From assembly GCA_037446815.1 (NCBI GenBank), contig JBBIHX010000003.1, positions 291-64,290 of the forward strand: a stretch of 64,000 nt of DNA. Direction: 5' to 3'. A program made the translations under genes and the position numbers. Below are positions 1-64,000 of this stretch, one piece after another (within the stretch, counting starts at the first letter, position 1; each line of letters starts with the position of its first letter). The notes under the pieces are model-generated. The model made no database searches and was not told where the DNA came from. It worked only from the letters and a program-made list of their open reading frames with translations. The stretch comes from Caldilineae bacterium. GTDB lineage: Bacteria > Chloroflexota > Anaerolineae > DTLA01.

Positions 1-200
1 AACGCCCGTTCCCGGTGAAGTACTACCTGTTCGCCATGCTGTTTGCCGTGGTGGATTTGGTGGTCGTGTTCCTGTACCTGTGGGCCGTGCAGGTTCGGGA
101 CTTGGGATGGGCCGGGTTTGCGGGGATTCTCCTCTTCCTGCTCGTTGCTGTCGTGGGATACATCTACGTCTGGCGGAATGGAGCGATGGAATGGGACTAG
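1..200 (+). CDS. nuoA: NADH-quinone oxidoreductase subunit A, C-terminal part (gene runs off the window start)
   Basis: Reading from nt 3 gives [27 protein letters not shown]..., a hydrophobic segment with the NuoA-like 'RFPVK(F/Y)Y' signature. It lies directly upstream of nuoB-N. Confidence 0.8.
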
Positions 201-670
201 AAACGAAACTGCCTGATGGTGTTGTCCTCACCACGCTGGAGTCTGCGGTCAACTGGTGTCGGAAATACTCGGTGTGGCCGCTTCTCTTCGGGTTGGCGTG
301 CTGCGCTATTGAGATGCTCACCTCCGGCATGTCGCGGTTTGACATTGCGCGGTTCGGGTCGGAAGCGTTCCGCGCCACGCCGCGCCAGCCGGACCTCATG
401 ATCGTGGCCGGCCGCGTGTCCAACAAGATGGCCCCCGTGGTCAAGCGCCTCTACGACCAGATGGCCGAGCCGAAGTGGGTCATCGCCATGGGCGCCTGCG
501 CGTCCTCCGGCGGCATGTTCCACAACTACGCCATCCTCCAGGGCGTGGACAAGATCATCCCCGTGGACATCTACGTGCCCGGGTGCCCGCCGCGCCCCGA
601 GGCCCTGTTCTACGCGCTGACCCAACTGCAACAGAAGATCACAACCCAGCGGTTCAAAGACTTTGCGTAG
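191..670 (+). CDS. nuoB: NADH-quinone oxidoreductase subunit B (20 kDa, Fe-S N2)
   Basis: The ORF 80..670 contains the NuoB core (CCAIEM...GACASSGG...PGCPPRPE Fe-S cysteine motifs). The likely true start is the internal ATG at 191 (MGLETK...), which overlaps the nuoA stop by about 10 nt. Confidence 0.9.
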
Positions 671-690
671 GCCCATTTTCCTGAACGTGG

Positions 691-2445
691 ATGGTAGGCA
701 TGGCTATGACCGATAACGACACGCTCTTGGAGAGGCTCAAGGCACAGTTCCCCGGCGCAATCCAGGGAGAATCCGCATTCAGGGGCGAGACGACCCTGAC
801 CGTCCGCGCGGATGACCTCCTGTCGGTTTGTCGGTTCCTTCGCGACGACCCGGAGGCCCAATTCAACCACCTGGCGTTTGTTACGGCGGTGGACTATTCG
901 GCGCTGGGGCGTGAGCCGCGCTTTGCCGCCGTGTATCAGTTGTATTCGCTCCCGCATCGGCGCGCCCTGCGGCTCAAGGTACCGCTGGACGGCGAAAGCC
1001 CCATAGCCCCCAGCGTTGTGAGCATCTGGCCCGGGGCCAACTGGCACGAGCGCGAGGTCTATGACCTCATGGGCATCCGCTTCAAGGGCCACCCGGACCT
1101 GCGCCGCATCATGCTGCCCGATGAGTGGGTGGGCCATCCGCTGCGGAAGGACTATCCCCTGGGCGGCGAGCCGGTGGCTTTCACGGCCACGCTGGACGAT
1201 CCGGCGCTGGAGGGCCTGGGCACCCAGGTCTTGGACCCCGTATCGGTTCCTCCCGTCCGCCCGCCCGAGGCCCAGCCCCACACGATGGTCATCAACATGG
1301 GCCCCCAGCACCCCAGCACCCACGGCGTGCTCCGCGTGGTGGTGGAACTGGACGGCGAGACGATGGTCAACGTTTGGCCCGACATCGGCCACCTGCACTC
1401 GGGCATTGAGAAGACCGCCGAGTACAAGACCTACGCCCAGGTGTTGCCCTACACCGACCGCATGGACTACGTGGCGGCCATGACTAACAACATGGGGTAT
1501 GTCCTGGCCGTGGAGAAACTTCTCGGCGTGGAGATTCCGCCACGCGCCCAGATTCTGCGCGTCATCCTGTGCGAACTCCAGCGCATCGCGGCGCACCTGG
1601 TGTGGGTTGGCACCCACTGCCTGGACATGGCGGGCATGATCAACGCGCTGCTCCAGTACGCCTTCGCCGCCCGCGAGGACATCCTGAACATCTTTGAGAT
1701 GGTCTCCGGCGCGCGCCTGACGCCCAGTTATATCCGCATCGGCGGGGTGGCCAGGGACGTGCCGCCCGGATTCGTGCCCGCGGTCAAGCGATTCCTGGAG
1801 ACCTTCCCCGGGTGGCTGAAGGACATCATGCGCATGCTGGACGAGAACCCCATCTGGCTGTCGCGTATCAAGGGCATCGGGCCGCTGACCGCCGAGCAGG
1901 CCATCGCGTTGGGCGTTACCGGGCCGGTGCTCCGCTCCACCGGCGTGGATTACGACGTGCGCAAGTACGCGCCGTACTCGTCCTACGACCAGTTTGACTT
2001 TGACATCCCCACCGGCACCAACGGCGACTGCTACGACCGATACCTGGTGCGCATGGAGGAGATGCGCCAGAGCGTGCGCATCATCCAGCAGGCCATCGCC
2101 AAGTTGCCCGAAGGCCCCGTGCGGTGCGACGACCGCAAGATCGTCTTCCCGCCGCGCGAGGAACTGGACACCAGCATGGAGGCCCTCATCCACCACTTCA
2201 AACTGGTTACGGAGGGATTCCACCCGCCCGAAGGCGAGGTGTACGCGTGCGTGGAGGCCCCGAAGGGCGAAATCGGCTACTACATCGTGTCGGATGGCGG
2301 GCCCAAGCCCTACCGTCTGAAGATTCGCGGGCCTTCCTTCTCCAACTTGCAGGCGTCCAGCCTGATGGCGAAGGGGCACATGTTCTCCGACATGGTGGCC
2401 ATCATCGGCTCCATTGACATCACCCTGGGCGAGGTGGATCGCTAG
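691..2445 (+). CDS. nuoC: Fused NADH-quinone oxidoreductase subunits C/D (584 aa)
   Basis: The N-terminal about 170 aa is NuoC-like (30 kDa subunit). The C-terminal about 400 aa is NuoD-like (49 kDa, ends with the ...ITLGEVDR motif). The exact start (ATG 691, 700 or 706) is uncertain. Confidence 0.9.
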   Translation: MVGMAMTDNDTLLERLKAQFPGAIQGESAFRGETTLTVRADDLLSVCRFLRDDPEAQFNHLAFVTAVDYSALGREPRFAAVYQLYSLPHRRALRLKVPLDGESPIAPSVVSIWPGANWHEREVYDLMGIRFKGHPDLRRIMLPDEWVGHPLRKDYPLGGEPVAFTATLDDPALEGLGTQVLDPVSVPPVRPPEAQPHTMVINMGPQHPSTHGVLRVVVELDGETMVNVWPDIGHLHSGIEKTAEYKTYAQVLPYTDRMDYVAAMTNNMGYVLAVEKLLGVEIPPRAQILRVILCELQRIAAHLVWVGTHCLDMAGMINALLQYAFAAREDILNIFEMVSGARLTPSYIRIGGVARDVPPGFVPAVKRFLETFPGWLKDIMRMLDENPIWLSRIKGIGPLTAEQAIALGVTGPVLRSTGVDYDVRKYAPYSSYDQFDFDIPTGTNGDCYDRYLVRMEEMRQSVRIIQQAIAKLPEGPVRCDDRKIVFPPREELDTSMEALIHHFKLVTEGFHPPEGEVYACVEAPKGEIGYYIVSDGGPKPYRLKIRGPSFSNLQASSLMAKGHMFSDMVAIIGSIDITLGEVDR

Positions 2446-2466
2446 CGATTGAGGCGGGAGGTTCAC

Positions 2467-2937
2467 GTGCTATCGGACAAGGTCAAGTCGGAAATCCAAC
2501 AACTCAAGGCGCGCTACCCGCATCCCAACTCGGCGCTTCTCCCCGCGCTGGCGCTGGCGCAGAAGGAGCACGGCTGGCTTAGCCCCGAGGTGCTGGAAGA
2601 GGTGGCCACCGTCATGGAACTGTCGCCGGCGCAGGTGGGGTCGGTGGCGAGTTTCTACACCATGTTCAACCGCCGCCCGGTCGGCAAGTACCTCATCCAG
2701 GTCTGCACCAACATCGCGTGCTCGCTCCTGGGGGCCGAGCACATCGTGGAGCATCTCAAGCGGCAACTGGGCATCAACGTCGGCGAGACGACACCCGACG
2801 GCCGCTTCACGTTGATGGAGGTGGAATGCCTCGGGTCATGCGGCACCGCGCCCGTGATGCAGGTCAACGATACCTACTACGAGAACCTGACGGCGGAAAG
2901 GGTGGATGAGATTCTTGCGGAACTCCGCAGGCGGTAG
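2467..2937 (+). CDS. nuoE: NADH-quinone oxidoreductase subunit E (24 kDa, 2Fe-2S)
   Basis: The ORF 2449..2937 carries the NuoE thioredoxin-like fold cysteines (CTNIAC...CLGSCGTAP). The probable start is GTG 2467 with a GGGAGG RBS about 6 nt upstream. Confidence 0.85.
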   Translation: MLSDKVKSEIQQLKARYPHPNSALLPALALAQKEHGWLSPEVLEEVATVMELSPAQVGSVASFYTMFNRRPVGKYLIQVCTNIACSLLGAEHIVEHLKRQLGINVGETTPDGRFTLMEVECLGSCGTAPVMQVNDTYYENLTAERVDEILAELRRR

Positions 2938-2955
2938 GTTGTACCCGAATCGCAC

Positions 2956-4239
2956 ATGAGCCAGGAGACGCACATGGCAGAACCAGTCCTATTGCGCAAC
3001 GTGGGGGTGCCCAACTCCCACACGATAGAGGTGTACATGCAGCGCGGGGGGTATCAGGCCCTGCCCAAGGCCCTGAAAGAGTACCAACCCGCCGCGCTGG
3101 TAGATTTGGTCAAGCGTTCGGGCCTGCGCGGGCGCGGCGGCGCGGGCTTCCCCGCCGGCGTCAAGTGGAGTTTTCTCCCCAAAGGCGTGTACCCGCGCTA
3201 CCTGGTATGCAACGCCGACGAGGGCGAGCCCGGCACGTTCAAAGACCGCGTCTTGATTGAGCACGACCCCCACGGCCTTATTGAGGGCATCATCATCTCC
3301 TGCTACGCCTGCGAGGTCAACACGGCCTTCATTTACATCCGCGGTGAATACGAATTTGGCGCGCGGCGGCTGGAGCAGGCGATCCAGGAAGCCTATGCCC
3401 ACGGCTTCCTCGGCAAGAACATCCTGGGCAGCGGGTTCAACCTGGACATCATCGTGCATCGGGGCGCGGGGGCCTACATCTGCGGCGAAGAGACGGGCCT
3501 CCTGACGTCGCTGGAGGGCGACCGCGGCCATCCCAAACTGAAGCCGCCCTTCCCGGCCAGCGAGGGCCTCTACCGCAAGCCCACCGTCATCAACAACGTG
3601 GAGACCCTGTTCAACGTGCCCTTCATCGTAGAGCGGGGCGCGGAATGGTATACCAGCATGGGCACCGAGAAAAGCCCGGGCATCAAACTGTTCTGCATCA
3701 GCGGGCACGTGAACAAGCCCGGCGTGTACGAATTGCCGCTGGCGACGCCGCTGCGCACCCTCATCTACGATTACGCGGGCGGGCCGCTGGAAGGCAAGCC
3801 CATCAAGGCGATCATCCCGGGCGGCTCGTCCACGCCGATGATCACGCCGCAGCACCTGGACGTGCCGCTGGACTACGAGTCGCTGGCGGCCATTGGCACC
3901 ATGCTGGGGTCGGGCGCGGTCATCGTCATCGGCGAGGGCACGTGCATCGTGCGCACGGTGGAGCGCCTGGCCGAGTTCTACCGCCACGAGTCCTGCGGCA
4001 AGTGCATCCCTTGCCGCGAGGGCACCGACTGGCTGTACAAGATTCTGCACCGCATTGAGCACGGCGGGGGCCGCGAGGAAGACCTGCCGCTCCTGCTGGA
4101 CATCTGCAACAACATCGGCGGCAAGAGTTTCTGCCCGCTGGGCGATGCCGCCCTGGGGCCCGTGCGCTCCAGCATCGCCAATTTCCGCGACGAGTACCTG
4201 CAACACATTCGCGAGAAACGTTGTCCGTACCAGGCTTAG
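2956..4239 (+). CDS. nuoF: NADH-quinone oxidoreductase subunit F (51 kDa, FMN/NADH-binding)
   Basis: A glycine-rich GRGGAGFP motif gives the FMN/NADH site. The C-terminal [10 protein letters not shown]...C is the 4Fe-4S motif. Confidence 0.9.
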
Positions 4240-4280
4240 CAAACGTACCTGCGTTTCTACACCAATGAGGTAGGCGCTGC

Positions 4281-6782
4281 ATGGAAGTTCTGGTAAACGT
4301 AACGATAGACGGTCAACCCATTAGCGTCCGGGCGGGCACCACGGTGCTAGAGGCCGCGAAGCAACTCGGCATCGCCATCCCGACCTTCTGCTACTACGCC
4401 AAGTTGGTGGGTATCGGCGCGTGCCGCATGTGCCTGGTAGAAGTGGAGAAGATGCGCGGTCTCCAGACGGCCTGCACAACCAAAGTGCAGGAGGGCATGG
4501 TCGTGCGCACCAACACGCCGGAGGTCGTCAAGACGCGGCAGGGCGTGCTGGAGTTCCTCCTCACCAATCACCCGCTGGATTGCCCGATTTGCGACAAGGG
4601 CGGCGAGTGCGAACTCCAGGACCAGGTGTTCCAGTTCGGCGGGACGGTGAGCCGCTTCGTGGAGGAAAAGCGCCACAAGGCCAAGGCCAAGCCCCTGGGC
4701 CCCTTCGTGATGAAGGACGAGGAGCGGTGCGTCCTATGCCGCCGGTGCATCCGCTTCCTGGAAGAGTGGCCGGGCGATGTGGAGTTGGACGCCTTTGAGC
4801 GCGGGCGCAACACCGTGGTGGATACCTTCTACGGCCGCCCGCTGTCATCGCCGTTTTCGGGCAACGTCATTGACCTCTGCCCGGTGGGGGCGCTGACCAG
4901 CATCCCCTTCCGATTCAAGGCGCGCAGTTGGGAACTCCAGCGCACCCCCAGCATCTGCACGCTGTGCGGCGCGGGGTGCAACCTGACGCTGGACGCCAAG
5001 GCCAACCGCCTGCTGCGCGCTGTGGGCCGCGAAAACCGCGACGTGAACGACGAATGGCTGTGCGACCGCGGGCGGTTCGGCCAGGACCACGTCCGAAGCG
5101 ACCAGCGGCTCACGTCGCCGCTCATCCGCAAGGACGGCCATCTGCAACCGGTCCCGTGGGAAGAGGCGCTGGCCTTCGCCGCGCGGCGGGTGCAGGAAAT
5201 CGCCCAGACGGCCAATCCGGACGTTGTCGCGGCGGTCGGCTCGGCGCGCGCCAGCAACGAGGCCAATTACCTGCTCCAGAAGTGGGCGCGCGCGGTCGTC
5301 GGCACCAACAACGTGGACTTCGCCGGGCGGCCCGCCGATGACGCGGCTCCGCTCTCCGCGATAACCGCGCCGCTGCGGGCGGGCGTTGTCGTGCTCCTAG
5401 GCGTGGACCCGCTGGGCGACGCGCCGATGGTAGATTTGTGGATTCGCCGCGCCGCGCTGACAAAGGGCACCCGCGTCATCGCCATCGGCCCCAAGCGCCC
5501 TGTCGTCAGCCGCTACGGCCTGTGGTTGGGGTGCAAGCCGGGCGCGGAGTCGGCGGTGTTGGCGGGGCTGTTGCACCTGCTGGCCCGCGATGACCGCGTG
5601 CAGGGCGCCGCCAAGTCTGACATGGCGGGATGGACGAAAGAGTATGCGCCCGACCGCGTGGCCGAGGCGACCGGCGTTAGCGCCCAGGCCCTGAAGCAGG
5701 CTGCCGACTTCCTGGCCGCGAAGGGCGCCCCGCTGGTGCTGTACGGCAGCGGCGCGAATCTAGCGCCCGTGCGCGATCTCATCGCCCTGCTGGGGGGCGA
5801 GGCGGGCTACCTTGCGCCGCAGCCCAACGCTTGGGGCGCGCTGCTGATGGGCGCCGCCCCCGATCGCTACCCGGGCGGCGCGTCGGTGGAAGACGCCAAG
5901 GCCCGCGACAGTTTCGGCAAGCGGTGGGACGCGAGGCTCTCGCCGCGCAAGGGATTTGCCCTGCGCGAGATGCTGGCGGGGTGCCGCGAGGGCAACGTCC
6001 AGGCGATGCTGGTGGTGGAAGCCGACCTGGCGCGCGAGTGCCCGGGCGCGGCCGAGGCGCTCCGCACCCTGCGCTTCCTGGTCGTCGTGGATCAGTTCCT
6101 CACGGCCACGGCGGAACTGGCCGACGTGGTCTTCCCATCCGCCGCGCCCGCCGAAACTGATGGCACATTCCTGAACCTGACCCGGCGGCTCCAGCGGGCG
6201 ACCCAGGCCGTATATCCGCCCAAGGGCGTCCGCCCGGCATGGAAGGTCGTCGCCAACCTGGCGAATGCGGCCCCAGGGCGCGAGAAGAAGCGCGGCGCCG
6301 AATCGCACTGGGACTACGAGACGGCCGCCGAGGTCTGGCGCGAGATCACGCGCGGCGTGGCCGTGTGCCGCGAATGCACGTATGACACCATCGGCGCGGG
6401 GGGCTGGCAGCCGGAGTTCGCGGCGGAAAAGGTCAAGCCCGCGCCCCTCGCGGTGGAGTACCCCGTCGCGCCGGAGGGCTTCCCGCTGGCGCTGGCGGCG
6501 GGACGGGCTTTGTTCCCCAACTCCGCGCCGTCGCGGTACTCGCCCGCCCTTGCGCCCGTCCTGTGGGGAGACGCGCTGCTGGTGCACCCCAAGGATGCCG
6601 AAGGGCGCGGCATCAAGGCGGGAGACGCCGTGCGCCTCGCGTCGGCGCGCGGGTCGGTGGAACTGAAGGCGCAAGTAACGGACGAGGTGGCGCCCGGGTG
6701 CGTCTGGGCCTGCCAGGAGTCGGTCGCGGCGCTGATGGAGTCGCCCGACAAGATCACCTACGTGAAACTGTCGCGTTCGTAG
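4281..6782 (+). CDS. nuoG: NADH-quinone oxidoreductase subunit G (75 kDa), 833 aa
   Basis: The N-terminal 2Fe-2S ferredoxin fold is (C..GIGACRMC). 4Fe-4S motifs follow (HPLDCPICDKGGEC, CVLCRRCIRF), then a molybdopterin-oxidoreductase-like C-terminal domain. Confidence 0.9.
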   Translation: MEVLVNVTIDGQPISVRAGTTVLEAAKQLGIAIPTFCYYAKLVGIGACRMCLVEVEKMRGLQTACTTKVQEGMVVRTNTPEVVKTRQGVLEFLLTNHPLDCPICDKGGECELQDQVFQFGGTVSRFVEEKRHKAKAKPLGPFVMKDEERCVLCRRCIRFLEEWPGDVELDAFERGRNTVVDTFYGRPLSSPFSGNVIDLCPVGALTSIPFRFKARSWELQRTPSICTLCGAGCNLTLDAKANRLLRAVGRENRDVNDEWLCDRGRFGQDHVRSDQRLTSPLIRKDGHLQPVPWEEALAFAARRVQEIAQTANPDVVAAVGSARASNEANYLLQKWARAVVGTNNVDFAGRPADDAAPLSAITAPLRAGVVVLLGVDPLGDAPMVDLWIRRAALTKGTRVIAIGPKRPVVSRYGLWLGCKPGAESAVLAGLLHLLARDDRVQGAAKSDMAGWTKEYAPDRVAEATGVSAQALKQAADFLAAKGAPLVLYGSGANLAPVRDLIALLGGEAGYLAPQPNAWGALLMGAAPDRYPGGASVEDAKARDSFGKRWDARLSPRKGFALREMLAGCREGNVQAMLVVEADLARECPGAAEALRTLRFLVVVDQFLTATAELADVVFPSAAPAETDGTFLNLTRRLQRATQAVYPPKGVRPAWKVVANLANAAPGREKKRGAESHWDYETAAEVWREITRGVAVCRECTYDTIGAGGWQPEFAAEKVKPAPLAVEYPVAPEGFPLALAAGRALFPNSAPSRYSPALAPVLWGDALLVHPKDAEGRGIKAGDAVRLASARGSVELKAQVTDEVAPGCVWACQESVAALMESPDKITYVKLSRS

Positions 6783-6801
6783 ATTCGCGAGAACTCGGGG
6801 A

Positions 6802-7806
6802 GTGCACATGGACGGGAACTGGATAGACACGCTGCTCATCCCGGCTATCAAGGCCATCGTGGTAACGTTGGGGCTGCTGGCGGCCTTCGCGTACATGACG
6901 CTGGCCGAGCGGAAACTGTGCGCGCGGTTCCAACTGCGCTACGGCCCGAATCAGGCGGGGCCTTTCGGCATCTTCCAGCCCATCGCCGACGCGCTGAAGG
7001 CCATCTTCAAGGAAGAGGTGATCCCAGAGCACGTGGACAAGTGGCTGTACGTCCTGTGTCCCGTGCTGGCGATGGTTCCCGCCATCCTGGCCTTCGCCGT
7101 GATTCCCATCGGCCGCCCCATTGTCATCGCCGGCCACACCGTTACACTGCAACTGGCGGATATCAACGTGGGGCTGCTGTACCCCATGGCGGTGGCGGGG
7201 CTGGGGGCCTACGGCATCGTGCTGGGCGGGTGGTCGTCCAACAACAACTACTCCCTGCTGGGGGCGCTGCGCACCACGGCGCAGATTATCAGTTACGAAC
7301 TTCCCATGGGCCTGGCGCTGGTGTCGCTGGTCGTCGTTACGGGAACGCTGCGGATGAGCGGCATCGTGGAGTACCAGGCGGCGCTGCCCCTCATCGTGCT
7401 CCAGCCCATCGGGTTCCTCATCTACTTCATCTGCGGCCTTGCGGAGACGAACCGCTCGCCCTTTGACTTCCCCGAGACGGAGAACGAACTCATCTCCGGC
7501 TACAACACCGAGTACGGGGGCATCAAGTTCGCGCTGTTCTTCATGGCCGAGTACATCAACATGATCGTGGTGAGCGCGCTCACGGCGACGCTGTTCCTGG
7601 GCGGCTGGCAGGGGCCGATTCTGCCCGGGTGGCTGTGGTTCTTCATCAAGACGGCGTTCATGCTGTTCGTGTTCGTCTGGGTTCGGGCAAGCCTGCCCCG
7701 CGCCCGCTACGACAAACTCATGCGCTTCTGCTGGAAATTCCTGACGCCGCTGGCCCTGGCGAACCTGCTGGTTACGGCGGTGGTCGTTCTCATCCTTCGC
7801 GGATAG
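6802..7806 (+). CDS. nuoH: NADH-quinone oxidoreductase subunit H (membrane)
   Basis: Polytopic membrane protein with NuoH/ND1-like motifs (LAERK...RYGPNQ...GGW.SNNNYSLLGALR). It sits in operon position. Confidence 0.9.
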   Translation: MHMDGNWIDTLLIPAIKAIVVTLGLLAAFAYMTLAERKLCARFQLRYGPNQAGPFGIFQPIADALKAIFKEEVIPEHVDKWLYVLCPVLAMVPAILAFAVIPIGRPIVIAGHTVTLQLADINVGLLYPMAVAGLGAYGIVLGGWSSNNNYSLLGALRTTAQIISYELPMGLALVSLVVVTGTLRMSGIVEYQAALPLIVLQPIGFLIYFICGLAETNRSPFDFPETENELISGYNTEYGGIKFALFFMAEYINMIVVSALTATLFLGGWQGPILPGWLWFFIKTAFMLFVFVWVRASLPRARYDKLMRFCWKFLTPLALANLLVTAVVVLILRG

Positions 7807-7847
7807 ATATGTGGGATGCAATCGTCTCACGTTGACAGAGGTGGGGC

Positions 7848-8318
7848 ATGTCCATAGTCAGTGCGGTCAAAGGGTTCTACCAGATTCTGAAGGCGATGGC
7901 GGTTACGCTGAAGTACTTCTTCACGAAGCCGCTGACCGTTCAGTACCCGAAGGAGAAGATTCGCCTGTACCCGCGCTTCCGCGGGCGACATGAATTGCAG
8001 CGCCGCCCCGAGGGGCTGGAGTTGTGCGTGGGATGCGGATTGTGCGCCGCCATCTGCCCGGCCAGGGCCATCTACGTGGAGGCGGCGGAGAACACGGATG
8101 AGGCGCGGTTCTCGGCGACCGAGCGCTACGCCCGCGTGTACGAAATCAACTACACGCGCTGCATCTTCTGCGGGTTCTGCGAGGAAGCCTGCCCCACCGG
8201 CGCGCTGAAACTGGGACACGAGTTCGCGCTGGCCCGGGCGTCGCGGGGCGAGTTGGTCATGGGCAAGGAGGCGCTGCTTCAGCCCGCGACACCTCATGCG
8301 ATCATACTGGAGGATTGA
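7848..8318 (+). CDS. nuoI: NADH-quinone oxidoreductase subunit I (2x[4Fe-4S])
   Basis: Two CxxCxxCxxxCP ferredoxin motifs (CVGCGLCAAICP; CIFCGFCEEACP). Confidence 0.9.
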   Translation: MSIVSAVKGFYQILKAMAVTLKYFFTKPLTVQYPKEKIRLYPRFRGRHELQRRPEGLELCVGCGLCAAICPARAIYVEAAENTDEARFSATERYARVYEINYTRCIFCGFCEEACPTGALKLGHEFALARASRGELVMGKEALLQPATPHAIILED

Positions 8319-8824
8319 ACAGCATGCTGGAGATCATCCTTTTCGCGTGCTTCGCGCTTGCGGCCATCGCCGGCGCCGTCTGGGTGATACTGGGCAAGAA
8401 CGCCAGTTGGAGCGCGTTGGGGCTGCTGGTGAACTTCTGCTCGCTGGGCGCGCTCTACATCATGCTGAACGCCCCGTTCGTCGCGCTGATTCAGTTCATC
8501 GTGTACGCGGGCGCCATCGTGGTGATGTTCCTGTTCGTGGTCATGCTGCTCATGGTGCGCCGCGGCGAAGGCGAGGACAAGAAGCCCTTCCAGCGGTATA
8601 TGGGCATCGCGCTGGCCGTGCTGCTGGCGGCGGGCCTGGTGTACATCGGGGTGAGCGTGGCGATGCCCCACGGGTCCCTGCCCGCCACGCCGCAGGACAA
8701 TGCTCGCGTCCTGGGCCTGACGCTGTTCTCCGAATATCTGCTGCCGCTGTGGATGGCGGGCGTGCTGCTGCTCATCGGGATGATTGCTGTGGTCATGCTG
8801 GCCAAACGCAAGAAGGAGGCTTAG
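8315..8824 (+). CDS. nuoJ: NADH-quinone oxidoreductase subunit J
   Basis: Small hydrophobic protein in operon position; its start codon overlaps the nuoI stop (ATGA-type coupling). Confidence 0.85.
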   Translation: MNSMLEIILFACFALAAIAGAVWVILGKNASWSALGLLVNFCSLGALYIMLNAPFVALIQFIVYAGAIVVMFLFVVMLLMVRRGEGEDKKPFQRYMGIALAVLLAAGLVYIGVSVAMPHGSLPATPQDNARVLGLTLFSEYLLPLWMAGVLLLIGMIAVVMLAKRKKEA

Positions 8825-8875
8825 GCGCCCGCACGATTCGGTGCGGGGTCGCCGGGACTTGCACAGGAGAACGAG

Positions 8876-9181
8876 ATGACGCTTTCTTCGCTTCATTACT
8901 TTATCCTTAGCGCGATTCTGTTTGCCATTGGCGGCATAGGGGTACTGGTGCGCCGGAACGCCATCGTCATCTTCATGTGCGTGGAGATGATGCTGAATGC
9001 CGTCAACCTGTCCCTTATCGCCTTCGCGCGCTACCTGAACGGCGTGGACGGTCAGTTGCTGGTGCTGTTCGTGATGGCCATCGCCGCCGCCGAGGTGGTC
9101 GTCGGGCTGGCGATCCTGGTGGCGCTGTACCGGAAACGTCCCACCACGGACGTGGACGAGATGAATCTGCTGAAGGGCTGA
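8876..9181 (+). CDS. nuoK: NADH-quinone oxidoreductase subunit K
   Basis: A 101-aa three-helix membrane protein with a conserved NuoK-like pattern (...MLNAVNL...AAAE...GLAIL). Confidence 0.85.
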
Positions 9182-9319
9182 TGCGAGGCCCTGGCCTGTC
9201 ATCGGGCGCGAGGCTACGCACGCCGAGGGCCGGCGCGCCGCCGTCAGCCGGAGCCGCGGGGCGGCGAAGCATGGCCGGGGAACATCAAGAGTGAGGGATC
9301 ATAGGAGCGGGAGGAACGC

Positions 9320-11236
9320 ATGCTGAATTACCCCTGGCTCGTTCTGCTATTCCCCCTGGTGGGGGTGATCATCAATGCATTCGTTGGCCGCTACCTGGGC
9401 AAGCGGGGCGCGGGCATCCTGGCCTCGGCCATGGTGGGCCTGTCGTTTGTCGGCGCGGTCTGGATGTTCGTGGAACTCCTCGGGCTGGAAGACCGCGTCG
9501 TTACCCGCCCGCTGTTTGACTGGATTTCCGTCGGCGATTTCAACGTCCAGGTGAAACTGCTCATAGACCCCCTGTCGTCGGTGATGGCAGTGGTGGTCAG
9601 CGGCGTCTCGTTCCTCATCCACATCTATTCCATCGGCTACATGGCCCACGACGAGCGGTTCGTGCGCTTCTTCGCCTATCTCAACCTGTTCGTCTTCGCC
9701 ATGTTGACGCTGGTGCTGGCCGAGAACCTGCTGGTTACCTACGTTGGCTGGGAGGGCGTGGGGCTGTGCTCGTACCTGCTCATCGGGTTCTGGTTTGAGC
9801 GCAAGTCGGCTGCCGACGCGGGCAAGAAGGCGTTCCTGGTCAACCGCGTGGGCGACGTGGGGTTCGCCCTGGGCCTCATGCTGATGTTCGTTACCTTCGG
9901 CTCGCTGAGCATGAGCGAGGTGCTGGAGAGCACCCTGGCCGTGCGCCTGATGCCCGGCGTGGCGACGGCTATCGCGCTGCTGCTGTTCGTGGGGGCGGTG
10001 GGCAAGTCGGCGCAGATTCCGCTGTACGTCTGGTTGCCCGACGCGATGGAAGGCCCCACGCCGGTGAGCGCCCTCATCCATGCCGCGACGATGGTTACCG
10101 CCGGCGTGTACATGGTGGCCCGCACGCACACGCTCTTCGCGCTCTCGCCCTCGGCGCTGACGTGGGTGGCGGCTATCGGCGGGGTTACGGCCTTCTTCGC
10201 CGCGACCATCGCCCTGACGCAGCACGACCTGAAGCGCGTGCTGGCCTATTCCACCATCAGCCAGTTGGGGTACATGTTCCTGGGCGTGGGTGTGGGCGCC
10301 TACGCCGCGGGCATCTTCCACTTGACGACTCACGCCTTCTTCAAGGCGCTCTTGTTCCTGGGCGCGGGCAGCGTGATGCACGCCCTGGCGGGCGAGTTGG
10401 ACATCCGCAAGATGGGCGGGCTGCGCAGCAAGATTCCGGTTACGTTCTGGATATTCCTCATCGCGGCCCTGGCCATCGCGGGCTTCCCTGGCCTGGCCGG
10501 GTTCTTCAGCAAGGACGAAATCCTTTGGCAGACCTTCGCGGGCGGCAAGACGTTCCTGTGGGCGCTGGCGCTGCTGACGGCCGGCCTGACGGCGTTCTAC
10601 GTCTTCCGCTTGGTGTTCATGGTGTTCTACGGCGAGTCCAGGGTGGACAAGAAGGTGGCCGCCCACGTCCACGAGTCGCCCCGCGTGATGACCGTGCCGA
10701 TGGCGATCCTGGCGGTCTTCTCGGTGATTGGCGGCTATATCGGCGTGCCCAAGATTCTGGGCGGCGGCAACTGGATTGAGCACTACCTGGATGGCAGCCT
10801 GGGCTGGCACGCGCCGGAAGCGGCCATTGCCGAGACGGCCCATGCCTCGGCGGGCACGGAATGGGCGCTGCTCATCCTGTCGGTCATCGTGGCGCTGGCG
10901 GGCATCGCGCTGGCCTACGTGTTCTACGTGCGCCGCACCGATTTGCCCTCGCGCGTCGCCAAGAGCCTGGGCGGGCTGTACTCCCTCGTGTACAACAAGT
11001 ACAAGGTGGACGAGTTGTACATGGCCGCTATCGTCAAGCCGCTGCGGGCCATCGGGAAGTTCTTCGCGGACAGCGTGGACGGCCCCGTGGTGGACGGCAT
11101 CGCCGAAGGTATCGCGGCGTTGGTGGCGCTGATGGGGCGCGGGCTCCAGGCGCTGCAAACGGGCCTGGCGCGCAACTACGCCCTGGGCATTCTGGCGGGC
11201 GCGGTGTTGTTGCTGGTGTACGCGTTGGTGAAGTAA
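9320..11236 (+). CDS. nuoL: NADH-quinone oxidoreductase subunit L (antiporter-like)
   Basis: A 638-aa polytopic protein with an Mrp-antiporter-like core (WLPDAMEGPTPVSALIHAATMVTAGVY). Confidence 0.9.
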   Translation: MLNYPWLVLLFPLVGVIINAFVGRYLGKRGAGILASAMVGLSFVGAVWMFVELLGLEDRVVTRPLFDWISVGDFNVQVKLLIDPLSSVMAVVVSGVSFLIHIYSIGYMAHDERFVRFFAYLNLFVFAMLTLVLAENLLVTYVGWEGVGLCSYLLIGFWFERKSAADAGKKAFLVNRVGDVGFALGLMLMFVTFGSLSMSEVLESTLAVRLMPGVATAIALLLFVGAVGKSAQIPLYVWLPDAMEGPTPVSALIHAATMVTAGVYMVARTHTLFALSPSALTWVAAIGGVTAFFAATIALTQHDLKRVLAYSTISQLGYMFLGVGVGAYAAGIFHLTTHAFFKALLFLGAGSVMHALAGELDIRKMGGLRSKIPVTFWIFLIAALAIAGFPGLAGFFSKDEILWQTFAGGKTFLWALALLTAGLTAFYVFRLVFMVFYGESRVDKKVAAHVHESPRVMTVPMAILAVFSVIGGYIGVPKILGGGNWIEHYLDGSLGWHAPEAAIAETAHASAGTEWALLILSVIVALAGIALAYVFYVRRTDLPSRVAKSLGGLYSLVYNKYKVDELYMAAIVKPLRAIGKFFADSVDGPVVDGIAEGIAALVALMGRGLQALQTGLARNYALGILAGAVLLLVYALVK

Positions 11237-11327
11237 AGCAAGCAGCGGTCAGCAATCAGCGGTTGGCTATCGGAATGGCTGACGGCTGAGTGCTCGCAAA
11301 GACAGTAACCAAGGAGACTCGGCGAAG

Positions 11328-12815
11328 ATGAATCAAATGGGCTTTCCACTCCTGACGCTGGTGGTCTGGCTGCCCCTATTGGGCGCTGTCCTGGCCTATG
11401 CATTCCGCCGCGAGCAGGTGAAGGCGGTCAAGACCTGGGCGCTGGCCGTAACCGGAATCACGTTTGTCCTGGCCGTGCTGTTGTGGGTCTTCTTCGCGCC
11501 GACCGAGGCGGGCTACCAGTTTGTGGATCGGGCCGCGTGGATTCCGCAGTTCGGGCTTGAGTACGCGCTGGGGGTGGATGGCATCAGCCTGTTCCTCGTC
11601 ATCCTGGCGGCGCTGCTGTTCGTCGTGGCGGTGCTGACCTCATGGCGGCTCGTCCCAGCCGAGGGGCTGCGCGGCTACTTCGCGCTGTTGCTCTTCATGG
11701 AGACGGGCGTGCTGGGCGTGTTCACGGCGCTGGATCTCGTGCTGTTCTACGTGTTCTGGGAAGTGATGCTGGTGCCGGCGTTCTTCCTCATCGGACGGTG
11801 GGGCGGCGCAAAACGCGTGCGGGCGGCCACCAAGTTCTTCATCTACACCATGGCCGGCTCGGCCCTCATGCTGGTCGCCATCCTGGCACTGGGGTACGCG
11901 GCGTATTCAGCCACGGGCGCGTGGACGTTCAACATCGCCGATTTGGCCGGGATGCGCATCCCGTGGTACACGCAGTTGGCGCTGTTCGGCGCGTTTGCGC
12001 TGGCGTTTGCGGTGAAGGCGCCTTTGGTGCCGTTCCACACCTGGCTGCCCGACGCCTACGTGGAAGCGCCCACGCCCGTAACGATTCTCCTGGCGGGCAT
12101 CCTGGGCAAGATGGGCGTGTACGGGTTCATCCGCTTCGCGATTCCGCTGTTCCGCGACGCGGCGGTGTTCTTCGCGCCCACGATTCAGATTCTGGCCGTC
12201 GTCGGCGTCCTGTACGGCTCGCTCATCGCGCTGGTGCAGACCGACCTGAAGCGGTTGGTGGCCTACTCCAGTTTGGCGCATGTTTCGCTCATCGTGCTGG
12301 GGCTGTTCGCGGTGAATGCGCAGTCCATGTCGGGCGCGGTGTTCCAGTCGGTGAGCCACGGCATCTACATCGCGGCGCTGTTTGCGCTGCTGGGTGCGCT
12401 GGAGGCCCGCAAGGGCACCCGCGACATCGCGGCGTTCGGCGGCGTGTGGAAGGCCGCGCCGGTGATGGGATTCTTCTTGCTTATCGCGGTGCTGGCGTCG
12501 GTGGGCCTGCCTGGGCTGAACGCCTTCGCGGGCGAGTTTGTGCTCCTGCTGGGCGTGTTCAAGGCGCAGAAGGTTTTCGCCGTCCTGGGCGCGCTGGGGA
12601 TGATCTTCGGCGCGTGGTACATGCTCACGCTGTTCCAGCGGGTGATGCAGGGCGCGGCGAAGCCCGAAGCCCTGGCCGACCTGACAGGGCTGGAGAGGGT
12701 AACCGTGGCGCCGCTGCTGTTGTTGGCGTTGGTCTTCGGCGTCCAGCCCAACCTGCTCTACGGCATCATCGTTCCGGCAGTGGAGGCGGTGGTCAAAGCG
12801 GTGGCCTCACGTTAG
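11328..12815 (+). CDS. nuoM: NADH-quinone oxidoreductase subunit M (antiporter-like)
   Basis: A 495-aa protein with the motif WLPDAYVEAPTPVTILLAGILGKMGVYGFIRF. Confidence 0.9.
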   Translation: MNQMGFPLLTLVVWLPLLGAVLAYAFRREQVKAVKTWALAVTGITFVLAVLLWVFFAPTEAGYQFVDRAAWIPQFGLEYALGVDGISLFLVILAALLFVVAVLTSWRLVPAEGLRGYFALLLFMETGVLGVFTALDLVLFYVFWEVMLVPAFFLIGRWGGAKRVRAATKFFIYTMAGSALMLVAILALGYAAYSATGAWTFNIADLAGMRIPWYTQLALFGAFALAFAVKAPLVPFHTWLPDAYVEAPTPVTILLAGILGKMGVYGFIRFAIPLFRDAAVFFAPTIQILAVVGVLYGSLIALVQTDLKRLVAYSSLAHVSLIVLGLFAVNAQSMSGAVFQSVSHGIYIAALFALLGALEARKGTRDIAAFGGVWKAAPVMGFFLLIAVLASVGLPGLNAFAGEFVLLLGVFKAQKVFAVLGALGMIFGAWYMLTLFQRVMQGAAKPEALADLTGLERVTVAPLLLLALVFGVQPNLLYGIIVPAVEAVVKAVASR

Positions 12816-12889
12816 CCGAATCGCGCTAGGCTCTAGGGGTCGGCGCGTTTCCCGAAGTCTGCCGATGTTCTTTGCGGAGGAAGACGTTC

Positions 12890-14335
12890 ATGGCGATTGA
12901 TCTACAGGTTCTCGCTCCGGAAGCGATTATCCTGGCGGTTGTGCTCCTGGCCCTGCTCCTCAACGCGCTGGGCGGCAAGCGGAGCACCGCGGCGATGGGC
13001 TGGCTGGCGCTGGTGGGGGTGATTCTCGCCGGAGCGGCCTCGCTCTACTACTGGGGGGATACGGCGCCCACCTTCCAGGGCATGGTGGGGGCGGATGGGT
13101 ATGGCCTCTTCGCCAACGTCGTGTTCCTGCTGGCGGCCGGCCTCGCCATCCTCATGGGGCTGGAAGCGGTGCGGCGATTTGACCTGCCCGCCGAGGTCTT
13201 CGTCCTCATCCTCATCGCGACCCTCGGCATGATGCTCCTGGGTTCGGCCATCAACCTGGTCGCGGTATTCCTGGCGCTGGAGATTCTCTCCATTTCGCTG
13301 TATGTGCTCACCGCGTCGGAGCGGGACGAGTGGCGCTCGCTGGAAGCGGGCATGAAGTACTTCATCCTGGGCGGGTTTGCGTCGGGATTCCTGCTGTTCG
13401 GCATCGCCATGATTTACGGGGCCACGGGCACGTTCTCGCTGGCCGCCGTGGGCGCGCAGGGGGCGTCGCTGTCGGCTCTGCGCGATGCGCCGCTCCTGGC
13501 CGCTGGGCTGATCTTCCTGCTCATCGGGTTCGCCTTCAAGGTAGCGCTGGTGCCGTTCCAGATGTGGACGCCCGATGTGTATGAGGGCGCGCCGTCGCTG
13601 GTAACCGCGTTCATGTCGGCGGGTGCCAAGGCGGCGGGGTTCGTCGCACTGATTCGCATCCTGGAGACCGCCTTCCCCTACTGGCGCGCCGAATGGGGCC
13701 TTGCGTTGGCGGTCATCGCCGTGCTGACCATGACGTGGGGCAACATGGCGGCCCTGGGCCAGCGAAGCGTCAAGCGCATGTTGGCCTACTCGTCCATCGC
13801 CCATGCGGGGTACATCGTCATCGGCGTGGCCGTGGCGGGCCGCGCGGGCTACGCCAGCGTGCTGTTCTACCTCATCTGCTACACGCTGATGAACGTGGGC
13901 GCCTTCGCGGTGATTCTGGCGATGGGGCACAAGTCGGCCCCCAACGAGGACATAGACGACTACGCCGGGCTGATACGGCGCAAGCCCGGGTTGGCTTTGG
14001 CCATGGGGCTGTTCATGCTGGCCCTGGCGGGCATTCCCCTCACGGCCGGGTTCCTGGCCAAGTTGTACGTCTTCTCCGCGGCGGTGGTGGAAGGGTACGC
14101 CTGGCTCGCCGCGGTTGCGCTCGTGAACGCGGTGATTTCCGCGTACTACTATCTGCGCGTGGCCGGGCGGATGTTCTTCGGCGAGGCGCGGGCGAATGCC
14201 TCGCCTGTCCACGTGTCGGCGCCGCTGGGCGTGGCGCTGGCGCTGACGGGCCTGCTGACGGTGATCCTGGGCGTGTATCCCGCGCCGCTCCTGAACCTCA
14301 TCCAGGCGGCGATACGCCCCATCGTTGGATTCTAG
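12890..14335 (+). CDS. nuoN: NADH-quinone oxidoreductase subunit N (antiporter-like)
   Basis: The ORF 12872..14335 carries the motif WTPDVYEGAPSLVTAFMSAGAKAAGF. The likely start is ATG 12890, 8 nt after a GGAGG RBS. Confidence 0.9.
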   Translation: MAIDLQVLAPEAIILAVVLLALLLNALGGKRSTAAMGWLALVGVILAGAASLYYWGDTAPTFQGMVGADGYGLFANVVFLLAAGLAILMGLEAVRRFDLPAEVFVLILIATLGMMLLGSAINLVAVFLALEILSISLYVLTASERDEWRSLEAGMKYFILGGFASGFLLFGIAMIYGATGTFSLAAVGAQGASLSALRDAPLLAAGLIFLLIGFAFKVALVPFQMWTPDVYEGAPSLVTAFMSAGAKAAGFVALIRILETAFPYWRAEWGLALAVIAVLTMTWGNMAALGQRSVKRMLAYSSIAHAGYIVIGVAVAGRAGYASVLFYLICYTLMNVGAFAVILAMGHKSAPNEDIDDYAGLIRRKPGLALAMGLFMLALAGIPLTAGFLAKLYVFSAAVVEGYAWLAAVALVNAVISAYYYLRVAGRMFFGEARANASPVHVSAPLGVALALTGLLTVILGVYPAPLLNLIQAAIRPIVGF

Positions 14336-14352
14336 GGAGCAAAGCACGGTGC

Positions 14353-14390
14353 GAACACGCTATCTCTTTGCGAGATAGCGTGTTTTGCTT
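14353..14390 (+). terminator. Rho-independent terminator of the nuo operon
   Basis: A perfect 13-bp inverted repeat GAACACGCTATCTC-TTTGC-GAGATAGCGTGTT is followed by TTGCTT, 18 nt after the nuoN stop. Confidence 0.75.
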
Positions 14391-14426
14391 ATGCAGCAGT
14401 GCCAATCTCTTCTACGGAGGTGCGCC

Positions 14427-15737
14427 GTGAAACTGGACTACAAGAAGACGTTCACGCTGGGGTTTGGCTTCCTGGGCATCAGCCTGCTGTGGGCGCTGTA
14501 CAACGCGTATGTGCCCATCTTCCTGCAGTCGGGCAACGCGGAGTTCACGCGCAAACTGCTGGAAGCAGGCAAGGCGCTGCCGACCGTGGCGGGGTTCGGG
14601 TTGAGCGCGGGCGTCGCGGGGTTCATCATGACGCTGGACAACATCGCGGCGGTGTTCATCCAGCCGTGGATCGGCGTCCGCAGCGACAAGACGCGCACAC
14701 GCTGGGGGCGGCGCATGCCGTACATCATGGTCGGCGCGCCTATCGCGGCGGTGGCCTTCGCGGCCATCCCGTTCGTCGTGAAGGCGATTCCGGAGTCGCT
14801 CAACGGCCAGTTGGGCCAGATGACGGGCCTGTTCGCGCTGTTCGTGCTGGTCATCGGCGTGATGCTTCTGGCCATGAGCATCTTCCGCACGCCGGTCATC
14901 GCCCTAATGCCCGACATCATCCCGTCGCCCCTGCGGAGCAAGGCCAACGGCGTCATCAACCTCATGGGCGGCGTGGGGTCGCTCCTGGCGTTTTTCGGCG
15001 GCTCGGTGCTGTACAACATAACCCCCATCCTGCCGTTCGTGGTGGGCGCGGTGGTGATGCTGGGGGCCTGCGCCGTGGTCGTGTGGCGCATCAAGGAGCC
15101 GAAGGAGTTCCCGCAGGACCCCGAGGAGAAACCCTTGGGCGTCATCGGGAACCTGAAGGAGGTGCTGGCCGACCGCGACCGAAGCGCCATCCGCATCCTG
15201 CTGGCCATCTTCTTCTGGTTCCTGGCGTTCAACGCGCTGGAGACGTTCTTCACGTCCTACGGCGTGTTCTACCTGGGCATCAGCGAGAGCCGCGCGGCGC
15301 TCCTCCTGGGGTTCTTCTCAGTGTCGTTCATCATCTTCTCCATCCCGGCGGGGTTCATCGCCACCAAGTTCGGGCGCAAGCGGACGATTCTCACGGGCCT
15401 TGTGTCGCTGGCCGTGCTGCTGTTCCTGGGCTACTGGATTCCCAACGTAACCTTCATCACGGTCATGTTGGTACTGGCCGGGTTCGCGTGGGCGCTCATC
15501 AACATCAACTCGCTGCCCATGGTGGTGGACATCGCGCCGCAGAGCCGCCTGGGTTCGTACACCGGCCTGTACTACTTCTTCTCGGCGTCGGCGGCCATCG
15601 TGGGGCCCATCGTGGCCGGGGCGCTGGTGGACTGGGTCGGCGCGTACAACGTGATTCTGCTGTCGTCGCCGGTGTTCGCGCTCATTGCGGGGCTGTTCAT
15701 GCTGGGGGTTACGCGGGGCGAAGCCATCGCGGAGTAG
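14427..15737 (+). CDS. MFS-type transporter (about 12 TM)
   Basis: Hydrophobic ORF. The probable start is GTG 14427 (VKLDYKKT...) with a GGAGG RBS 8 nt upstream. The track ORF starting at 14385 would begin inside the nuo terminator hairpin. Confidence 0.75.
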   Translation: MKLDYKKTFTLGFGFLGISLLWALYNAYVPIFLQSGNAEFTRKLLEAGKALPTVAGFGLSAGVAGFIMTLDNIAAVFIQPWIGVRSDKTRTRWGRRMPYIMVGAPIAAVAFAAIPFVVKAIPESLNGQLGQMTGLFALFVLVIGVMLLAMSIFRTPVIALMPDIIPSPLRSKANGVINLMGGVGSLLAFFGGSVLYNITPILPFVVGAVVMLGACAVVVWRIKEPKEFPQDPEEKPLGVIGNLKEVLADRDRSAIRILLAIFFWFLAFNALETFFTSYGVFYLGISESRAALLLGFFSVSFIIFSIPAGFIATKFGRKRTILTGLVSLAVLLFLGYWIPNVTFITVMLVLAGFAWALININSLPMVVDIAPQSRLGSYTGLYYFFSASAAIVGPIVAGALVDWVGAYNVILLSSPVFALIAGLFMLGVTRGEAIAE

Positions 15738-15745
15738 GAAAATCT

Positions 15746-15906
15746 CACCGCGGAGACGGAGAGGACGCGGAGATTGAATTGATTTCCTCTGCGTGCTCCC
15801 TGCCTCTGCGGTGGATTGTTGTTCCACCGCAAAGTGTTCACCGGAGAGACGGAGAGGACGCAGAGATTGAATAGATTTCCTCTGCACACTCCCTGCCTCC
15901 GCGGTG
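15746..15906. repeat. Two tandem copies (93-bp period) of a 68-69-bp palindromic mini-element with terminal inverted ends CACCGCGGAG...CTC(T/C)GCGGTG
   Basis: Unit 1 (15746-15814) and unit 2 (15839-15906) are about 85% identical. They lie in the MFS-thyX intergenic region. Confidence 0.7.
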
Positions 15907-15985
15907 AACCGAGAATCGCCCCCGCGTTTGCCGGGCCGCGCAGGGCCGATGTATAATGCCGCATCCTCACCCACCGGAGGACGGC

Positions 15986-16603
15986 ATGCAGGTTGAACTC
16001 ATCGCCATCACCCGCTACTTGCGCGGCAATGGCACGCCCGAGGAACTCCTGGAGCACGCGGGGCGGGTGTGCTACCGCTCGGAGCCGCGGGGCGAGCCGG
16101 GCAAGTTCCTCATGGCGCGCGTCCGCGAAGGACACGAGAGCCTGATTGAGCACGCCTCGGCCACCTTTGAGATTTCGGGCGTCTCGCGCGCCTGCACCCA
16201 CCAACTGGTGCGCCACCGCATCGCCAGTTACTCCCAGGAGTCGCAGCGGTACGTGGACCTGTCCAACCCGGAGTATGTAGTTCCGCCATCCGTCGCCAAC
16301 GACCCGGAGGCCATGGCGGTTTGGCAGAAGGCAACGGAGGGCCTGGCGGAGGCGTACCGCCGATTGCGGGAGCGTGGCATTTTCAAAGAAGACGCGCGTT
16401 TCCTGTTGCCCAACGCCACGGCGACCCGCATCGTGGTTACGATGAATTTCCGTTCGTGGCGGCACTTCATCAAGATGCGGGGATTGGACCGCGCGGCGCA
16501 ATGGGAAATCCGCGAAGTCGCCAACCGCATCCTGGACATCCTGTACGAGCAAGCGCCATCGGTCTTTGAGGATTTGATTCGTGAGCGAGCGGCCAAGTCT
16601 TGA
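15986..16603 (+). CDS. thyX: Flavin-dependent thymidylate synthase
   Basis: The ThyX signature RHRxxSxxxxSxRY is present as [14 protein letters not shown]. The likely start is ATG 15986 ([11 protein letters not shown]) after a GGAGGA RBS. Confidence 0.85.
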
Positions 16604-17027
16604 CGCCTACTTCATGCACATCGCCCGCGTGGTGGCGAGTCGCTCCACGTGCCTGCACCGCAACGTCGGCGCGGTCATCGTCAAGGGCAAGCAGATCGTG
16701 TCCACGGGGTACAACGGCGCGCCCGCGGGCCAGCCCCACTGCCTGGACATCGGGTGCGCGCGCGAGGGCGTTCCATCGGGCCAGCGGTCCGAACTATGCC
16801 GCGGGGCCCATGCCGAGCAGAACGCCATCAACTTCGCGGCGCGGTTCGGCATCAGCATAGAGGGGGCTACGCTGTACACCACCCACTTCCCGTGCTCGTG
16901 GTGCGCCAAGAGCATCGTGAACGCGGGGATTCGACGCGTGGTGTACGCCGAGGACTACCCCGACCCGCTGGCAAAGGCAATCCTGGCGGGGATAGAGGTG
17001 GTGCGCGCGGGGGATGGAGGAGAGTAG
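16581..17027 (+). CDS. dCMP deaminase (cytidine/deoxycytidylate deaminase family)
   Basis: Zinc-binding CDA motifs HAEQNAI and PCSWCAKSI. The ORF overlaps the thyX stop by 23 nt, and the pair is functionally coupled (dUMP supply). Confidence 0.8.
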
Positions 17028-17081
17028 AGGGCTATTTCCAGCCTATGGAGATAAAGCAATGGAGAAGTGTTGCTGATGGTC

Positions 17082-17342
17082 TTAGGCATCGCCGCGTTCC
17101 ATGTCCTGCAATTCTGCTTCAAACGGGCACACCTTGTAGCGTCCGAGCGCCAGCAGGAACTCCACGCGTGTCATCCCGGCCAGTTCAGCGGCTCTTCCCG
17201 ATGAGAGACGGCCCAGTTCGTACAGTTTGACCGCGGCCAGGGTCCGCAATTCGCGTGCGAATGAGGCCTCATCGCTCTTCTCCGCGAGCAAGATCTTCTC
17301 AGGGATATCCAACAGAACTCGCCGTGTCGTCATCTTCGCCAT
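17082..17342 (-). CDS. UPF0175-family antitoxin-like protein
   Basis: The C-terminal ...AAVKLYELGRLSSGRAAELAGMTRVEFLLALGRYKV matches the UPF0175 family by eye. The probable start is at MAKMTTRR. Confidence 0.6.
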   Translation of the reverse strand: MAKMTTRRVLLDIPEKILLAEKSDEASFARELRTLAAVKLYELGRLSSGRAAELAGMTRVEFLLALGRYKVCPFEAELQDMERGDA

Positions 17343-17553
17343 CCTTTCCACCAGCAGTATAAGGCAAAGAGGCTCGCAAGTCAATGCCCTTGCTCTGCTG
17401 TACCAGCAAGCGCCCGCGTCTGTCTGGAAGGTCCCGCGCTGACCAGTCGCCCAGATCTCGGTACGCCTGATATGCCCGGCGGTAGAGTTCCCTGTCCAGT
17501 TCCACAGCGGGCTTCCACAACACCGTGTCCGTCGTTTCCAGCGCGTAGTACAC
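17299..17553 (-). CDS. Hypothetical small protein upstream of and overlapping the UPF0175 gene
   Basis: An 84-aa ORF overlaps the next gene by 44 nt. No domain was recognised, so it may be spurious or a remnant. Confidence 0.25.
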   Translation of the reverse strand: MYYALETTDTVLWKPAVELDRELYRRAYQAYRDLGDWSARDLPDRRGRLLVQQSKGIDLRASLPYTAGGKDGEDDDTASSVGYP

Positions 17554-17591
17554 GGCAGACCGGCCCGAGAATCAACGTGGGCGTCGGCACA

Positions 17592-20573
17592 CTAGCCCTT
17601 CATGACCGCCAGCGGGCGCAGGCGCGCGACCTTGCGGGCGATGCCAGCGGCGTGGATGGTGTCCACCACCGCGTCCACGTCCTTGTAGGCGTCGGGGGCT
17701 TCTTCCGCCAAGCCCGCCAGGCTCCCCGCGCGCACCTCAATCCCCTGCGCCTTGAGCTGCTCGCGCAGTTTCTCGCCGCGCACCTGGCGCTTGGCCTCGG
17801 CGCGGCTCAGTAACCGCCCCGCGCCGTGCGCCGCCGACCCGAACGTGTCCTCCATCGCCTTGTTGGTCCCCACCAGCACGTAGGATGCCGTGCCCATGTC
17901 GCCAGGAATCAGCACCGGCTGGCCGATGGCGCGGTAGTCCGGCGGGAGTGACGGATGGCCCGGCCCGAAGGCGCGGGTCGCTCCCTTGCGATGCACGCAG
18001 ACCTTGGTGGGCTTGCCCTCAATCACGTACTCCTCAATCTTGGCGATGTTGTGCGCCACGTCGTACACGACGCGCAGGTGCCAGTTGCGGAACCTGGACG
18101 CGAGAACCCGCTCAAAGGCCTGGCGCGCCATGTGGGTGAGGCACTGGCGGTTGGCCCAGGCGTAGTTGGCGGCCCCGGCCATGGCGCCGAAGTAGGCCTT
18201 GCCCTCCGGCGAATTGAGCGGCGCGCACACCAGTTCGCGGTCGGGCAGGCGGATGCCGTACTTCTGGACGGCGTTTTGCAGCGAGCGGACGTAGTCGGTG
18301 CACACCTGATGCCCTAGCCCGCGCGACCCCGAATGAATCTGCACCACCAGTTGCCCCTTGAACAGGCCCAGGGCGTCGGCCGCCTCCTCGTCGTAAATCT
18401 CCTCCACCTCCTGCACTTCCAAGAAGTGGTTGCCGGAGCCCAGGGTGCCCAATTGGTCGCGCCCGCGCGATTTGGCCCGCTCGCTCACCGCCGACGGGTC
18501 GGCGCCGGGCATGGCCCCGCGCTCCTCCAGGTGATCCAAATCCTCCGCGCTGCCGTAGCCGGCCCGCACGGCCCATTCGGCCCCCCGCACCAGCACGTCG
18601 TCCAACTGCTTGCTGGACAGTTTGATGGGGCCGGTCTCGCCCACGCCGCTGGGCACGGTGTTGTACAGAACGTTGATGAGATCGCCCATCAGCGGTTTGA
18701 CGTCGGCCGCGCTCAGCCCCGACGCCAGCAGGCGCACCCCGCAGTTGGACACGACAAACCCATTGGCGACGAAGTTGTGATCGCGGTGGGCGACGGTGAA
18801 ATCGTACACATCCCCCCGATAGTCGTCGGCAGGCTCCACGCGGACGACCGTATCCCAAGCCATGCCCGACAGCCCCAGGCCCGCGGTGGCTTCTTGCACA
18901 AACTGCGCGAAAGGCGGGAAAGCCTGCCCGACGCGCGGGTTCGTGCTTCGGCCTTCCCACAACGACCGTTCCACGAACCGCTCGTTGACCAAGGGCCCGA
19001 CCAGCGCACGCTTGACCTCCTGGACAGTCTTCCCGTCGGCGCGCAGGGCGACGGCCTGCACCGCCACCGCCTCACGCTGGGCGAGGGCCTGCTGTTTCAG
19101 GCGAAGGTACACCACCGCGATGCTCGCCAGGACACGCTTCTCGCGATGGCACTCAAACCCCACGCGGCTCCACAGGCGGATTAGGTTCTGGGGCGACGCC
19201 GCCACGGTCAGGCGCAGGCGCATCGACCGCGAGCCATCGGCACTTGTTTGCTCCAGGCGCTGCCCGATGGGGAGCGTCTCCACGCCGAAGTCCGCCAGCA
19301 CGTCGGCAACATCCCGAAGCCACTGCAGCCCGCTTTCCAGGAACGCCTCGCGCTTGTTGACCGAGAGCGTCGGCGCTTCAAAGGTGTAATCGTGATCCGT
19401 AACGGTTCCTGGGGCGGACATCTCCGCGCCGAAGAGCGCGCCGAGGAAGAGCCGCTTCTGCCACAAGGGGGCGCGCTTGATCCAGGCCGGCATGCGCCAG
19501 TCCGAGCGCGCCTTGTTGCCCAGGGGCAGGCCCAGCGCGGCCAGCAGGACGACAAGGGCCGTGGAACTGACCTTGAACCACGTCTCCACGTTTTCCAACT
19601 GGTACGCCTTGTACGGGGTGTAAATGGAGTGCTGGCGCGTGCGGGCGTACACGCGGGAGGGCGTGAAGCCGATGGCGCGAACATCCTCCCGCAGGTCTTC
19701 CAAATCCTCAACCCGCCCATAGCAGCATAGGACGCCCTTGCCGTTCGTGTGGAGCGTGAGCGTGCCGTCGCCCCACGCCGCGCCCATCAGGCGCAGGATG
19801 TAAGGCAGCGCGGGCGACGAGTACCGAAGGGGCAGCAAGCCCCGCCTCTCCAACTGGGCCAGAATCTGGGACGCCGCGTTGCCGGCGCTCCCCTTGCCCA
19901 GGCCCTGGAGCACGGACTCCACGTCGGCGCGGGTCAGAATCACATCGTCGGTGGGGCGCTCGTATGGGACGCCGTCAAACCCCATCACGGCGACCGTCTC
20001 GCCGGCGCGAATCTGGCCCAAGGGCCTCATGCCATCCGGCGTCCAAAACGGATGGTCCGCCGTGGCGGTTATCGTGCGGCCCGACGCCGTGTGCAGACGC
20101 ATAACCCGCGCCCGAGGGGGCTGGCGCAGGAACCGCACGATGCCGGTTCTCGCTTCTCGGTTGGCCGACAACGCCTGGCAGGCGAGGGTTTCGTCGCGCC
20201 AGTCGGCCTCTAGTTCGGCAATGGGACGGGTGTAGCCGAGGGCGGTTAGGACCAGGCTATCCCCCGCGAGGCAGTTGATGTCATATCCCACGCCGCCAGG
20301 CGAGATGACGCCGTCGGGATAGCGCGTCGCCGCCACGCCCCCGATGCTGAACCCGTATCCCTGGTGGATGTCGGGCATGGCGAGGGCGTAGCCCACGATG
20401 CCCGGGAGCGTAGTCGTGTTGACCAATTGCTCCACCGAGCGGTCCTTGAGCGCGATCTCCAGCATCTTCTCGTCCGCGTAGATGCGGGCGGGAACGCGCA
20501 TGTCGCTCCGGAACGTCTTGGGAATCTCCCACAGGTAATCGCTAATCTTGACGAAATCCTTCTTGGTAATCAT
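17592..20573 (-). CDS. rtcB: RNA-splicing ligase RtcB interrupted by an in-frame intein (993-aa precursor; exteins total 483 aa)
   Basis: N-extein (aa 1-100) ends ...GGVGYDIN. C-extein (383 aa) begins CGVRLL... and carries RtcB motifs (GSGNHF, HSGSRGLGHQ, HNIAKIEEY, AHGAGR). Confidence 0.9.
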   Translation of the reverse strand: MITKKDFVKISDYLWEIPKTFRSDMRVPARIYADEKMLEIALKDRSVEQLVNTTTLPGIVGYALAMPDIHQGYGFSIGGVAATRYPDGVISPGGVGYDINCLAGDSLVLTALGYTRPIAELEADWRDETLACQALSANREARTGIVRFLRQPPRARVMRLHTASGRTITATADHPFWTPDGMRPLGQIRAGETVAVMGFDGVPYERPTDDVILTRADVESVLQGLGKGSAGNAASQILAQLERRGLLPLRYSSPALPYILRLMGAAWGDGTLTLHTNGKGVLCCYGRVEDLEDLREDVRAIGFTPSRVYARTRQHSIYTPYKAYQLENVETWFKVSSTALVVLLAALGLPLGNKARSDWRMPAWIKRAPLWQKRLFLGALFGAEMSAPGTVTDHDYTFEAPTLSVNKREAFLESGLQWLRDVADVLADFGVETLPIGQRLEQTSADGSRSMRLRLTVAASPQNLIRLWSRVGFECHREKRVLASIAVVYLRLKQQALAQREAVAVQAVALRADGKTVQEVKRALVGPLVNERFVERSLWEGRSTNPRVGQAFPPFAQFVQEATAGLGLSGMAWDTVVRVEPADDYRGDVYDFTVAHRDHNFVANGFVVSNCGVRLLASGLSAADVKPLMGDLINVLYNTVPSGVGETGPIKLSSKQLDDVLVRGAEWAVRAGYGSAEDLDHLEERGAMPGADPSAVSERAKSRGRDQLGTLGSGNHFLEVQEVEEIYDEEAADALGLFKGQLVVQIHSGSRGLGHQVCTDYVRSLQNAVQKYGIRLPDRELVCAPLNSPEGKAYFGAMAGAANYAWANRQCLTHMARQAFERVLASRFRNWHLRVVYDVAHNIAKIEEYVIEGKPTKVCVHRKGATRAFGPGHPSLPPDYRAIGQPVLIPGDMGTASYVLVGTNKAMEDTFGSAAHGAGRLLSRAEAKRQVRGEKLREQLKAQGIEVRAGSLAGLAEEAPDAYKDVDAVVDTIHAAGIARKVARLRPLAVMKG
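18744..20273 (-). mobile_element. Intein (about 510 aa) with a LAGLIDADG-type homing-endonuclease core, inserted immediately before the conserved RtcB Cys of DIN|CGVR
   Basis: Block A is CLAGDSLV, block B is TADHPFWT, and the C-terminal block is VYDFTVAHRDHNFVANGFVVSN|C. Two LAGLIDADG-like motifs are present (LMGAAWGDG; FLGALFGAE). Confidence 0.85.
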
Positions 20574-20623
20574 GGTCTCTCCTCATTACTCGGCTACCTG
20601 GAGTGAGGCGAACTTTGGCGCGG

Positions 20624-22930
20624 CTATCGGCCCCACGCGGCCTCCACATCGTCCCCTGGCGCGTTCGTCAACCGTTTCAGGCCGCGGCCCGCCGCTGAAA
20701 TCCTGTAGATTTCGCCTTGCCCGTCGCGCCATGACGTGAACACCAGCCACTGGCCGTCGGGCGACCAGTCGGGGTACCGATTATAATAAGGCGTGGCGCG
20801 GCTGTCTGTCAACTGCACAAGGGTGCCTTCTACATTGCGCGGATCGGCGATGTACAGTTCCAGCAGGCCGCTGCGCGCCGACACGAAGGCGATGCGCGCG
20901 CCGTCGGGCGAGTAGGTCGGGAAGGCGTCCGACGCGGGATGGTTGGTCAGGCGGCGTTCGGCCCCCGTGTTCACGTCCACCGCGTACAGTTCAAAGTTGC
21001 CGTCGCGGCCCGACGTGAACACGATTTCCCTGCCATCGGGCGACCAGGCGGGGAAACTGTCCCACGCCGCGTTGTAGGTCAGTTGCCGCTTCCCGCTGCC
21101 GTCCATCCGACTGACGAAGATCTCCCAGTCGCCATCCTCGTTGGAGACGTAGGCCAGCCGCTGGCCATCCCTGGCCCACACGGGGTGAATCTGCTCGCCC
21201 GGCCCCTGGATGGCCGCGATGACGCCCGGCGGGTTCAGCCCACCGCCCAGGTCCAGCAGGTAGATGTCGTTGTCGCCGCCTCGGTCGGACGAGAAGGCGA
21301 TCCATCGGCGGTCGGGCGACCAGGACGGGGAGTTGTCGTTGGCCGGGTGCTGCGTCAGGTTCTGCACGGCGGAGCCATCGGCCCGCATGACGTAGATGTC
21401 GTAGTTGCCGCCGCGGTCCGAGGCGAAGGCGATGAGCGCTTCCGCCGGCGGTTCCCCGGGCGGGAGCGACGCCAGGTAGTTGCCGCTGCACCAGCCCGTC
21501 AGGCCGATTTCATCCACCCTCACCTGATACCAGGGGATGGCATCGGCCCATTGGGGGCCGGCCAGGATGGTAACGGCCGTGTTGAATGGTGCTTTCCACA
21601 GCACCGTGTAGCCCAGGCCGGGGCCGCTGCGGATGTTCAGGACATCCGGCGCGGTGATGTACGCCCGTCCGCCTACGACAAGGCCCGTTGGGGGCGGCGG
21701 GGCGGGGGTTGGCCACGGCCTCGCGAGTTTGAGCCGCGCCGCTTCCAGCAGGGGCTTCGCCAGGTTGATGGGCCGCACGTAGCCCATCTTGGCCGGGACA
21801 TCGGTCCTGTACCAGATTTGGCTGGGGATGCCGATCAACTCGCCGCGCGAGTTCAACGCCATCCCGCCGCTGTTGCCCGGGCTGATTTCGGTGTCGGTGG
21901 TGATCCACTCGCCGGTCTCATCGCGGGCGCGCCCCGACACTACGCCTCGGGTTACGGACAGATACCCGTGGGTAACCGCAGGGTAGCCCAGAATGAAGAT
22001 GGTGTCGGGCGCGTCCAGCAGGTCGGAGTTGCCCAGGGGTACGGTGGGGAACGTCGGCGGGAGCGGCCCCGTGCTGCCCTGATGCCGCCGCACAATCTGG
22101 AACACGGCCAGGTCCAGAGTCGGATCGTAGGTGAGGTACTGGGCGACGTATTCCATGGCGGCGGGCGCTGTCGGCGAGTGGAACAGGCCAACGTAGACCT
22201 CGCCCGCCGTGTTGCGCGCTAGGACGGCGCCGTTCTCCTTGTACCACAGCACGTGCCAGTTGGTGAGAATCAGCCCTCGGCTGTCCACGATAGAGCCCGA
22301 TGCCTCTGTAGTGATCTGCCCTTGGTCATTCGGCACCCAGAGTTTCACCAGCGCGTTGCGCGCCTGCTGGATGTACCACTCCGAGGTCATGGTGGGAACC
22401 GCCGTCGGGGCGGGCATGGGAGTCCCTGTAGGGGTGGCAGCCGTCGTGGGCGTGGGGATGGGCGGAGACTCAATTCGGAATGTGGCGACTTGCACCGGTT
22501 GCCCGCCCAAGAAGAGTTCCAGCCGATAGTCGCCGCTGATGAGGCCGTTGACATCCTCAAGCAAGGCATACTTAGCCAGCCCCTGGGCCCCGTCGCGCGC
22601 CGCGTCCCACGTGAAGGACTCCTCGCGCCACAGCGCGCCGTTCCAGTACCAGCGCAGGGTGTACGGCGCGCCGTGGGCCATGCCGCTGTACGCCCAGATG
22701 GCGTAAACTTGCCTTGTCCCAGGCGGGAACGAATTGGTGGCTACGGTTGGCTCGCCGGGGAGCGGCGGGCGTTGGGCAAAGGCGATGGGCCCGAAATAGG
22801 GCGACGGCGTGGCCGATGGCACGGGCGAAGGCGTGGGCGAAGGCGCAGGGGTGCGGAACAGAGAGCATGATGAAAACATCAGCGACAGTACGAGAAGAAT
22901 ACCGACTGTTGCCTGAAGGCTCTTGTTCAC
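20624..22930 (-). CDS. Secreted/lipo-anchored multidomain serine protease: S1 (trypsin-like) peptidase + SH3b + PD40/TolB-like beta-propeller repeats (768 aa)
   Basis: N-terminal signal with a possible lipobox (MFSSC) and a Pro/Thr/Ser linker. The catalytic triad context is TNWHV...DLAVFQI...GNSGGM. The SH3b-like segment is (WYQVRVDEIGLTGWCSGNYL). There are at least 6 PD40-like repeats (W/YSPDG...A/VF). Confidence 0.75.
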   Translation of the reverse strand: MNKSLQATVGILLVLSLMFSSCSLFRTPAPSPTPSPVPSATPSPYFGPIAFAQRPPLPGEPTVATNSFPPGTRQVYAIWAYSGMAHGAPYTLRWYWNGALWREESFTWDAARDGAQGLAKYALLEDVNGLISGDYRLELFLGGQPVQVATFRIESPPIPTPTTAATPTGTPMPAPTAVPTMTSEWYIQQARNALVKLWVPNDQGQITTEASGSIVDSRGLILTNWHVLWYKENGAVLARNTAGEVYVGLFHSPTAPAAMEYVAQYLTYDPTLDLAVFQIVRRHQGSTGPLPPTFPTVPLGNSDLLDAPDTIFILGYPAVTHGYLSVTRGVVSGRARDETGEWITTDTEISPGNSGGMALNSRGELIGIPSQIWYRTDVPAKMGYVRPINLAKPLLEAARLKLARPWPTPAPPPPTGLVVGGRAYITAPDVLNIRSGPGLGYTVLWKAPFNTAVTILAGPQWADAIPWYQVRVDEIGLTGWCSGNYLASLPPGEPPAEALIAFASDRGGNYDIYVMRADGSAVQNLTQHPANDNSPSWSPDRRWIAFSSDRGGDNDIYLLDLGGGLNPPGVIAAIQGPGEQIHPVWARDGQRLAYVSNEDGDWEIFVSRMDGSGKRQLTYNAAWDSFPAWSPDGREIVFTSGRDGNFELYAVDVNTGAERRLTNHPASDAFPTYSPDGARIAFVSARSGLLELYIADPRNVEGTLVQLTDSRATPYYNRYPDWSPDGQWLVFTSWRDGQGEIYRISAAGRGLKRLTNAPGDDVEAAWGR

Positions 22931-23030
22931 CTTTTCACCGCCTTTTGAAGGTGCGAACGGCGCGGATAACTGTATGTATGATTATTATACCGGGCCGACG
23001 GTTTCCTGCCAAATGGATTTGAGGGAGGAC

Positions 23031-23177
23031 TCGGTTTCAAAGTCTGTTGGTATTTGTCATTGCGAGGGCGCGGAGCGCCTGAAGCAATCTCTGGGGCGTG
23101 AGGTTGCTTCGCTTCGCTCGCAACGACACACGAGGAGAGTGTGCCTACGGTTCACCAACACAAGATGGAACCGAATG
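23031..23177 (+). repeat. MITE-like dispersed repeat, family A (copy 1)
   Basis: Terminal inverted repeats GACTCGGTTTCA...TGGAACCGAATG. The internal hairpin is GTCATTGCGAGGGC...GCTCGCAACGACAC. Homologous to 52691-52840 and, in reverse orientation, 29384-29516. Confidence 0.7.
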
Positions 23178-23178
23178 T

Positions 23179-23376
23179 GGGGGAGGACTCGGTTTCAAAG
23201 TCTGTTGGCATCTACCGTCATTCTGAGCGGCGGAGAGCGAAGAATCTCGCTAGCCGAGATGCTTCGCCTTCGGCTCAGCATGACAGATGTGAGCGCAACG
23301 TGCGACGCACCTCCGAGGTGCGTCGCACGTAACCCTCTCCGCGTGGGCAGACCAACGCAAAATGGAGCCGTGTCAG
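23179..23376 (+). repeat. Second, chimeric family-A copy in direct tandem, carrying a family-B palindrome module inside
   Basis: Begins with the same GGGAGGACTCGGTTTCAAAGTCTGTTGG and ends with a degenerate right end (...AAAATGGAGCCGTGTC). The interior contains GAGATGCTTCGCCTTCGGCTCAGCATGAC and the perfect palindrome 23298-23330. Confidence 0.6.
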
Positions 23377-23455
23377 AATCTCGCGGGCCTTGACAGGACG
23401 CGAAGATTGTTATAGAGTTATAGTAAAATGGCATGAGGAATGGGCGCGGGGCACA

Positions 23456-23881
23456 ATGGACTTCTCCATCCGCATTGACCCGAAAAGCAGCATACCGATC
23501 TTTGTCCAAATCATGAGCCAGATCAAGCACCTCATCGCGTCTGGCGCGCTTCAACCTGGGCAGCAATTGCCCACCATCCGCGAACTCGCCGTCAGCCTCA
23601 CGGTCAACCTGCACACGGTGGCCCACGCCTACGCGGAGTTGGAGAAGGAGGGCCTGCTCACCATCCAGCGCGGGCGCGGCACTTTTGTCTCCGAGCAGAG
23701 CGCCGACCACCAACTGGAGGACGTGCGCCTGCTCAAGTTGCAGAGCCTTGTGGAGGGGCTTTTTGTGGAGGCGCTGAATCTGGGGTACGATGTGGAGGAA
23801 GTCAGGCAGGCAGTTGAGCAGCATGTGGAGCGCTGGCGCACGACGGTGCAGCAGTCGCCCATAGATGCATGGGAGGAGTAA
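23456..23881 (+). CDS. GntR-family transcriptional regulator (short, YtrA-like)
   Basis: The GntR winged-HTH is QLPTIRELAVSLTVNLHTVAHAYAELEKEGLLTIQRGRGTFV. The short C-terminal region is typical of the YtrA subfamily. The likely start is ATG 23456 (MDFSIRID). Confidence 0.8.
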   Translation: MDFSIRIDPKSSIPIFVQIMSQIKHLIASGALQPGQQLPTIRELAVSLTVNLHTVAHAYAELEKEGLLTIQRGRGTFVSEQSADHQLEDVRLLKLQSLVEGLFVEALNLGYDVEEVRQAVEQHVERWRTTVQQSPIDAWEE

Positions 23882-23887
23882 CGCACG

Positions 23888-24805
23888 ATGGAAGAAGAAA
23901 TCATACGCGGGCGGTTCATGGAAGGGGCCAGTTTCCAGTTCCGGGCGTTCAACACGCTTTCGTTCGTTATGGCAGCCATTGCTACGGGGGTGGGCATCCT
24001 CGTGGGGCGGCTGGCCGGCGACTGGCGCTGGGGGATTCCCTTGTACGTCGCGGCTGTGGCCCTGCTTTTCGGCTATAAGGTGGCGCAGCACTGGGAGCGG
24101 GCCGTGATCCTGCGCCTGGGCAAATTCCACCGCGTGGCCGGGCCGGGCAGTTTCTGGGTGATTCCCTTGGTGGATCGCATTGCGGCGTGGGTGGACCACC
24201 GCATGATGGTAACGCCCTTCGGCGCGGAGAAGACCCTCACCCGCGACACGGTGCCGGTCAACGTGGACGCCGTGCTGTTTTGGGTGGTGTGGGATGCCAC
24301 CAAGGCGGCGCTGGAGGTGAAGAACTACCGCATGGCCATCGCCTGGGCGGCCCAGACGGCGCTCCGCGACATCATCGGCAAAATGGATTTGGCGGACATC
24401 CTCGTGGGGCGCGAGAAGATTGACGCCGAACTCCAGCAAATCATTGACCACCGCACGACGCCCTGGGGCATCACCGTGGAGTCGGTGGAGATTCGCGACG
24501 TGGTGATCCCCGAGGCGCTGGAAGACGCCATGTCGCGGCAGGCCCAGGCGGAGCGGGAACGCCAAGCCCGCATCATCTTGGGCCAGGCCGAACAGCAGAT
24601 CGCCAAGAGTTTCCTGGAGGCGGCCCGCTACTACGAGGACCACCCGATGGCCTTTCGGCTGCGCACCCTCAATATGATTATGGAGGGAGTCAAGGAGCGC
24701 GGCTCGCTGGTGGTGGTCCCCTACGATGAGATGCGCGACTTGGGAACCATCGCGGGCCTCAGCGCGGTGCGCGACAAGGAAGCCGAGGAGAAGGCGAATT
24801 CCTGA
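23888..24805 (+). CDS. SPFH/band-7 (stomatin/prohibitin-like) membrane protein
   Basis: N-terminal TM helix, then an SPFH core (ERAVILRLGKFHRVAGPGSFWVIPLVDRI...) and a coiled-coil C-terminal region. Located 6 nt downstream of the GntR gene. Confidence 0.8.
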   Translation: MEEEIIRGRFMEGASFQFRAFNTLSFVMAAIATGVGILVGRLAGDWRWGIPLYVAAVALLFGYKVAQHWERAVILRLGKFHRVAGPGSFWVIPLVDRIAAWVDHRMMVTPFGAEKTLTRDTVPVNVDAVLFWVVWDATKAALEVKNYRMAIAWAAQTALRDIIGKMDLADILVGREKIDAELQQIIDHRTTPWGITVESVEIRDVVIPEALEDAMSRQAQAERERQARIILGQAEQQIAKSFLEAARYYEDHPMAFRLRTLNMIMEGVKERGSLVVVPYDEMRDLGTIAGLSAVRDKEAEEKANS

Positions 24806-24989
24806 CGCCTTCCGCCGCGGATGCAGCCCCTCACAGATGCGACGCGCGCGCCATTGAGGGCGGTGCAGTCATGGCGCGTCCGTCATTCCACTGCGGGCAG
24901 GGCGGGCCCTCTCGCATGGGTGGCCGCTCGCTCCGGCGCGCCCCCTACATCTCCCCCGGGCGAATCTTTGTGAAATCCGTCCTAATATC

Positions 24990-25018
24990 TTGACAACCTG
25001 CGATTTCCGTGTTATAAT
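24990..25018 (+). promoter_or_regulatory. Near-consensus sigma70-type promoter (TTGACA-17 nt-TATAAT) for the FeS/NrfD/cytochrome operon
   Basis: TTGACA at 24990-24995 and TATAAT at 25013-25018 with a 17-nt spacer. A 7-N12-7 inverted repeat (TATAGTT...AACTATA, 25022-25047) lies immediately downstream. Confidence 0.65.
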
Positions 25019-25078
25019 GCGTATAGTTCTAGTAGACTATAACTATAGACCTTGCGCACAAGAGCGAGGAGAATCCCG

Positions 25079-25750
25079 ATGTCAGAACCGAAAGTAACGC
25101 GAAGGACATTCCTCCGCTACCTGCTGGGCACCGGCGCGGTAGCGGCTGCGGGCGGAGTTGGCCTGGGCCTGGCCCACGGCACGCAGGCGGCCCTGGCCCA
25201 GACGGATGCGCCGAAGGCCCGCTACGCCCTCATCATTGACACCACCAAATGCGTAGGTTGCGGCGCGTGCGTGCGGGCGTGCAACATCCGCAACAACCTC
25301 CCCGAGGGCAAGAGTTACATCCACATCGTGGCCAAGGATGAGCGGAACCATCAGTGGTTCCTGCCCGTGCAGTGCCAGCATTGCGCCGACGCGCCTTGTG
25401 CGCGGGTGTGCCCCACGCGGGCCACGTACCGCCACGAGAGCGGCGTCGTCCTCATCAACGAGAAACTGTGCGTCGGGTGCAAGTACTGCGAGGTGGCCTG
25501 CCCCTACCAGGCGCGCACCTTTGACGAGGAGCGGGGCGTGGTGGACAAGTGCTGGCTGTGCCTGGACTGGGTGAGCGAGGGCAAGAATCCGGCGTGTGTC
25601 CAGGCGTGCGTCCTGGGCGCGCGCCTTTTCGGGCGGCTGGATGACCCCAACAGCGAGGTCGCCCAACTGGTGGCGTCGGGCAGGGCCAAACCGCTGCATC
25701 CCGAATTCGGCACCCATCCGGCAGTCCTGCATTACATCATTGAGGAGTAG
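25079..25750 (+). CDS. Tat-exported 4Fe-4S ferredoxin-type subunit (NrfC/PsrB/DmsB-like)
   Basis: Twin-arginine signal RRTFLRYLLGTGAVAAAG. Multiple Cx2Cx2Cx3CP clusters (CVGCGACVRAC, CQHCADAPCARVCP, CVGCKYCEVACP, CWLC...C). GAGGAG RBS before ATG 25079. Confidence 0.85.
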   Translation: MSEPKVTRRTFLRYLLGTGAVAAAGGVGLGLAHGTQAALAQTDAPKARYALIIDTTKCVGCGACVRACNIRNNLPEGKSYIHIVAKDERNHQWFLPVQCQHCADAPCARVCPTRATYRHESGVVLINEKLCVGCKYCEVACPYQARTFDEERGVVDKCWLCLDWVSEGKNPACVQACVLGARLFGRLDDPNSEVAQLVASGRAKPLHPEFGTHPAVLHYIIEE

Positions 25751-25756
25751 TGTGCG

Positions 25757-26713
25757 ATGGGACAGACGGCCTGGGGTTGGTTGATCGCCATTTACCTGTT
25801 CCTCGGCGGGCTCGGCGCGGGTTCCTTCTTGATGGCCGCCCTCTTTGAACTGAGCGGCTGGCGCTATCGGAGCAAATTCTGCCCGGTGGCGCTGGTAGGG
25901 GCTACGGTGAGCGGGCCGCTGGTGGCCTTGGGCAGCGCCCTGCTCATCTTTGACCTGGGCGCGGGGCGCATGGAGCCCTGGCGCATCTTCTACATGTTCA
26001 CCCACTTCAGTTCGGTGATGACGTGGGGTATCTGGATTCTGAGCGTCTTCATCCCGCTCAGCCTGGTGTACGGGTTCCTGGAACTGATGGAATCCGAACC
26101 GTGGCTGAAGGGATTTGTGTCGGCGCGGCTGCCCTGGGTTCTGCGCAACGCCCGCACCTACCGCCGCTGGGTGGCCGCGGTCGGGAGCGTTTTCGCGGTG
26201 GCCACGGCCGTGTACACCGGCGTGCTCATCAGCGCGGTCGGGCCTGCTATCCCGCTGTGGAGCCAGCCGGTGCTGCCATTCCTGCGCATTCCGATGCTGC
26301 CCATCCTGTTCTTCATCTCGGCGATCTCCACCGGAATGGGCCTGACCTTTGACATCTCCGCCACCATCGCGGACCCCGAAATCCAGCGCCGATTCCGCGT
26401 CATGGACCTGAGCCACATCTTGCTCATCGGGTTGGAGAACATCGCCATCGGGCTGCTGTTCATCTCGGCGTTGAGCGCCGGGGGAGCCGCAGCCGAGGCC
26501 GCTCGCATCGTCCTGTACGGCCCCCTGGCGGTGGTGTTCTGGGTAGGCGTTGTGCTCGTGGGCCTTGTGTTCCCGTTCGTAGTCCACGCTTATGCCATTG
26601 GCCGAGGGCAGCACTCGCTGGCGTCAGGCGTCGGTTCCGGCGTGGGGATTGTCATCGCGGGCTTGCTGCTTCGCTACATGATCGTGTACGCGGGCATCCC
26701 GGCAGCCCTATAG
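25757..26713 (+). CDS. NrfD/PsrC-family integral membrane quinol-interacting subunit
   Basis: A 318-aa protein with about 8 TM helices. The N-terminal WLIAIYLFLGGLGAGSF is characteristic of NrfD-like proteins. It starts 7 nt after the FeS gene. Confidence 0.8.
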   Translation: MGQTAWGWLIAIYLFLGGLGAGSFLMAALFELSGWRYRSKFCPVALVGATVSGPLVALGSALLIFDLGAGRMEPWRIFYMFTHFSSVMTWGIWILSVFIPLSLVYGFLELMESEPWLKGFVSARLPWVLRNARTYRRWVAAVGSVFAVATAVYTGVLISAVGPAIPLWSQPVLPFLRIPMLPILFFISAISTGMGLTFDISATIADPEIQRRFRVMDLSHILLIGLENIAIGLLFISALSAGGAAAEAARIVLYGPLAVVFWVGVVLVGLVFPFVVHAYAIGRGQHSLASGVGSGVGIVIAGLLLRYMIVYAGIPAAL

Positions 26714-26734
26714 CGCGAACTGAGGTAGAGGACT

Positions 26735-28282
26735 ATGCTTCCAGCACGTTGGCCAAAATGGCTTCTGATCCCCCTCTCGTTGGCGGTTGTGGCCATCGCT
26801 GTGGTCGTTGGGCTTCTGGCCGAGCCGGTGGGGCAGGCGTTGTCTCCGAAGATCACGCCCGCGCCCACGCTGTACTTTATCGGCTACGCCGCGCCCCTGT
26901 CGCAGGAGTGCACCAAGTGCCACACCGACCCGCAGGCGTTGGCGGCTTCGGCCGAGTCGCCGGATACGGCTAAATCGGCGTACATTGATCCGGCGACGCT
27001 GAACACGCCCCACGGTCACCTGGGGTGCATCACGTGCCACGGCGGGACGGCCAATCAGGCCGACAAGAATGCCGCGCACGAGAATCTGGTGGCCGACCTG
27101 TCCAAGTCGCACCCGCAGGACTGCCTGACGTGCCACCGCAACCTGCCGGCGGAAATCCCAGAAGACAACCTGCGCACGCCGCACGGCGCGGTCGTGAACG
27201 CGGTCTGGGAAGGCTCCACGTGCGGCGTGTATTGTAGCGATTGCCACGGGGCGGTGGGCCATGGATTTGACCCCGTCTCCGGCGGAACGACGTGCTCCAT
27301 GTCGGTTTGCCTGGACTGCCACAAGGAGCGGAACCTGGGCGCGCGGCTGACGGACTGCGATACCTGCCACGTGGGGCCGCACGATGTGGCACAGGTCTTG
27401 AGTTGCAGCGACTGCCACACGTCCACCGAGACGTGGAAGCAGACCACACTGAAGGTGCACCCGATTCAACTGGTGGGCAAGCACGCGATGACAGACTGCT
27501 TCACCTGCCACAGGTGGCCCAACTTCAAGGGCCTGTCGGGCGTATGCAGCGATTGCCACAAGCGCCCGCACGAGTTCGGGAATGACAACTGCGCGCTGTG
27601 CCACACGCCACAGGGGTGGGCGGAGTCGGCCAAGGCGCTAGTGGCCGCGGCTGCTGCCATTCCTCACCCGACGCAGGGGCGCGAGGACTGCCGCTCCTGC
27701 CACGGCGTGCAAGGCGCGATGGCTCTGCCCGCTGATCACAAGGATCGCACGAACGACACGTGTCTGGTGTGCCACTCCCTGGCGCCGTCGCCCGCCATCC
27801 TCCACCCTGTGGAGGGGCGCGAGGCCTGCCTGGCCTGCCACGGCGAGGGCAAGATCGCGCAGTTCCCCGTGGCGACGCACGCCGGACGGGCCGAGTCCAC
27901 GTGCACCACGTGCCACGAGCCGGCGGGCGTAACGCCGCTGCCCATCTCGCACTCCACGCAGGGGCGTGAGGACTGCCTGATGTGCCACGCGCCGGGCGGT
28001 ATCAAGCCGTATCCCGAGACGCACGAAGGCTGGGGGAATATGCTCTGCCTGCTGTGCCACAAGGCCGGCGAGGCTCCCACCAAGGCGGAACACGTGTTCC
28101 CGCAGGATCACGACGGCGCGGCCAAGAACTGCGTGCTGTGCCACCCGAAGAACGACTTCACCACGTACCACTGCGAAACGTGCCACGCCACGGGCGGCAT
28201 GACGCAGGTCCACGGCGCGCGCGGCATCAAGGATATTCAGAACAAGTGCGTGTTGTGCCACCCAACGGGAAAGAAACCGTAG
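26735..28282 (+). CDS. Multiheme cytochrome c with 19 CxxCH motifs (515 aa), N-terminal signal-anchor
   Basis: I count 19 CxxCH motifs by eye (CTKCH, CITCH, CLTCH, CSDCH x3, CLDCH, CDTCH, CFTCH, CALCH, CRSCH, CLVCH, CLACH, CTTCH, CLMCH, CLLCH, CVLCH x2, CETCH). Three copies of an 'HP..GRE(D/A)C..CH' module are present. Confidence 0.9.
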   Translation: MLPARWPKWLLIPLSLAVVAIAVVVGLLAEPVGQALSPKITPAPTLYFIGYAAPLSQECTKCHTDPQALAASAESPDTAKSAYIDPATLNTPHGHLGCITCHGGTANQADKNAAHENLVADLSKSHPQDCLTCHRNLPAEIPEDNLRTPHGAVVNAVWEGSTCGVYCSDCHGAVGHGFDPVSGGTTCSMSVCLDCHKERNLGARLTDCDTCHVGPHDVAQVLSCSDCHTSTETWKQTTLKVHPIQLVGKHAMTDCFTCHRWPNFKGLSGVCSDCHKRPHEFGNDNCALCHTPQGWAESAKALVAAAAAIPHPTQGREDCRSCHGVQGAMALPADHKDRTNDTCLVCHSLAPSPAILHPVEGREACLACHGEGKIAQFPVATHAGRAESTCTTCHEPAGVTPLPISHSTQGREDCLMCHAPGGIKPYPETHEGWGNMLCLLCHKAGEAPTKAEHVFPQDHDGAAKNCVLCHPKNDFTTYHCETCHATGGMTQVHGARGIKDIQNKCVLCHPTGKKP

Positions 28283-28306
28283 TCTAGACGCAAGAGGAGA
28301 CGAAAG

Positions 28307-28414
28307 ATGTACGACTTCATCGGACCGGTAGCCTTGGTAGCCTTCGGTGTGCTGTCCATTCTCGGCGGCGCAATCGGCCAGGTTCTCGCACGGCGCCGCA
28401 CGGACGCCCACTAG
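28307..28414 (+). CDS. Unannotated 35-aa hydrophobic small protein (MYDFIGPVALVAFGVLSILGGAIGQVLARRRTDAH)
   Basis: Strong RBS AGAGGAGA 7 nt upstream of ATG 28307. One predicted TM helix with a basic C-terminal tail. Located 25 nt after the cytochrome stop. It falls below the 60-aa ORF-track cutoff. Confidence 0.45.
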   Translation: MYDFIGPVALVAFGVLSILGGAIGQVLARRRTDAH

Positions 28415-28466
28415 GAGAGTCCCGTTTCCGGGAAGATTCCGCGTAGCCGGCGCCGGCAACGCTGCA

Positions 28467-28500
28467 GAGAGACGCGCCCCCATCCCGCTCCGCCGAGCGG
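28467..28500. terminator. Candidate bidirectional hairpin terminator between the convergent cytochrome operon and the FHA gene
   Basis: The imperfect inverted repeat CCCCATCCCGCTC-CGCC-GAGCGGGGTGGGG lies in the 107-nt convergent gap. Confidence 0.3.
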
Positions 28501-28521
28501 GGTGGGGGAGGCTGCGCGGCG

Positions 28522-28947
28522 CTAGGGCGCGTCCGCGGCGTGGCCCAGGCTCACGTGGAAGACCAGTTCCCAATCCTCTATGGCGATGATGTCGCCGGGC
28601 CTCAGGCGTTCCGGCTTGAGCCGAAGCAGGCGCTTGCCGTTGAGCCACGTGCCGTTGATGCTGAGGTCGCTGATCCAGTACAGGCCGTTGGAGCGCGTGA
28701 TGACGGCGTGCTCGCGGGAGATGTACCGGTGATCCGAGCGCAAGACGAGGTGGCAATGCTCGGCTCGGCCGATGAGGAACTCGGCCGTGCGGATAGGGTG
28801 CCGCGATGAGCGCCCCCGTTTGCGTGCTTCAAGCCAGGCGTCCGCCGGGCCATCGCCCGAGTCGGCCAGGGTCATATCCGCGCCCCCTGCGCCGAAATGG
28901 CCTGGCGAGTCCCGCCCTCCCCACTTCTGGGGTAACGCCTGCATCAT
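28522..28947 (-). CDS. FHA-domain protein
   Basis: The FHA core is FLIGRAEHCHLVLRSDHRYISREHAVITRSNGLYWISDLSINGTWLNGKRL. The start is ambiguous (ATG at 28947, 28875 or 29043). Confidence 0.6.
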   Translation of the reverse strand: MMQALPQKWGGRDSPGHFGAGGADMTLADSGDGPADAWLEARKRGRSSRHPIRTAEFLIGRAEHCHLVLRSDHRYISREHAVITRSNGLYWISDLSINGTWLNGKRLLRLKPERLRPGDIIAIEDWELVFHVSLGHAADAP

Positions 28948-29383
28948 GCCTGCTCCCGACGATTCCCCATGCCGTCGGCTCACGGTTCTGCTGGAGCGCG
29001 GCGCATTTCGCGAGGTGAAACCCTTCCACTTCAATAATAGCATAACATATGCGGATTGTCAATCCCCTTTTCGCACATATTTCACCCTGTGAGAGCAGCG
29101 ACGCACGGCTGTTGCATTGGGAGCGGAGCGGTATCCACGAATAACACGAATCCACACGAATAAGGTTAGGGTGAGCGCCGCCCGACGCTGAAGCATCGGG
29201 CTGAGGGTGCAAAGCCCGGCGGGCTATCAGCCCCGAAGGGGCTTCTGCCCGTAGCGCGGGGCTTCAGCCCGGCGCCAGGGGTATCGCAACCGCGAATAAC
29301 GCGGATAGGTTTGGGGTGAAGAGAGACCTCACCCCCTGCTGGCGGACAGGGGGAGGCCGAAGGCCGGGGGTGAGGTGTTTCCG

Positions 29384-29516
29384 CCCGCGCCCTCGCAATG
29401 ACAGGCGGGGCCGGACTCCCTCGCCCTTCGGGAGAGGGCTGGGGTGAGGGGGATTGCTTCGGGCGCTCCGCGCCCTCGCAATGACAAATACCAACAGACT
29501 TTGGAACCGAATCGCC
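29384..29516 (-). repeat. MITE-like repeat family A, partial copy in reverse orientation
   Basis: The reverse complement reads GATTCGGTTCCAAAGTCTGTTGGTATTTGTCATTGCGAGGGCGCGGAGCGCCCGAAGCAATC..., matching the left half of the 23031 and 52691 copies. Confidence 0.6.
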
Positions 29517-29549
29517 CGCGCGCGCCGATTCCTGCAAAGCGGCGGCCTG

Positions 29550-29558
29550 TGGTATAAT
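29550..29558 (+). promoter_or_regulatory. Extended -10 promoter element (TGgTATAAT) for the ABC-F gene
   Basis: TGGTATAAT lies 32-40 nt upstream of ATG 29590. The -35 hexamer is weak. Confidence 0.5.
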
Positions 29559-29589
29559 ATGCGCCGATTCCACATCGGCGTGAGACAGG

Positions 29590-31482
29590 ATGTCTATCCT
29601 TGTTGCAGACAGCATCTCCAAATCCTACGGCGCGCAGGACGTGTTCCTGGACGTGTCGCTACAGGTGGCCCGCGGCGACCGCATCGCCCTTGTCGGCCCC
29701 AACGGCCACGGCAAGACGACCCTTCTCCGCATCCTGGCGGGGCTGGAGCCGCCATCGGCTGGCACGGTGAGCCGCGCCAAAGGGCTCACCATCGGCTACC
29801 TGCCCCAGATCGCCGACCTGGACACCACCAGGACGGTGTACGAGGAGGCCCTGTCCGCTTTCCAGCCGCTCCTGGAGATGCAGGAGGAACTCCGCCGCCT
29901 GGAGGCCCGCATGGCCGACCCCCGCGAGCGCGAGGAGGTCATGGAGCGGTACGGCGAACTGCAGGCGCGGTTTGAGTTGCTCGGCGGATACGAATACCCG
30001 CATCAGACTGAGCATGTGCTGTTGGGCGTGGGCTTCTCCGCCGAGGAATTCTCCATGCCCTTGAGCCGATTGAGTGGCGGCCAGAAGACGCGGGCGCTCT
30101 TGGCGCGGCTGCTCCTCCAGCAGCCAGACCTCCTGCTCCTGGACGAGCCGACGAATCACCTGGACCTGGCGTCCATAGAGTGGCTGGAGGAGCACCTGGC
30201 CCAGTGGCCGGGCACGTTCATCGTCGTGGCGCACGATCGCTATTTCCTGGACAAAGTGGCCACGCGCGTCTGGGAACTCTCGTTCAAGCGCGTGGAGACC
30301 TATCGGGGCAACTACTCCCAGTACCTGGAGCAGCGCGCGCAGCGGTACGAGCAGCGCCTGGCCGAATACGAGGCGCAGCAGGAAGAGATCGCGCGCCTGG
30401 AGGGCTACATTCGGCGCTACAAGGCGGGGGAGCGTACCAAGCAGGCGCGCTCGCGTGAGCATCGCCTGGCGCACATGGAGCGGCTGGATCGCCCCGAGCG
30501 CCTGCGCGCCATGAGCCTGCGCCTCCAGACCGACCTCCGCAGCGGGGATATCGTCCTGGCGTCCGAGGGCATGACCGTCGGGTATCGGGGCGACGAGTCC
30601 GCGCGGGCCAAGGTGCTGTTCCGCAGTCCCGAATTCGTGCTACGGCGTGGAGAGAAGGTCGCCATCCTCGGGCCGAACGGGAGCGGCAAGACGACCCTCC
30701 TGCGCACCCTCCTGGGCCAGATTCCCCCGCTGGCAGGATCGTTCCAAGTCGGCGCGAGCGTGCGCATGGGCTACTTCGCCCAAGGGCACGCCGATCTGGA
30801 CGATGGGAAAACAGTGCTGGACGAACTGTTGGATGTGCGGAATGTCCCCCTGGGCGAGGCGCGCAACCTGCTGGGCCGCTTCCTGTTCTCGGGCGATGAC
30901 GTGTTCAAGAAGGTGGGCGACCTCAGCGGCGGCGAGCGGGCCCGCCTGAAACTGGCCAAACTCACCCTGTTGGACGCCAACTTCCTCCTGCTGGACGAGC
31001 CGACCAGCCACCTGGATGTGTTGTCCCGCGAGGTGCTGGAGGACGTTCTCCTTCGGTTTGCGGGCACGATTCTGTTGGTAACCCACGACCGCTATTTCAT
31101 CAACGCGCTGGCAACCCAGGTTTGGGTGATTGACGGCGCAGACATGCGCGTGTATCCTTTCGGCTACGCCGAGTATCTGGAGGCGAGGGAGCGGGAGCGC
31201 AGGCGGGCGAAGGAGAGCGCTGCCCCCGCGCCCACCCCCCGTCGGGCAACCCGCCCGAATGGGCAGGCGCAGGCCAGGAAGTTGGCCGAGCAGGCGAAGC
31301 AGATGGAGGAGCAGATTCGCGCCCTGGAGACGCGGCTGAAAGCCCTGGAAGAGGAGATTGTCCGCGCCAGCGAGGCGCAGGATGCTGTCGCCGTTGGACA
31401 ACTCGGCGAGGAGTACCGCGAATTAGAAGAGACGTTGCAACGGAGGCTGGAAGAGTGGATGACGACCGTCGCGCAACTGTAG
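29590..31482 (+). CDS. ABC-F family ATPase (two ABC cassettes, no TMD; Uup/EttA-like) with a C-terminal coiled-coil
   Basis: Two Walker A motifs (GPNGHGKTT; GPNGSGKTT), two ABC signatures (LSGGQKTR; LSGGERAR), an inter-domain linker, and a charged Arg/Glu-rich C-terminal tail. Confidence 0.85.
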   Translation: MSILVADSISKSYGAQDVFLDVSLQVARGDRIALVGPNGHGKTTLLRILAGLEPPSAGTVSRAKGLTIGYLPQIADLDTTRTVYEEALSAFQPLLEMQEELRRLEARMADPREREEVMERYGELQARFELLGGYEYPHQTEHVLLGVGFSAEEFSMPLSRLSGGQKTRALLARLLLQQPDLLLLDEPTNHLDLASIEWLEEHLAQWPGTFIVVAHDRYFLDKVATRVWELSFKRVETYRGNYSQYLEQRAQRYEQRLAEYEAQQEEIARLEGYIRRYKAGERTKQARSREHRLAHMERLDRPERLRAMSLRLQTDLRSGDIVLASEGMTVGYRGDESARAKVLFRSPEFVLRRGEKVAILGPNGSGKTTLLRTLLGQIPPLAGSFQVGASVRMGYFAQGHADLDDGKTVLDELLDVRNVPLGEARNLLGRFLFSGDDVFKKVGDLSGGERARLKLAKLTLLDANFLLLDEPTSHLDVLSREVLEDVLLRFAGTILLVTHDRYFINALATQVWVIDGADMRVYPFGYAEYLEARERERRRAKESAAPAPTPRRATRPNGQAQARKLAEQAKQMEEQIRALETRLKALEEEIVRASEAQDAVAVGQLGEEYRELEETLQRRLEEWMTTVAQL

Positions 31483-32588
31483 CACCTGCCAACGTCCCCC
31501 CTGCCCAGGGTCGCCGCAAACCCTATGTCATCGGCCTCACCGGCAACATCGCCACGGGCAAGACCACGGTCATGTCCATGTTGCGACACCTGGGCGCGCG
31601 GGTCATAGACGCCGACGCGCTGGCCCACGAAGTCATGGTCTCCGGCACGCCCGTCTGGCAGCGCATCGTCAACGTGTTCGGGCGCGGCATCCTGGATGAA
31701 AAGGGCGAGATCGTGCGGGCCAAACTGGCCGAAATCGTGTTCAACGACCCCAAGGCCCTGCAGGCGCTGGAGGAGATCGTTCACCCCGCCGTGTTGGAGC
31801 GCGTGCAGCGCCTCATCGCCGAGGCAGAGGAGCCTGTCGTCGTCGTGGAGGCCATCAAACTGATTGAGTCGGGGCTGGCGGACAAGTGCGACACGCTATG
31901 GGTGGTAACGTGCCGCCGCCAGCAGCAGATGCAGCGGCTGATGGAGCAGCGCTACCTGCGCGAAGACCAGGCGCGGGCGCGGATCGCGGCCCAGCCCCCG
32001 CAGGCCGAAAAGATCTTCCGCGCCGACGTGGTGATTGACAACAGCGGCACCCTGGAACAGACCTGGGAGCAGGTGCGCCAGCAGTGGCAGAAGGTGTCGG
32101 CGCTGGTGGGCGGCGCGGCGCCTCCCTTGGTGATCCGCCGTGCCACCCGCGAGGATGTGCCCGGCCTGGCGCGGTTTCTCGCCAGCATGGATTGGCGGGG
32201 CAAGCCGCCCAACGAGGAGGCCGCCTTCGCGCGCATCATGGAGCGGGCTCACTGGCTCCTCCTCCGCAATGAGCATGTCATCGGCATGGCGAGTTGGGAA
32301 GCCATCAACCTGGTGGCCTGCATTGAGGAGATCGCCGTGGGGCCAGAGCCGGATGCCGAAGATTTGGCATGCCGCCTGGCCGCCGCCGTGGAAGGCGAGG
32401 CTCGCCTCCTTCAGTGCGAGGTCGTGCTCGTCGGGATTCCGCCCAAGGCGAACGCGCTATGGGATGGGGTGCACCGGCGGTGCGGGTACACGGTGATGGC
32501 GCGGGCGCAACTGCCGAAAGTCTGGCGCGAGGTGGCGGACGAGATCGCCCCCCATGCGGAACAGGTCTTCGTGAAGCCATTGCGCTGA
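31455..32588 (+). CDS. coaE: Dephospho-CoA kinase fused to a C-terminal domain of unknown function (about 170 aa)
   Basis: N-terminal VIGLTGNIATGKTTV P-loop with a CoaE-like core to about aa 200. The extra C-terminal region (VIRRATREDVPGLARFLASMDW...) could be GNAT-like, but this is uncertain. The start overlaps the ABC-F 3' end, so the true start may be internal. Confidence 0.7.
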   Translation: MDDDRRATVAPANVPPAQGRRKPYVIGLTGNIATGKTTVMSMLRHLGARVIDADALAHEVMVSGTPVWQRIVNVFGRGILDEKGEIVRAKLAEIVFNDPKALQALEEIVHPAVLERVQRLIAEAEEPVVVVEAIKLIESGLADKCDTLWVVTCRRQQQMQRLMEQRYLREDQARARIAAQPPQAEKIFRADVVIDNSGTLEQTWEQVRQQWQKVSALVGGAAPPLVIRRATREDVPGLARFLASMDWRGKPPNEEAAFARIMERAHWLLLRNEHVIGMASWEAINLVACIEEIAVGPEPDAEDLACRLAAAVEGEARLLQCEVVLVGIPPKANALWDGVHRRCGYTVMARAQLPKVWREVADEIAPHAEQVFVKPLR

Positions 32589-32730
32589 GCGATTGCGGGC
32601 GCCCTTCGGCAGTGCTGCGCGCCTACGCTGCGCGGGCCACACAGCGCACGGTGCCCGGCCGCGCCTGCGCCGATTTTCCTCCCTCTCGCCGCTTTCCCCA
32701 AAAATCCCAAGTTTAAAATCCTCAAACCCC

Positions 32731-32759
32731 TTGCGACTTTACAGAATATCGTGTATAAT
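32731..32759 (+). promoter_or_regulatory. Sigma70-type promoter (TTGCGA-17 nt-TATAAT, with upstream TG)
   Basis: TTGCGA at 32731-32736 and TATAAT at 32754-32759 with a 17-nt spacer, about 57 nt upstream of the GTG start at 32816. Confidence 0.6.
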
Positions 32760-32815
32760 AGCATCGTCTGATAGGCTAGTTCGCCAAGCAACCAGGGAAG
32801 GGTGGTGCACGCACT

Positions 32816-33829
32816 GTGAGGATAGCGCGAATCCTCATCGGCGGTGCGGTGCTGGTGTGTTTGGTCTTCGTTGCACCTGCGCCAGCCCAAACTCAATATC
32901 CGCCGCCCCAGTACTTCCCGCAGACGGGCCACATCGTGCGGGACGAGTTTCTGGCCTATTTCCGCGCCTACGGCGGCGAGCGCATCTTCGGCTACCCTAT
33001 CACCGAGGACTTCTACGACCGGTATGACGCCGGTTGTCGCACGCAGTACTTCCAGAAGGCGCGGATGGACCTGGTGCCGAGCGTGTTCGGGCCGGCGCGC
33101 ATCCGCCTGGCGCCACTCAGCGAGTACCTCGGCAAGCGGGATCCGCCCATCTCCCCCTCGGACATCCCGCCGTCCAGCGATCCCAACCGACGGTACTATC
33201 CGCAGACGGGCCACACGCTCGGCTACGCGTTCAAGACGTTCTTTGACTTCAACGGCGGCCTGGAGGTGTTCGGCTATCCCATCACCGAACTCATGGTGGA
33301 AAACGGCGTCATCGTGCAGTATTTCCAGAAGGCCAAAATGGAGTGGCATCCCGAGAAGCCCAACGAAGAGCGGGTGCAACTGGCCAACCTGGGAGAACTG
33401 TACTTCCAGTACGCGCGGTTGAATCCTGCGCTGCTAAGCCGTGTCCCGCCTCCCGCGGCGACCAGCGCAGGGCCCACTACCCAGCCCACGGCCGCCGCGT
33501 GGTCGCCTTTGCGCCGCTCGGTTACCCAGATGACCGCGTACGTCTCCCTGCGCAGCGCCATCGTCAGCACCCGGGGGAATCAGACGGTCTCGGTATCGGT
33601 GGCCGACCAAGATGGACAACCTATCGCGGGCGCGACGGTGTTCTGCACCGTTCGCTATCCCAATGAGGATCGCGTACTCGCAATGCCCGTTACCGATACG
33701 GACGGACGCTCCTACCTTACCTTCCAACTGGCCAATCCCCCACCTGGCTACATCGTGTTCGTGGAGGTAACGGCAACCTACGGGCAAGCGAAGGCAGGAG
33801 GACGCGCTGCTTTCCTTACCTGGTGGTAG
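32816..33829 (+). CDS. Secreted hypothetical protein with an internally duplicated 'PQTGH...FGYPITE...YFQKA(R/K)M' module and a C-terminal Ig/CarbopepD_reg-like beta domain
   Basis: GTG start and an N-terminal signal peptide (ILIGGAVLVCLVFVAPAPAQ). Two roughly 90-aa repeats are followed by VSVSVADQDGQPIAGATVFCTVRY... Confidence 0.65.
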   Translation: MRIARILIGGAVLVCLVFVAPAPAQTQYPPPQYFPQTGHIVRDEFLAYFRAYGGERIFGYPITEDFYDRYDAGCRTQYFQKARMDLVPSVFGPARIRLAPLSEYLGKRDPPISPSDIPPSSDPNRRYYPQTGHTLGYAFKTFFDFNGGLEVFGYPITELMVENGVIVQYFQKAKMEWHPEKPNEERVQLANLGELYFQYARLNPALLSRVPPPAATSAGPTTQPTAAAWSPLRRSVTQMTAYVSLRSAIVSTRGNQTVSVSVADQDGQPIAGATVFCTVRYPNEDRVLAMPVTDTDGRSYLTFQLANPPPGYIVFVEVTATYGQAKAGGRAAFLTWW

Positions 33830-34055
33830 GTTGCGAGTACCGGCCTAGAGGGGGGCTACCTCTCCTGCCCGCGGGGTGCCCCCCTCGCCCCACCTCAAGC
33901 CCATTCACCCAATCGCAGGTCGTCGCCCTCCAGGGCATGGATGGCGAGAAAACGGCTGAAGTTCACCAGCGAGGACGCGGAGCAGGGGCGACAGGCCGGT
34001 CGCCCGTGCATGTGCTTTGCCCCTTCTGCCCCATCCGTGCCATCCGTGAATACGA

Positions 34056-34134
34056 CCCTGGAGATGCTTCGCCTTCGGCTCAGCATGACGGGGGAGGACA
34101 ACGTGCGACGCACTTCCGAAGTGCGTCGCACGTT
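34056..34134. repeat. Repeat family B copy (GAGATGCTTCGCCTTCGGCTCAGCATGAC...+ perfect 35-nt palindrome)
   Basis: About 80 bp homologous to 23257-23330. The perfect palindrome AACGTGCGACGCACTTC-C-GAAGTGCGTCGCACGTT spans 34100-34134 in the convergent gap between the secreted-protein gene and proS, so it is a probable bidirectional terminator. Confidence 0.6.
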
Positions 34135-34183
34135 GAGCACATGCCCCTATCCGCGCAATCCGCGCAATCCGTGGATGCGGCGG

Positions 34184-35641
<1,458 letters not shown>

Positions 35642-35724
35642 TCAGGGCCGTTAGCCTTTGGCCGATAGCCTTTAGCCGCTGGCCAAAGGCTGACCGCTGA
35701 TCGCTGACGGCTGTTTGCGCGTTG

Positions 35725-35990
35725 TAACAAAAAATGCCCCGCCCTACAAGGACGAGGCGCGGGACCCCGTGGTACCACCTTGCTGACCCGATATGCGGGC
35801 CGCTCTGTCGGTCGCTGGACCGTTCCGCGATAACGGGCGGACCCCGATGCGGCTTATCGGGCTGGCCTTTTCGCCGCTGGCTCCCGGGCGGGTTCGGCGG
35901 TGCTGCGGCGCCGGCTTGCACCCTCCCGGCTCGCTGGGGCCTTTGCGGGCCGCCTACTGCTCCCGTTCATCGCCTTGGTGTATCGTGCTA
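35725..35990 (-). promoter_or_regulatory. Candidate T-box riboswitch leader of proS
   Basis: On the minus strand the T-box-like AGCAAGGTGGTACCACGGGG (plus 35763-35784) can be compared with the consensus AAnnnGGGTGGnACCGCGGG. An F-box CCGTTA is upstream (plus 35831-35836) with AGTA upstream of that. A downstream GC hairpin plus TTTTTT (plus 35729-35734) would be the intrinsic terminator, and the ATG follows 110 nt later. Confidence 0.5.
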
Positions 35991-36045
35991 TTGGCGGTAG
36001 GATAGCATAGAACGGACGGGCTGTCAAACGGATTGCGCGGATGTT

Positions 36046-36087
36046 GGTCGCCCCCGATGTAGGGGCGACCGATCGGTCGCCCCTACG
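36046..36087. repeat. Triple-arm palindrome GGTCGCCCC-cgatgta-GGGGCGACC-gatc-GGTCGCCCC, containing a perfect 28-nt palindrome (36059-36086)
   Basis: GTAGGGGCGACCGATCGGTCGCCCCTAC is a perfect inverted repeat with an extra upstream arm copy. It lies between the divergent proS leader and the + strand cluster promoter. Confidence 0.7.
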
Positions 36088-36166
36088 AATTTGCCCGCGG
36101 GCGCTTCGCCGTTCGGAATGACAGGCGCCAAAGGACCCCGAAACTGAATCCCATGCGTGCAAGAGG

Positions 36167-36195
36167 TTGACGGAAAATGAGACTAGGGTTATAAT
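36167..36195 (+). promoter_or_regulatory. Sigma70-type promoter (TTGACG-17 nt-TATAAT) of the signalling supercluster
   Basis: TTGACG at 36167-36172 and TATAAT at 36190-36195, 67 nt upstream of ATG 36262. Confidence 0.6.
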
Positions 36196-36261
36196 CAGCA
36201 TATAATTTTGGAGGCATCTGCTGTTCCGCCATTTGTGCACACGCAGACAAGGTGAGAGAAG

Positions 36262-37074
36262 ATGGCCCTTAAGGGAAACCTGAAGGATTTCGGCGTTGCC
36301 CAACTGCTGAACCTGATTCACATCGCCCGCAAGACAGGTGCCCTCTCTGTCCGCAGCAATGGATTGTCGGCCACGCTGTATTTCCGCGAGGGGAAGTTGC
36401 TCGGCGCGTACCAGGATAGCCGCGACGACAGCCTTCTGGCCCTGCTCCAGCGCGCCGGCAAGATCACGCCCCAACAGGCGGAGAGCATCTTGTCCCGCGC
36501 CGAGACGCGCACCGACAAGGAGGTCGGCCTCCTTCTCCTCCACAACAACTACGTAACGCAGAAGGACATCCTCCAGGTGGTGCGGGCGGCGGCGCTGGAG
36601 ACCGTGTACGCCATCTTCGCCCTCACCGATGGCACCTTCCAGTTTGATCCCAATCGGATGCTCCCCCAAGAGAAAATCGGCGTTCCCATTGACCTGGACA
36701 ACGTCATCATGGAAGGGACGCGGCGGATGAAGGAATGGGAGCAGTTGCAGGCCGAGTTGCCCGACCTGGACGTGGCCCTGAAGTTCACCGACAGGCCTGG
36801 GACTTCCCTGAAGAACATCAGCCTGAGCGTGGAAGAGTGGCGGGTCATCTCCTTCATCAGCCCGCGCAACACCATTCGCCAAATCGCCCAGTATATCGGC
36901 CTGAGCGAGTTCCAGATTCGCAAAATCGTGTACGGTCTCCTGACGGCGGGCTTGGTGGAACTGGTGCGGCCCGAGGGCGCGCTGCCCCCTGGCCTACCGG
37001 GTCTTCCGCCGTCGCCAGCGGTCAAGCGGGGGGTGATCTTGCGCTTGATTGACAAAATTCGCCGCATCAGCTGA
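36262..37074 (+). CDS. DUF4388-domain protein (MglA-associated regulatory partner type)
   Basis: The N-terminal MALKGNLKDFGVAQLLNLIHIARKTGALSV...YFREGKLLGAY is the DUF4388 signature by eye. The Pro/Gly-rich C-terminal tail begins 18 nt upstream of the GTPase gene. Confidence 0.7.
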   Translation: MALKGNLKDFGVAQLLNLIHIARKTGALSVRSNGLSATLYFREGKLLGAYQDSRDDSLLALLQRAGKITPQQAESILSRAETRTDKEVGLLLLHNNYVTQKDILQVVRAAALETVYAIFALTDGTFQFDPNRMLPQEKIGVPIDLDNVIMEGTRRMKEWEQLQAELPDLDVALKFTDRPGTSLKNISLSVEEWRVISFISPRNTIRQIAQYIGLSEFQIRKIVYGLLTAGLVELVRPEGALPPGLPGLPPSPAVKRGVILRLIDKIRRIS

Positions 37075-37091
37075 CTCGGAGGAACTGCGGA

Positions 37092-37628
37092 ATGCAAGCG
37101 GTCAAAATGGTTATCACGGGCCCATTCAACGCGGGCAAGACGGAGTTCATCAAGACCATCAGCGAGATTGACGTTGTCTCCACCGAGCGGCGAATTTCCG
37201 ATGAGACGCGCGCCACAAAGGAAGAGACCACCGTTGCCATGGACTTCGGGCGCATCACCATTGACGAAGACCTGGTGCTTTTCCTGTTCGGCACGCCCGG
37301 GCAGAAGCGGTTTGATTTCATGTGGGAAATCCTATCCGAGGGGATGCTGGGGTTTATCGTGCTGGTGGACTCGGTGCGGCCCGAGACCTTCCGCGAGGCG
37401 CGCCGCATCTTGGATGTGTTCCGAACCTACGCGCCCGCGCCCTACGTGGTGGCGGCCAACAAGCAGGACCTGCCCGATGCCTGGAGCCCCCAGGACATCC
37501 GCATCGCCCTGCGCGTGGATCCAGGCGTCAAGGTCGTCCCGTGCGTTTCAACCGACAAAGAGAGCGTGAAGAGCGTCCTGCTGGAACTCCTGTACACGAT
37601 TCTGGAGAACTCCAAGGACGAGGAATAG
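37092..37628 (+). CDS. MglA-like small Ras-superfamily GTPase (178 aa)
   Basis: P-loop GPFNAGKT. The switch-II motif FGTPGQ is the TxxGQ variant (Thr replaces the canonical Asp), which is diagnostic of the MglA group. NKxD is present as ANKQD. GGAGG RBS. Confidence 0.8.
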   Translation: MQAVKMVITGPFNAGKTEFIKTISEIDVVSTERRISDETRATKEETTVAMDFGRITIDEDLVLFLFGTPGQKRFDFMWEILSEGMLGFIVLVDSVRPETFREARRILDVFRTYAPAPYVVAANKQDLPDAWSPQDIRIALRVDPGVKVVPCVSTDKESVKSVLLELLYTILENSKDEE

Positions 37629-37643
37629 CGAGGGGCCAACAGG

Positions 37644-38435
37644 TTGGGTTCCATCGTAACACGCCAAGGGATCGTGCATTATGAGACCCAAGGGAGCGGC
37701 CCGCCGGTCATCCTGTTGCATGGGTGGCTTGGCTCCTGGGGGTATTGGCTGGATACGATGGAGGCACTATCCGACGCCTTTCGCACGTATGCGCTGGACT
37801 TTTGGGGGTTTGGGGAGTCGGGCAAGCCGCGCAGCGGCTACGAAGTGGACGACTTCGTGAACCTGGTGGATCAGTTCATGGACCGCCTGGGGATACCGGC
37901 GGCTCCCGTGGTCGGGCACTCCATGGGCGGCACGGTCGCCCTGAAGTTGGCCATGGAGCGCCCCGAGCGGGTTACCAAGGTGGCGGTTGTCGGCTCGCCT
38001 ATCAACGGGCGTTCGTTGAGTTTGCCGTTGCGTTTGGCCGGGCGCAAGCCGGTGGCGTATCTCGTGTGGCACATGCCCGGGATGCTGCGATGGGGCATTC
38101 GGACCTTCTCGCCGCGGCTGGCCCACGACTGGCGCAAGTGGTACGACATGATTATGCACGACCTGTCGCGCACGACGCTGGAGGCCTTTCTGTCCAGCAT
38201 TCGGTCGCTGCGCCGGACGGATCTAACGCCCAGGCTGGGCGAGGTGCAGGTGCCGGTGTTGGGGTTCTACGGCCAGCGGGACCTCATCGTGGACCCGCGG
38301 CAGGGGGGCGTGCTGCTGCGCGGCGCGCCCAAGGCCGATTTGGCCAGGCTGGAGCACTGCGGCCACTTTCCGATGCTGGACGATCCGGCCCTGTTCAACA
38401 GCCGGTTGAGGCAGTTCTTGACCACATCGCATTGA
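37644..38435 (+). CDS. Alpha/beta-hydrolase fold protein (paralog A)
   Basis: HGWLGSW oxyanion region and a GHSMGG nucleophile elbow. Paralogous by eye to 51908..52687 (same N-terminal IVHYETQGSG/IIHYETLGRG, LHGWLGSW.YW). Confidence 0.75.
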   Translation: MGSIVTRQGIVHYETQGSGPPVILLHGWLGSWGYWLDTMEALSDAFRTYALDFWGFGESGKPRSGYEVDDFVNLVDQFMDRLGIPAAPVVGHSMGGTVALKLAMERPERVTKVAVVGSPINGRSLSLPLRLAGRKPVAYLVWHMPGMLRWGIRTFSPRLAHDWRKWYDMIMHDLSRTTLEAFLSSIRSLRRTDLTPRLGEVQVPVLGFYGQRDLIVDPRQGGVLLRGAPKADLARLEHCGHFPMLDDPALFNSRLRQFLTTSH

Positions 38436-38483
38436 CGGCAAGCACGGCGCTATTCGACGGTTCATCCTTTTCTCGGAGGACTC

Positions 38484-39206
38484 ATGGACGAGGAAAAAGA
38501 CATTCACCAGGAGCAGCACGGTCAGGAGGAGCAGCACGCTCACGAAGAGCCGCATGAGCACGGCGAGCATGAGCACGGCGAAGTGGCCCAGCCTCGGTAC
38601 TACTACGGCAACAAGATGGCACGCATCTACCTGCTGGCGCTGGAAGATGTGCTGGGCAAGAACGGCGTGAACGCTTTGCTCAACCTGGCGAAACTGAAGC
38701 ATCTCATCAACAACTACCCGCCCAACAACTTTGAGCGCGAGTTCCCGTTTGAGGACTTCGCGGCGCTGAACCAGGCGCTGGACGACGTGTACGGGCCGCG
38801 CGGCGGCCGGGGCCTGGGCACGCGAGGGGGCCGCGCCACGTTCAAGTACGTGCTCAAAGAATACGGCGCCATGTTGGGCATCAGCGACCTGGCCATGCGC
38901 CTCATGCCGCTGGGCATGAAACTGCGGCTGGGCCTCGGCGTGATGGCTGAGACCTTCAACCGCTCCAGCGACCAGGTGGTGCGCCTGGAAGAGGACAACG
39001 AGCACTTCTACTATCACATCGTTCGCTGCCCGGTGTGCTGGGGCCGCAAGTCGCAGACGCCGATATGCTACGTGGCGCTGGGCCTGTTGCAGGAGAGCCT
39101 CGCGTGGGTAACTGGCGGCAAGAACATGTCCGTTGTGGAGACGACCTGCATCGCCAAGGGCGACCCCACGTGCTGTTTCGTGATTGATAAGAAACCGTTG
39201 GATTAG
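38484..39206 (+). CDS. V4R-domain protein with a His-rich acidic N-terminal tail
   Basis: The C-terminal half carries the V4R cysteine pattern (CPVCWG...C...GDPTCCF). The N-terminal region HQEQHGQEEQHAHEEPHEHGEHEHGE is a candidate metal-binding tail. Confidence 0.7.
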   Translation: MDEEKDIHQEQHGQEEQHAHEEPHEHGEHEHGEVAQPRYYYGNKMARIYLLALEDVLGKNGVNALLNLAKLKHLINNYPPNNFEREFPFEDFAALNQALDDVYGPRGGRGLGTRGGRATFKYVLKEYGAMLGISDLAMRLMPLGMKLRLGLGVMAETFNRSSDQVVRLEEDNEHFYYHIVRCPVCWGRKSQTPICYVALGLLQESLAWVTGGKNMSVVETTCIAKGDPTCCFVIDKKPLD

Positions 39207-39409
39207 GCGGGGGAGAGCACGGGCAGATTGCGGCGCGGGATTCGGGGCCGCCCGCCGACGCGGCTCCGAGCCGTCCCGCTAGAAGCGCATCCTAGGCCGG
39301 GCGAGGTACCCCCCAGCCCGCCGGTCGGCCGAGGGCTTCCCGTGCCTCGCCCGGACGTGCGGGGAGGGGCGCGCAACACGGTGGGCGATCCGGAGGGTGC
39401 CAGAGGGCC

Positions 39410-40660
39410 ATGATACGGATAGTCATTCGGGATCGGACCAAGATACCCCCGTTCAACGAGCCTGCGCGCGATTTGCGCGTGCTCAATAAGCCCCTGTGGC
39501 TGCACCAGCGCGACGTGCTGGCGCGGTACTGCCTCACCGAGGTGGAAGTGGAAGTCGGCGACCCGCTGCCGCCCATCCGTGAAGAATGCCTGGTCTATCG
39601 CGACAACCTCTTCTTTGACGAGGACTTCATCCACGAGTTCTTGCGGTTGGCCAGGGCGCGGCGAAGGCCCTGTCAGGTGGCCTTCTCCCCCGACGACAAG
39701 GCCATCGTCGTTCACGCCCTCCCGCTCCAGGACAACATCCGCCTGCAAGGCGACGTGTATGTGGCCGACCTGTGGTACTACCCCAGCGGCCCCACCGACG
39801 AACCGCCGGAGCCGGTGGTGGTGGACACTATGGCGCAGGAAATCGGGTACTACCACATCCCCACCTACATGGCCTCGGAGAAGGGGGAACTGGTCTTCTG
39901 GGTTCCCTTGCGGCCGTTCCTGGCGATAGAGAACTGGGTGCATGTGTTCATGGCCAATTCGCCCTTTGGCATCTTCAGCATGGGGGCGAAGATGGAGCAC
40001 GAGGTGGCGCGCTTTTCCAAGGCGGCCCGCGTGCTGTTGCGTTCGCTGCTGGAGCGGCGGCAGTTCCTGTCGTCGTCGCGGATGATCCGCGTGGGGCGCA
40101 ACGTGCAGATAGACCCCACGGCCATCATCCAGGGGCCGGCCATCATCGGCGACAACACCACCATCGGCCCGGGCGCGGTGGTTACCAACTCCATCATCGG
40201 CAGCAACGTCAACGTCATGCAGGGATGCCAGGTGATGCTCAGCGTCGTCAGCGATGGGTGCTATCTCCCCTTCCGCGCGGCGCTGTTCATGACGACGCTC
40301 ATGGAGAATTCCATGGTGGCGCAGAATGCCACGCTGCAACTGTGCGTCGTCGGGCGGCATTCGTTTGTGGGGGCCAACACGGTCTTCACGGATTTCAATC
40401 TGCTGGGCAAGCCGCTGCGCACTATGCACAAAGGCCAGCCGCAGCCTGTGGGCTTGCCCGTTCTGGGCGGGTGCGTCGGACACAACTGTCGCATCGGCGC
40501 GGGGATGGTCATCTATCCGGCGCGCACCATTGAGTCGGATACGGTTCTCATCCGCGCCGAGGGCCGCGGCGTCATTTCGGACAACGTGCTGTTTGAGCAA
40601 AGCGACCACGTGCGGTTAGGAGAGGAGAGCCTGCATCCGCAGAAGTACACAAGGGGGTAG
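39410..40660 (+). CDS. Left-handed beta-helix (hexapeptide-repeat) protein with a unique N-terminal domain
   Basis: The C-terminal half has imperfect hexapeptide repeats (IIGDNTTIGPGAVVTNSIIGSNVNVMQGCQV..., VVGRHSFVGANTVF, CVGHNCRIGAGMVI). The N-terminal about 200 aa lacks a GxGTRL nucleotidyltransferase motif. The stop is 1 nt before the next start. Confidence 0.6.
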   Translation: MIRIVIRDRTKIPPFNEPARDLRVLNKPLWLHQRDVLARYCLTEVEVEVGDPLPPIREECLVYRDNLFFDEDFIHEFLRLARARRRPCQVAFSPDDKAIVVHALPLQDNIRLQGDVYVADLWYYPSGPTDEPPEPVVVDTMAQEIGYYHIPTYMASEKGELVFWVPLRPFLAIENWVHVFMANSPFGIFSMGAKMEHEVARFSKAARVLLRSLLERRQFLSSSRMIRVGRNVQIDPTAIIQGPAIIGDNTTIGPGAVVTNSIIGSNVNVMQGCQVMLSVVSDGCYLPFRAALFMTTLMENSMVAQNATLQLCVVGRHSFVGANTVFTDFNLLGKPLRTMHKGQPQPVGLPVLGGCVGHNCRIGAGMVIYPARTIESDTVLIRAEGRGVISDNVLFEQSDHVRLGEESLHPQKYTRG

Positions 40661-40661
40661 T

Positions 40662-41714
40662 ATGGAACGTTTCGGCTTTATCCTACACCCTTTGGATGTG
40701 CGGAGAGATGTGGCAAAGCGCTTCGCGGTTCTCAGCATCTTGCCGCTACGGTGGCTGGATTTCCTGTCGGGATATTTCCCGCCGGTGTACCTGTCGCACG
40801 TTACTGGCATTCGGTCTGCACTGGGTGATGAGGCGGAGGGTTGGCTTGTGGCCTGCCCGCTCACGCCCAGGGCGATGACCCGGTTCCCGCTGAAGCGCGT
40901 CTATCGGCAGATCATCCGCGCCGGGCAACTGGCCGAGCGGCTCGGCGCGCGCATCATTGGGCTGGGCGCGCTGACCTCAGCCGTCGGCGACGCGGGGGAG
41001 ACGGTGGCGCAGGGCCTGAAGGCAGCGGTAACGACGGGCAACAGTTACACGGTGGGGGTTACCTGCGGCGCCGTGCGCGCCATTGCCCGCACCCTGGGCA
41101 AGCCGCTGGAGGAGTTGCGCGTGGCGGTGCTGGGCGGGACGGGGTCCATCGGCAGCGCGTGTGCGCGCCTGCTGTGCCGCAACGTGGGAGAGGTGCGCAT
41201 CGTGGGCCGCGACCCTGCAGCGGTGGAACGCCTGGTGCGTTCGCTGGAACCGGTGGCGTATCGGGAGGTATCCGGCACGACCGACCTGATGGCCCTACGG
41301 GACGCGGACGTCATCGTCAGCGCTACCAACTCGGCAGGGCCACTCATCCGTCCGGAGCACTTGCGCCCGGGCGTCGCGGTGTACGACCTGGCGTTGCCTC
41401 CCGACGTGTCGGCGGCGGTGCGCCAAATGGGGCTGGATGTGCAGGTCTATTCCGGCGGCGATGTCCTGGTGCCGGGGAAGCCGAACTTCGGGTTTGACTT
41501 CGGGCTACCGCCCGGCCATGCCTACGCCTGCATGGCCGAGACGATAGCCTTGGCCTTGGAGGGTCGGTACGAGAACTACACGCTGGGGCGAAGTATCGCC
41601 CCAGAGCAGGTGCTGAAGATTTGCGTCATCGCCGAGCGGCATGGGTTCCGCCCCGCGCCTTTGCGCGCCAGGGGCAGGACCGTGGAAGTGCCCTCGTGCG
41701 TGGAAGTGGTATAA
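40662..41714 (+). CDS. Acyl-ACP-reductase (AAR)-like NAD(P)-binding protein
   Basis: By-eye alignment to cyanobacterial AAR throughout: FGFILHPL~[16 protein letters not shown]~[32 protein letters not shown]~[36 protein letters not shown]~[20 protein letters not shown]~VRHGFQP. The catalytic Cys of the AAR 'EHC' motif is not obvious here. Confidence 0.65.
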   Translation: [350 protein letters not shown]

Positions 41715-41762
41715 TAGAAGCCGGCAGGTGCGCTTGTACGACAGGTGTTAGGGAGGATAGAT

Positions 41763-42674
41763 ATGCCGAAGGACAGGATTCTAATCGTAGAAGATGACCG
41801 CGACATCTCCAGTCTGCTCGCCTTCTACTTTGAGTCCCAGGGCTATGAGATTCTGGCGACCACGCACGGCAACGAGGCCCTGGAGATTTCGCGGCGCAAG
41901 TTGCCCAACCTGGTGATTCTGGATATCAAACTTCCGGACATTGACGGCTACGAGGTATGCCGCCGCCTGCGCACCAACCTGCGCACCAGCCACATCCCTA
42001 TCATCTTCCTAACCCAGAAGGACGAGCGGGCCGACCGCATCGCCGGCCTGCAACTGGGCGCCGACGACTACATCACCAAGCCCTTTGACATGGAGGAACT
42101 CCACCTGCGGGTGAAGAACGCCCTGCGCCGAGCCAGTTACGAGAACCTCACGAACCCGGTTACGGGCCTCCCCAGCGGGCGGCTGATAGAGGAGCAGTTG
42201 AAATCCCTCATCCAGCGCAACAACTGGACGGTGCTGTATATCGGCGTGTGCGGGTTGCGCGCGTTCAACGACTTGTACGGCTTCGTCGCGGCGGACGACG
42301 TGCTCCGCTTTGCGGCGATGGTGTTGGGCGAGACGATTGACGCCCTGGAAGGCGGCCAGGACTTCGTGGGCCACATCGGCGGCGGCGACTTCATCATCAT
42401 CACCACGCCCGACCGCGAGGCGGCCCTGCGCGAACGCATCACGGCGCGGTTCAACAGCGAGGTCAAGAGTTTCTACAACTTCAAAGACCGCGAGCGCGGC
42501 TACCTTCTCATCAAGGACGAGACGGGGCGAGAGAAAAAGGTGGCGCTCATGACGCTGGCCGTGGGAACGGTGCACGGAGGGGCCGGGCGGTTCAGCGACA
42601 TCCGCGAAATCACCGAGGTGGCCTCCGACGCGCGCCGCGCCGCCGCCATCGCCCAGTGCGGCGAGATCGGCTAG
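41763..42674 (+). CDS. Response regulator: REC domain + degenerate GGDEF-like domain (GGDF)
   Basis: REC: ILIVEDDRDI...LDIKLPDIDGYEV...DDYITKPF. C-terminal: NPVTGLPSGR...HIGGGDFIIIT, GGDEF-like with a degenerate GG(D/E)EF motif. GGGAGG RBS before ATG 41763. Confidence 0.75.
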   Translation: MPKDRILIVEDDRDISSLLAFYFESQGYEILATTHGNEALEISRRKLPNLVILDIKLPDIDGYEVCRRLRTNLRTSHIPIIFLTQKDERADRIAGLQLGADDYITKPFDMEELHLRVKNALRRASYENLTNPVTGLPSGRLIEEQLKSLIQRNNWTVLYIGVCGLRAFNDLYGFVAADDVLRFAAMVLGETIDALEGGQDFVGHIGGGDFIIITTPDREAALRERITARFNSEVKSFYNFKDRERGYLLIKDETGREKKVALMTLAVGTVHGGAGRFSDIREITEVASDARRAAAIAQCGEIG

Positions 42675-42709
42675 CGGCCCTCCGGAATCTCTAGAGGCGG
42701 GGTTAGGGT

Positions 42710-45700
42710 ATGAACGTTTCCAAGGGAAGATTGAGAGCGCAGCAGGTTGTCGCCTGGCTGTACTGGTTCGGATGGCTGTACGTGCTGATTTCCTCCCTCA
42801 CCAATCAAGGACGGGTCGGCCTGTGGGTCTTGGCTCTCCTGGCCGCGCAGTGGCTGGTGCTCCGCGTGGGCGCGGTTCGGGCTTTTCGCGCTCGTCATGC
42901 TCTGCTTGGACTTCTTGCCGTTGAGGTGCCATTTTCCATCGCGGTCTTCTATTTGACGGGCGGGCGTACCAGCCCCGCGTCCATCCTGGCCTACTTCCTC
43001 GTCGGCCTGGGCGCAGCGCACTTGCCGCTCGCGGCGCTGGCGGTGTACATCCTCGGCATCACCGTGGCGTTCCTGCTGCCTCTCGTGCCCCCGCTGTGGC
43101 CCGCGGGCGAACCCATCCGCTGGCAATACCTGGTAACGGGGCTGTTCAGTTACTACGCGCTGGGGTACATCGTCCGATACCTGGTGCAGGCCGAGGAGCG
43201 GGAGCGGGCCGAGCACCTGGAAAGCCAGGAGGTGCTGGCCGAGTCGCGCAGGCGCGTGAACGAACTCACCGCCCTACAGCGCATCAGCCGCCAACTCGGC
43301 AGCACGCTGGAACTGGACAAACTGCTGCCCATGATTGTGGAAGAGACGGTGGCCGCGACGCCGGCAACTCATGGCGCGCTGCTGCTGGTGGATGAGAACA
43401 CGGGCAAGTTGGCGCTGCGCGCGTCCTACGGGTACACGCCCGACCAGATCATGGCCTACAAGGAGTTGGACTTTGAGTCCACCAAGACCATCGTCGGGCG
43501 GGTGCGGGAGACGGGGCAACCGGCGCTCATTGCCGATGTGTCCCAGGACGCGGACTACTTCGCCCTCGTGCCGGAGACACGCTCCGAGGTGGCGGTGCCC
43601 ATCCGAATGGGCAACGTGGTGGTGGGCGTGCTGAACCTGGAGGCACGCACGCCCAATGCGTTCGCCGATGCCGATGTCCATTTCTTGGAGGCCATCGCCG
43701 ACCAGGCGGCGCTGGCGCTGGCCAACGCGCAATTGTACACGGCGACCGACAGGACCCTGGCGCGGCGCGTGGAAGAACTCGGCGCGATGAGCGAGATCAC
43801 GCGCGAGTTGGCCAGCACGCTGGACCTGCACCGCGTCCTGGACTTGCTCATCGGTCGCGCCATCCAGGCTACCGGCGCGACCTCGGCCCTGGCGGGCCTG
43901 TACGACCCCGAGACCGATACCCTGGAACTTCTCGCGCACCGGAATTATCCCACGCTCATCACCGCCGAGGGCACCGTGGAGCGGCCCGCGACGGGCGGCA
44001 TCACCCAGCGCGTGGTGCGAACCGGCAGGCCTGCCCTCGTGCCCGATGTTACCAAAGACCCCGACTACGTGCCGGCCCTGCCCGACACGCGCTCGCAGTT
44101 GACGGTGCCCATCCGCTACGAGAACCAGGTGCTGGGCGTGCTGAACTTGGAGAGCAACCGTCCGGCAGCGTTCACCCACGAGAACCTGGCGTTTGTGGAG
44201 AACCTGGCAAACCAGGCGGCGGTCGCGGTCCGAAACGCCCGCCTGTACGACCAGGAACTCCGCCGATTGCAGGAAATCTCGCTGCTGAACGAGGTGGGCC
44301 AGGCGATTTCGGGCAGCCTGGATTTGGAGTCCACCCTACAGACCATTCTGGAGAGCGCGCGCCGCCTGCTGGACTACTACGTGGCCGAAGTGAACCTGTG
44401 GGACGAAGACCAGGGCGTGATGGTAACGTGCGCGGCGGCGGGCGAATCGGGCTACCTGACCCAGGTGGGCACGACCTACACGCCGGAGCAGGGATACACC
44501 GGCTGGATCACCCGCAACCAGAAGCCTCTGTTCATCCCCGACACGCGGGCGCGGGCCGATGTGCAGCCGCGCGTGAGCCTGGAAGACACGCCCTACCGTT
44601 CCTACATGGGCGTGCCGCTGGTGAAGGGGCAGAAATTGGTGGGCACGCTGGAGATGGCCGCGGACCGCCCCAATGCGTTCTCGCAGCAGGACCTGCGCCT
44701 GCTCCAGGCCATCGCGGGCCAGGCCGCCGTCGCCATTGAGAACGCGCGCCTGTACGAGGAGACCCAGTCCAGGGTGGACGAGATGGCCGGCCTGTTCCAG
44801 ATTGCCGGCATCGTTACCTCCACGCTGGACATGGACCAGATGCTGCAGGAGACGCTGCGCAAGACCGCGGAGTTGCTCAAGGCCGAGAAGATGGCGCTCC
44901 TCCTGTACAACGAGACGACAGAGCGGCTGGAAGCGCGGGCCAGCGCCGTGGTGGGACTCCCGCCCGAGGAAGCGGAGATGCTCTCTATTGATGCACAGAC
45001 GCCCGATTTCGCCTACGGCGTCTTTCGCACGGGCCGACCGTTCCGTTCGTCGGATGCGCCCCACGACAAGCGCATCATCCCCGCCTACCGCCCGCTGATT
45101 GAGAAGTACGGGTTCCGTACGGTGCTGTCGGTGCCGCTGCGGACGCAAGACGTCATTCTGGGCGAACTGCACGCGGGGAACAAGCGCGATGGGGCCTTCT
45201 CCACCGAGGATGAGCGGCTTCTGGCGACGGTGGCCGCCCAACTGGCGGCGGGTATCCAGAATCTGCGGCTGTACCAGCGCACCGACGAGCAACTGCGGCA
45301 CCAGATTGACCAGATGACGGCCCTCCAGCGCATCACGCGCGAATTGAACGCCACGCTGGAACTGGAGCGCATCCTGGAGGTCGTGATCACCGAGGCCATT
45401 CGCGCCACCCGCGCCTCGCATGGCAACATCGCCCTGCTGGATGTGGAGAGTGGCACGTTCCACATCGCGGCGTACAAGGGGTACTCGGCGGAAGAAGAGG
45501 CTATCCTCCAGAAGATGACCCTGGGCAGCGGGAACAGCATCGCCGAGGATGCCATCCGCGCCGCCAAGTCCATCATCGTGGCCGACGCCCGCAAGGAGAC
45601 CCGCCCCGTCTGCATTCGCAAGGGCACCCTGTCCGCCGTGGCCGTGCCCATCCTGTACGAGGGGGCGGTCGCCGGCGTCATCAGCCTGCGGGCGATGGAG

Positions 45701-48700
45701 GTGCAGGCCTTTGACGAGGACACGGTGAGGTTCCTGGAGGCGCTGGCCAACCAGGCGGGCGTGGCCATCGGCAACGCATGGCGGTACCAGGAGCAGGTGC
45801 GCCTGGGGGCCAGCCTCAGCCGCCGCGCCGAGCAACTGCGCAGCCTCTTGGAGATCGGCAACGCGCTCCGCATGAACCTGTCGCTGGAAGAGGTGCTGGA
45901 CCAGATTGTCTACGCCATCCCCGAAACGACGGGGTTCAACCTGGCCCTGTTGAGCGTCGTGGAGGGTGATCCGCCGTACCTGCGGCGCGTGGCGGCGGCA
46001 GGGCTGCCCATCGCCGTCTTTGAGGAGATGCGCCGCGTGCGGCAGCCTTTGGAGCGGTTCACCCGCATCATGCGCGACGAGTACCGCATCAGCCAGTCCT
46101 ATTTCTTCCCGCACCAGAAGGCGCACGAGTGGCAAGAGGGGTTGCACGTATACACGCCGCCGGCGCCCGATGAGGAGTGGGAGCAAGGCCGCTGGCACCC
46201 CGAAGACATGCTCATCGTCCCGCTCCATTCGTCCTCCGGCGAGATTCTGGGCCTGCTGAGCGTGGATGAGCCGCGCGATGGTCGGGTGCCCACCCGCGCC
46301 GTGGTGGAGGCGCTGGAGATCTTCGCCAACCAGGCGGCCACGGCCATTGAGAACGCGCAACTGTACGAGAAGCAGTTGGCCCAGAGCCAACTGATGGCGC
46401 GCCGCGCCGAGCAACTCAGCAACCTGCTCAACTTCGGCAACGCCCTGAAGGCCGAGATGAGCCTGGAGCAGGTGTGCCGCGAGATCGCCGATGCCGCACA
46501 CACGCAGATGGGCTATCGCCTCGTGGCGTTGAACCTGATTGATGGCGACGATCCGTCGCTGGTGCGTGTGGTGGCGACGGCGGGGGTGGACGCGGAGACC
46601 ACAGCCGCGCCCTTCCCGCGTTCCGCGCTGGAGAGCCTGCTGGACGAGCGGTATCGTATCAGCCAGTCGTACCTTATCACGGGGGACGGCAAGGGCGCGC
46701 TGGAGGGGAGCGGGGCGCCGGTGTACGTGCCCGATTTGGGCGAGCGCGGGCCCGACGAGTGGCAACCCACCGACGCCCTCATCGTCCCGCTGACCGGCAG
46801 CAAGGGGCACATCGGCTACCTGTCGCTGGATGACCCCGTGAGCCGCCGCCGACCAGAGCCCGAAGACATCGCCGCGCTGGAGGTGTTCGCGAACCAGGCG
46901 GCCATCGGCATTGAGAACGCCATGCTGTACGAGAACGTTATCTCGCGCATGCGCGAAATCTCGGCCATGTACGACGTGAGCCGAGGGTTGGTGTCCACCC
47001 TGGACCCGGAGGAGATGCTGGAGGACGTGTTGAGCGCGCTCCGACAGTCGGCCGGGTACGACAACTGCGCGTTCCTTCTGCTGGACCCGGTTGCCGACGA
47101 CCTGGTGGTGCGCGCCGCCGTGGGGTACATGGAAGACATCAAGGGCCTGCGCATCCAGGTGGGGCGCGAGGGCATCACCGGCTGGGTCGCCGAGAACAAG
47201 CAGCCCCTCGTGGTGCCCGACGTTACGCAGGACGCCCGATACATCCAGAAGGACTCGCAGACCCGCTCGGAGATCGCCGTGCCCATGATGGTGGGCAATC
47301 GGCTCATCGGCGTGCTGGATGCCCAGAGCAGCGAATTGGACGCCTTCGGCGAGCGGGACTTGCGCATCCTGTCGGCGGTGGCAGCGCAGACGGCCGTGGC
47401 CACTGAGAACAGCCGCCTGTATGAGGAGACGCGCCGCCGCGCCACGCAGTTGGAGGCCACCAGCGAGGTGGGGCGACGCATCGCGTCCATCCTGGGCCTG
47501 GATGAACTCCTCTCCGAAGTGGTGGAACTGGTGCACGAGACCTTCAACTACGACCACGTGCACGTGTTCCTGATTGACCCGGATACGCAAGAGGCGGTGT
47601 ACCGCGCGGGCAACGGCTCGGTGGGCCGCGCCATTCGCGAAGAGGGGCTTCGGCTGAAAGTGGGCCAGGAAGGGATGATTGGCCATGCCGCCAGCACCCG
47701 CCAGCCCCTCATCGCCAACGACGTTGCCAAAGACCCCTTCTACGTGCCGCACCCGCTGCTGGCCGACACGCGCTCGGAATGCACCGTCCCGCTGGTCATC
47801 GGAGACCGCGTCATCGGCGTTCTGGACGTGCAGAGCCACGAGTTGGACGCTTTTGGCGACGACGACCTGTTCCTGCTCCAGACCTTCGGCGACCAGTTGG
47901 CCGTGGCCATTGAGAACGCGCGCCTGTTTGAGGAGTCGGAGCGGCGGATCCGTTCCCTGGCGGCGCTGAACCGCATGGGCCAGACAATCAGCTCCACGCT
48001 GGACCTGACGGCGCTCCTGGACGAGGCCTATCGCCAGATTTCGCAGGTCATTGACGCCTCCAATTTCTACATCGCCTTCTACGACGAGGAGCGCGACGAG
48101 GTATCCTTCCCGCTGGCCATTGAGGAGGGTGAGCGCGTAACGTGGCAAAGCCGCCGCGGGACGCGCAGCCTGACCGAGCATATCATCCGCACGCGGCAGC
48201 CGCTATTCCTGCCGGAGAACGTGGTGGAGGCGGCCACCGAAATCCTGGGCAACCCGCCGGTGGGCCGGGCCGCCCTGTCGTGGATGGGCGTGCCGATGAT
48301 TGTGGGCGAGAAGGTCATCGGCGTCATCGCCGTGCAGAGTTATGCCAAGGCTCGCGCCTATACGGAAGAGGACCTCAACGTGCTGCAAACCATCGCGGCG
48401 CAAGTGGCCACGGCGGTGCAGAACGCCCGCCTGTTCCAGGAGACGCGCCAGAGCGCCGAGGAGATGCGCCTGCTGTACGACCTGGGTGTGGCCCTCAGCG
48501 AGACGCTGGAACTGGACCGCGTGCTGACGCTCATCGCCGAGAGCGCGCTGCAACTGACCCACACGCAAATCGCCACGCTGTACATCAAGGGCCAGACGGG
48601 CGATGAACTGACCTTCAAGGTTGTCTCGGACCCGCCGGAGCTGGCCCAGGGGATTGAAGTACACAAGCCGCGCGCCAAGGGCCTGACGGCGCAGATTCTC

Positions 48701-51475
48701 AAATCGGGCAAGCCGCTTATCCTGGACGACATTGCGCAGGACGAGCGCGTCAGCCCGGTTATCAAAGAGATGGGCATCCAGTCCATGATGGGCGTGCCGG
48801 TGCAGGTGGAGGGGCAGACCATCGGGGTGCTGTTTGCAGGCTCTAGGGAGTCCCACCACTTCACCGATAGGGACGTGTCGCTGGTCAACTTCCTGGTGAA
48901 CCAGGCGTCGCGCGCCATCCGCAACGCCCAGTTGTACGAGGAAATCACGCGCCTGAACCTGGAACTGGAAGAGCGCGTGGAGCAGCGCACGCGCGAACTG
49001 GCCAAGGCCAACGAGGAACTCACCATTGAGCGCGACCGCACCGAGGCGCTGTACCGCATCGCGCGCGAGTTGAGCCAGACGCTGGACCTGAACCGCGTGA
49101 TGAGCCGCGCCCTGCAATTGCTGAAAGAGTCCATCGGCATGAAGCGGGGCTCCATCCTCCTGCTGGATCAGCAGACCGGCAAACTGGTGCACCGCGCGTC
49201 GCTGACGCGGGGCACGCTGGAGCAGGGCGAGGCATCGCGGGCGTTCAGCGTGGGCGTTGGGCTGGCCGGGTGGGTGCTCCAGCACCGCCAGGCGGCCATC
49301 GTCCCCGACGTAACGAAGGACGAGCGGTGGCTCGCGACGGCGGGCGAGGAGACCGTGCGGTCGGCGCTGTCGGTGCCGCTACAGGCGGGCGAGGACATCC
49401 TTGGCGTGCTGACCCTGGCCGACCCGCGCCCCGACTACTTCAGCGAGGCCCACCTGAAGATGGTAACCGCCGCGGCCACACAGATCGCCACCGCCATCGG
49501 CAACGCCGAACTGTATCGGCTGATTCAGGAGCAAGCGGACCGCCTGGGCGACATGCTGCGCATGCAGCAGACCGAAGCGTCCAAGACCCGCGCCATCCTG
49601 GAGGGCATCGCCGACGGCGTGGTGGTTACCGACACCGACGGGCGCATCATCCTGTTCAACGACGCCGCCGAGCGCATCCTAGGCGTGCCGCGCAATGTCG
49701 TCATGAACGAGAACGTGCATGCCCTGCCGGCTACCCTGTCGGCGGGGGCCGAGATGGCGGCGCGTGGCCTGGCCGCCGTGAGCCGCTGGGTCGGCGTCGC
49801 GACCCGTCAGCGGCCCCAGATGGAAGAGCGCTTCGCCGTGGGCAACAAGGTGGCCAGCGTGCGCGTGGCCCCCGTGATGATGGGCGACGAACTGCTGGGC
49901 ACGGTGGCCCTGTTCCGCGACATCTCCAAGGAGGTGGAGGCCGAGCGCGTCAAGAACGAGTTCATCTCCACCGTGTCCCACGAGTTGCGCACGCCCATGA
50001 CCTCCATCAAGGGTTACACCGACCTGCTGTTCATGCAGGCCGCGGGGCCCATCACCGACGCCCAGCGCAAGTTCCTGACCGTCATCAAGTCCAACGCCGA
50101 CCGCCTGGCCACGCTGGTAAATGACCTGTTGGACATCTCCCGTATTGAGACCGGCCGCATCCGCCTTGACCGCCAGCCTACCGACGCCGCCAAGGTGATC
50201 CAGGACGTGGTAACGGCGCTCAGCAAGCAGGCGGACGAGAAGCAACTGACGGTTACCACCCGGATCAAGTCGCCGCTGCCGCCGGTGTACGCCGACCGCG
50301 ACCGCCTGACCCAGATTCTGACCAACCTGGTGGACAACGCGTGCCGGTATACGCCTGCGGGCGGGAAGATCACCGTGTCGGCGCGGCGCGTTTCCGACAA
50401 GGTGCAGATTGACGTAACCGACACCGGCATCGGCATCTCGCCCGAAGACCAGAAGAAGGTCTTTGACCGCTTCTATCGGGCCGACCATCCCGTCGTCCAA
50501 GAGACCGGCGGCACCGGCCTGGGCCTGGCCATCGTCAAGTCGTTCGTGGAGATGCACGGTGGCACCATCTGGCTGAAGAGCGAGTTGGGCAAGGGTTCAA
50601 CGTTCAGTTTCACGATGCCCATCGCCGTGTTTGACCAGCCGCTCCCGCCGCGCGAGGAAGTAACGGAGGAGGCCGAACCCATCGGCGCGGGCAAGCGCAT
50701 CCTGGTGGTGGAAGACGAGCCGGACATCGCCAACCTGGTGGCCCATCACCTGCGCGAGGAAGGGTATGAGGTGAGCACGTGCGGGCGCGGCGATGAGGTC
50801 ATGGACATCGCCCTGCGCGAAAAGCCGCACCTCATCACCCTGGACATCCGCCTGCCGGGCAAGGACGGGTTTGAGGTGCTCGGCGAGTTGAAGGCCCACC
50901 CGGAAACGTCGGAAATTCCCGTCGTCATCCTGTCCATCGTGCCCGACCCCGACCGAGCCTACCGATTGGGCGCGGTGGACTACCTGGGCAAGCCGGTGGA
51001 CGAGAAGCGCCTTGTCAACACGATACACTCCATCCTGTTCGCCCACGACCTGGTGCTCATCTGCGACGACAATGAGGACACGCAGAAACTGCTGCGCGAG
51101 GTCCTGGAGCGCAACGGATTCGTGGCCCGGACTGTGTCGGACGGACGCCAGGTGCTGGCCGTCGCTGAGAAGGAGCGCCCCGGCCTCATCCTGCTGGACC
51201 TCAAGATGCCCGGCCTGGACGGGTATTCGGTGTTGGAGCAACTGAAGCAGAATCCGAACACCGCCGACATCCCGGTGATTGTGATGACGGCCAGCATTGC
51301 CGACGACAAGGTGAAGCGCGACCGCGCGCTGGCGCTTGGAGCCGCCAAGTTCATGACCAAGCCCTTCTCCATCCCCGATTTGGTGGAGGAGGTGCGCAAG
51401 GCGCTGGAGGCCAGGGCCAAGGCCAACGGCAAGGCGCAACGGGCCGACCGCGAGGCCGCCGCGAGCGCCGAGTAA
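42710..51475 (+). CDS. Giant membrane-anchored hybrid sensor histidine kinase (2921 aa): about 5 TM - 12 tandem GAF - PAS - HisKA - HATPase_c - REC - REC
   Basis: N-terminal hydrophobic region of about 170 aa. Twelve GAF units, each ending in an (E/Q)NA(R/Q)L(Y/F) helix and sharing a VPDVT(K/Q)D...TRSE.(A/T)VP...(V/I)(L/I)GVL core. PAS (ILEGIADGVVVTDTDGRIILFN), H-box (STVSHELRTPMTSIKGY), HATPase (LVDNACRYT...GTGLGLAIVK), then two REC domains (KRILVVEDEPDI...; LVLICDDNEDTQ...). Confidence 0.85.
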   Translation: MNVSKGRLRAQQVVAWLYWFGWLYVLISSLTNQGRVGLWVLALLAAQWLVLRVGAVRAFRARHALLGLLAVEVPFSIAVFYLTGGRTSPASILAYFLVGLGAAHLPLAALAVYILGITVAFLLPLVPPLWPAGEPIRWQYLVTGLFSYYALGYIVRYLVQAEERERAEHLESQEVLAESRRRVNELTALQRISRQLGSTLELDKLLPMIVEETVAATPATHGALLLVDENTGKLALRASYGYTPDQIMAYKELDFESTKTIVGRVRETGQPALIADVSQDADYFALVPETRSEVAVPIRMGNVVVGVLNLEARTPNAFADADVHFLEAIADQAALALANAQLYTATDRTLARRVEELGAMSEITRELASTLDLHRVLDLLIGRAIQATGATSALAGLYDPETDTLELLAHRNYPTLITAEGTVERPATGGITQRVVRTGRPALVPDVTKDPDYVPALPDTRSQLTVPIRYENQVLGVLNLESNRPAAFTHENLAFVENLANQAAVAVRNARLYDQELRRLQEISLLNEVGQAISGSLDLESTLQTILESARRLLDYYVAEVNLWDEDQGVMVTCAAAGESGYLTQVGTTYTPEQGYTGWITRNQKPLFIPDTRARADVQPRVSLEDTPYRSYMGVPLVKGQKLVGTLEMAADRPNAFSQQDLRLLQAIAGQAAVAIENARLYEETQSRVDEMAGLFQIAGIVTSTLDMDQMLQETLRKTAELLKAEKMALLLYNETTERLEARASAVVGLPPEEAEMLSIDAQTPDFAYGVFRTGRPFRSSDAPHDKRIIPAYRPLIEKYGFRTVLSVPLRTQDVILGELHAGNKRDGAFSTEDERLLATVAAQLAAGIQNLRLYQRTDEQLRHQIDQMTALQRITRELNATLELERILEVVITEAIRATRASHGNIALLDVESGTFHIAAYKGYSAEEEAILQKMTLGSGNSIAEDAIRAAKSIIVADARKETRPVCIRKGTLSAVAVPILYEGAVAGVISLRAMEVQAFDEDTVRFLEALANQAGVAIGNAWRYQEQVRLGASLSRRAEQLRSLLEIGNALRMNLSLEEVLDQIVYAIPETTGFNLALLSVVEGDPPYLRRVAAAGLPIAVFEEMRRVRQPLERFTRIMRDEYRISQSYFFPHQKAHEWQEGLHVYTPPAPDEEWEQGRWHPEDMLIVPLHSSSGEILGLLSVDEPRDGRVPTRAVVEALEIFANQAATAIENAQLYEKQLAQSQLMARRAEQLSNLLNFGNALKAEMSLEQVCREIADAAHTQMGYRLVALNLIDGDDPSLVRVVATAGVDAETTAAPFPRSALESLLDERYRISQSYLITGDGKGALEGSGAPVYVPDLGERGPDEWQPTDALIVPLTGSKGHIGYLSLDDPVSRRRPEPEDIAALEVFANQAAIGIENAMLYENVISRMREISAMYDVSRGLVSTLDPEEMLEDVLSALRQSAGYDNCAFLLLDPVADDLVVRAAVGYMEDIKGLRIQVGREGITGWVAENKQPLVVPDVTQDARYIQKDSQTRSEIAVPMMVGNRLIGVLDAQSSELDAFGERDLRILSAVAAQTAVATENSRLYEETRRRATQLEATSEVGRRIASILGLDELLSEVVELVHETFNYDHVHVFLIDPDTQEAVYRAGNGSVGRAIREEGLRLKVGQEGMIGHAASTRQPLIANDVAKDPFYVPHPLLADTRSECTVPLVIGDRVIGVLDVQSHELDAFGDDDLFLLQTFGDQLAVAIENARLFEESERRIRSLAALNRMGQTISSTLDLTALLDEAYRQISQVIDASNFYIAFYDEERDEVSFPLAIEEGERVTWQSRRGTRSLTEHIIRTRQPLFLPENVVEAATEILGNPPVGRAALSWMGVPMIVGEKVIGVIAVQSYAKARAYTEEDLNVLQTIAAQVATAVQNARLFQETRQSAEEMRLLYDLGVALSETLELDRVLTLIAESALQLTHTQIATLYIKGQTGDELTFKVVSDPPELAQGIEVHKPRAKGLTAQILKSGKPLILDDIAQDERVSPVIKEMGIQSMMGVPVQVEGQTIGVLFAGSRESHHFTDRDVSLVNFLVNQASRAIRNAQLYEEITRLNLELEERVEQRTRELAKANEELTIERDRTEALYRIARELSQTLDLNRVMSRALQLLKESIGMKRGSILLLDQQTGKLVHRASLTRGTLEQGEASRAFSVGVGLAGWVLQHRQAAIVPDVTKDERWLATAGEETVRSALSVPLQAGEDILGVLTLADPRPDYFSEAHLKMVTAAATQIATAIGNAELYRLIQEQADRLGDMLRMQQTEASKTRAILEGIADGVVVTDTDGRIILFNDAAERILGVPRNVVMNENVHALPATLSAGAEMAARGLAAVSRWVGVATRQRPQMEERFAVGNKVASVRVAPVMMGDELLGTVALFRDISKEVEAERVKNEFISTVSHELRTPMTSIKGYTDLLFMQAAGPITDAQRKFLTVIKSNADRLATLVNDLLDISRIETGRIRLDRQPTDAAKVIQDVVTALSKQADEKQLTVTTRIKSPLPPVYADRDRLTQILTNLVDNACRYTPAGGKITVSARRVSDKVQIDVTDTGIGISPEDQKKVFDRFYRADHPVVQETGGTGLGLAIVKSFVEMHGGTIWLKSELGKGSTFSFTMPIAVFDQPLPPREEVTEEAEPIGAGKRILVVEDEPDIANLVAHHLREEGYEVSTCGRGDEVMDIALREKPHLITLDIRLPGKDGFEVLGELKAHPETSEIPVVILSIVPDPDRAYRLGAVDYLGKPVDEKRLVNTIHSILFAHDLVLICDDNEDTQKLLREVLERNGFVARTVSDGRQVLAVAEKERPGLILLDLKMPGLDGYSVLEQLKQNPNTADIPVIVMTASIADDKVKRDRALALGAAKFMTKPFSIPDLVEEVRKALEARAKANGKAQRADREAAASAE

Positions 51476-51505
51476 AAACTTCTTCCCGGGGACTGGGTTA
51501 GGATT

Positions 51506-51883
51506 ATGCCAAAGATCGTTGTGGCGGAAGACGAGCGGGACATCTTGGAGTTGATTCGCTTTGTCTTGGAGTTCAACGGGTTTGAGGTCGTGACGGCGAG
51601 CAACGGGGAGGAAGCCGTCCAACAGGCGCTGGCGACCATGCCCGACTTGGTGCTGATGGACGTGCGCATGCCGCGCATGACCGGGCACCAGGCGTGCCAG
51701 GCGCTGAAAGCCAACCCCAAGACCCAAAATATCCCGGTGGTGTTCCTTTCCGCGCGCGGGCAGGAGGCCGACATCAAGCAGGGGCTTTCGCTCGGGGCGG
51801 CGGACTACATCCTCAAGCCCTTCTCGCCGGAGGAGTTGCCCAATCGGCTGCGGAACGTGTTGGCCGCGGCGGGAAGCAAATGA
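51506..51883 (+). CDS. Single-domain CheY-like response regulator
   Basis: A 125-aa protein: KIVVAEDERDI...DLVLMDVRMPRMTG...ADYILKPF. Located 30 nt after the kinase. Confidence 0.8.
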   Translation: MPKIVVAEDERDILELIRFVLEFNGFEVVTASNGEEAVQQALATMPDLVLMDVRMPRMTGHQACQALKANPKTQNIPVVFLSARGQEADIKQGLSLGAADYILKPFSPEELPNRLRNVLAAAGSK

Positions 51884-51907
51884 CATGCAGGCGGTCGGGG
51901 AGCGGCG

Positions 51908-52687
51908 ATGAGCGTCATCCTCATTGAGGAGCGAATCATCCACTACGAGACGCTGGGGCGAGGCAAGCCGCTGATCTTTCTGCACGGCTGGCTCGGCTCG
52001 TGGCGCTACTGGATGCACGCCATGGAGGCGCTCTCGGAGAACTACCGTACCCACGCTTTTGACCTGTGGGGATACGGCGACTCGGACAAGCAGGGCGGGC
52101 GCCATGATTTGGATTCCTACCTGCGCCTGCTGGAAGCCTTCATGGATCAGATGGGTATCCTGAAGGCGCCGCTGGTGGCGCACAGTCTGGGGGGCATCCT
52201 CGCCGTGCACTTCGCGGCGAAGCACCCGGATCGCGTGCCTCGGCTCGCGCTGGTGAGCACGCCCCTCACCGACGCGGGCCTCAATGCCGGCGCTATCCTC
52301 GGCAAGTCGGCCCTCGGCAAGTTCCAGCAGAAGCGGCAGATTACGCACGACATCGTGTGGCAGGACATTGCCCGCATCGCCCCGAAGGCCATTGACGAAA
52401 GCCTGGCCAGCCTGAAGAAGTTTGACCTTCGGCCCCTGCTCCAGCAGATGCAGATGCCCTCGCTCATCGTGTACGGGCGCAAGGACGGGCTGGTGGATCC
52501 CGGGCAGGCGGCCGGCCTGGAGGGCAACAACCCCCGGATGCGCGTCCTCACCATGCCCGACTCTCGGCACTTCCCCATGTTGGACGAGGTGAGCCGCTTC
52601 AATCGGCTGCTCATGGATTTCCTGGAAGTCGGGGAAGACTTGACCGAGTTGGACCTGAAGACGGAGTGGCGCCGCCGCACCCATTGA
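51908..52687 (+). CDS. Alpha/beta-hydrolase fold protein (paralog B)
   Basis: LHGWLGSWRYW, nucleophile elbow AHSLGG. Paralog of 37644..38435. Confidence 0.75.
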   Translation: MSVILIEERIIHYETLGRGKPLIFLHGWLGSWRYWMHAMEALSENYRTHAFDLWGYGDSDKQGGRHDLDSYLRLLEAFMDQMGILKAPLVAHSLGGILAVHFAAKHPDRVPRLALVSTPLTDAGLNAGAILGKSALGKFQQKRQITHDIVWQDIARIAPKAIDESLASLKKFDLRPLLQQMQMPSLIVYGRKDGLVDPGQAAGLEGNNPRMRVLTMPDSRHFPMLDEVSRFNRLLMDFLEVGEDLTELDLKTEWRRRTH

Positions 52688-52690
52688 CGG

Positions 52691-52840
52691 GATTCGGTTC
52701 CAGAGTCTGTTGTTAGCCGTCATTGCGAGGGCACGCAGTGCCCGAAGCAATCTCCGGGGCGTGGGATTGCTTCGCTTCGCTCGCAATGACACACGAGGAG
52801 GGTGCGCCTGCAATTCACCAACACAAGATGAAACCGAGTC
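52691..52840 (+). mobile_element. MITE (family A), 150 bp, with 12-nt terminal inverted repeats and an apparent 8-9-bp target-site duplication
   Basis: TIRs are GATTCGGTTCCA...TGAAACCGAGTC. The element is flanked on both sides by (C)ATTGACGG (52682-52690 and 52840-52848). It is inserted directly after the hydrolase TGA stop. The internal long hairpin is GTCATTGCGAGGGC...GCTCGCAATGACAC. Confidence 0.7.
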
Positions 52841-52885
52841 ATTGACGGCGGCGCGGCAACCATTACCACACGGAGGCCCTACCCT

Positions 52886-53827
52886 ATGCGCGTTCTCATC
52901 ACAGGCGGCGCCGGATTCATCGGCGCGGCGCTGGCCAATCGCTTGGTGGCCGAGGGACACCACGTGCGCGTGCTGGACGACCTGAGCGCGGGCGACCCGG
53001 CGCGACTGGACCGGCGCGTGGTGTTCACCCGCGGCGACGTGCGCGACGTTCCCAAACTCTGGACGCTGCTCCAGGGCATCTCGTGCGTGTACCACTTGGC
53101 GGCGCGCGTGTCCGTCCCCGAGTCGGTCCTCTACCCGCGCGAGTACAACGACGTGAACGTGGGCGGCACCGTCGCGGTGATGCAAGCGGCCCGCGATGCC
53201 GGCGTGGGGCGCGTGGTGTTCGCCTCGTCGGGGGCCGTGTACGGCGATCAGGCCACCCAGCCAGTCTCGGAGACGGCCTGGCCGCACCCCCGTTCCCCCT
53301 ATGCCGTCAGCAAACTGGCGTCGGAACTGTACGTAAATACCCTGGGCGAACTGTACGGCATTGAAACCGTGAGCCTGCGGATATTCAACGCCTACGGCGC
53401 GGGCCAGTTCGTCCCGGCAGCGCACGCGCCGGTCATTCCCTTCTTCCTCAAGCAGGCGCTGTCGGGCGGTTCGGTCATCGTGTTCGGCACGGGCCAACAG
53501 ACCCGCGACTTCGTGTACATAGACGACGTGGTGGACGCGCTGGTGGCCGCGTCGGAGGCAAGCGAGGTCAACCGCCAGGTCATCAACGTCGGCTCGGGGC
53601 AGGAGACCAGCGTCCGCGCGCTGGTAGACCTCATCGCCGAGGCCATCGGGCGCGAGGTGCATTCGCTGCACAGCCAGGCCGATACGGGCGGCGTGTCGCG
53701 GCTGGTGGCCGACCTGACGCGGGCGCGGGCGCTGCTGGGCTATGCGCCCAAGGTGGACGTGCGGGCGGGCCTGCGGTTGATGCTTCAGCACGACCCCTAT
53801 CTCCGCGACCTGATGGGCCGCGCCTGA
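52886..53827 (+). CDS. NAD-dependent epimerase/dehydratase (UDP-hexose 4-epimerase-like SDR)
   Basis: N-terminal Rossmann motif VLITGGAGFIGAALANRL and the extended-SDR YxxxK (YAVSK). GGAGG RBS. Confidence 0.8.
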   Translation: MRVLITGGAGFIGAALANRLVAEGHHVRVLDDLSAGDPARLDRRVVFTRGDVRDVPKLWTLLQGISCVYHLAARVSVPESVLYPREYNDVNVGGTVAVMQAARDAGVGRVVFASSGAVYGDQATQPVSETAWPHPRSPYAVSKLASELYVNTLGELYGIETVSLRIFNAYGAGQFVPAAHAPVIPFFLKQALSGGSVIVFGTGQQTRDFVYIDDVVDALVAASEASEVNRQVINVGSGQETSVRALVDLIAEAIGREVHSLHSQADTGGVSRLVADLTRARALLGYAPKVDVRAGLRLMLQHDPYLRDLMGRA

Positions 53828-53922
53828 GAGAATGCCTCGCCGCCCTGGCCCCTGATGACCGCTGGACAGGTGGCCTGCTCGCGGGAGTTTCTATTCGCGG
53901 GTTTCTTTTCGCAGGAGTTTCT

Positions 53923-56271
53923 ATGCGCTTGGTGTGGGTCGCCATCGCCTGGACTGTCGGCATCTACGTGGCGAAACAGGCCAACGTTCCGCCCCTCGTC
54001 TGGCTGGCGGGCTTCGTGGCGGTGCTGGTGGCCGCCATCCTGGCGCGGAAGACGCGCGTCGGGCTGGCGCTGCTGGCCGCTGCCTTTCTTCTGCTCGGCG
54101 CGTGGCGCTACGCCGCGAGCCTCCCCGTCATAGACGATGCCCATGTGGCGTGGTACAACGGGCGCGGCGAGGTAACCCTTGTCGGCGTGGTGCACGAAGC
54201 GCCCGAGCCGCGGGGAACGCGCTGGCGCGTCCGCATCGCCGCCCGCGAGATCACCCACGCCTACGGCCATGCGCCCGTGGACGGCTTGGTGCTGGCGACC
54301 CTCCCCGCGTATCCGGTTGTCCACGAAGGCGATGTCGTGCGCCTGCACGGGGCGCTAGCCGAGCCGCCGGTCTGGGAGGATTTCTCGTACCGCGACTACC
54401 TGGCCCGCGAGGGCATCTTCTCCCTGATGAACATGCCGTCGGTGGAGGTGCTGGCGGGTTCAAGCGGGCGGGGTCTGGGCCATGCCCTTGCCGCGCTGCG
54501 CGCGCGGGGCGAAGCGGTCATCGCGGCGCTGATTCCCAACCCCGAGGCGGCGCTCCTGACGGGCATCCTGCTGGGGCGCGAGGGTGGGATTTCCGCGGAC
54601 GTGATGGCCGCCTTCCGCACGACGAGCACGGCGCACATCATCGCCATCTCGGGGTTCAACATCACCGTCATCGCGGGCGCGCTCCTGAAGATGCTCACGC
54701 GGACGCTTGGGCGCAGGTGGGCGGTGGCGATCACGATTCCCGCCGTGGCCCTATACGCCGTGCTGGTCGGCGCCGATCCGCCGGTCGTTCGCGCCGCCAT
54801 CATGGGGTGCATCGCGCTGGTGGCGCTCTTGCTGGGGCGGCGCAATGATGCTCTCAACGCGCTGGCGCTCTCGGCCCTGCTGATGACGGCAGTCCGGCCC
54901 CAGGCGATTTGGGATGTGGGGTTCCAGTTGAGTTTTGCGGCCACGCTGGGGATGATTCTCTACGCGGAGCCGCTCCATCGGCGGGTGGGGGCGTTTCTGT
55001 CGGCGCGCATCCCGGCGGCGTGGGCCAAGGTTGTCGTGGGCTGGTTCGGCGACGCGCTGGCGGCGACCCTGGCCGCGCAGGCGCTCACGCTGCCCCTGAC
55101 GGTGGCCTATTTCCACAACCTGTCGCCCATCAGCATCGTCGCCAACTTGTTCATCGTCCCCGTGCAGCCGCAGATCATGACGTGGGGCGGCGTGGCGCTG
55201 CTCTTGGGCCTCATCTGGCTGCCGCTGGGGATGCCCCTGGGGTGGGCCGCGTGGCTGTTCCTCGCCTACACCATCCGCGCCGCCGAGGCGTTGGCGGCGT
55301 TGCCCGGGGCCAGCCTGGAGGTCGCGCGCGTGCCGTGGCCGATGGTGGTGGGATACTACGCGGTCGCGGCGGGGCTGACCTTCGGCTCCAGGCGCGTGCG
55401 GCGGTGGTTGGGGCCGGCGGCGCGGCGCTGGGCGAAGGTCGTGCGGCGTTGGCGGTGGGAGGGCGCGCTGGCCGTGGTGGCGGCGCTGGTGTGGGTTGCC
55501 GGGCTGCAGATGCCCGACGGGCGCTTGCACGTGCACTTCGTCAACGTGGGCGAAGGGGATGCCGTGCTCATCCGCACGCCCAAGGGGAGCGCCGTGCTCA
55601 TTGACGGCGGGAGCGACCCGGCCCGCCTGTTGAGCGAGGTGGGGCGGCGCCTGCCGTTCTGGCAGCGGAGCCTGGCGCTGGTCTTCCTCACCCACCCACA
55701 CTCGGACCACGCGGGCGGGCTCATCGGCATCCTGGAGCGGTACAGCGTCGGCGCGTTTGTGGACGCGCGGGCAGGCACGTCGCCCGAGTACAAGGCCTGC
55801 GTCGCTGCCGCCCAGGCCCGCGACATTCCCCGCATTCAGGCCGTGCCCGGCCAGCGGTTCGTCGTGGATGGCGACGTGGTTTTGGAGGTGCTGTATCCCT
55901 CGCCCGAAACCCCCTGCCGCTCCGAAAACGAGTGCTCTATGGTCCTCCGTCTCGCCATGGGCCGCGCGTCGTTTCTATTCGCGGGCGACCTGGAGGACGA
56001 AGGGCAGGTGCTGTTCATGAACGAGCGGGATGTGCCCCAGGCGCTGGTGCTGAAGGTGCCGCACCACGGGGGCGAGAAGGCCCTGTACCCGTCGTTCCTC
56101 GCCGCCGTCGCGCCGCGGGTGGCCGTCATCCAGGGAGGCCCTCGCGCCGCCGCCGACCCTCACCCCGTAACGTTGCAGCGGCTGGAGGCCGCCGGCGCAA
56201 CCGTGTGGCAGACCCGCCGCAAGGGTTCACTGGAGGCCGTTACCGACGGCCAGCGCTACTGGGTGCGGTAG
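53923..56271 (+). CDS. comEC: DNA internalization-related competence protein ComEC/Rec2 (with C-terminal metallo-beta-lactamase domain)
   Basis: A 782-aa protein with N-terminal TM helices, a competence core with many TM helices, and a C-terminal MBL motif (VNVGEGDAVLIRTPKGSAVLIDGG...THPHSDHAGGL...HHG). Confidence 0.85.
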   Translation: MRLVWVAIAWTVGIYVAKQANVPPLVWLAGFVAVLVAAILARKTRVGLALLAAAFLLLGAWRYAASLPVIDDAHVAWYNGRGEVTLVGVVHEAPEPRGTRWRVRIAAREITHAYGHAPVDGLVLATLPAYPVVHEGDVVRLHGALAEPPVWEDFSYRDYLAREGIFSLMNMPSVEVLAGSSGRGLGHALAALRARGEAVIAALIPNPEAALLTGILLGREGGISADVMAAFRTTSTAHIIAISGFNITVIAGALLKMLTRTLGRRWAVAITIPAVALYAVLVGADPPVVRAAIMGCIALVALLLGRRNDALNALALSALLMTAVRPQAIWDVGFQLSFAATLGMILYAEPLHRRVGAFLSARIPAAWAKVVVGWFGDALAATLAAQALTLPLTVAYFHNLSPISIVANLFIVPVQPQIMTWGGVALLLGLIWLPLGMPLGWAAWLFLAYTIRAAEALAALPGASLEVARVPWPMVVGYYAVAAGLTFGSRRVRRWLGPAARRWAKVVRRWRWEGALAVVAALVWVAGLQMPDGRLHVHFVNVGEGDAVLIRTPKGSAVLIDGGSDPARLLSEVGRRLPFWQRSLALVFLTHPHSDHAGGLIGILERYSVGAFVDARAGTSPEYKACVAAAQARDIPRIQAVPGQRFVVDGDVVLEVLYPSPETPCRSENECSMVLRLAMGRASFLFAGDLEDEGQVLFMNERDVPQALVLKVPHHGGEKALYPSFLAAVAPRVAVIQGGPRAAADPHPVTLQRLEAAGATVWQTRRKGSLEAVTDGQRYWVR

Positions 56272-56276
56272 CGGGT

Positions 56277-56648
56277 TCAGACGATCTTCGCGCCGAAGGG
56301 CACCAGCGCCAGCCGCAGCAGTTTCATGTGCTGCTTGGCGAAGGGCAACCCGATGATGGTGATGGCGCACAGCAGGGCGAAGACCAAGTGCACCGCGGCA
56401 ACTTCCAGCCCGCCGCACACCAGCCACAGGATGTTCAGCAGGATGGCGAGCAGCCCCTTGGCCGAGCCGCTGGAGTCTATCTCCTTGCCGAATGGCACCA
56501 GCGCAACCCACGCCAGTTTGAAGCACTGCACGCCGAACGGGATGCCTACGATGGTGGCGCACAGCACGATGCCGCCGATGAGGTAGCACAGCGACACGAA
56601 GATGCCCCCGCCGAGGACGATCCACAGCAGATTGCCGATGAGGCTCAT
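56277..56648 (-). CDS. yccF: YccF-like inner membrane protein (DUF307, internal duplication)
   Basis: Two repeats of GIPFG.Q.FKLA..AL.PFG..I. Confidence 0.75.
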   Translation of the reverse strand: MSLIGNLLWIVLGGGIFVSLCYLIGGIVLCATIVGIPFGVQCFKLAWVALVPFGKEIDSSGSAKGLLAILLNILWLVCGGLEVAAVHLVFALLCAITIIGLPFAKQHMKLLRLALVPFGAKIV

Positions 56649-57811
56649 ACGTCTCTCCTTTCACGGTTGACGGGCGATGCGCCCGCGGCCCCTACCGCGT
56701 GATACAGATCCACCAACTGCCGCGCGGCCCTGTCCCAGGTGAACGACCGCGCCCGCTCCGGCCCGCGACGCGCCAGTTCCTCTGCCAATACCGAATCGGC
56801 CAGCACTCGGTTCATGGCCGCCGCAAGCGCGCCGATGTCCGTGGGCGGCACCATCAGCGCGGCATCCCCCACGACCTCGGGCAGCGACGACGTGTCCGCC
56901 ACTACCGTGGGCACGCCGCAGGCCATGGCTTCCAGCGGCGGTATCCCGAAGCCCTCGTAGAGCGACGGAAAGACGAAGAGCGCCGCGCCGGAATACACGG
57001 CGGGCAAGTCTTCGTCGCTGATGTATCCGGGCAGGATGACCGCATCGCCAAGGCCCAGCGCGGTGATCTTGTCAAACACCGGCTGGTATAGCCACCCCTT
57101 GGCCCCCACGATGACCAGTTTGTGCGGGTACCCTTGTTGGCGCAAGGCGTGGAATGCGTCCAGAAGGCGCACCAGGTTCTTGCGCGGCTCTATGGTGCCC
57201 ACGTACAGGATGTACGCCTCGGGCAGGCCGTAGGTGGCGCGCACCCGTCGCAGGGTCTCGGCGTCGCGCACCGGATGGAATCGCGCGTCCACGCCGTTGT
57301 AGATGACGCTGATTTTCTCCTCGGGCACGCCGTAGATGCGGACGGCGTCCCGCTTGGTGCATTCGGACACGGCGACGATGGCATCGGCGCGGCGCAGGAA
57401 CTTGGGGAACATTAGGTTCAGGAACCAGCGGTTGAGCGGGAGGTGAAACTCCGGGAACAAGAGCGGGATGAGGTCGTGGAGCGTGAAGACGGTGCGCACG
57501 CGCCGAAAGTAGGGCAGCAGGTGGTCGGTGCCGTGGAACAGGCCCACGCCCGGCACCAGGCGGTCCTGCGGCACGCGCGCGTAGTGAGCCAGAAGGACAC
57601 TCATGCGCCACGGCTTCGCGGGCCACGGGACGGCGTAGGTCGGCAGGTGCGCCAGGCTCGCGGGAATTTGCCCCCGCGATGGCTGATACGTGAACACGCT
57701 GTACTCGTTGGCGGCGTCCAGCCGATGCGCGCGCTCGGCCAGTTCGCGGGCATGCCGGCCCAAGCCCGCTTTGCGGTGTGCTGCCGGCGAGATGTCTATG
57801 CAAATCCGCAT
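56645..57811 (-). CDS. Glycosyltransferase family 4 (GT-B)
   Basis: C-terminal EGFGIPPLEAMACGVPTVVADTSSLPEVVGDAALMV (GT4 EX7E-type region). It overlaps the yccF start by 4 nt. Confidence 0.8.
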   Translation of the reverse strand: MRICIDISPAAHRKAGLGRHARELAERAHRLDAANEYSVFTYQPSRGQIPASLAHLPTYAVPWPAKPWRMSVLLAHYARVPQDRLVPGVGLFHGTDHLLPYFRRVRTVFTLHDLIPLLFPEFHLPLNRWFLNLMFPKFLRRADAIVAVSECTKRDAVRIYGVPEEKISVIYNGVDARFHPVRDAETLRRVRATYGLPEAYILYVGTIEPRKNLVRLLDAFHALRQQGYPHKLVIVGAKGWLYQPVFDKITALGLGDAVILPGYISDEDLPAVYSGAALFVFPSLYEGFGIPPLEAMACGVPTVVADTSSLPEVVGDAALMVPPTDIGALAAAMNRVLADSVLAEELARRGPERARSFTWDRAARQLVDLYHAVGAAGASPVNRERRDV

Positions 57812-57895
57812 CCTTCGCTCTCCATCGGGATGAGTCGCTGTGTCTGCGCTCTCGCGTTTTGGCCAATTGTGTGGCTGGTTGGCTCACCGCTGTGT

Positions 57896-57950
57896 GGGCG
57901 CGGGTCTGGAGGGGCGGGTCTGTAGGGGCGGGTCTGAGACCCGCCCCTAC
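57896..57950. terminator. Three tandem GGCGGGTCTG(N)AGG units ending in a perfect 13-bp-stem hairpin GTAGGGGCGGGTC-TGA-GACCCGCCCCTAC
   Basis: The hairpin at 57922-57950 lies about 120 nt downstream of the flippase stop (minus strand) and upstream of the GT4 gene. Same arm family as the 36059 palindrome. Confidence 0.6.
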
Positions 57951-58071
57951 GACCTTGCAACCACGATCTGCCCCTGCCTATTTTCGGATTGGACTCTGTA
58001 CCCTCTTCGCCTCGGCGGTGAGTTCTTGCTCACAATGAGTGTACTCCAGCGGCGCGCCAACGCAAATGGCG

Positions 58072-59580
58072 TCATCGGCCTTGGGGCGGGCTACCCGCGC
58101 GGGCGAATCGGGATGCCCAGCGCCCCAGCGTGGGCGACAGCCGCGCCAGTATCGCCTGATCCTCGCCATCCAGCGGCTTGAGCAGGGCGAAGCACGCGGC
58201 GAAGACGACGAGGAAGGCGGCCGCTCCTCGCGCCAGACCCCACAGGCCATCGCCCGTGGTGAAGTGCGACGCCAATGCGGCGAGGGTGGTGCCTGCGGCC
58301 ACGGCGAGGACGAACCGCAGGGGATACGCAGCGCCCGTCGCCCGCATGACCAGGGCCACCTCGGCGGCGGTGGTCAGGATCGCGCAGAGGCCCGTGGCGG
58401 CCACCGCGCCCACCGCCCCCCATGTCGGAATCCACGCCACGGCGAGGGCGACGTTGAGCGCGCCCGTGCCCACGCGAATCCCCAGCGCCCAACCCTCCCT
58501 GCGCAGGGCGTACAGGGTACCGGTGCTGGTTCCCCCGCCGAGGAATCGGTTTGCCACCGTGAACAGGGCGTACACCTGCAGGAGCAGCGCCGCGTCGCGG
58601 TAGGTCTCCCCGTACAGGGCGACGATCTTCGCGGCGTGCAGCGCGCAGAAGGCCAGCACCGGAACCGACAGCAGCATGGTTACCTTCACGAAGCCGCGCC
58701 AGGCGACGCCCAGTTCGCGGAGGCTCCGCGCCGCCACCTCGGCCAGCGCCGAGAGGCTCACGCCCTCCATGCCCATCAGAAGCGCCGTGCCCGCGATGGT
58801 GCTCAGCGTCGCGGCCAGGTTGTAGAAGCCGATTTGCACGCTGTCGCGCAGCAGGAGGCCGATGAGCGCCACGTCGGACTGCTGCCCTAGGACGTAGTTT
58901 AGCCCGTTGATGACGCCGATGTTGACGGCGAAGCGGTGGATGCGGCCCATGGGCATGGGGCTGGCAGGCCCGCGCAGAAATCGCGCCGAGTAGGCCAGGT
59001 ACGCGATGGCGGCTAGCGCGGCGGTGATGCCCAGGAGAAGGAGCATCGCGTCCGGCCCGTATCCGCGTTGCAGGAGATACCACGCCGCCGCGTAGTTGAC
59101 CCCCTGCACGCCGATGCGCACCAGCGCCACAAACCGAACTTCCAGCCGCCCCACCCAGAAGTAGGCCAGCAGATTGGCGATGTTGAACCAGAACAGGTAG
59201 GGGAGCGCCCACACAACGGCCGCGGCGACCGGCCCCACCCAGCGCGATAGGAGCGGCGCGCCTACCGCACCCACGACGACGAGGCAGGCCATGATGAGCA
59301 CGCGCAGGGCCAAGGTGCGGCGCAGCAGGAACCGCTGACGGGGCAAGTCGCCCGACAACGCGGGGACGAAGTTATTTACGGCTTGTTCGTAACCCAGCGC
59401 GCCCAGCAGCGTGCCCGCGACGAAGACGCTGTAGGCGAACGAGTAGACGCCGAAATCGCCTGGGCCGAGGCGTTTGGCGACAAGGCTGACGAACAGAAAG
59501 CGGATGGCGTACTCGCCGATGCGCCCCATGTAGTTCCAGAGGAGCCCCTTGCCGAAGCGCTGGGGGAGGTCGCCGTTCAT
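58072..59580 (-). CDS. Polysaccharide/oligosaccharide flippase (Wzx/MOP family)
   Basis: The ORF 58072..59841 has about 12-14 TM helices. The real start is probably ATG 59580 (MNGDLPQRF...), which overlaps the upstream GT4 stop (ATGA). The 87-aa Arg-rich N-terminal extension in the track looks non-coding. Confidence 0.75.
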   Translation of the reverse strand: MNGDLPQRFGKGLLWNYMGRIGEYAIRFLFVSLVAKRLGPGDFGVYSFAYSVFVAGTLLGALGYEQAVNNFVPALSGDLPRQRFLLRRTLALRVLIMACLVVVGAVGAPLLSRWVGPVAAAVVWALPYLFWFNIANLLAYFWVGRLEVRFVALVRIGVQGVNYAAAWYLLQRGYGPDAMLLLLGITAALAAIAYLAYSARFLRGPASPMPMGRIHRFAVNIGVINGLNYVLGQQSDVALIGLLLRDSVQIGFYNLAATLSTIAGTALLMGMEGVSLSALAEVAARSLRELGVAWRGFVKVTMLLSVPVLAFCALHAAKIVALYGETYRDAALLLQVYALFTVANRFLGGGTSTGTLYALRREGWALGIRVGTGALNVALAVAWIPTWGAVGAVAATGLCAILTTAAEVALVMRATGAAYPLRFVLAVAAGTTLAALASHFTTGDGLWGLARGAAAFLVVFAACFALLKPLDGEDQAILARLSPTLGRWASRFARAGSPPQGR

Positions 59581-60800
59581 GATTGCGCTCCGCGTTGCGC
59601 CGCGTGCCGCAGGAACACCGTCTCGGTGTCGGCGATCATGCGCTCCAGGGTGAAATGCGCCAGAATCGTCTGCCGCGCCGCCTCGCCGACGCGCGCCCGC
59701 GCCGCGGGATCGCGGGCCAGCGTGGCGCTGATGGCGGTCGCCTCGTCCACGCCGCGCGGGGGCACCAGGAACCCGTCGTCGCCGTGGGCGACAAGGGACA
59801 CTACGCCGCCCACCCCACTGGCCACCACGGGCCGCCCGCATGCCATCGGCTCCGCGACGGCAAACGCGAACGTTTCGGTATGCACTGACAGCATCAGCAC
59901 CACGTCCGCCGCATTGTACACGGCGGGCATGTCATCATGGGGGACGTGGCCCAGCCAATGGATTCGGTCGGCGAGGCCCAGGGATGCCGCCCGATGGCGC
60001 AGCCAGGCTTCATCGGGCCCGCTGCCCGCCACCAACATGCGGGGCGCGATTCCCTGGGCGGAGAGGGCCGCCGCCACCGTCAGGGCGAAGTGGTGCCCCT
60101 TGGCCTGCTCCAGCCGCCCCGCCGTCAGCAGCGCCAACTCGCCCTCGGCGATGCCCAGGCGGGAACGCATGGCCTGGCGCAGCGCGTCGTTGGGGGCGAA
60201 ACGGTCGGTGTCCACGCCGTTGGGCACGATGACGATTCTGCTTTCGGGGATGCCGAACTCGCGGACGGCGTCCGACGCCAGTTGTGGGCTGACGCAGATG
60301 ACAGTGTCGGCGCGCCGGGCAGTGGCCCGGAACATGCGCCCGAAGAGGAGCGTGCGCAGGGCGAAACGGGCGCGGCGATAGACCCCGCTCGCGGAGTCGC
60401 TCCACAGGCGCCGCATGGTCTGCCACTCGCCGCCGGGCGTGCCGTGGAGGATGGCCACGCAAGGGGCCGGGCGCTCGCGGGCGGGCAGCCGCAGGTATCC
60501 GTAGGCTCCGATGCCCTGGCTCCAGACGATGTCTACGGGGTCGGCGGCGTGCAGGCGGGCGAAGGCGCGGGCGCTCTCCTCCCACCAGCGGACGGCATAC
60601 GCGCGGTCGGCCGCGTGGGGCAGGAACAGCGTGCGGATGGCGGGCGCGGTGGTTTCCGCGAGCCCGTCGGGGTGGCGAGTGGTGATGATGGTGATGCGGT
60701 GGCCTCGCTCCATCAGGCCCCGGCATAGGGCGTCGGCGTGGCGCTCCAAGCCACCCTTGATGTGCTCCAGGGTGGTGCGGGTCATCAGACAGATGTGCAC
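59577..60800 (-). CDS. Glycosyltransferase family 4 (GT-B)
   Basis: A 407-aa protein with GT4-type C-terminal domain motifs (...EGFGLV-like HTETFAFAVAEPMACGRPVVASGVGG). Confidence 0.75.
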   Translation of the reverse strand: MHICLMTRTTLEHIKGGLERHADALCRGLMERGHRITIITTRHPDGLAETTAPAIRTLFLPHAADRAYAVRWWEESARAFARLHAADPVDIVWSQGIGAYGYLRLPARERPAPCVAILHGTPGGEWQTMRRLWSDSASGVYRRARFALRTLLFGRMFRATARRADTVICVSPQLASDAVREFGIPESRIVIVPNGVDTDRFAPNDALRQAMRSRLGIAEGELALLTAGRLEQAKGHHFALTVAAALSAQGIAPRMLVAGSGPDEAWLRHRAASLGLADRIHWLGHVPHDDMPAVYNAADVVLMLSVHTETFAFAVAEPMACGRPVVASGVGGVVSLVAHGDDGFLVPPRGVDEATAISATLARDPAARARVGEAARQTILAHFTLERMIADTETVFLRHAAQRGAQS

Positions 60801-60809
60801 GGCGGCCTC

Positions 60810-61448
60810 CTAGCGGGAGGGGCCGCCGTCGTGCCCGCGCAACATGCTCTCCACCCGCGCCACCACCATGTCAATCGCGATGGTGTTGAACCCGCCTTCG
60901 GGGATGATGATGTCGGCGTAGCGCTTGCTGGGCTCCACGAACTCCAGGTGCATCGGGCGGACGGTGTCCAGGTACTGCTGGCACACCGATTCCATGGTGC
61001 GCCCCCGTTCGGAGATGTCGCGCTTCAGGCGGCGGATGAAACGGATGTCGGGGTCGGTGTCCACGAAAATCTTGACATCCATCAGGTCGCGGAGCGCCTT
61101 GTCGGCGAAGATGAGGATGCCCTCTACCAGGACGACCGGACGCGGCTCCACGGTACGCGTTCGCTGTAGGCGCGTGTGGGTGGTGAAGTCGTAGATGGGA
61201 ATCTCCACCGCCTGCCCCTCGCGCAGCGCCTGGATGTGCCGAATCAGCAATTCGTTTTCCAGCGAGTCGGGGTGATCGTAGTTGAGGCGAGACCGCTCCT
61301 CAAAGGGCAGGTCGCTGCGGTCGCGGTAGTAGGAATCGTGCTGGATGTAGGCGATGCGCTCCCGCCCCACGCGCTCCAGAATCGCCTGGGAGACCGTGGT
61401 CTTGCCCGAACCGCTTCCTCCCGCCACGCCGATGACGACCACTCCCAT
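60810..61448 (-). CDS. udk: Uridine kinase
   Basis: GVAGGSGSGKTT P-loop followed by IQHDSYYRD, DHPDSLE and a PRK core. The true start is ATG 61448 (MGVVVIG) with a GGAGGG RBS. The longer track ORF adds an Arg-rich N-terminal extension. Confidence 0.8.
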   Translation of the reverse strand: MGVVVIGVAGGSGSGKTTVSQAILERVGRERIAYIQHDSYYRDRSDLPFEERSRLNYDHPDSLENELLIRHIQALREGQAVEIPIYDFTTHTRLQRTRTVEPRPVVLVEGILIFADKALRDLMDVKIFVDTDPDIRFIRRLKRDISERGRTMESVCQQYLDTVRPMHLEFVEPSKRYADIIIPEGGFNTIAIDMVVARVESMLRGHDGGPSR

Positions 61449-61468
61449 GGTGTCCCTCCTCGGTCTTC

Positions 61469-62263
61469 TCACCACGCCACAAAGGATAGGCCCGGCCAGC
61501 CGGTAGCGAGCCAGTCGCCGCCGAACGCGCCGATGAGCATCAGGGCCACGCCGAGAATGCGCAGGGCCGATTCCCTCTTCCCGCCCGCGCGCAGGAGTCG
61601 CCCAGCGCAGACGCAGAGCCAGCCCGCAGCCATCAGATTCACGCGCGGGTCGCTGCGCCATATCATTCCCCAGTTGAGCCAGGCCCACGCCGATGTCAGC
61701 ACGAAGCCGATGCCCATAAGCGCGATGCCAACGTTGTCGGCCAGGCGGTGCTCCTCGCGGATGGAGCGCGCGCCCAGGGTGCCCAGCAGGGCCGCGACGC
61801 ACGCGCCAACCCCGATGGCGTGCAAGGCTGCCTGAACGATGTAGAGGAGCGTGTGCTGGTCAACCGCAGGCGGGGCATCGGGCTGAGCCGCGAGGACAGG
61901 GGTCAGGGCGGCCAGCGCCAGCGCGAGCGCCCCGACGGGCGACGCCTTGCCGCGCCCCGCCACGGGCGCCAACGCCACCATGCCTGCCGAGGCCCCGGCC
62001 AGGAAATCCGAGAGGGTCAGGAACAGGGGCCTGCGCTCCACCAGCGCGGCGGCAAGCAAATAGCCCGCCACCAGCGCGGCGGCGACCAACCCCAGGACGC
62101 GGACGGCGGCCCGCGCCCAGGCGATCGGCCGCACGTAGTCGGCAAGCCACAGGCCGAGGGCGGCTACCAGCGTCGCATAGGCTGAACCCAGGACAATCGT
62201 ACCCACATTCACGGCGTGTTCCACCTTCACGTTGCGCGCGATGGCAGGGGCGCTGTCCCCCAT
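61469..62263 (-). CDS. ccsA: Cytochrome c-type biogenesis protein CcsA/ResC (System II heme handling)
   Basis: The Trp-rich WWD-type motif is SAWAWLNWGMIWRSDPRVN. The start is ATG 62263, coupled to the resB stop (TGATG). The track ORF extends upstream to 62422, but that extension is Arg-rich and non-protein-like. Confidence 0.75.
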   Translation of the reverse strand: MGDSAPAIARNVKVEHAVNVGTIVLGSAYATLVAALGLWLADYVRPIAWARAAVRVLGLVAAALVAGYLLAAALVERRPLFLTLSDFLAGASAGMVALAPVAGRGKASPVGALALALAALTPVLAAQPDAPPAVDQHTLLYIVQAALHAIGVGACVAALLGTLGARSIREEHRLADNVGIALMGIGFVLTSAWAWLNWGMIWRSDPRVNLMAAGWLCVCAGRLLRAGGKRESALRILGVALMLIGAFGGDWLATGWPGLSFVAW

Positions 62264-63600
62264 CAGAGCGCGCTGCGAATCACCCTCTCGGTCTCCGCGT
62301 CGCTGGCCAAATACGCTACCGCGACGCGCCCCTCGGCTTGAACGGCTTGGACAACGGCGGCGCGGGCCCTGGCCCACACGGACGCGGCGAGGCACGCAAT
62401 GGCAATTGCCGCGCCCAGCCACAAAGGATAGCGCGATGGGTCGTGGATGGCAAGTACCGCCGGATACCGCCCCGCCGTGAAGCGGTACGTGATGCCGTCG
62501 GATGTAGTCACGGCCTCGCCGGAGAACGTGCCTTCCCGCGAGGGCTGGATGTCCATGCCGTGGAACACCTGGAACGCGAAGGCGGGCGCGCTTCTATCCG
62601 ACGCCGCAACCAGAGCGATGCGAATCGTGTCCCCCACGTCGGGGGCGGCGAAGTACTGTTCGGGTTGGTCTTCGTCAAACCGCAGGAACAGCGTCCCCAC
62701 AGCAGAGGATTCGCCCGCCGCCTGGAGCGGCAGGGGCGTGCCCTGCCCGTCGGTGGCGCTGACGATCACGCCGGCGAAGGTGCGCGTCATATGCAAGGTG
62801 AGCACCCCGGCCCAGAGCGGGCGCTGCGGAGCGATGACTCCCCGCGCTTGCGGCTCGCCTTCAGGCCCCATCAGGACAACGGGCCACCCCGCGCCTTGCG
62901 CGCCGTCGGCCAGCGCCACCGACCACCCCGGACGGAGCGCCAACGGCACGTTTTCGCCCGGCCCCGGCGCGGCGGTCTCTGAGCGCGCCGCCGTGCCCGA
63001 GAGAAGGAGCGCCACCGCCACCAGGAGCAGCCCGACGGCGCTCCCGAAGCGAAGCCACGCGGCCCAGCCCGCCCGCACGGCGTGCAGGCGCAGCGTCTCG
63101 CCCGTGCGCTCCGTTCGGGTGCGGTAGCCGGCCTGTGTCAGGGCGGCATCCAGCGCGGCGAGGACGCGTGCCGCGTCGCCCTCGGCCAGGCGCTGGCCTT
63201 GCGCCCGAATGGGGAGGGCCGCGGTGTCGGGCGTGGCGTAGCGCAGGGCGCGCCACAGTTCCTGCGCGGCGTTCACCAGGAGGACGAACACGCCGATCCC
63301 CAGCAGCGCGCGCCAGAGGGGCGAAGTCGCGATTTGGAAAAGCCCCAGGGCGCGGAGCGTGGGGCCAAGCCCGCCCCATCGCGTGGTTGCCTCGGCCAGC
63401 CATCGGAGTTGCGCCGCGGCGTCGTCGCCCGTGGCGGGGGCCTGGGGGAAGATGCCTGCCAGGAGCAGGACCAAGGCGGTGAGCAGCAGGAGGATGGCGG
63501 CGCAACGGGAAGAGGTCAGGAAGTCCCAAGCGCGCTCCCATCCTCCCGCGCGGTCATCGGTCAGCATGGGGGCCGTGGGTTGTCCGGAGTGAACGGCCAC
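62263..63600 (-). CDS. resB: Cytochrome c biogenesis protein ResB/Ccs1 (System II)
   Basis: A 445-aa protein with an N-terminal TM helix, a large soluble domain and a C-terminal TM helix, lying immediately upstream of ccsA. Confidence 0.65.
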   Translation of the reverse strand: MAVHSGQPTAPMLTDDRAGGWERAWDFLTSSRCAAILLLLTALVLLLAGIFPQAPATGDDAAAQLRWLAEATTRWGGLGPTLRALGLFQIATSPLWRALLGIGVFVLLVNAAQELWRALRYATPDTAALPIRAQGQRLAEGDAARVLAALDAALTQAGYRTRTERTGETLRLHAVRAGWAAWLRFGSAVGLLLVAVALLLSGTAARSETAAPGPGENVPLALRPGWSVALADGAQGAGWPVVLMGPEGEPQARGVIAPQRPLWAGVLTLHMTRTFAGVIVSATDGQGTPLPLQAAGESSAVGTLFLRFDEDQPEQYFAAPDVGDTIRIALVAASDRSAPAFAFQVFHGMDIQPSREGTFSGEAVTTSDGITYRFTAGRYPAVLAIHDPSRYPLWLGAAIAIACLAASVWARARAAVVQAVQAEGRVAVAYLASDAETERVIRSAL

Positions 63601-63675
63601 CGAATCCTCCTGTTGGCGTATCCTGCATAGACGAAGCCCTGACCGGGCATGGGGTCAGGGCTTGCGAAAGGATTA

Positions 63676-63752
63676 TGGAGCCACCCATCGGAATTGAACC
63701 GATAACCGGGCGCTTACGAAGCGCCTGCTCTGCCGATTGAGCTAGGGTGGCC
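63676..63752 (-). tRNA. tRNA-Thr (anticodon CGT), CCA encoded
   Basis: The minus strand reads GGCCACCCTAGCTCAATCGGCAGAGCAGGCGCTTCGTAAGCGCCCGGTTATCGGTTCAATTCCGATGGGTGGCTCCA. It folds as a cloverleaf (acceptor GGCCACC/GGTGGCT, anticodon stem GGCGC/GCGCC with loop TTCGTAA, T-arm GGTTCAATTCC). Confidence 0.85.
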
Positions 63753-64000
63753 CGATAGGTTCGGCACAACGACGAGTGTCCCTTGCCAACCCGCACCTTG
63801 CCGCGGTGCTTCATCAGGTCGTCGTGGGCACATTATACTAGGATTGCCCTCGGCTGCCAAATTCCGCTCCCATGCGACTTGGGGCCGGGGCGCGGATGAA
63901 CAGCGGAATTCACTGCAAAGAACGCACAGAAACACGGAAAGGGGCTGAACAATCCAGGGCGGCGGGGGTTCCCACCGCGGCAGTACCGGCGACTCGCCGG

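Follow-up and report, generated by a model that had tools for sequence, protein, structure and literature searches.

Four densely spaced genes on the forward strand of DNA from an uncultured member of the Anaerolineae (Chloroflexota) raise the question of where a 19-heme cytochrome c obtains its electrons and to what it may pass them. The genes occupy positions 25079-28414 of the window, by which we mean the whole 64-kb stretch that was analysed. They encode a NrfC-like ferredoxin (25079-25750; 223 aa), an NrfD-like membrane subunit (25757-26713; 318 aa), the cytochrome (26735-28282; 515 aa) and a small single-pass membrane peptide (28307-28414; 35 aa), separated in gene order by gaps of 6, 21 and 24 nt. 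An AGGAG Shine-Dalgarno sequence lies 5' of the ATG of the NrfC-like gene and is kept in relatives. The dense packing of the FeS, NrfD and cytochrome genes described in the first-pass annotation was confirmed, with the 35-aa ORF added as a fourth gene. Its product, which has one transmembrane (TM) segment, a basic C-terminus and no Pfam match, is 86-91% identical in three related loci (L004-L006) and 54% identical in another (L008), and similar TM peptides are encoded after the cytochrome in L001, L033 and L087. The peptide is a possible candidate for a fourth subunit.

The NrfC-like protein is a ferredoxin of the NrfC/PsrB/DsrO type with 16 Cys in four [4Fe-4S] cluster motifs (positions 58-68, 99-111, 131-141 and 158-177). 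It carries its own Tat signal (motif T-R-R-T-F-L-R, with a TAT_signal match), which is likely cleaved at ALA/Q, and it matches Pfam Fer4_11 (E 1.7e-24); the motif, the cysteines and the Pfam match uphold its description as a Tat-exported four-cluster protein. Among PDB chains it matches PsrB (2vpw_B, E 3e-38) and ArrB (6cz7_B, E 5e-38). The best NCBIfam match was DsrO at 181.8 bits, under the cutoff of 200, followed at greater distance from their cutoffs by the NrfC equivalog (164.5 bits, cutoff 377.6), HmcB (109.7 vs 420) and QrcC (91.7 vs 400).

The NrfD-like subunit matches Pfam NrfD over its full length (PF03916, E 5e-37) and contains eight hydrophobic segments whose alternate loops are rich in K/R. 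It is predicted to form eight TM helices with both termini outside, as in PsrC (PMC8076601). The family profile found no match by sequence among PDB chains, and the score against the NrfD equivalog was 83.1, with a cutoff of 347.6. An AF2 model (pLDDT 84, pTM 0.86) was matched by Foldseek to ActC (8k9e_C, E 3e-6, TM 0.76) and PsrC (2vpw_C, E 4e-5), which bears out the assignment to the NrfD/PsrC type. Six residues conserved in the family (Y13, D66, S86, Y153, T154 and R306) match the quinone-site and TMH8 residues of Wolinella succinogenes PsrC and MccD, a correspondence by position with Table 2 of PMC8076601, made without an explicit PsrC alignment. MccD shares the eight helices, the Tyr/Asp/Ser/Tyr-Thr pattern and the TMH8 Arg in the same positional sense.

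The cytochrome contains 19 intact CxxCH motifs in 515 residues, or one heme per 27 residues, exactly as first counted. The ORF is unbroken and its length equals that of homologs at 64-92% identity, and frameshifts in the heme motifs are therefore absent. A six-frame scan of the whole 64 kb found no further CxxCH in ORF segments of at least 60 aa, which places the 19 motifs far beyond chance. The single N-terminal TM segment (aa 10-28), with the invariant W6, P7 and W9 of the motif W6-P7-x-W9, argues for a retained anchor and not a cleaved signal. Topology and signal prediction thus gave an eight-TM NrfD, a Tat-exported ferredoxin and a cytochrome with a single-TM anchor.

Three regions make up the cytochrome. 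The anchor and a 10-heme core form residues 1-300 (26735-27634), and the core is found throughout the family; across 70 homologs there is no variation in its 10 CxxCH motifs, 8 distal His, M189 or C187. A search of 1.84 billion sequences, as cluster representatives at 50% identity, limited full-length matches to about 20 of the best-scoring representatives. Three tandem di-heme repeats follow (27650-28075; residues 306-447), with the pattern H-x3-GRE-x-C-x2-CH ... H-x6-C-x2-CH. These repeats are visible in both the protein and the DNA (family D1, 3 copies), match Pfam Paired_CXXCH_1 and are absent from homologs of 291-300 aa. A tri-heme cap (28076-28282; residues 448-515 and the stop codon) carries CxxCH at 466, 480 and 505, and the same module terminates the homolog P0057 and, in part, P0120.

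A cytochrome of this kind could in principle be the terminal enzyme itself, a catalytic reductase with multiple hemes that receives its electrons from NrfCD in the manner of the MccACD/SirACD sulfite reductase or NrfA/OTR, but we regard this as very improbable. MccACD and SirACD do join a Mo-free NrfCD-type quinol module to a catalytic multiheme cytochrome (PMC8076601), and the extra invariant C187, five residues before a CxxCH, could give a His/Cys heme. However, MccA and SirA are catalytic octaheme sulfite reductases, and the cytochrome here shows neither an open-site signature nor a family match. In 34 full-length homologs, 18 invariant non-motif His and M189 provide a conserved candidate for the sixth ligand of all 19 hemes. 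No CxxCK, CxxxCH or CxxxxCH motif is present, and no curated NCBIfam threshold was reached, with NrfA, OTR and MccA all unmatched. The number of hemes among orthologs, from 10 to 19 and at least 45 in one locus (L037), is also atypical for an active-site scaffold. The 19 candidate ligands and the lack of CxxCK or other unusual motifs suggest that the cytochrome is a pure electron carrier. The cytochrome is not related to NapC/NirT or CbcL. The C-terminal part matches NrfH weakly, ActA gave a weak sequence match (E 0.03), and the AF2 model was poor (pLDDT 65, pTM 0.33) and matched no PDB structure. The cytochrome family is undescribed, and the operon follows a known type of design.

The NrfC-NrfD-cytochrome order is colinear in approximately 50 loci of Anaerolineae/Thermoflexales (Chloroflexota), with every strong homolog derived from an uncultured MAG or a metagenome. 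In four proteins (P0082, P0088, P0098 and P0116) an NrfD-type domain (PF03916) and this cytochrome core make up a single polypeptide (hhalign probability 82%, E 1e-5). This synteny and these fusions suggest that the three subunits act as one unit, and they back the reading as a quinol:multiheme-cytochrome oxidoreductase. Neither in the window nor in the gene tables of five related loci (L001 and L084-L087) is the module flanked by a molybdopterin or NrfA-type gene, and the sole ORF of the window with a Mo-pterin fold is NuoG of complex I (4281-6782). The proposed anatomy of FeS protein, NrfD-type subunit and multiheme cytochrome without a molybdoenzyme is thus supported, and no adjacent catalytic subunit was found in those relatives.

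What lies beside the module in these relatives bears on the acceptor. A gene for a UGA-containing multiheme cytochrome is located within about 2.7 kb downstream in 28 of the 40 related loci whose sequence extends 2.7 kb or more past the module, and in most of the 28 a tandem, sortase-anchored rhodanese gene intervenes. This partner cytochrome has 11 hemes and a conserved in-frame UGA, and is probably a selenoprotein, judging from the in-frame TGA and the hairpin after it, conserved in 26 loci from several phyla. In the rhodanese proteins, the Cys loop of the active site (CYTGQTA) and a sortase-type C-terminus are retained. In L001 the pair is upstream of the module instead, and in L001 and L007 it occurs together with the 19-heme form. 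This linkage in most relatives points to sulfur or selenium compounds and not to minerals. It is conceivable, as a tentative reading, that the module serves as quinol dehydrogenase in the reduction of such compounds (e.g. polysulfide), with the terminal rhodanese and selenocysteine-cytochrome pair encoded elsewhere in the genome. There are precedents in MccSep, a pentaheme selenoenzyme that reduces polysulfide (PMC13510729), and in ExtKL, which PMC13188914 lists among multiheme selenoproteins. An uptake hydrogenase adjoins the module in L085, comparable to the Hyd-Psr-Sud arrangement of Wolinella. However, the pair is absent from the whole 64-kb window, from the flanks of its closest relatives L004 and L006, and from those of L008, L009, L033 and L087; the UGA-cytochrome family matched no NCBIfam model; and linkage in other clades is no proof of use in the clade of the window, which has nine extra hemes instead.

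The first-pass annotation had named metal oxides and electrodes as examples of the sink, and the use of Fe(III), Mn(IV) or an electrode is not supported here: the window holds no second cytochrome, and the next genes in most relatives are the rhodanese and UGA-cytochrome, not surface reductases of the known metal-reducing type. We therefore consider it doubtful that the 19 hemes form a wire through the cell wall of a single-membrane bacterium to minerals, electrodes or syntrophic partners. The position of the hemes on a tethered protein outside the membrane agrees with such a wire, and the modular C-terminal extension, from 10 to 19 hemes and beyond, fits selection on reach. Residues 190-297 match a repeat of which giant multiheme cytochromes contain as many as 28 copies. 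Anaerolinea genomes are noted for large multiheme cytochromes with a presumed function in extracellular respiration (10.1101/2021.08.23.457424), and the Chloroflexi isolate Ardenticatena maritima, with its single-membrane envelope, is electroactive (PMC5808234).

The direction of electron flow is not derivable from sequence. NrfD-type modules operate either way, and QrcABCD and NhcABCD, listed as cytochrome c3:quinone oxidoreductases, run towards quinone (PMC8076601). An extracytoplasmic donor (reduced cytochromes, a hydrogenase or formate dehydrogenase, Fe(II) or a cathode) might reduce menaquinone here, like Qrc and Nhc/Hmc in sulfate reducers. Hydrogenase genes adjoin the module in L084 and L085, but neither enzyme needs it, since the L085 hydrogenase is of the membrane-bound uptake type with its own cytochrome b anchor and that of L084 has the domain set of the cytoplasmic NAD(P)-linked type. 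The HmcB and QrcC scores far under cutoff also weigh against flow towards quinone, as do the eight helices, compared to ten in QrcD, NhcC and DsrP (PMC8076601), and a gene for a soluble c3-type cytochrome was not found nearby. We judge this reversal unlikely.

Among known systems, Geobacter Cbc4 (CbcSTU) is closest in architecture, and NrfBCD/NetBCD and SirCD come next. In G. sulfurreducens (GSU0068-0070), Cbc4 consists of an anchored tetraheme (CbcS), a 4x[4Fe-4S] protein (CbcT) and an integral membrane protein (CbcU). The proposal for this complex, which has no catalytic subunit, is that it acts as a menaquinol:cytochrome c oxidoreductase (10.1101/2025.04.14.648717). The likeness is one of composition: CbcS has 4 hemes and a NapC/NirT-type core, whereas the cytochrome here has 19 and no NapC/NirT match, and Geobacter belongs to another phylum and has two membranes, compared to probably one here. 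The initial 'Cbc-type' label thus stands for architecture and fails for homology, including to CbcL. As in NrfBCD and NetBCD, NrfC-like and NrfD-like subunits would feed quinol electrons to a non-catalytic multiheme cytochrome. Both NetB and the NrfB of E. coli-type nitrite reductase are pentahemes, small and soluble, unlike the tethered cytochrome here; the NrfC and NrfD scores are far under the equivalog cutoffs, and neither NrfA nor MtrCAB accompanies the module. NetBCD of Aeromonas hydrophila is cited as a functionally characterised quinol dehydrogenase in extracellular electron transfer (PMC8805035, PMC9012536).

The remaining comparisons extend this pattern. In sulfate reducers, the Hmc/Nhc and DsrJOP modules likewise bring together a multiheme cytochrome, a NrfC-like FeS subunit and an NrfD-like membrane subunit at the outer face. 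DsrJ is N-terminally anchored as well, and DsrO, as noted, is the nearest NCBIfam model to the ferredoxin. Genes for DsrMK, DsrAB or cytoplasmic Hmc-type subunits were not found among the Pfam-scanned ORFs of the window. Alternative complex III (ActABCDEF) is a quinol:cytochrome c oxidoreductase whose ActC is the best structural match of the NrfD-like subunit; its membrane subunit has ten helices, however, and the neighbours here lack an ActB-type molybdopterin-like domain, a second NrfD (ActF), ActD and ActE. Clusters of NrfD, FeS and multiheme cytochrome genes in Methanoperedenaceae have been read as menaquinone:cytochrome c oxidoreductases, and NrfD of groups 4-5 (Leu et al. 2020) from these archaea cluster with sequences from Chloroflexota (Dehalococcoidales) (PMC7327174). 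The likeness is in gene content (NrfD, 4Fe-4S ferredoxin and multiheme cytochrome), whereas those clusters are archaeal with other cytochromes.

Expression of the module may be regulated locally. The promoter, earlier called near-consensus, is a sigma-70 sequence, TTGACA-17-TATAAT (24990-25018, forward strand), with a 12/12 match and an extended -10 TG. Neither hexamer varies among 7 loci with protein identities of 52-92%. A putative palindromic operator, ATAGTTCTAGT-AG-ACTATAACTAT (25023-25046), overlaps the predicted transcription start. It occurs once in the window, with 0 matches expected from shuffled sequence, and recurs in 9 loci at a constant distance from the -35 hexamer. Its GT..AC core is typical of GntR operators. 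A short GntR-family regulator of the YtrA/PmtR-like type (23456-23881, forward strand; 141 aa from its ATG; Pfam GntR E 1e-18; best NCBIfam match PmtR, 81.6 bits, under cutoff) is followed by an SPFH/Band-7 (stomatin/HflK-like) membrane protein gene (23888-24805, forward strand; Pfam Band_7 E 8e-38). The two genes are conserved directly 5' of the module in L001, L002, L004-L006, L009 and L033, with Band_7 orthologs 73-93% identical in equivalent position in 7 related loci. The regulator is a candidate repressor of the operon. YtrA-like GntR regulators more often serve envelope or transport functions than respiration, a point that was counted against the quinol:cytochrome oxidoreductase reading.

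System II cytochrome c biogenesis genes had also been placed in the window. One part of this holds weakly: the ORF at 62263-63600 (reverse strand) matches ResB (30.8 bits, cutoff 24.6). The neighbouring ORF at 61469-62422 (reverse strand) had no match in Pfam or NCBIfam. It encodes a polytopic membrane protein in which a Trp-rich stretch, 'WAWLNWGMIWRSDP', bears no more than a resemblance to the CcsA WWD motif.

In our assessment, these genes probably form an operon under repressor control that encodes a quinol:multiheme-cytochrome c oxidoreductase free of molybdopterin and specific to Chloroflexota of the Anaerolineae type. Menaquinol would be oxidised near the outer face of the eight-helix NrfD/PsrC-fold subunit, and electrons would cross the four [4Fe-4S] clusters of the Tat-exported subunit docked on it. 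From there they would enter the cytochrome, tethered by its conserved N-terminal helix, with its 10-heme core, three di-heme repeats and tri-heme cap all outside the cytoplasmic membrane. The heme chain would deliver them to an extracytoplasmic acceptor, which has no gene in the window. Energy conservation would fall to an earlier step, such as complex I (encoded at 0.7-14.3 kb), and not to the module itself, unless NrfD pumps ions.

The operon comprises four closely spaced forward-strand genes, encoding an NrfC-like ferredoxin (25079-25750, 223 aa), an NrfD-like membrane subunit (25757-26713, 318 aa), a multiheme cytochrome (26735-28282, 515 aa) and a single-pass peptide of 35 aa (28307-28414). 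The gaps between them are 6, 21 and 24 nt, and third-position G+C lies at 0.84-0.86 in all four. The anatomy proposed in the first-pass annotation for the first three products was recovered, with a Tat signal and four clusters in the ferredoxin, eight transmembrane segments in the NrfD-type subunit and 19 CxxCH motifs in the cytochrome. The near-consensus promoter described there was also found, as a sigma-70 sequence (TTGACA-17-TATAAT, 24990-25018) that matches all 12 consensus positions and carries an extended -10 TG. Its hexamers are unchanged across seven loci having GntR and Band-7 genes upstream. The -10 hexamer is immediately followed by a candidate operator, the 11-bp inverted repeat ATAGTTCTAGT-AG-ACTATAACTAT (25023-25046). 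This sequence has a single copy in the window, against 0 expected by chance, and recurs at an identical offset in nine loci. Genes for a short GntR regulator (23456-23881), closest to the YtrA/PmtR types, and an SPFH/Band-7 protein (23888-24805) stand directly upstream of the operon, both in the window and in the related loci L001, L002, L004-L006, L009 and L033 of the clade with the 19-heme form. We infer that this strong promoter would be subject to repression, for which the GntR protein is the probable agent. The peptide gene is conserved 3' of the cytochrome gene in the same clade, and its product may be a fourth subunit.

Several further features were observed around the operon. An FHA-domain protein gene (28522-29043, reverse strand) is convergent with the operon and lies directly downstream of it; it has its own sigma-70-like promoter (29034-29062, 11/12 match) and is held at the same position in L004-L006 (71-74% identity). 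A gene for a PadR + PatA_N (DUF4388) protein of about 490-506 aa adjoins the module in 33 related loci (for example L001 5160-6680, L085 6609-8078 and L086 7350-8801), and is found there in most loci of the short-cytochrome type. In the 19-heme clade the GntR/Band-7 pair occupies this upstream place instead, and the DUF4388 protein of the window is only 270 aa long and encoded 8 kb downstream of the module, at 36262-37074. The block from GntR to FHA is flanked by a pair of 62-nt inverted repeats (23028-23089 and 29452-29513; 95% complementary). The idea that they bound a mobile cassette was rejected because the repeats belong to dispersed intergenic families, some containing palindromes, with further copies at 52690-52837 and at multiple sites in L004, L006 and L019. 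One such family occurs at 23017-23091, 23175-23248, 29452-29513 (inverted) and 52690-52837, and a second at 23256-23330 and 34061-34133. These repeats are genome-wide REP/MITE-like elements and not cassette ends. Elsewhere in the window, an RtcB RNA ligase ORF (17592-20573, reverse strand, 993 aa) contains a large insertion starting 'CLAGDSLVL' and ending '...VVSNC' which, judged from the translation alone, looks like an intein. A hybrid histidine kinase of 2921 aa (42710-51475, forward strand) has about 12 GAF domains, PAS, HisKA/HATPase and two receiver domains, and a receiver-GGDEF protein is encoded just ahead of it (41745-42674).

The ferredoxin has the features of the NrfC/PsrB/DsrO type, namely four Cys groups and a sequence homologous to complex iron-sulfur molybdoenzyme beta subunits. 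Sixteen Cys residues in four groups (58-68, 99-111, 131-141 and 158-177) are present for 4x[4Fe-4S], Pfam Fer4_11 was matched at E 1.7e-24, and the closest solved chains are PsrB (2vpw_B, E 3e-38) and ArrB (6cz7_B). At the N-terminus, TRRTFLR at residues 7-13 is followed by a hydrophobic stretch and an ALA/Q site; the Pfam TAT_signal match reached 18.5 bits, under its cutoff of 22.7. The protein carries its own twin-arginine signal, which would serve export without a catalytic partner, as in NrfC, DsrO and HmcB.

The membrane subunit matches PF03916 over its full length (residues 3-314; 128.6 bits, cutoff 25.8, E 5e-37). Its eight hydrophobic segments are separated by loops of which alternate ones are K/R-rich, an arrangement that puts the N- and C-termini outside, like those of PsrC (PMC8076601). 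Sequence and profile searches against PDB chains gave no match for this subunit, and matches were obtained by structure-based search alone. An AlphaFold2 model (pLDDT 84.4, pTM 0.86) returned, in Foldseek, ActC of alternative complex III (E 3e-6, TM 0.76) and PsrC (2vpw_C, E 4e-5, 23% identity), and the fold is like that of PsrC and ActC, with eight core transmembrane helices of the two-four-helix-bundle type. Across 30 homologs, Y13, S86, T154 and R306 never vary, and conservation of D66 and Y153 is at least 90%. In Wolinella PsrC the quinone-site residues are Tyr23, Asp76, Ser94, Tyr159 and Thr160, plus Arg305, and MccD has an equivalent set (PMC8076601, Table 2); the residues of the window protein match both by position only, not by explicit alignment. 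By this positional inference, the subunit would carry the outer-face quinone-site residues and the Arg of TMH8.

CxxCH occurs exactly 19 times in the cytochrome, and CxxCK, CxxxCH and CxxxxCH are absent. In a six-frame scan of the 64-kb window, every other ORF segment of at least 60 aa lacked CxxCH altogether, so the cluster is not a composition artefact of 65% G+C DNA. The reading frame is unbroken, no frameshift interrupting the heme motifs, and has the same length as in homologs at 64-92% identity. A single transmembrane helix spans residues 10-28, and W6, P7 and W9 ahead of it are invariant in a 13-sequence alignment and at least 90% conserved in a 70-sequence alignment, which is typical of a retained anchor and not of a cleaved signal. 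Together with the export signals, this anchor predicts that the FeS clusters and all hemes should be on the outer face of the cytoplasmic membrane. The System II biogenesis genes reported in the first-pass annotation (61469-63600, reverse strand) were borne out in part: ResB was matched weakly (30.8 bits), but its presumed CcsA partner had no Pfam or NCBIfam match and just a degenerate Trp-rich motif (WAWLNWGMIWRSDP). These biogenesis genes are divergent.

Alignment of 70 homologs defined residues 1-300 of the cytochrome as a conserved core, in which ten CxxCH motifs are invariant, as are His 93, 115, 150, 176, 216, 242, 250 and 279, M189 and C187. Homologs of 291-300 aa stop directly after this 10-heme core, and others carry 2-5 more hemes. 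The window form continues with three tandem di-heme repeats (residues 306-447, seen as a DNA repeat too) and a tri-heme cap. Across orthologs the heme number is 10, 12-15, 19 or at least 45. The last was found in L037, a locus of a Chloroflexota MAG (JBMOMT010000014.1, 8001-10926), where the ortholog directly follows NrfC and NrfD and has at least 45 CxxCH in 975 aa before leaving the contig end; it marks the upper end of the variation in the C-terminal extension. Eighteen non-motif His residues are invariant in 34 full-length homologs and, with M189, provide 19 candidate sixth ligands for 19 hemes, which would fit an electron carrier with all hemes six-coordinate rather than an enzyme with an open heme. 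The alternative that the cytochrome is itself catalytic, in the manner of MccA, NrfA or OTR, is unlikely, since every heme has a conserved candidate distal ligand and heme number varies between orthologs.

A search with the core against 1.84 billion cluster representatives gave only 29 matches at E <= 1e-30. About 20 of the best-scoring representatives align across the entire core, and most others match just residues ~190-297 (window 27302-27625). This stretch of about 100 aa and 4-5 hemes matches hundreds of other proteins, and in the same 1.84-billion-protein library it occurs in up to 28 copies in giant multiheme cytochromes of up to 2321 aa. Sequence matches in the PDB were local only (MtrA 6r2q_A, E 2e-6; ActA, E 0.03). 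The AlphaFold2 model built from the 70-sequence alignment was of low confidence (pLDDT 64.9, pTM 0.33), and Foldseek returned nothing for it from the PDB. An exact-sequence lookup found no record of the window cytochrome in public assemblies.

Relatives were collected by a scan of one genome per species, which returned 143. All strong matches (35-92% identity) are Chloroflexota, Anaerolineae or Thermoflexales MAGs, with no isolate among them; identity is highest for 'Chloroflexota bacterium Tumba.bins.16' (92%), followed by two Anaerolineae MAGs (91% and 89%). In about 50 of the loci, genes for the NrfC-like protein, the NrfD-like protein and the cytochrome stand side by side in the same order. 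In a further set, an N-terminal NrfD-type domain is fused to the cytochrome core; four such homologs (P0082, P0088, P0098 and P0116) have PF03916, and hhalign of P0082 with the NrfD family gave 82% probability (E 1e-5, 268 columns). These fusions are strong evidence that the two proteins would associate physically. In annotation pipelines the NrfD homologs appear as 'polysulfide reductase chain C', 'polysulfide reductase NrfD' or 'nitrite reductase (membrane) component', whereas the cytochromes are called 'hypothetical'; for the parts of this module these are generic labels.

The first-pass annotation also noted that the operon has no molybdopterin catalytic subunit, and this held. No molybdopterin or NrfA-type gene adjoins the module in the window or in the gene tables of L001, L084, L085, L086 and L087, and PF00384 was absent from the Pfam-scanned genes at 14.4-35.6 kb around the operon. 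Complex I contributes the sole molybdopterin-fold ORF found in the window, NuoG (4281-6782).

Comparison with known systems gave no assignment to a curated equivalog. The curated equivalogs DsrO, NrfC, NrfD, TtrB, ArrB, HmcB, QrcC, DmsE and NrfH were all under cutoff for the operon proteins. For the ferredoxin, the top families were DsrO (181.8 bits, cutoff 200), NrfC (TIGR03149, 164.5 against 377.6) and TtrB (163.6 against 416); the membrane subunit scored 83.1 against the 347.6 of NrfD (TIGR03148), and NrfC/NrfD equivalog identity was accordingly rejected. An E. coli-type NrfABCD system was rejected, there being no CxxCK, no other CxxCH ORF in 64 kb and no NrfA-like gene in the related gene tables, and so was a PsrABC-type polysulfide, tetrathionate or DMSO molybdoenzyme, as no molybdopterin catalytic subunit accompanies the B and C subunits in the window, L001 or L084-L087. 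DsrMKJOP was set aside on the DsrO score, on eight helices against the 10-helix DsrP and on 19 hemes against the triheme DsrJ; DsrMK-like genes were absent from the Pfam-scanned window ORFs. Alternative complex III, defined by ActB with a molybdopterin-like domain, two NrfD-like subunits, ActD and ActE, was likewise set aside, as the operon has one NrfD gene and a 223-aa ferredoxin with no Mo-pterin domain. Each of DsrJOP, NrfABCD, the Psr-type molybdoenzymes and alternative complex III fails at least one of the defining features tested. The soluble periplasmic, porin-inserted MtrA/DmsE decaheme type was also rejected: the operon cytochrome is membrane-anchored, no porin gene was found nearby, and the match to TIGR03508 reached 50 bits (cutoff 192) over residues 319-471 only.

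The 'Cbc-type' label of the first-pass annotation stands for architecture but not for curated family membership. In CbcL, a HydC/FdnI di-heme b membrane domain is fused to a multiheme c domain (PMC6295460); the membrane subunit here matches NrfD only, with no Ni_hydr_CYTB/FdnI match, and this type was rejected. The closest architectural precedent is Geobacter Cbc4, which combines an anchored tetraheme cytochrome (CbcS), a 4x[4Fe-4S] protein (CbcT) and a membrane subunit (CbcU) (10.1101/2025.04.14.648717); the likeness is one of architecture, by description. A functional precedent is NetBCD (PMC8805035, PMC9012536), and NrfD-FeS-multiheme cytochrome clusters have been proposed as 'MK:cytochrome c oxidoreductases' in Methanoperedenaceae (PMC7327174). 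Systems that couple an NrfCD-type quinol module to a multiheme cytochrome are of a known kind. What is new is a Chloroflexota-specific family of membrane-anchored cytochromes with a conserved 10-heme core, together with its modular C-terminal growth, occasional NrfD fusion and conserved promoter and operator. A literature search found no prior description of the Anaerolineae module, which is not proof of absence.

The analysis establishes the cofactor motifs, export and anchor signals, NrfD fold, synteny and fusions. In the most likely mechanism, menaquinol would be oxidized at an outer-face site of the NrfD-like subunit. Electrons would then pass through the four [4Fe-4S] clusters to the 10-heme core, the nine further hemes and an acceptor outside the membrane. 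The complex might alternatively run in reverse as a quinone reductase, as Qrc and Nhc do, but the NrfD subunit is not of the 10-helix type, the window has no soluble c3-type cytochrome, and scores to these families fall short of their cutoffs. For menaquinol oxidation, complex I (NADH:quinone oxidoreductase), encoded in a gene run of the window at 691-14335 (forward strand; NuoL/M/N-type antiporter subunits at 9320-14335), is a likely source of the quinol and could be a source of proton motive force. PsrC/NrfD-type modules are not themselves electrogenic unless the NrfD subunit translocates ions. Such translocation has been proposed (PMC8076601).

The strongest contextual clue to the electron sink comes from relatives and points away from minerals and electrodes. 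Among the 40 related loci whose downstream sequence extends for at least 2.7 kb, 28 have the cytochrome gene directly followed by genes for a rhodanese and for an 11-heme cytochrome with an in-frame TGA (UGA-cytochrome), the rhodanese gene always lying between the NrfCD-cytochrome genes and the UGA-cytochrome gene; in L001 the pair is upstream of the module. Bacillota (L062-L083) also show this pairing, there in the absence of NrfCD. The rhodanese is a tandem protein (2-4x) with a signal peptide, an intact active-site Cys loop CYTG(Q/H)T and a sortase-type C-terminus, in which LPVTG or PETG is followed by a transmembrane segment and a basic tail (L001 3760-4854, reverse strand; L084 10916-12037; L085 10980-12965).

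The UGA-cytochrome is called as two ORFs by the pipelines and is really one reading frame, running from a lipoprotein-like N-terminus with one heme through ...SEGEG-TGA-GG... to 9-10 more hemes. It was found in L001 (2195-3682, reverse strand), L085 (13049-14449), L086 (14061-15614), L084 (12102-12556), L069 of Anoxynatronum buryatiense (~8000-9310) and 20 more loci. The in-frame TGA is kept in 26 loci, with a Cys-codon variant in none of them; they include Chloroflexota, Bacillota, Phycisphaerae, Calditrichaceae, Syntrophomonadaceae, Clostridiaceae and the isolates A. buryatiense and A. sibiricum. A stem-loop such as GCCTCC-GTT-GGAGGC lies about 12 nt downstream of the TGA, which looks like a selenocysteine site. 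No NCBIfam model was matched, including those for ExtKL and octaheme tetrathionate reductase, families listed as selenoproteins (PMC13188914). MccSep of Geobacter, a pentaheme selenoenzyme that acts as a polysulfide reductase (PMC13510729), was ruled out, as heme count, Sec position and taxonomic range all differ. The UGA-cytochrome is probably an undescribed family of selenocysteine-containing 11-heme cytochromes, and its pairing with rhodanese suggests reduction of sulfur or selenium compounds.

This pair is absent from the window and from the vicinity of the module in its closest relatives (L004-L006) and in L008, L009, L033 and L087. The window lineage may encode it elsewhere in the genome, or the nine extra hemes of the clade may serve a different acceptor. 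The extracellular metal or electrode sink proposed in the first-pass annotation is possible but unproven, with no support here, and the sulfur/selenium lead given by relatives should be weighted equally. On a further, rather improbable reading, the operon would join the menaquinol pool to the surface of a single-membrane Chloroflexota filament in one piece. A quinol dehydrogenase would have its own tethered heme wire, whose length evolves as heme modules are gained and lost (10, 13, 15, 19 and at least 45 hemes in orthologs), with the wire fused to the NrfD subunit in some lineages. If true, this wire would supply the molecular basis that has been missing for the electroactivity and interspecies electron transfer often suspected in Anaerolineae.

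Sediments, hot springs, digesters and anodes harbor abundant Anaerolineae, whose genomes are rich in multiheme cytochromes. A literature search found no account of their link from the quinone pool to extracytoplasmic redox chemistry; the Chloroflexota papers found just count hemes or use 'nrfD' as a marker of nitrite reduction. The pipeline names given to parts of the module can steer metabolic reconstructions wrongly to nitrite or polysulfide reduction. The compactness of the operon and its clear promoter and operator make it testable. The module is a conserved, clade-wide candidate for the link between the quinone pool and extracytoplasmic redox chemistry in Anaerolineae, and its linkage in relatives to rhodanese and a probable multiheme selenoprotein provides a concrete second hypothesis, sulfur or selenium respiration, beside mineral reduction.

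Follow-up and report, generated by a model that had tools for sequence, protein, structure and literature searches.

Transcriptional T-box riboswitches of the Firmicutes, such as the tyrS and glyQS leaders of B. subtilis, follow a common order of elements: Stem I with a K-turn, a specifier loop, an AG bulge and a distal loop, then Stem II, Stem IIA/B with the F-box, Stem III, the T-box/UGGN antiterminator and a competing terminator. T-boxes upstream of proS are known in some Firmicutes. Here we describe a leader of proS within a 64-kb stretch of DNA (in the following, the window means this whole stretch at its full length) that shows the same full architecture in the same order. It differs from the Firmicutes T-boxes in three respects: the host belongs to an uncultured Chloroflexota lineage, the leader has a GC content of 71% compared with the AU-rich Rfam consensus, and a spacer of about 117 nt with an unrelated repeat hairpin separates the terminator from the start codon.

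The actinobacterial ileS T-boxes are similar to the proS leader in that they sense tRNA, occur in high-GC hosts and use the same chemistry in the T-box bulge. In these ileS leaders parts of the Stem II region are missing and the Shine-Dalgarno sequence is hidden in a sequestrator helix. In contrast, the proS leader has every stem as well as a U-tract terminator, and the Shine-Dalgarno sequence follows only far downstream.

With respect to the amino acid, the T-boxes of B. subtilis proBA and proI combine, like the proS leader, a Pro codon as specifier with transcription antitermination. The verified proBA and proI leaders have CCU as specifier and govern genes for proline biosynthesis (Brill et al. 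2011, cited in PMC13198045); Stem I of proI was modelled in PMC3664808. The T-box database TBDB likewise gives a preference for specifiers with U as last base among Pro T-boxes (preprint 10.1101/2020.06.17.157016). The proS leader differs from proBA and proI in that it uses CCC and controls a synthetase gene. The Chloroflexi are an established T-box phylum (preprint 10.1101/2020.06.17.157016; PMC5622331), and the proS leader shares this phylum with part of the T-boxes that TBDB and earlier comparative studies catalogue for Chloroflexi and Deinococcus-Thermus. A literature search found no proS T-box in Chloroflexi, the main comparative T-box surveys being outside its reach. Taken together, the proS leader is very probably an ordinary further example of the well-known T-box regulator, set to CCC.

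Identification of a T-box in the leader of proS

The proS gene encodes a proline--tRNA ligase of the archaeal/eukaryote-like class. Its product matches TIGR00408 with 584.7 bits (cut-off 437) and contains the Pfam domains tRNA-synt_2b, HGTP_anticodon and ProRS-C_1. The gene is monocistronic, and the next gene (32816..33829, plus strand) is convergent. Because the upstream neighbour of the leader (36262..37074, plus strand, DUF4388) is divergent, the 650-nt intergenic region holds two divergent promoters in addition to the proS leader. The sole tRNA gene in the window is a tRNA-Thr(CGU); no tRNA-Pro gene was found in the 64 kb or in the 11 related loci scanned. The features of the locus are compiled in Table 1.

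Table 1. Features of proS and its leader. Elements on the minus strand that were read along the RNA are given in descending order.
Feature	Position	Strand	Sequence or remark	Basis
Promoter	35999..36027	-	-35 TTGACA, 17-nt spacer, TG-extended -10 TGcTATCCT	
RF00230 match	35745..35979	-	model positions 1-219	Rfam scan, E-value thresholds
Stem I	35880..35973	-		Rfam alignment and pairing across 11 leaders
AGTA element	35958..35955	-		
AG bulge	35935..35931	-	AGCGA	
Specifier loop, 3' side	35889..35895	-	GAA-CCC-G	Rfam alignment register
Specifier codon (Pro)	35892..35890	-	CCC	
Conserved purine	35889	-	G	
Stem II	35849..35877	-	GCGGC/GCCGC, internal region GAAAA...GAUAA	Rfam alignment
Stem IIA, F-box and candidate Stem IIB pseudoknot	35824..35846	-	Stem IIA CGG/CCG	Rfam alignment (IIA, F-box)
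F-box	35836..35831	-	CCGUUA	Rfam alignment
Candidate Stem IIB strands	35841..35837 and 35828..35824	-	UCCGC with GCGGA	
Stem III	35785..35801	-	GGCCCG, loop CAUAU, CGGGUC	Per-sequence folds
T-box string	35784..35765	-	AGCAAGGTGGTACCACGGGG	
T-box sequence and antiterminator	35746..35783	-		MFE fold without terminator 3' arm
UGGU in antiterminator bulge	35777..35774	-		
Intrinsic terminator	35729..35758	-		Fold and terminator scan
Terminator stem	35758..35736	-	GCCUCGUCCU, loop UGU, AGGGCGGGGC	
T-run	35734..35729	-	UUUUUU	
Shine-Dalgarno sequence of proS	35617..35626	-	GGGAGGAGAG; 5 nt before ATG	Sequence read
proS, proline--tRNA ligase, archaeal/eukaryote-like class	34184..35611	-	475 aa	TIGR00408

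An earlier, sequence-only reading of the window had proposed a T-box leader in front of proS and had pointed to the Rfam family RF00230 for comparison. A cmsearch of the minus strand with this model gave a significant match over the full length with a score of 66.4 bits. The E-value amounts to 4.5e-14 for the local search and to 3.4e-12 for the whole 64-kb window searched on both strands with 4227 families; the composition bias term is 21.6 bits. Thus, the match lies far beyond chance.

Run at the Rfam gathering thresholds, the scan of the window listed a tRNA only and no T-box, because 66.4 bits is below the gathering score of RF00230, which is 93 bits in the Rfam release used. The same holds for the best of the related leaders described below (86.8 bits), and all 12 leaders score between 57 and 87 bits. 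The low score of the leader is due to its GC content of 71%, as the Rfam consensus is rich in AU. As a cut-off for annotation, the gathering score was adjusted to the AU-rich leaders of Firmicutes and is no biological criterion. For this reason the assignment to the T-box family is carried by the E-values and by tests of the single features, not by the gathering score. Every structural T-box feature that was tested was found in the leader, and the curated Rfam cut-off is the only test that it failed.

Structural elements upstream of the T-box sequence

According to the Rfam alignment, Stem I begins at its base with a GC/GC helix, the K-turn region GAUGAA/GGA and a CGGG/CCCG helix. These are followed by the specifier loop, in which AGCAGUA forms the 5' side and GAACCCG the 3' side. 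Above the specifier loop we find a GGCGG/CCGCC helix, the AG bulge and a GCCGG/CCGGC helix, which is capped by the distal loop GAGGGUGCAAG. The motifs AGUA, AGCGA, GGUG and GAA of the window align on AGUA, AGAGA, GGUG and GAA of the model, and at the apex of Stem I GGGUGCAA aligns to UGGUGAAA of RF00230. Judged by these motifs, the putative docking sites for the tRNA elbow (AG bulge and distal loop) and a basal K-turn are present in the leader. The AGTA element and the F-box CCGTTA, both of which had been recognized in the sequence-only reading, were recovered at the positions given in Table 1.

The same leader precedes proS in 11 related Chloroflexota contigs with ProS proteins of 76-96% identity, which allowed a comparison of the proposed helices. 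In 11 leaders, neither the AG bulge nor the helix below the distal loop shows any variation. Stem II is 90.9% paired, and all five core pairs are formed in all 11 leaders, with a one-sided exchange of G-C for G-U as the sole change. The F-box reads CCGUUA in 11 of the 12 leaders and CCGAUA in the remaining one (L173). For Stem IIB a candidate pseudoknot of five pairs was identified, which is 96.4% paired and shows no two-sided change; the helices of Stem II and Stem IIA/B as a whole are 91-100% paired, likewise without compensatory change. Hence the Stem IIB pseudoknot is possible and compatible with the data, covariation lending no demonstration of it.

Stem III, the hairpin immediately 5' of the T-box sequence, behaves differently. 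One of its pairs is CG in five leaders, GC in three and UG in one, and the adjoining pair is AU in five and GC in four, so that both pairs change on two sides. The covariation score of the 3' domain was reached by none of 500 shuffles. The covariation in Stem III is therefore real.

The pair counts were obtained from MAFFT alignments, partly sub-alignments, of closely related sequences, and the control with slid partners is flattered since it was the window itself that supplied the structure under test; with this restriction, 97-98% of the cells form the proposed pairs overall compared with 30-49% after sliding. The full alignment of 10 sequences gave 97.8% versus 34-44%, and the 5' half with 11 sequences gave 96.8% versus 30-46%. 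We consider these counts as supporting evidence and not as independent proof. Stem I and Stem II together show one two-sided change in 32 pairs (C-G to U-A in L172), and their covariation score was reached by 57 of 500 shuffles. Consequently these two stems are supported by conservation and by the match to the model, not by covariation. An apparent compensatory pair in the middle helix of Stem I (columns 39-74) was dropped, as it depends on the gap placement by MAFFT.

Unconstrained folding of Stem I did not recover the canonical fold (-29.4 versus -39.8 kcal/mol for the MFE structure, z = +1.1), and the MFE of the whole leader corresponds to a different fold with -114.6 kcal/mol. Thermodynamic folding was rejected as a test because of GC-rich decoy helices and because K-turn, S-turn and T-loop motifs are outside the energy model. 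Such a failure is expected for an RNA with 71% GC and non-canonical motifs, and the folding result lends no support to the structure.

Antiterminator, terminator and flanking signals

Downstream of Stem III the leader contains the near-consensus T-box string reported before. The T-box region folds into an antiterminator with two helices, A1 (GCAAGG/CCUUGU) and A2 (ACGGGGU/GCCUCGU), around the 7-nt bulge UGGUACC. This is the MFE fold (-14.7 kcal/mol) if the sequence excludes the 3' arm of the terminator, and for the isolated element the bulged helix is the MFE fold in every leader. The UGGU of the bulge has the tRNA 3' end ACCA as predicted partner. In 11 leaders A1 is 98.5% and A2 100% paired, with one-sided changes from G-U to A-U or G-C, and AAGGUGGUACCACG is invariant in 12/12 leaders.

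The intrinsic terminator that follows has a stem of 10 pairs, seven of them G-C, and continues with an A and six U residues. The T-run ends 117 nt before the ATG of proS at 35611, close to the distance of about 110 nt at which the sequence-only reading had located a GC-rich hairpin with UUUUUU. The segment CCUCGUCCUU is common to both structures, as the 3' strand of the antiterminator and the 5' strand of the terminator. Because both make use of it, the two structures are mutually exclusive. The terminator hairpin of the window is more stable than the antiterminator (-17.7 versus -14.7 kcal/mol), and this order holds in every leader (-17.7 to -19.8 versus -9.2 to -18.5 kcal/mol). For the whole leader of the window the canonical terminator form has an energy of -67.4 compared with -64.4 for the antiterminator form. 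The terminator hairpin is conserved in 11 leaders with U-G to U-A as the only changes and without covariation. Its stem is present in all 12 leaders and is followed by a U-rich tail of 4-6 U, except for L173, in which the U-tract is interrupted (GUUGUUGUUGU).

The promoter upstream of the leader ends with its -10 box 24 nt before the base of Stem I. A consensus scan scored it with 10/12 plus the TG extension, at 0.1 expected sites. TTGAC(A/G), the 17-nt spacer and TG plus TATNNT are kept in 11/11 leaders with upstream sequence, while the sequence of the spacer varies. The Shine-Dalgarno sequence of proS lies outside both the terminator and the antiterminator; most leaders contain GGAGGAG at this site, and L169 and L170 contain GAAGGAG.

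These findings bear on the question of whether the leader could act as a translational T-box that sequesters the Shine-Dalgarno sequence in the manner of the actinobacterial ileS leaders. Translational T-boxes do occur in high-GC lineages and are covered by separate models in TBDB (preprint 10.1101/2020.06.17.157016). It also has to be considered that the U-tracts are short (4-6 U) and that the one of L173 is interrupted. However, in 11 of the 12 leaders the antiterminator has as its competitor a GC-rich stem directly followed by a U-run, and the Shine-Dalgarno sequence is located about 20-130 nt further downstream and never inside this helix. Moreover, the leader possesses Stem II as well as Stem IIA/B and Stem III, in contrast to the reduced actinobacterial leaders. 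A translational mode of action is therefore very unlikely, and the evidence argues for control at the level of transcription.

The spacer between terminator and ATG of the window carries an unrelated heptamer-repeat hairpin. We rejected this hairpin as a second regulatory element specific to the riboswitch, because elements of the same type lie in a further intergenic region of the window and downstream of proS in L130, an unrelated locus, because L164 and L172 are without the hairpin, and because its sequence is not conserved among the relatives.

Distribution of the leader among related Chloroflexota

Among the best 80 genome loci, the closest ProS of the genome collection is encoded by the Chloroflexota MAG L001 (95% identity), and the other ProS proteins belong mostly to Anaerolineae or Chloroflexia MAGs with 64-74% identity. 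These nearest relatives bear out the earlier suggestion of a Chloroflexota or Firmicutes-type organism in its first part. A T-box core upstream of proS was present only in L001 and L081 (86% identity) among the best 80 genome and 80 metagenome loci, and permissive Rfam scans assigned 65.5 and 69.5 bits to these two T-boxes. The same permissive scans revealed no T-box in the eleven next-nearest proS loci.

Searching a large protein collection yielded ProS tiers with 95-96%, 84-87% and 76-78% identity. The contigs for eleven of the tier proteins added eight more full-length T-boxes directly upstream of proS, with 57.1 to 86.8 bits. No T-box was found in L165 and L167, where purA ends about 115 nt before proS, and L171, with only 55 nt of upstream sequence, was left out of the count. 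The 11 related leaders match RF00230 over the full length (57-87 bits, E = 4.8e-10 to 1.1e-17), and all of them contain CCC plus purine, the UGGUACC bulge and the terminator. MAGs with this leader include the assemblies to which JADBJK010000055.1 and JACIWU010000003.1 (GCA_014360805.1) belong. The element is absent from all 160 other proS loci compared (L171 left out), and an HMM built from the leaders gave no further match in 877 kb of loci even at E ≤ 10.

In a neighbour-joining tree of ProS the T-box-bearing proteins form one clade, to which the T-box-less P0016, P0017 and L082 are sister. The protein P0021 is placed inside the T-box clade, which predicted a T-box for its contig L173 before the leader was examined. 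As predicted, a T-box matching the model over its full length was found in L173 (78.5 bits, E = 1.7e-17); its specifier loop reads GAA-CCC-A. Thus, the T-box is confined to one ProS clade.

The comparison of the leaders demonstrated that the functional modules are near-invariant, whereas indels as large as about 100 nt have altered the linker and the spacer beside them. Between F-box and T-box core lie 34, 48, 62, 89, 136 or 140-142 nt, with 48 nt in the window and with inserted linkers of 136-142 nt in L001, L081 and L163, and 31-144 nt of unrelated sequence separate the terminator from the ATG. Open reading frames that overlap the leader, e.g. 35854..36882 on the minus strand and 35734..36000 on the plus strand, were rejected as genes, and a coding explanation of the conservation was ruled out, since the indels are not multiples of three and the conservation follows the RNA modules.

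The same set of leaders was used to judge whether the element could be a decayed or chance T-box-like sequence without a regulatory role. This explanation could draw on the score of 66.4 bits against the gathering score of 93, on the bias term of 21.6 bits and on the fact that thermodynamic folding alone misses the canonical fold. It is made extremely unlikely by the E-value of 3.4e-12 for the whole window and by 12 orthologous leaders in which every module is intact beside linker and spacer indels of up to about 100 nt. The compensatory changes in Stem III, the CCC in 12/12 leaders and the T-box of L173, which was foretold by the position in the tree, argue in the same direction, that is, for a maintained T-box.

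Indels are concentrated in the linker that joins Stem IIA/B to Stem III, and in some lineages one copy of a dispersed repeat has entered it. As a tentative account of the history, the proS T-box may have been present once at the base of a small uncultured Chloroflexota clade, with the sister group and the other Chloroflexota proS loci examined being without it, and the linker may since have tolerated repeated indels of 14 to about 100 nt, including a dispersed hairpin repeat.

Predicted specificity for tRNA-Pro and proposed mechanism

The register of the Rfam alignment places the codon CCC on the 3' side of the specifier loop, followed by the conserved purine G. This corresponds to what the sequence-only reading had expected of a leader responding to tRNA-Pro, namely a Pro codon (CCN) followed by a purine. 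CCC is followed by G or A in 12/12 leaders, and the Pro specifier agrees with the amino acid of the regulated gene proS. The coding sequence of proS contains 12 CCC, 10 CCG, 1 CCT and 0 CCA codons; the CCC specifier fits the GC-rich codon usage of the genome with 66% GC.

A functional T-box that reads another tRNA, for example through the overlapping codons AAC (Asn) or ACC (Thr) within GAACCCG, or one that responds to more than one tRNA, is most improbable: specifier frames can be ambiguous according to TBDB (preprint 10.1101/2020.06.17.157016), overlapping codons were proposed for some T-boxes (PMC5622331), and AAC and ACC are likewise invariant in 12/12 leaders, but the canonical register, with the codon directly 5' of the conserved purine before the helix, gives CCC in the Rfam alignment, the +1 frame is CCG or CCA and hence also a Pro codon, and the regulated gene is proS alone.

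In all likelihood, the leader is a transcriptional T-box riboswitch of the canonical type and of full length, with specificity for tRNA-Pro. The proposed tRNA(Pro)-mediated antitermination of proS gains support from the RF00230 match, the CCC codon with its purine, the mutually exclusive terminator and antiterminator and the 11 conserved leaders. Binding of the tRNA, the discrimination between its charged and uncharged form and the read-through we infer from knowledge of the T-box family.

On this basis, the RNA polymerase would initiate at the conserved promoter of the sigma-70 type, about 20 nt before Stem I. In the default state, the emerging RNA would fold into the 10-bp terminator with its U-tract (35758..35729), and the polymerase would stop before proS. 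At poor proline charging, uncharged tRNA-Pro with the anticodon GGG would pair with the CCC specifier, while the tRNA elbow would dock on the platform formed by the AG bulge and the distal loop of Stem I. The free 3' end of the tRNA (A73-C-C-A) would then pair with UGGU in the antiterminator bulge. This contact would stabilize the antiterminator and keep CCUCGUCCUU occupied, which would result in read-through of the polymerase and in more ProRS. With a charged tRNA the contact of the 3' end would be impossible. The U of UGGU predicts A73 as discriminator, and A73 is the usual discriminator of bacterial tRNA-Pro.

Significance

With this analysis, the regulation of proS can be annotated confidently in an uncultured Chloroflexota lineage, and the assignment to this phylum is supported. 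The understanding of how T-boxes act is unchanged by the proS leader, and the practical points outweigh the conceptual ones. The RF00230 gathering score of 93 bits misses a whole clade of complete GC-rich T-boxes with 57-87 bits, and riboswitch censuses of high-GC MAGs that rely on the gathering threshold will under-count T-boxes. The 12 leaders constitute a natural series of linker lengths. If the copies with insertions still switch, this series would indicate that the tRNA-contacting halves of a T-box are separable by linkers of 34 to 142 nt. The clade-restricted spread could be used for a study of T-box gain and loss, and if the tentative history of the leader is true, it would represent a traceable gain of a riboswitch outside the Firmicutes.

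Repeat elements and length variation around the T-box leader of proS

Between the terminator of the T-box and the Shine-Dalgarno sequence of proS the window contains a hairpin built from tandem heptamers, in which a (CAGCNNU)x4 block is followed by an inverted block. The hairpin includes a perfect 10-nt inverted repeat (GCCUUUGGCC/GGCCAAAGGC). Elements of the same style, with differing sequences, were located in the same spacer of seven compared proS loci (L001, L161, L162, L163, L168, L169 and L170), and the proS spacers of L164 and L172 lack the hairpin. Similar elements were also detected elsewhere in the window and in a locus without a T-box. The heptamer hairpin, which is reminiscent of the STRR repeats of cyanobacteria, therefore looks like a dispersed intergenic repeat outside the riboswitch proper.

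Within the T-box leaders the linker from the F-box to Stem III is a hot spot of insertions and deletions. The linker forms show no simple agreement with the ProS tree, and because of this departure the comparison of the leaders suggests that insertion or deletion has occurred repeatedly in the linker.

A second dispersed repeat has the core GTCATTSCGAGSG. It is matched 11 times in the window (expectation 3.7), and 11 matches were not reached in any of 100 shuffles. One copy lies beside a perfect 28-nt palindrome, GTAGGGGCGACCGATCGGTCGCCCCTAC, for which a weak Rfam match to the terminator-like hairpin BASRCI414 was obtained (E = 0.16).

Features in and around the T-box leaders (L numbers denote the compared proS loci)
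Feature	Position	Strand	Remarks
Heptamer-repeat hairpin	window 35646-35713	-	T-box terminator to proS Shine-Dalgarno
Similar heptamer element	window 11237-11290	+	another intergenic gap
Similar heptamer element	L130:2803-2932		directly after proS, unrelated locus
GTCATTSCGAGSG copy	window 36110-36122	-	just upstream of proS promoter, adjoining palindrome
Further GTCATTSCGAGSG copies	window 23056, 23115, 23217, 29390, 29473, 45152, 52719, 52778		
Palindrome	window 36059-36086		
Linker insertion	about L001:2715-2810; about L081:1245-1350		related hairpin, ~90-105 nt, GTCATT...AATGAC-type ends
Linker insertion	L163, L169, L170		~95 nt, AT-richer, different from L001/L081 element
Linker insertion	L162		+41 nt
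Linker insertion	L168		+14 nt
Short linker form	window, L161, L164		48 nt
Long ORFs across GC-rich leader	window 35854..36882; 35734..36000; 35454..35921	-; +; -	
Called gene across T-box	L164:219-731	-	public record, 170 aa
Terminator	L173:218-245		stem intact, U-tract interrupted (GUUGUUGUUGU)
DUF4388 (PatA_N-type) protein gene	window 36262-37074	+	divergent neighbour of proS
Promoter-like site before DUF4388 gene	window 36167-36195	+	TTGACG-17-TATAAT, near-consensus
tRNA-Thr (anticodon CGU)	window 63676-63751	-	
Cobalamin riboswitches (RF00174)	L003:41-189; L008:525-668	-; -	~59 bits, over gathering score

Overlapping reading frames, neighbouring genes and other RNA elements

The reading frames and the gene call that overlap the leaders are most likely spurious. 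The product called across the L164 T-box had no Pfam match.

The DUF4388 protein encoded next to proS shows a weak MarR-like match at its C-terminus, and a neighbour of the same family is present in L162. Apart from the tRNA-Thr gene, the window contains no tRNA gene. The two cobalamin riboswitches are situated about 2.3-2.8 kb upstream of proS, both in loci of Chloroflexia MAGs without a T-box. In L001 an 85-nt region about 170 nt upstream of the T-box (2294-2380) was matched on both strands by several unrelated microRNA-precursor models, all under the gathering thresholds of these models. Matches to several models on both strands at once mark a long near-perfect hairpin or palindrome, not a miRNA.

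Scores of the T-box leaders

All 12 complete T-boxes, from the window and the 11 relatives L001, L081, L161-L164, L168-L170, L172 and L173, score below the RF00230 gathering score (57.1-86.8 versus 93). For the window match the composition-bias term amounts to 21.6 bits. The leader of L173 is the most diverged of the 12, and judging from its terminator sequence, termination may be weaker there or may work differently. With standard Rfam-based annotation the whole T-box clade would escape detection.

Follow-up and report, generated by a model that had tools for sequence, protein, structure and literature searches.

A conserved ten-gene cluster of Anaerolineae joins a PATAN-GTPase pair to predicted two-component signalling

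Ten open reading frames (ORFs), all on the + strand at positions 36262-52687 of the window (the whole 64-kb stretch of DNA that was analysed, from an uncultured Anaerolineae (Chloroflexota) bacterium), appear from sequence and gene order to form a real conserved signalling unit. With modest confidence, we read this conserved Anaerolineae operon as a conservon-like G-protein-coupled two-component system, whose enzymes would make its ligand or output. The PATAN-GTPase pair itself has been published, and the new part is the extended cluster around it; no description of this cluster was found in the searched literature, which agrees with the original prediction that the gene order is not a described system. 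The domain calls made for all ten genes were confirmed with Pfam and NCBIfam.

In gene order, the intergenic gaps are 17, 15, 48, 203, 1, 30, 35, 30 and 24 nt, and GC3 periodicity is strong in all ten ORFs (0.81-0.88). The layout is thus the expected one of ten co-directional genes with small gaps (1-48 nt) and a single gap of 203 nt. The predicted near-consensus promoter is of sigma-70 type (TTGACG-17-TATAAT; 36167..36195, + strand) and agrees with the consensus at 11 of 12 positions. Together with the downstream ribosome-binding site it is identical in the close relative L003, whose intergenic DNA is otherwise divergent; promoter-like sites as a whole (3 in the region versus 2.3 +/- 1.5 in shuffles) are no more frequent than chance. 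The 203-nt gap (39207..39409, + strand) lies within the operon between the V4R and LbH genes. A promoter and terminator search of this gap gave no match, its fold energy equals that of shuffles (z = 0.65), and its 3' half is kept in L003. The gap is short in other species, 203 nt being specific to this lineage, and it could hold an unrecognised internal promoter. Because the other gaps are only 1-48 nt and no internal promoter or terminator was matched, we infer co-transcription: the ten genes are predicted to form one transcript from the 36167-36195 promoter, which is supported by its consensus match and conservation.

For comparison, 80 species-level Chloroflexota/Anaerolineae loci were used, 63 of which have enough flank for gene order. 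The recurring order, found in about 45 of these 63, is PATAN, GTPase, (Roadblock), hydrolase, (V4R), LbH, (reductase), REC/pseudo-GGDEF, multi-GAF kinase, CheY and (hydrolase), with optional genes in brackets. Among the 63 loci, LbH is present in 45, REC-GGDEF in 46, the hydrolase in 42, V4R in 33, the reductase in 32, and the multi-GAF kinase, following REC-GGDEF, in at least 39; the CheY-like receiver follows the kinase in 7 of the 10 loci with long enough sequence. The order is conserved in Anaerolineales, Caldilineaceae, Thermoflexales, Ardenticatena, Aggregatilineales and others, and was also recovered by independent gene calls labelled with Pfam. The suggested genome-context check therefore found the genes as same-order neighbours in most related species genomes, which supports the proposed coupling of a GTPase module to two-component signalling in one co-directional unit.

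Since the order is kept in dozens of species, the arrangement is far beyond chance. The conservation is partly shared ancestry, because the related loci are all metagenome-assembled genomes (MAGs) of one phylum. Protein identity among same-order loci is 45-65% and the flanking genes differ, and this divergence, with proteins down to 45-55%, together with the changed flanks argues for selection. The neighbours are proS with a T-box in this window, DUF3048 in L001, L002 and L085, and SIR2 in L083. A chance juxtaposition of three unrelated same-strand operons (GTPase pair, enzyme set and two-component system) could appeal to the 203-nt gap as a division between transcription units and to modules that can occur apart, but it is highly improbable given about 45 species-level genomes with the same order, such divergence and differing flanks, a wide gap that is lineage-specific, and narrow gaps elsewhere.

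The modules do occur apart in several loci. PATAN-GTPase stands alone at the site in 13 of 63 loci; in Thermoflexus the kinase branch is absent and the enzyme trio still accompanies PATAN-GTPase, as it does, without kinase, in L069. Three short variants (L032, L046 and L049) consist of PATAN-GTPase-REC/GGDEF-kinase-CheY without any enzymes. It follows from the GTPase-only loci and from Thermoflexus that the parts are separable modules.

Both boundary elements named in the original prediction were found. At the 5' boundary, a lineage-specific three-arm palindrome (36046..36086) lies between divergent promoters and is made of two overlapping perfect inverted repeats (arms 36046-36054/36062-36070 and 36059-36072/36073-36086); it is absent from L003. 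At the 3' boundary there is a MITE-like element (52691-52840; 52682..52848 with its flanking repeat), which has imperfect terminal inverted repeats of 22 nt and a perfect inner hairpin of 11 nt (52719-52729/52780-52790). The 9-nt direct repeat CATTGACGG flanks it at 52682-52690 and 52840-52848. A second, near full-length copy is located at about 23030-23165 in the window, and a partial copy at 29392-29485. PADLOC anti-phage defence models gave only generic REC matches.

The first gene encodes a stand-alone PATAN (DUF4388/PatA_N) protein of 270 aa (36262..37074, + strand; Pfam PF14332, 1.8e-30), which is directly upstream of the GTPase in 75 of 75 related loci. Its C-terminal region is weakly wHTH-like, with a MarR_2 match below threshold, and it has no sequence-detectable relative among solved structures. 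PatA-type regulators carry PATAN and REC in one protein (bioRxiv 10.1101/2021.06.11.447907); no fused REC was found here by the Pfam/NCBIfam search, so the protein is not a PatA-type response regulator by this feature.

The second gene encodes a small GTPase of 178 aa (37092..37628, + strand) with ATP_bind_1, Arf and Ras matches (Pfam/NCBIfam). Its motifs are G1 GPFNAGKT, G2 TTV, G3 GTPGQ and G4 NKQD, and they agree with both the P-loop GxxxxGK[ST] and the G4 [NT]KxD of MglA groups 2-5. GTPGQ and NKQD are invariant in 81 of 81 GTPase sequences, in which G2 reads xTTVAMDFG. The alignment with T. thermophilus MglA is gapless across G1-G2, meaning that the bacterial insertion is present, and the G2 TT aligns on RT, with Thr in place of Arg53; the Asgard Arf-like GTPase has 5 residues fewer between G1 and G2. 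Judged by its motifs against the group criteria of PMC4316618 (G3 GTPGQ; Thr versus the group 1 Arg beside the G2 Thr), the GTPase is assigned to MglA family groups 2-5, and to group 5 by taxon and context. A group 1 motility/polarity MglA (SofG) is ruled out by Thr for the arginine finger and by G3 GTPGQ, not TVPGQ. The "polarity/motility-type" switch of the original prediction is thus right as to the MglA family and wrong as to the group, which is 5 (TT/GTPGQ) and not 1, so motility is an assumption and not a finding. Median identity to relatives is 77% for the GTPase versus 41-57% for neighbouring genes, as would be expected for a hub protein.

These features bear on the reading of the cluster as a polarity/motility controller of the MglA/PatA type, in which GTPase and PATAN, controlled by the kinase, would direct the machinery for type IV pili or gliding to a cell pole. 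Its models are Frz-RomR-MglA in Myxococcus and the PATAN-REC regulators acting on PilB1 in Synechocystis, and cyanobacterial PATAN regulators bind the T4P motor ATPase (bioRxiv 10.1101/2021.06.11.447907). M. xanthus PATAN proteins are among MglA-related candidates, the literature ties PATAN-MglA/MglB neighbourhoods to motility (PMC4316618; bioRxiv 10.1101/2021.06.11.447907), and one related locus (L002) has a chemotaxis cluster just upstream. Nevertheless, we consider this reading unlikely, for the GTPase is without the Arg finger and TVPGQ that define characterised motility MglA (group 1), no pilus, gliding or chemotaxis gene occurs in the 64-kb window, and known motility modules contain nothing comparable to the conserved enzyme trio. 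What's more, the cluster is also present in the cultured Anaerolinea thermolimosa, a species described as a non-motile filament.

The V4R-domain protein (240 aa; 38484..39206, + strand) has a His/Glu-rich N-terminal tail and matches Pfam V4R with 34.2 bits, above the gathering score of 31. Its fold is the alpha/beta two-layer type of H-NOX/Bet3/PoxR, which places it in this superfamily. It contains five invariant Cys in the C-terminal region, the part in which PoxR and Thor-TRAPPC3 have a Cys-based Zn site (PMC10933270). Source annotations label it as "hydrocarbon binding protein". A Roadblock/MglB gene was not found in the 64-kb window by tblastn, and only 18 related loci have one nearby in cis; V4R adjoins the Roadblock gene in 17 of 17 related cases, in three arrangements around PATAN-GTPase.

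Four genes encode enzyme-like proteins. Alpha/beta hydrolase 1 (263 aa; 37644..38435, + strand; Abhydrolase_1, 1.9e-34) keeps GHSMGG, Asp and His in 52 orthologues, and alpha/beta hydrolase 2 (259 aa; 51908..52687, + strand; Abhydrolase_1, 4.9e-33) has the same position in L023, L039, L043 and L061. The predicted LbH protein (416 aa; 39410..40660, + strand; Hexapep/LbH match) does have the left-handed beta-helix (LbH), with a conserved His, and is refined to a two-domain protein that also has a pyrophosphorylase-like domain (NT), a fold like that of ST0452/GMPPB/eIF2B. The NT domain has no GxGxR signature, the loop reading RDRTKIPPFNEPA, and Pfam NTP_transferase was not detected in the protein. 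A nucleotidylyltransferase/acetyltransferase of GlmU/ST0452 type was rejected on this loss of the G-x-G-x-R loop, and the NT domain may be non-catalytic because the canonical nucleotide-binding loop is lacking.

The remaining enzyme is an AAR/PigE-N-type NAD(P)-dependent thioester reductase-like protein (350 aa; 40662..41714, + strand; Shikimate_DH-type). Its profile matches are the PigE N-terminal region (1.5e-55) and AcACP_reductase (5e-23), below both NCBIfam cut-offs, and its relatives among structures are the PigE N-terminal domain 4ppm (2.4e-36) and acyl-ACP reductase 6jzq (1.1e-22). Of 36 orthologues nearly all have the CMAE(T) motif, and every variant listed has the Cys. The equivalog cyanobacterial acyl-ACP reductase (AAR, TIGR04058) was rejected at 81.9 bits against a cut-off of 449.7; we therefore call the protein AAR-like and not AAR, given the fold relation and the conserved Cys.

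One could regard these enzymes as the core of a small-molecule or lipid-modification cluster, in which hydrolases, an acyltransferase-like NT-LbH protein and a thioester reductase would give, for example, a fatty aldehyde or acylated product, regulated by the GTPase, V4R and two-component genes. The kept catalytic residues of hydrolase, reductase and LbH proteins, the relation of the reductase to acyl-ACP reductase and the PigE N-terminal domain, the "hydrocarbon binding" annotation of V4R, and the enzyme trio kept with PATAN-GTPase in Thermoflexus and L069 speak for it. We find it quite unlikely, as genes for a carrier protein, synthase, ligase or exporter are missing, the GTPase is by far the most conserved gene, the three short variants dispense with all enzymes, and the nucleotide-binding signature is gone from the NT domain.

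The two-component part begins with a response regulator of 309 aa (41745..42674, + strand; REC 5.3e-31, GGDEF 8.6e-10). Its receiver Asp is conserved, and its GGDEF is degenerate, as predicted, throughout the family: this protein reads GGGDF at the signature and its orthologues read GGDNF, GGDDF or GSNDF, PleD D327 is replaced by G, N or C, and an RxxD I-site is missing. An active diguanylate cyclase is ruled out by the lost signature and metal-binding Asp. The next gene encodes a hybrid histidine kinase of 2921 aa with 12 GAF, PAS, HisKA, HATPase and 2 REC (42710..51475, + strand; Pfam domains). Residues 1-160 are hydrophobic (about 5 TM helices), which predicts a membrane-anchored kinase, and the GAF units span 185-2276. 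A single-domain CheY-like receiver of 125 aa follows (51506..51883, + strand; Response_reg, 3.5e-30). For the phosphorelay of the original prediction, kinase and receivers are encoded, but no Hpt protein for a classical multistep relay was found.

In the conservon-like reading, the membrane-anchored 12-GAF/PAS hybrid kinase would integrate membrane and cytoplasmic small-molecule signals and, as conserved adjacency and intact receiver Asp suggest, phosphorylate the REC-pseudoGGDEF protein and the CheY-like receiver. The pseudo-GGDEF, having lost its catalytic residues, cannot make c-di-GMP and would be a binding or output domain. By analogy with RomR/MglB on MglA and CvnA/CvnB on CvnD, the receivers and V4R might determine whether the GTPase is in its GTP or GDP state or which partner it chooses, and Roadblock/MglB, paired with V4R in many relatives, would join this control there. 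The hydrolase (intact triad), NT-LbH protein (conserved His) and AAR/PigE-type reductase (conserved Cys) may make or remove an acyl-derived small molecule, either a ligand of V4R/GAF or the physiological output. The GTP-bound GTPase would act via PATAN on a spatial or cell-envelope target.

Among known systems, the PATAN-MglA pair is a published recurrent neighbourhood (Makarova et al. 2006; Wuichet & Sogaard-Andersen 2015, PMC4316618 Table S2), listed in that table for Anaerolinea thermophila ANT_06780, Chloroflexus, Roseiflexus, Herpetosiphon, Aquificae, cyanobacteria and Deinococcus. Group 5 neighbourhoods are said to "vary widely", the published description ends at PATAN/MglA/MglB, and orphan MglA genes are allowed in the classification (PMC4316618). 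Our locus shares with the published group 5 pairs the stand-alone upstream PATAN, a GTPase of about 176-180 aa, G2 TT and G3 GTPGQ, but across Anaerolineae the pair is accompanied by eight more conserved genes, and, unlike PATAN-MglA-MglB neighbourhoods, MglB is not in cis in this window.

The Myxococcus MglA-MglB-RomR/RomX and Frz system likewise places a Ras-like GTPase under the control of regulators with the Roadblock fold and of receiver-domain proteins that a histidine kinase feeds, whereas the GTPase here is of group 5 without intrinsic Arg finger, not group 1, with no RomR/RomX or Frz proteins and no motility genes nearby. V4R beside Roadblock and a small GTPase in relatives resembles eukaryotic/Asgard TRAPP (Bet3/TRAPPC3 and longin/Roadblock platforms for Rab GTPases), but the likeness is one of fold and gene adjacency alone, the V4R fold matching H-NOX and PoxR ligand sensors equally well; in Asgard MK-D1, TRAPP-type genes are reported outside operons (PMC10933270). 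The NT-LbH protein is built like ST0452/GlmU/GMPPB and the eIF2B epsilon/gamma pseudo-enzymes, and lacks the GxGxR loop as do non-catalytic members of the eIF2B/GMPPA type.

In conclusion, the actinobacterial conservon (CvnA kinase, CvnB Roadblock, CvnC DUF742, CvnD GTPase; MglA group 2), a precedent for kinase, Roadblock and GTPase together (PMC4316618), appears to be the closest analogue. It differs in having G4 NxFD, not NKQD, and a HAMP kinase with a C-terminal LPxR motif instead of a 12-GAF hybrid kinase ending in two REC; free receivers, PATAN, V4R and enzymes distinguish this cluster, in which no protein has a DUF742 match (Pfam/NCBIfam), so that CvnC is lacking. Both have a membrane histidine kinase and a GTPGQ-type GTPase, with Roadblock encoded alongside in relatives of this cluster, and in both the GTPase is plausibly the output of a kinase-driven switch.

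The window holds the co-directional cluster of an MglA-like GTPase and two-component signalling genes that the original prediction had described; our analysis confirms this observation and, with refinements, supports the interpretation. The cluster consists of ten plus-strand ORFs at 36262-52687, located exactly where they had been placed, and all of them have the GC bias at third codon positions that real genes show (the sequence has 65% GC). The intergenic gaps of 17, 15, 48, 203, 1, 30, 35, 30 and 24 nt are likewise confirmed. Pfam and NCBIfam bear out all the domain labels, which are in order DUF4388/PatA_N (PATAN), small GTPase, alpha/beta hydrolase (hydrolase-1), V4R, hexapeptide/left-handed beta-helix (LbH), a Shikimate_DH-type reductase related to the PigE N-terminal domain and acyl-ACP reductase, REC-GGDEF, a 2921-aa kinase (by Pfam 12 GAF, PAS, HisKA, HATPase and two REC), a CheY-like receiver and a second alpha/beta hydrolase. 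NCBI entries for the window's proteins carry generic names only. The predicted promoter at 36167-36195 (TTGACG-17-TATAAT) matches at 11 of 12 positions, and it is identical base for base, together with the ribosome-binding site, in the close relative L003, while the intergenic DNA around them has diverged. No RNA was found in or beside the cluster by Rfam at gathering thresholds, and the 203-nt gap contains no structured element, promoter or terminator signal above shuffles. In this V4R-LbH spacer the 3' half (39300-39409) is nearly identical to L003 12215-12333, whereas the two sequences have drifted apart in the 5' half.

Both proposed boundaries, an upstream three-arm palindrome and a downstream MITE with a 9-nt direct repeat, are real, and they are lineage-specific features. 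The MITE-like element has three copies in the window (one partial), at about 23030-23165, 29392-29485 and 52691-52840, which share a GTCATTGCGAG...CTCGCAATGAC hairpin core. The direct repeat CATTGACGG lies on both sides of the copy at 52691-52840, and the first of the two repeats shares bases with the stop codon of the final gene in the cluster. The chromosomal setting is ordinary, with proS and its T-box leader upstream on the opposite strand, an epimerase gene and comEC downstream, and the nuo operon farther upstream. The T-box leader (35745-35979, minus strand) precedes the divergent prolyl-tRNA synthetase gene (34184-35611, minus strand) and has a promoter at 36027-35999 and a terminator-like hairpin at 35758-35736, both on the minus strand. 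Its hit to the full Rfam T-box model has E 3.7e-14, and it is missed at default thresholds because its 66.4 bits fall below the gathering score of 93. Most of the "empty" DNA ahead of the cluster is explained by this leader; as it belongs to proS, the region was rejected as a part of the cluster. An antisense ORF of 1281 codons inside the kinase gene (44336-48181, minus strand) is almost certainly no gene, lacking the coding-type GC3 signal that the plus-strand gene has, and such ORFs are typical of high-GC coding regions. Elsewhere in the window, a 993-aa RtcB RNA ligase gene (17592-20573, minus strand) is interrupted by an intein, with the Intein_splicing match at residues 117-610.

To see whether the gene order is conserved, as the original prediction had proposed, we compared it with that of relatives, where it recurs. 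The GTPase, V4R and LbH proteins find their best matches in MAGs of Chloroflexota/Anaerolineae, and two look-ups with independent gene calls and Pfam labels found the same order beside GTPase homologues at 82% identity. A species scan with one genome per species gave 581 relatives, of which the best 80 loci were compared by tblastn with the window's proteins as queries. These 80 closest loci are all from Chloroflexota and Anaerolineae-like, the Chloroflexia genes Caur_0665, Rcas_1730 and Haur_0845 lying outside the set; by label most are Anaerolineae/Anaerolineales, and Caldilineaceae, Thermoflexales, Ardenticatena, Aggregatilineales and Leptolinea are also included. PATAN is directly 5' of the GTPase in every locus with upstream sequence (75 of 75). 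In the 63 loci that extend 6 kb or more downstream, we found LbH in 45, REC-GGDEF in 46, hydrolase-1 in 42, V4R in 33, the reductase in 32 and a multi-GAF kinase in at least 39, always in the order PATAN-GTPase-[Roadblock]-hydrolase-[V4R]-LbH-[reductase]-REC/GGDEF-kinase. CheY comes after the kinase in 7 of the 10 loci whose sequence extends that far, and in several the second hydrolase comes next. With the window as reference, the GTPase has a median identity of 77% and the remaining cluster genes 41-57%, and the flanking genes vary between lineages; the order is therefore held by selection and not by recency alone. Chance juxtaposition of unrelated genes is contradicted by these comparative data and is hardly credible.

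The loci also differ in an informative way. Short variants (L032, L046 and L049) consist of PATAN-GTPase-REC/GGDEF-kinase-CheY and lack the enzymes, while Thermoflexus and locus L069 have PATAN-GTPase-hydrolase-LbH-reductase and lack the kinase branch. In Thermoflexus sp. (L083/L084, 7744-12509), for instance, the cluster ends after the reductase, with no V4R, REC-GGDEF or kinase, so the enzyme trio can stay with the GTPase pair when the two-component branch is absent. The reading as a metabolic cluster to which regulators were added seems improbable to us, since the variants without enzymes exist and the GTPase is the most constrained gene. The PATAN-GTPase pair stands alone at the site in 13 loci, 9 of which have a convergent Roadblock-V4R pair adjoining, and three loci carry an extra upstream Roadblock-V4R-REC/GGDEF module. 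Roadblock-V4R, sometimes followed by REC-pseudoGGDEF, is a second recurrent module beside PATAN-GTPase, both in genomes without the long cluster there and, as an additional copy, in genomes with it. It is found on the minus strand in L021 (10549-12354), where the gene after V4R encodes a family-2 glycosyltransferase, in L033, L034, L036, L042, L048, L050, L064 and L067, and upstream of PATAN in L031, L075 and L077. In all 17 cases where a Roadblock gene has room around it, V4R is encoded no more than 1.1 kb away on that strand.

The GTPase contains the motifs GPFNAGKT (G1), TTV (G2), GTPGQ (G3) and NKQD (G4), and GTPGQ and NKQD are invariant in 81 of 81 GTPase sequences. In an alignment to Thermus MglA, its arginine finger RT corresponds to TT and its TVPGQ to GTPGQ, which are the signatures of MglA groups 2-5 (PMC4316618). 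The label "MglA-like" is therefore correct, but the protein is not a group 1 MglA, the group of known motility role. Pairs of PATAN and MglA group 5 (176-179 aa) are listed for Anaerolinea, Chloroflexus, Roseiflexus and Herpetosiphon, and PATAN/MglA/MglB triads for Aquificae, cyanobacteria and Deinococcus (PMC4316618 Table S2). In the literature searched we found no characterised member of group 5. The PATAN protein is stand-alone, without REC, and its C-terminal region is weakly wHTH-like; a PDB sequence search returned no solved relative. A controller of polarity for T4P or gliding would fit the PATAN literature, but we regard this role as unlikely, for the GTPase is outside group 1, no motility genes lie near the cluster in the window, and the cluster also exists in the cultured Anaerolinea thermolimosa, which is described as non-motile. 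One Anaerolineales MAG, the only example that came to our attention, encodes a complete chemotaxis set (MCP, CheA-CheW-REC, CheY, CheB and additional receivers; L002/L004, 1-6347) a few kb upstream of its PATAN-GTPase cluster.

Hydrolase-1 retains GHSMGG, Asp and His. The reductase aligns over its whole length with the PigE N-terminal domain (4ppm) and cyanobacterial acyl-ACP reductase (6jzq) and retains the CMAE(T) cysteine motif, but it scores far under the equivalog cut-offs and is not a true AAR. The predicted LbH domain is confirmed, although the protein really has two domains, with the N-terminal 145 residues confidently modelled. The model of the whole protein superposes on ST0452, GMPPB, VTC1, eIF2B epsilon and gamma and ADP-glucose pyrophosphorylase. 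At the N-terminus of the protein there is no glycine-rich GxGxR loop, and Pfam detects no NTP_transferase domain; a PFNEPA motif and, in the beta-helix, a GHxCR motif are invariant. It is not a true GlmU. The REC-GGDEF protein has lost its counterpart of PleD Asp327 and contains no RxxD site, as expected from the degenerate GGDEF reported earlier; the signature is GGGDF in the window and GGDNF, GGDDF or GSNDF in orthologues, while the receiver aspartate is intact. Judged by these residues, the protein is a conserved pseudo-cyclase and not an active cyclase. The kinase has about five N-terminal transmembrane helices and then the GAF array at residues 185-2276. We detected an Hpt domain in none of the cluster proteins.

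The V4R protein begins with a His/Glu/Gln-rich, low-complexity tail, MDEEKDIHQEQHGQEEQHAHEEPHEHGEHEHGE (38484-38590, the first ~35 codons), which is restricted to the closest relatives, is disordered in the model and could bind metal. As a speculative idea to which we give little weight, V4R and the Roadblock accompanying it in the 17 related cases might form a ligand-gated GEF/GAP platform for the MglA-group-5 GTPase. It is similarly doubtful that such a platform is the bacterial functional counterpart, possibly an evolutionary relative, of the TRAPP Bet3 and longin/Roadblock core. In that case an acyl ligand, reminiscent of the palmitate bound by TRAPPC3, would be supplied or removed by the LbH acyltransferase-like protein, the hydrolases and the neighbouring acyl-thioester reductase. 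Were the idea right, this would be the first operon-encoded machine of V4R, Roadblock and a small GTPase, and prokaryotic V4R proteins of "function unknown" would gain a role in G-protein regulation. The strict pairing of Roadblock and V4R beside a small GTPase bears on the debate over prokaryotic antecedents of TRAPP and Ragulator; Asgard GTPase/Roadblock/TRAPPC3 genes are reported not to be operon-linked in MK-D1 (PMC10933270).

The conserved promoter, tight spacing and conserved order, together with an MglA-group-5 switch and PATAN, a ligand-sensor-fold protein travelling with Roadblock, enzymes whose catalytic residues are intact, a live receiver bearing a dead cyclase domain and a membrane multi-sensor kinase, lead us to infer a G-protein-coupled two-component system. 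On balance we favour the view that the cluster is a single functional unit, a system of the conservon-like general kind, and by conservation alone the "single unit" part is much more secure than the individual arrows of the mechanism. In such a system, the kinase would sense membrane and GAF-bound signals and phosphorylate two free receivers, which with V4R (and Roadblock where present) may govern the nucleotide state or partners of the GTPase. The GTP-bound GTPase would act with PATAN on some target, and the ligand of V4R/GAF, or else the output, might be an acyl-type small molecule that the enzymes produce or remove.

To our knowledge, no function has been assigned to MglA group 5 GTPases, to stand-alone PATAN or to prokaryotic V4R proteins, all three of which are widespread. 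The locus binds them to defined partners in an operon conserved across a class abundant in sediments, wastewater and anaerobic digesters; these partners are a multi-GAF kinase of the membrane, a pseudo-cyclase, two receivers and three or four enzymes that keep their catalytic residues intact. The partners make pairwise questions testable, such as GEF, GAP or effector of the GTPase, ligand of V4R and receiver phosphorylated by the kinase. As for the claim of an undescribed system, we did not find the extended order described, but its PATAN-MglA(-MglB) core is already known; group 5 neighbourhoods were said to "vary widely", with nothing reported beyond PATAN and MglB (PMC4316618). The sole printed extended order that we found, in a literature of incomplete coverage, is an uncommented appendix table of nirS neighbours in Anaerolinea thermolimosa, listing DUF4388, a "Srp102" GTPase, an MhpC hydrolase and a glmU-like gene. 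In the literature searched, papers on V4R/Bet3 or Asgard GTPase/Roadblock/TRAPPC3 report no such operon, and Podar 2008 on V4R/Bet3 leaves a GTPase context unmentioned. A PADLOC search for a defence system gave nothing. Although the cluster lacks the defining features of a conservon and is not one, the conservon, the actinobacterial system of kinase, Roadblock and GTPase, provides its functional precedent.
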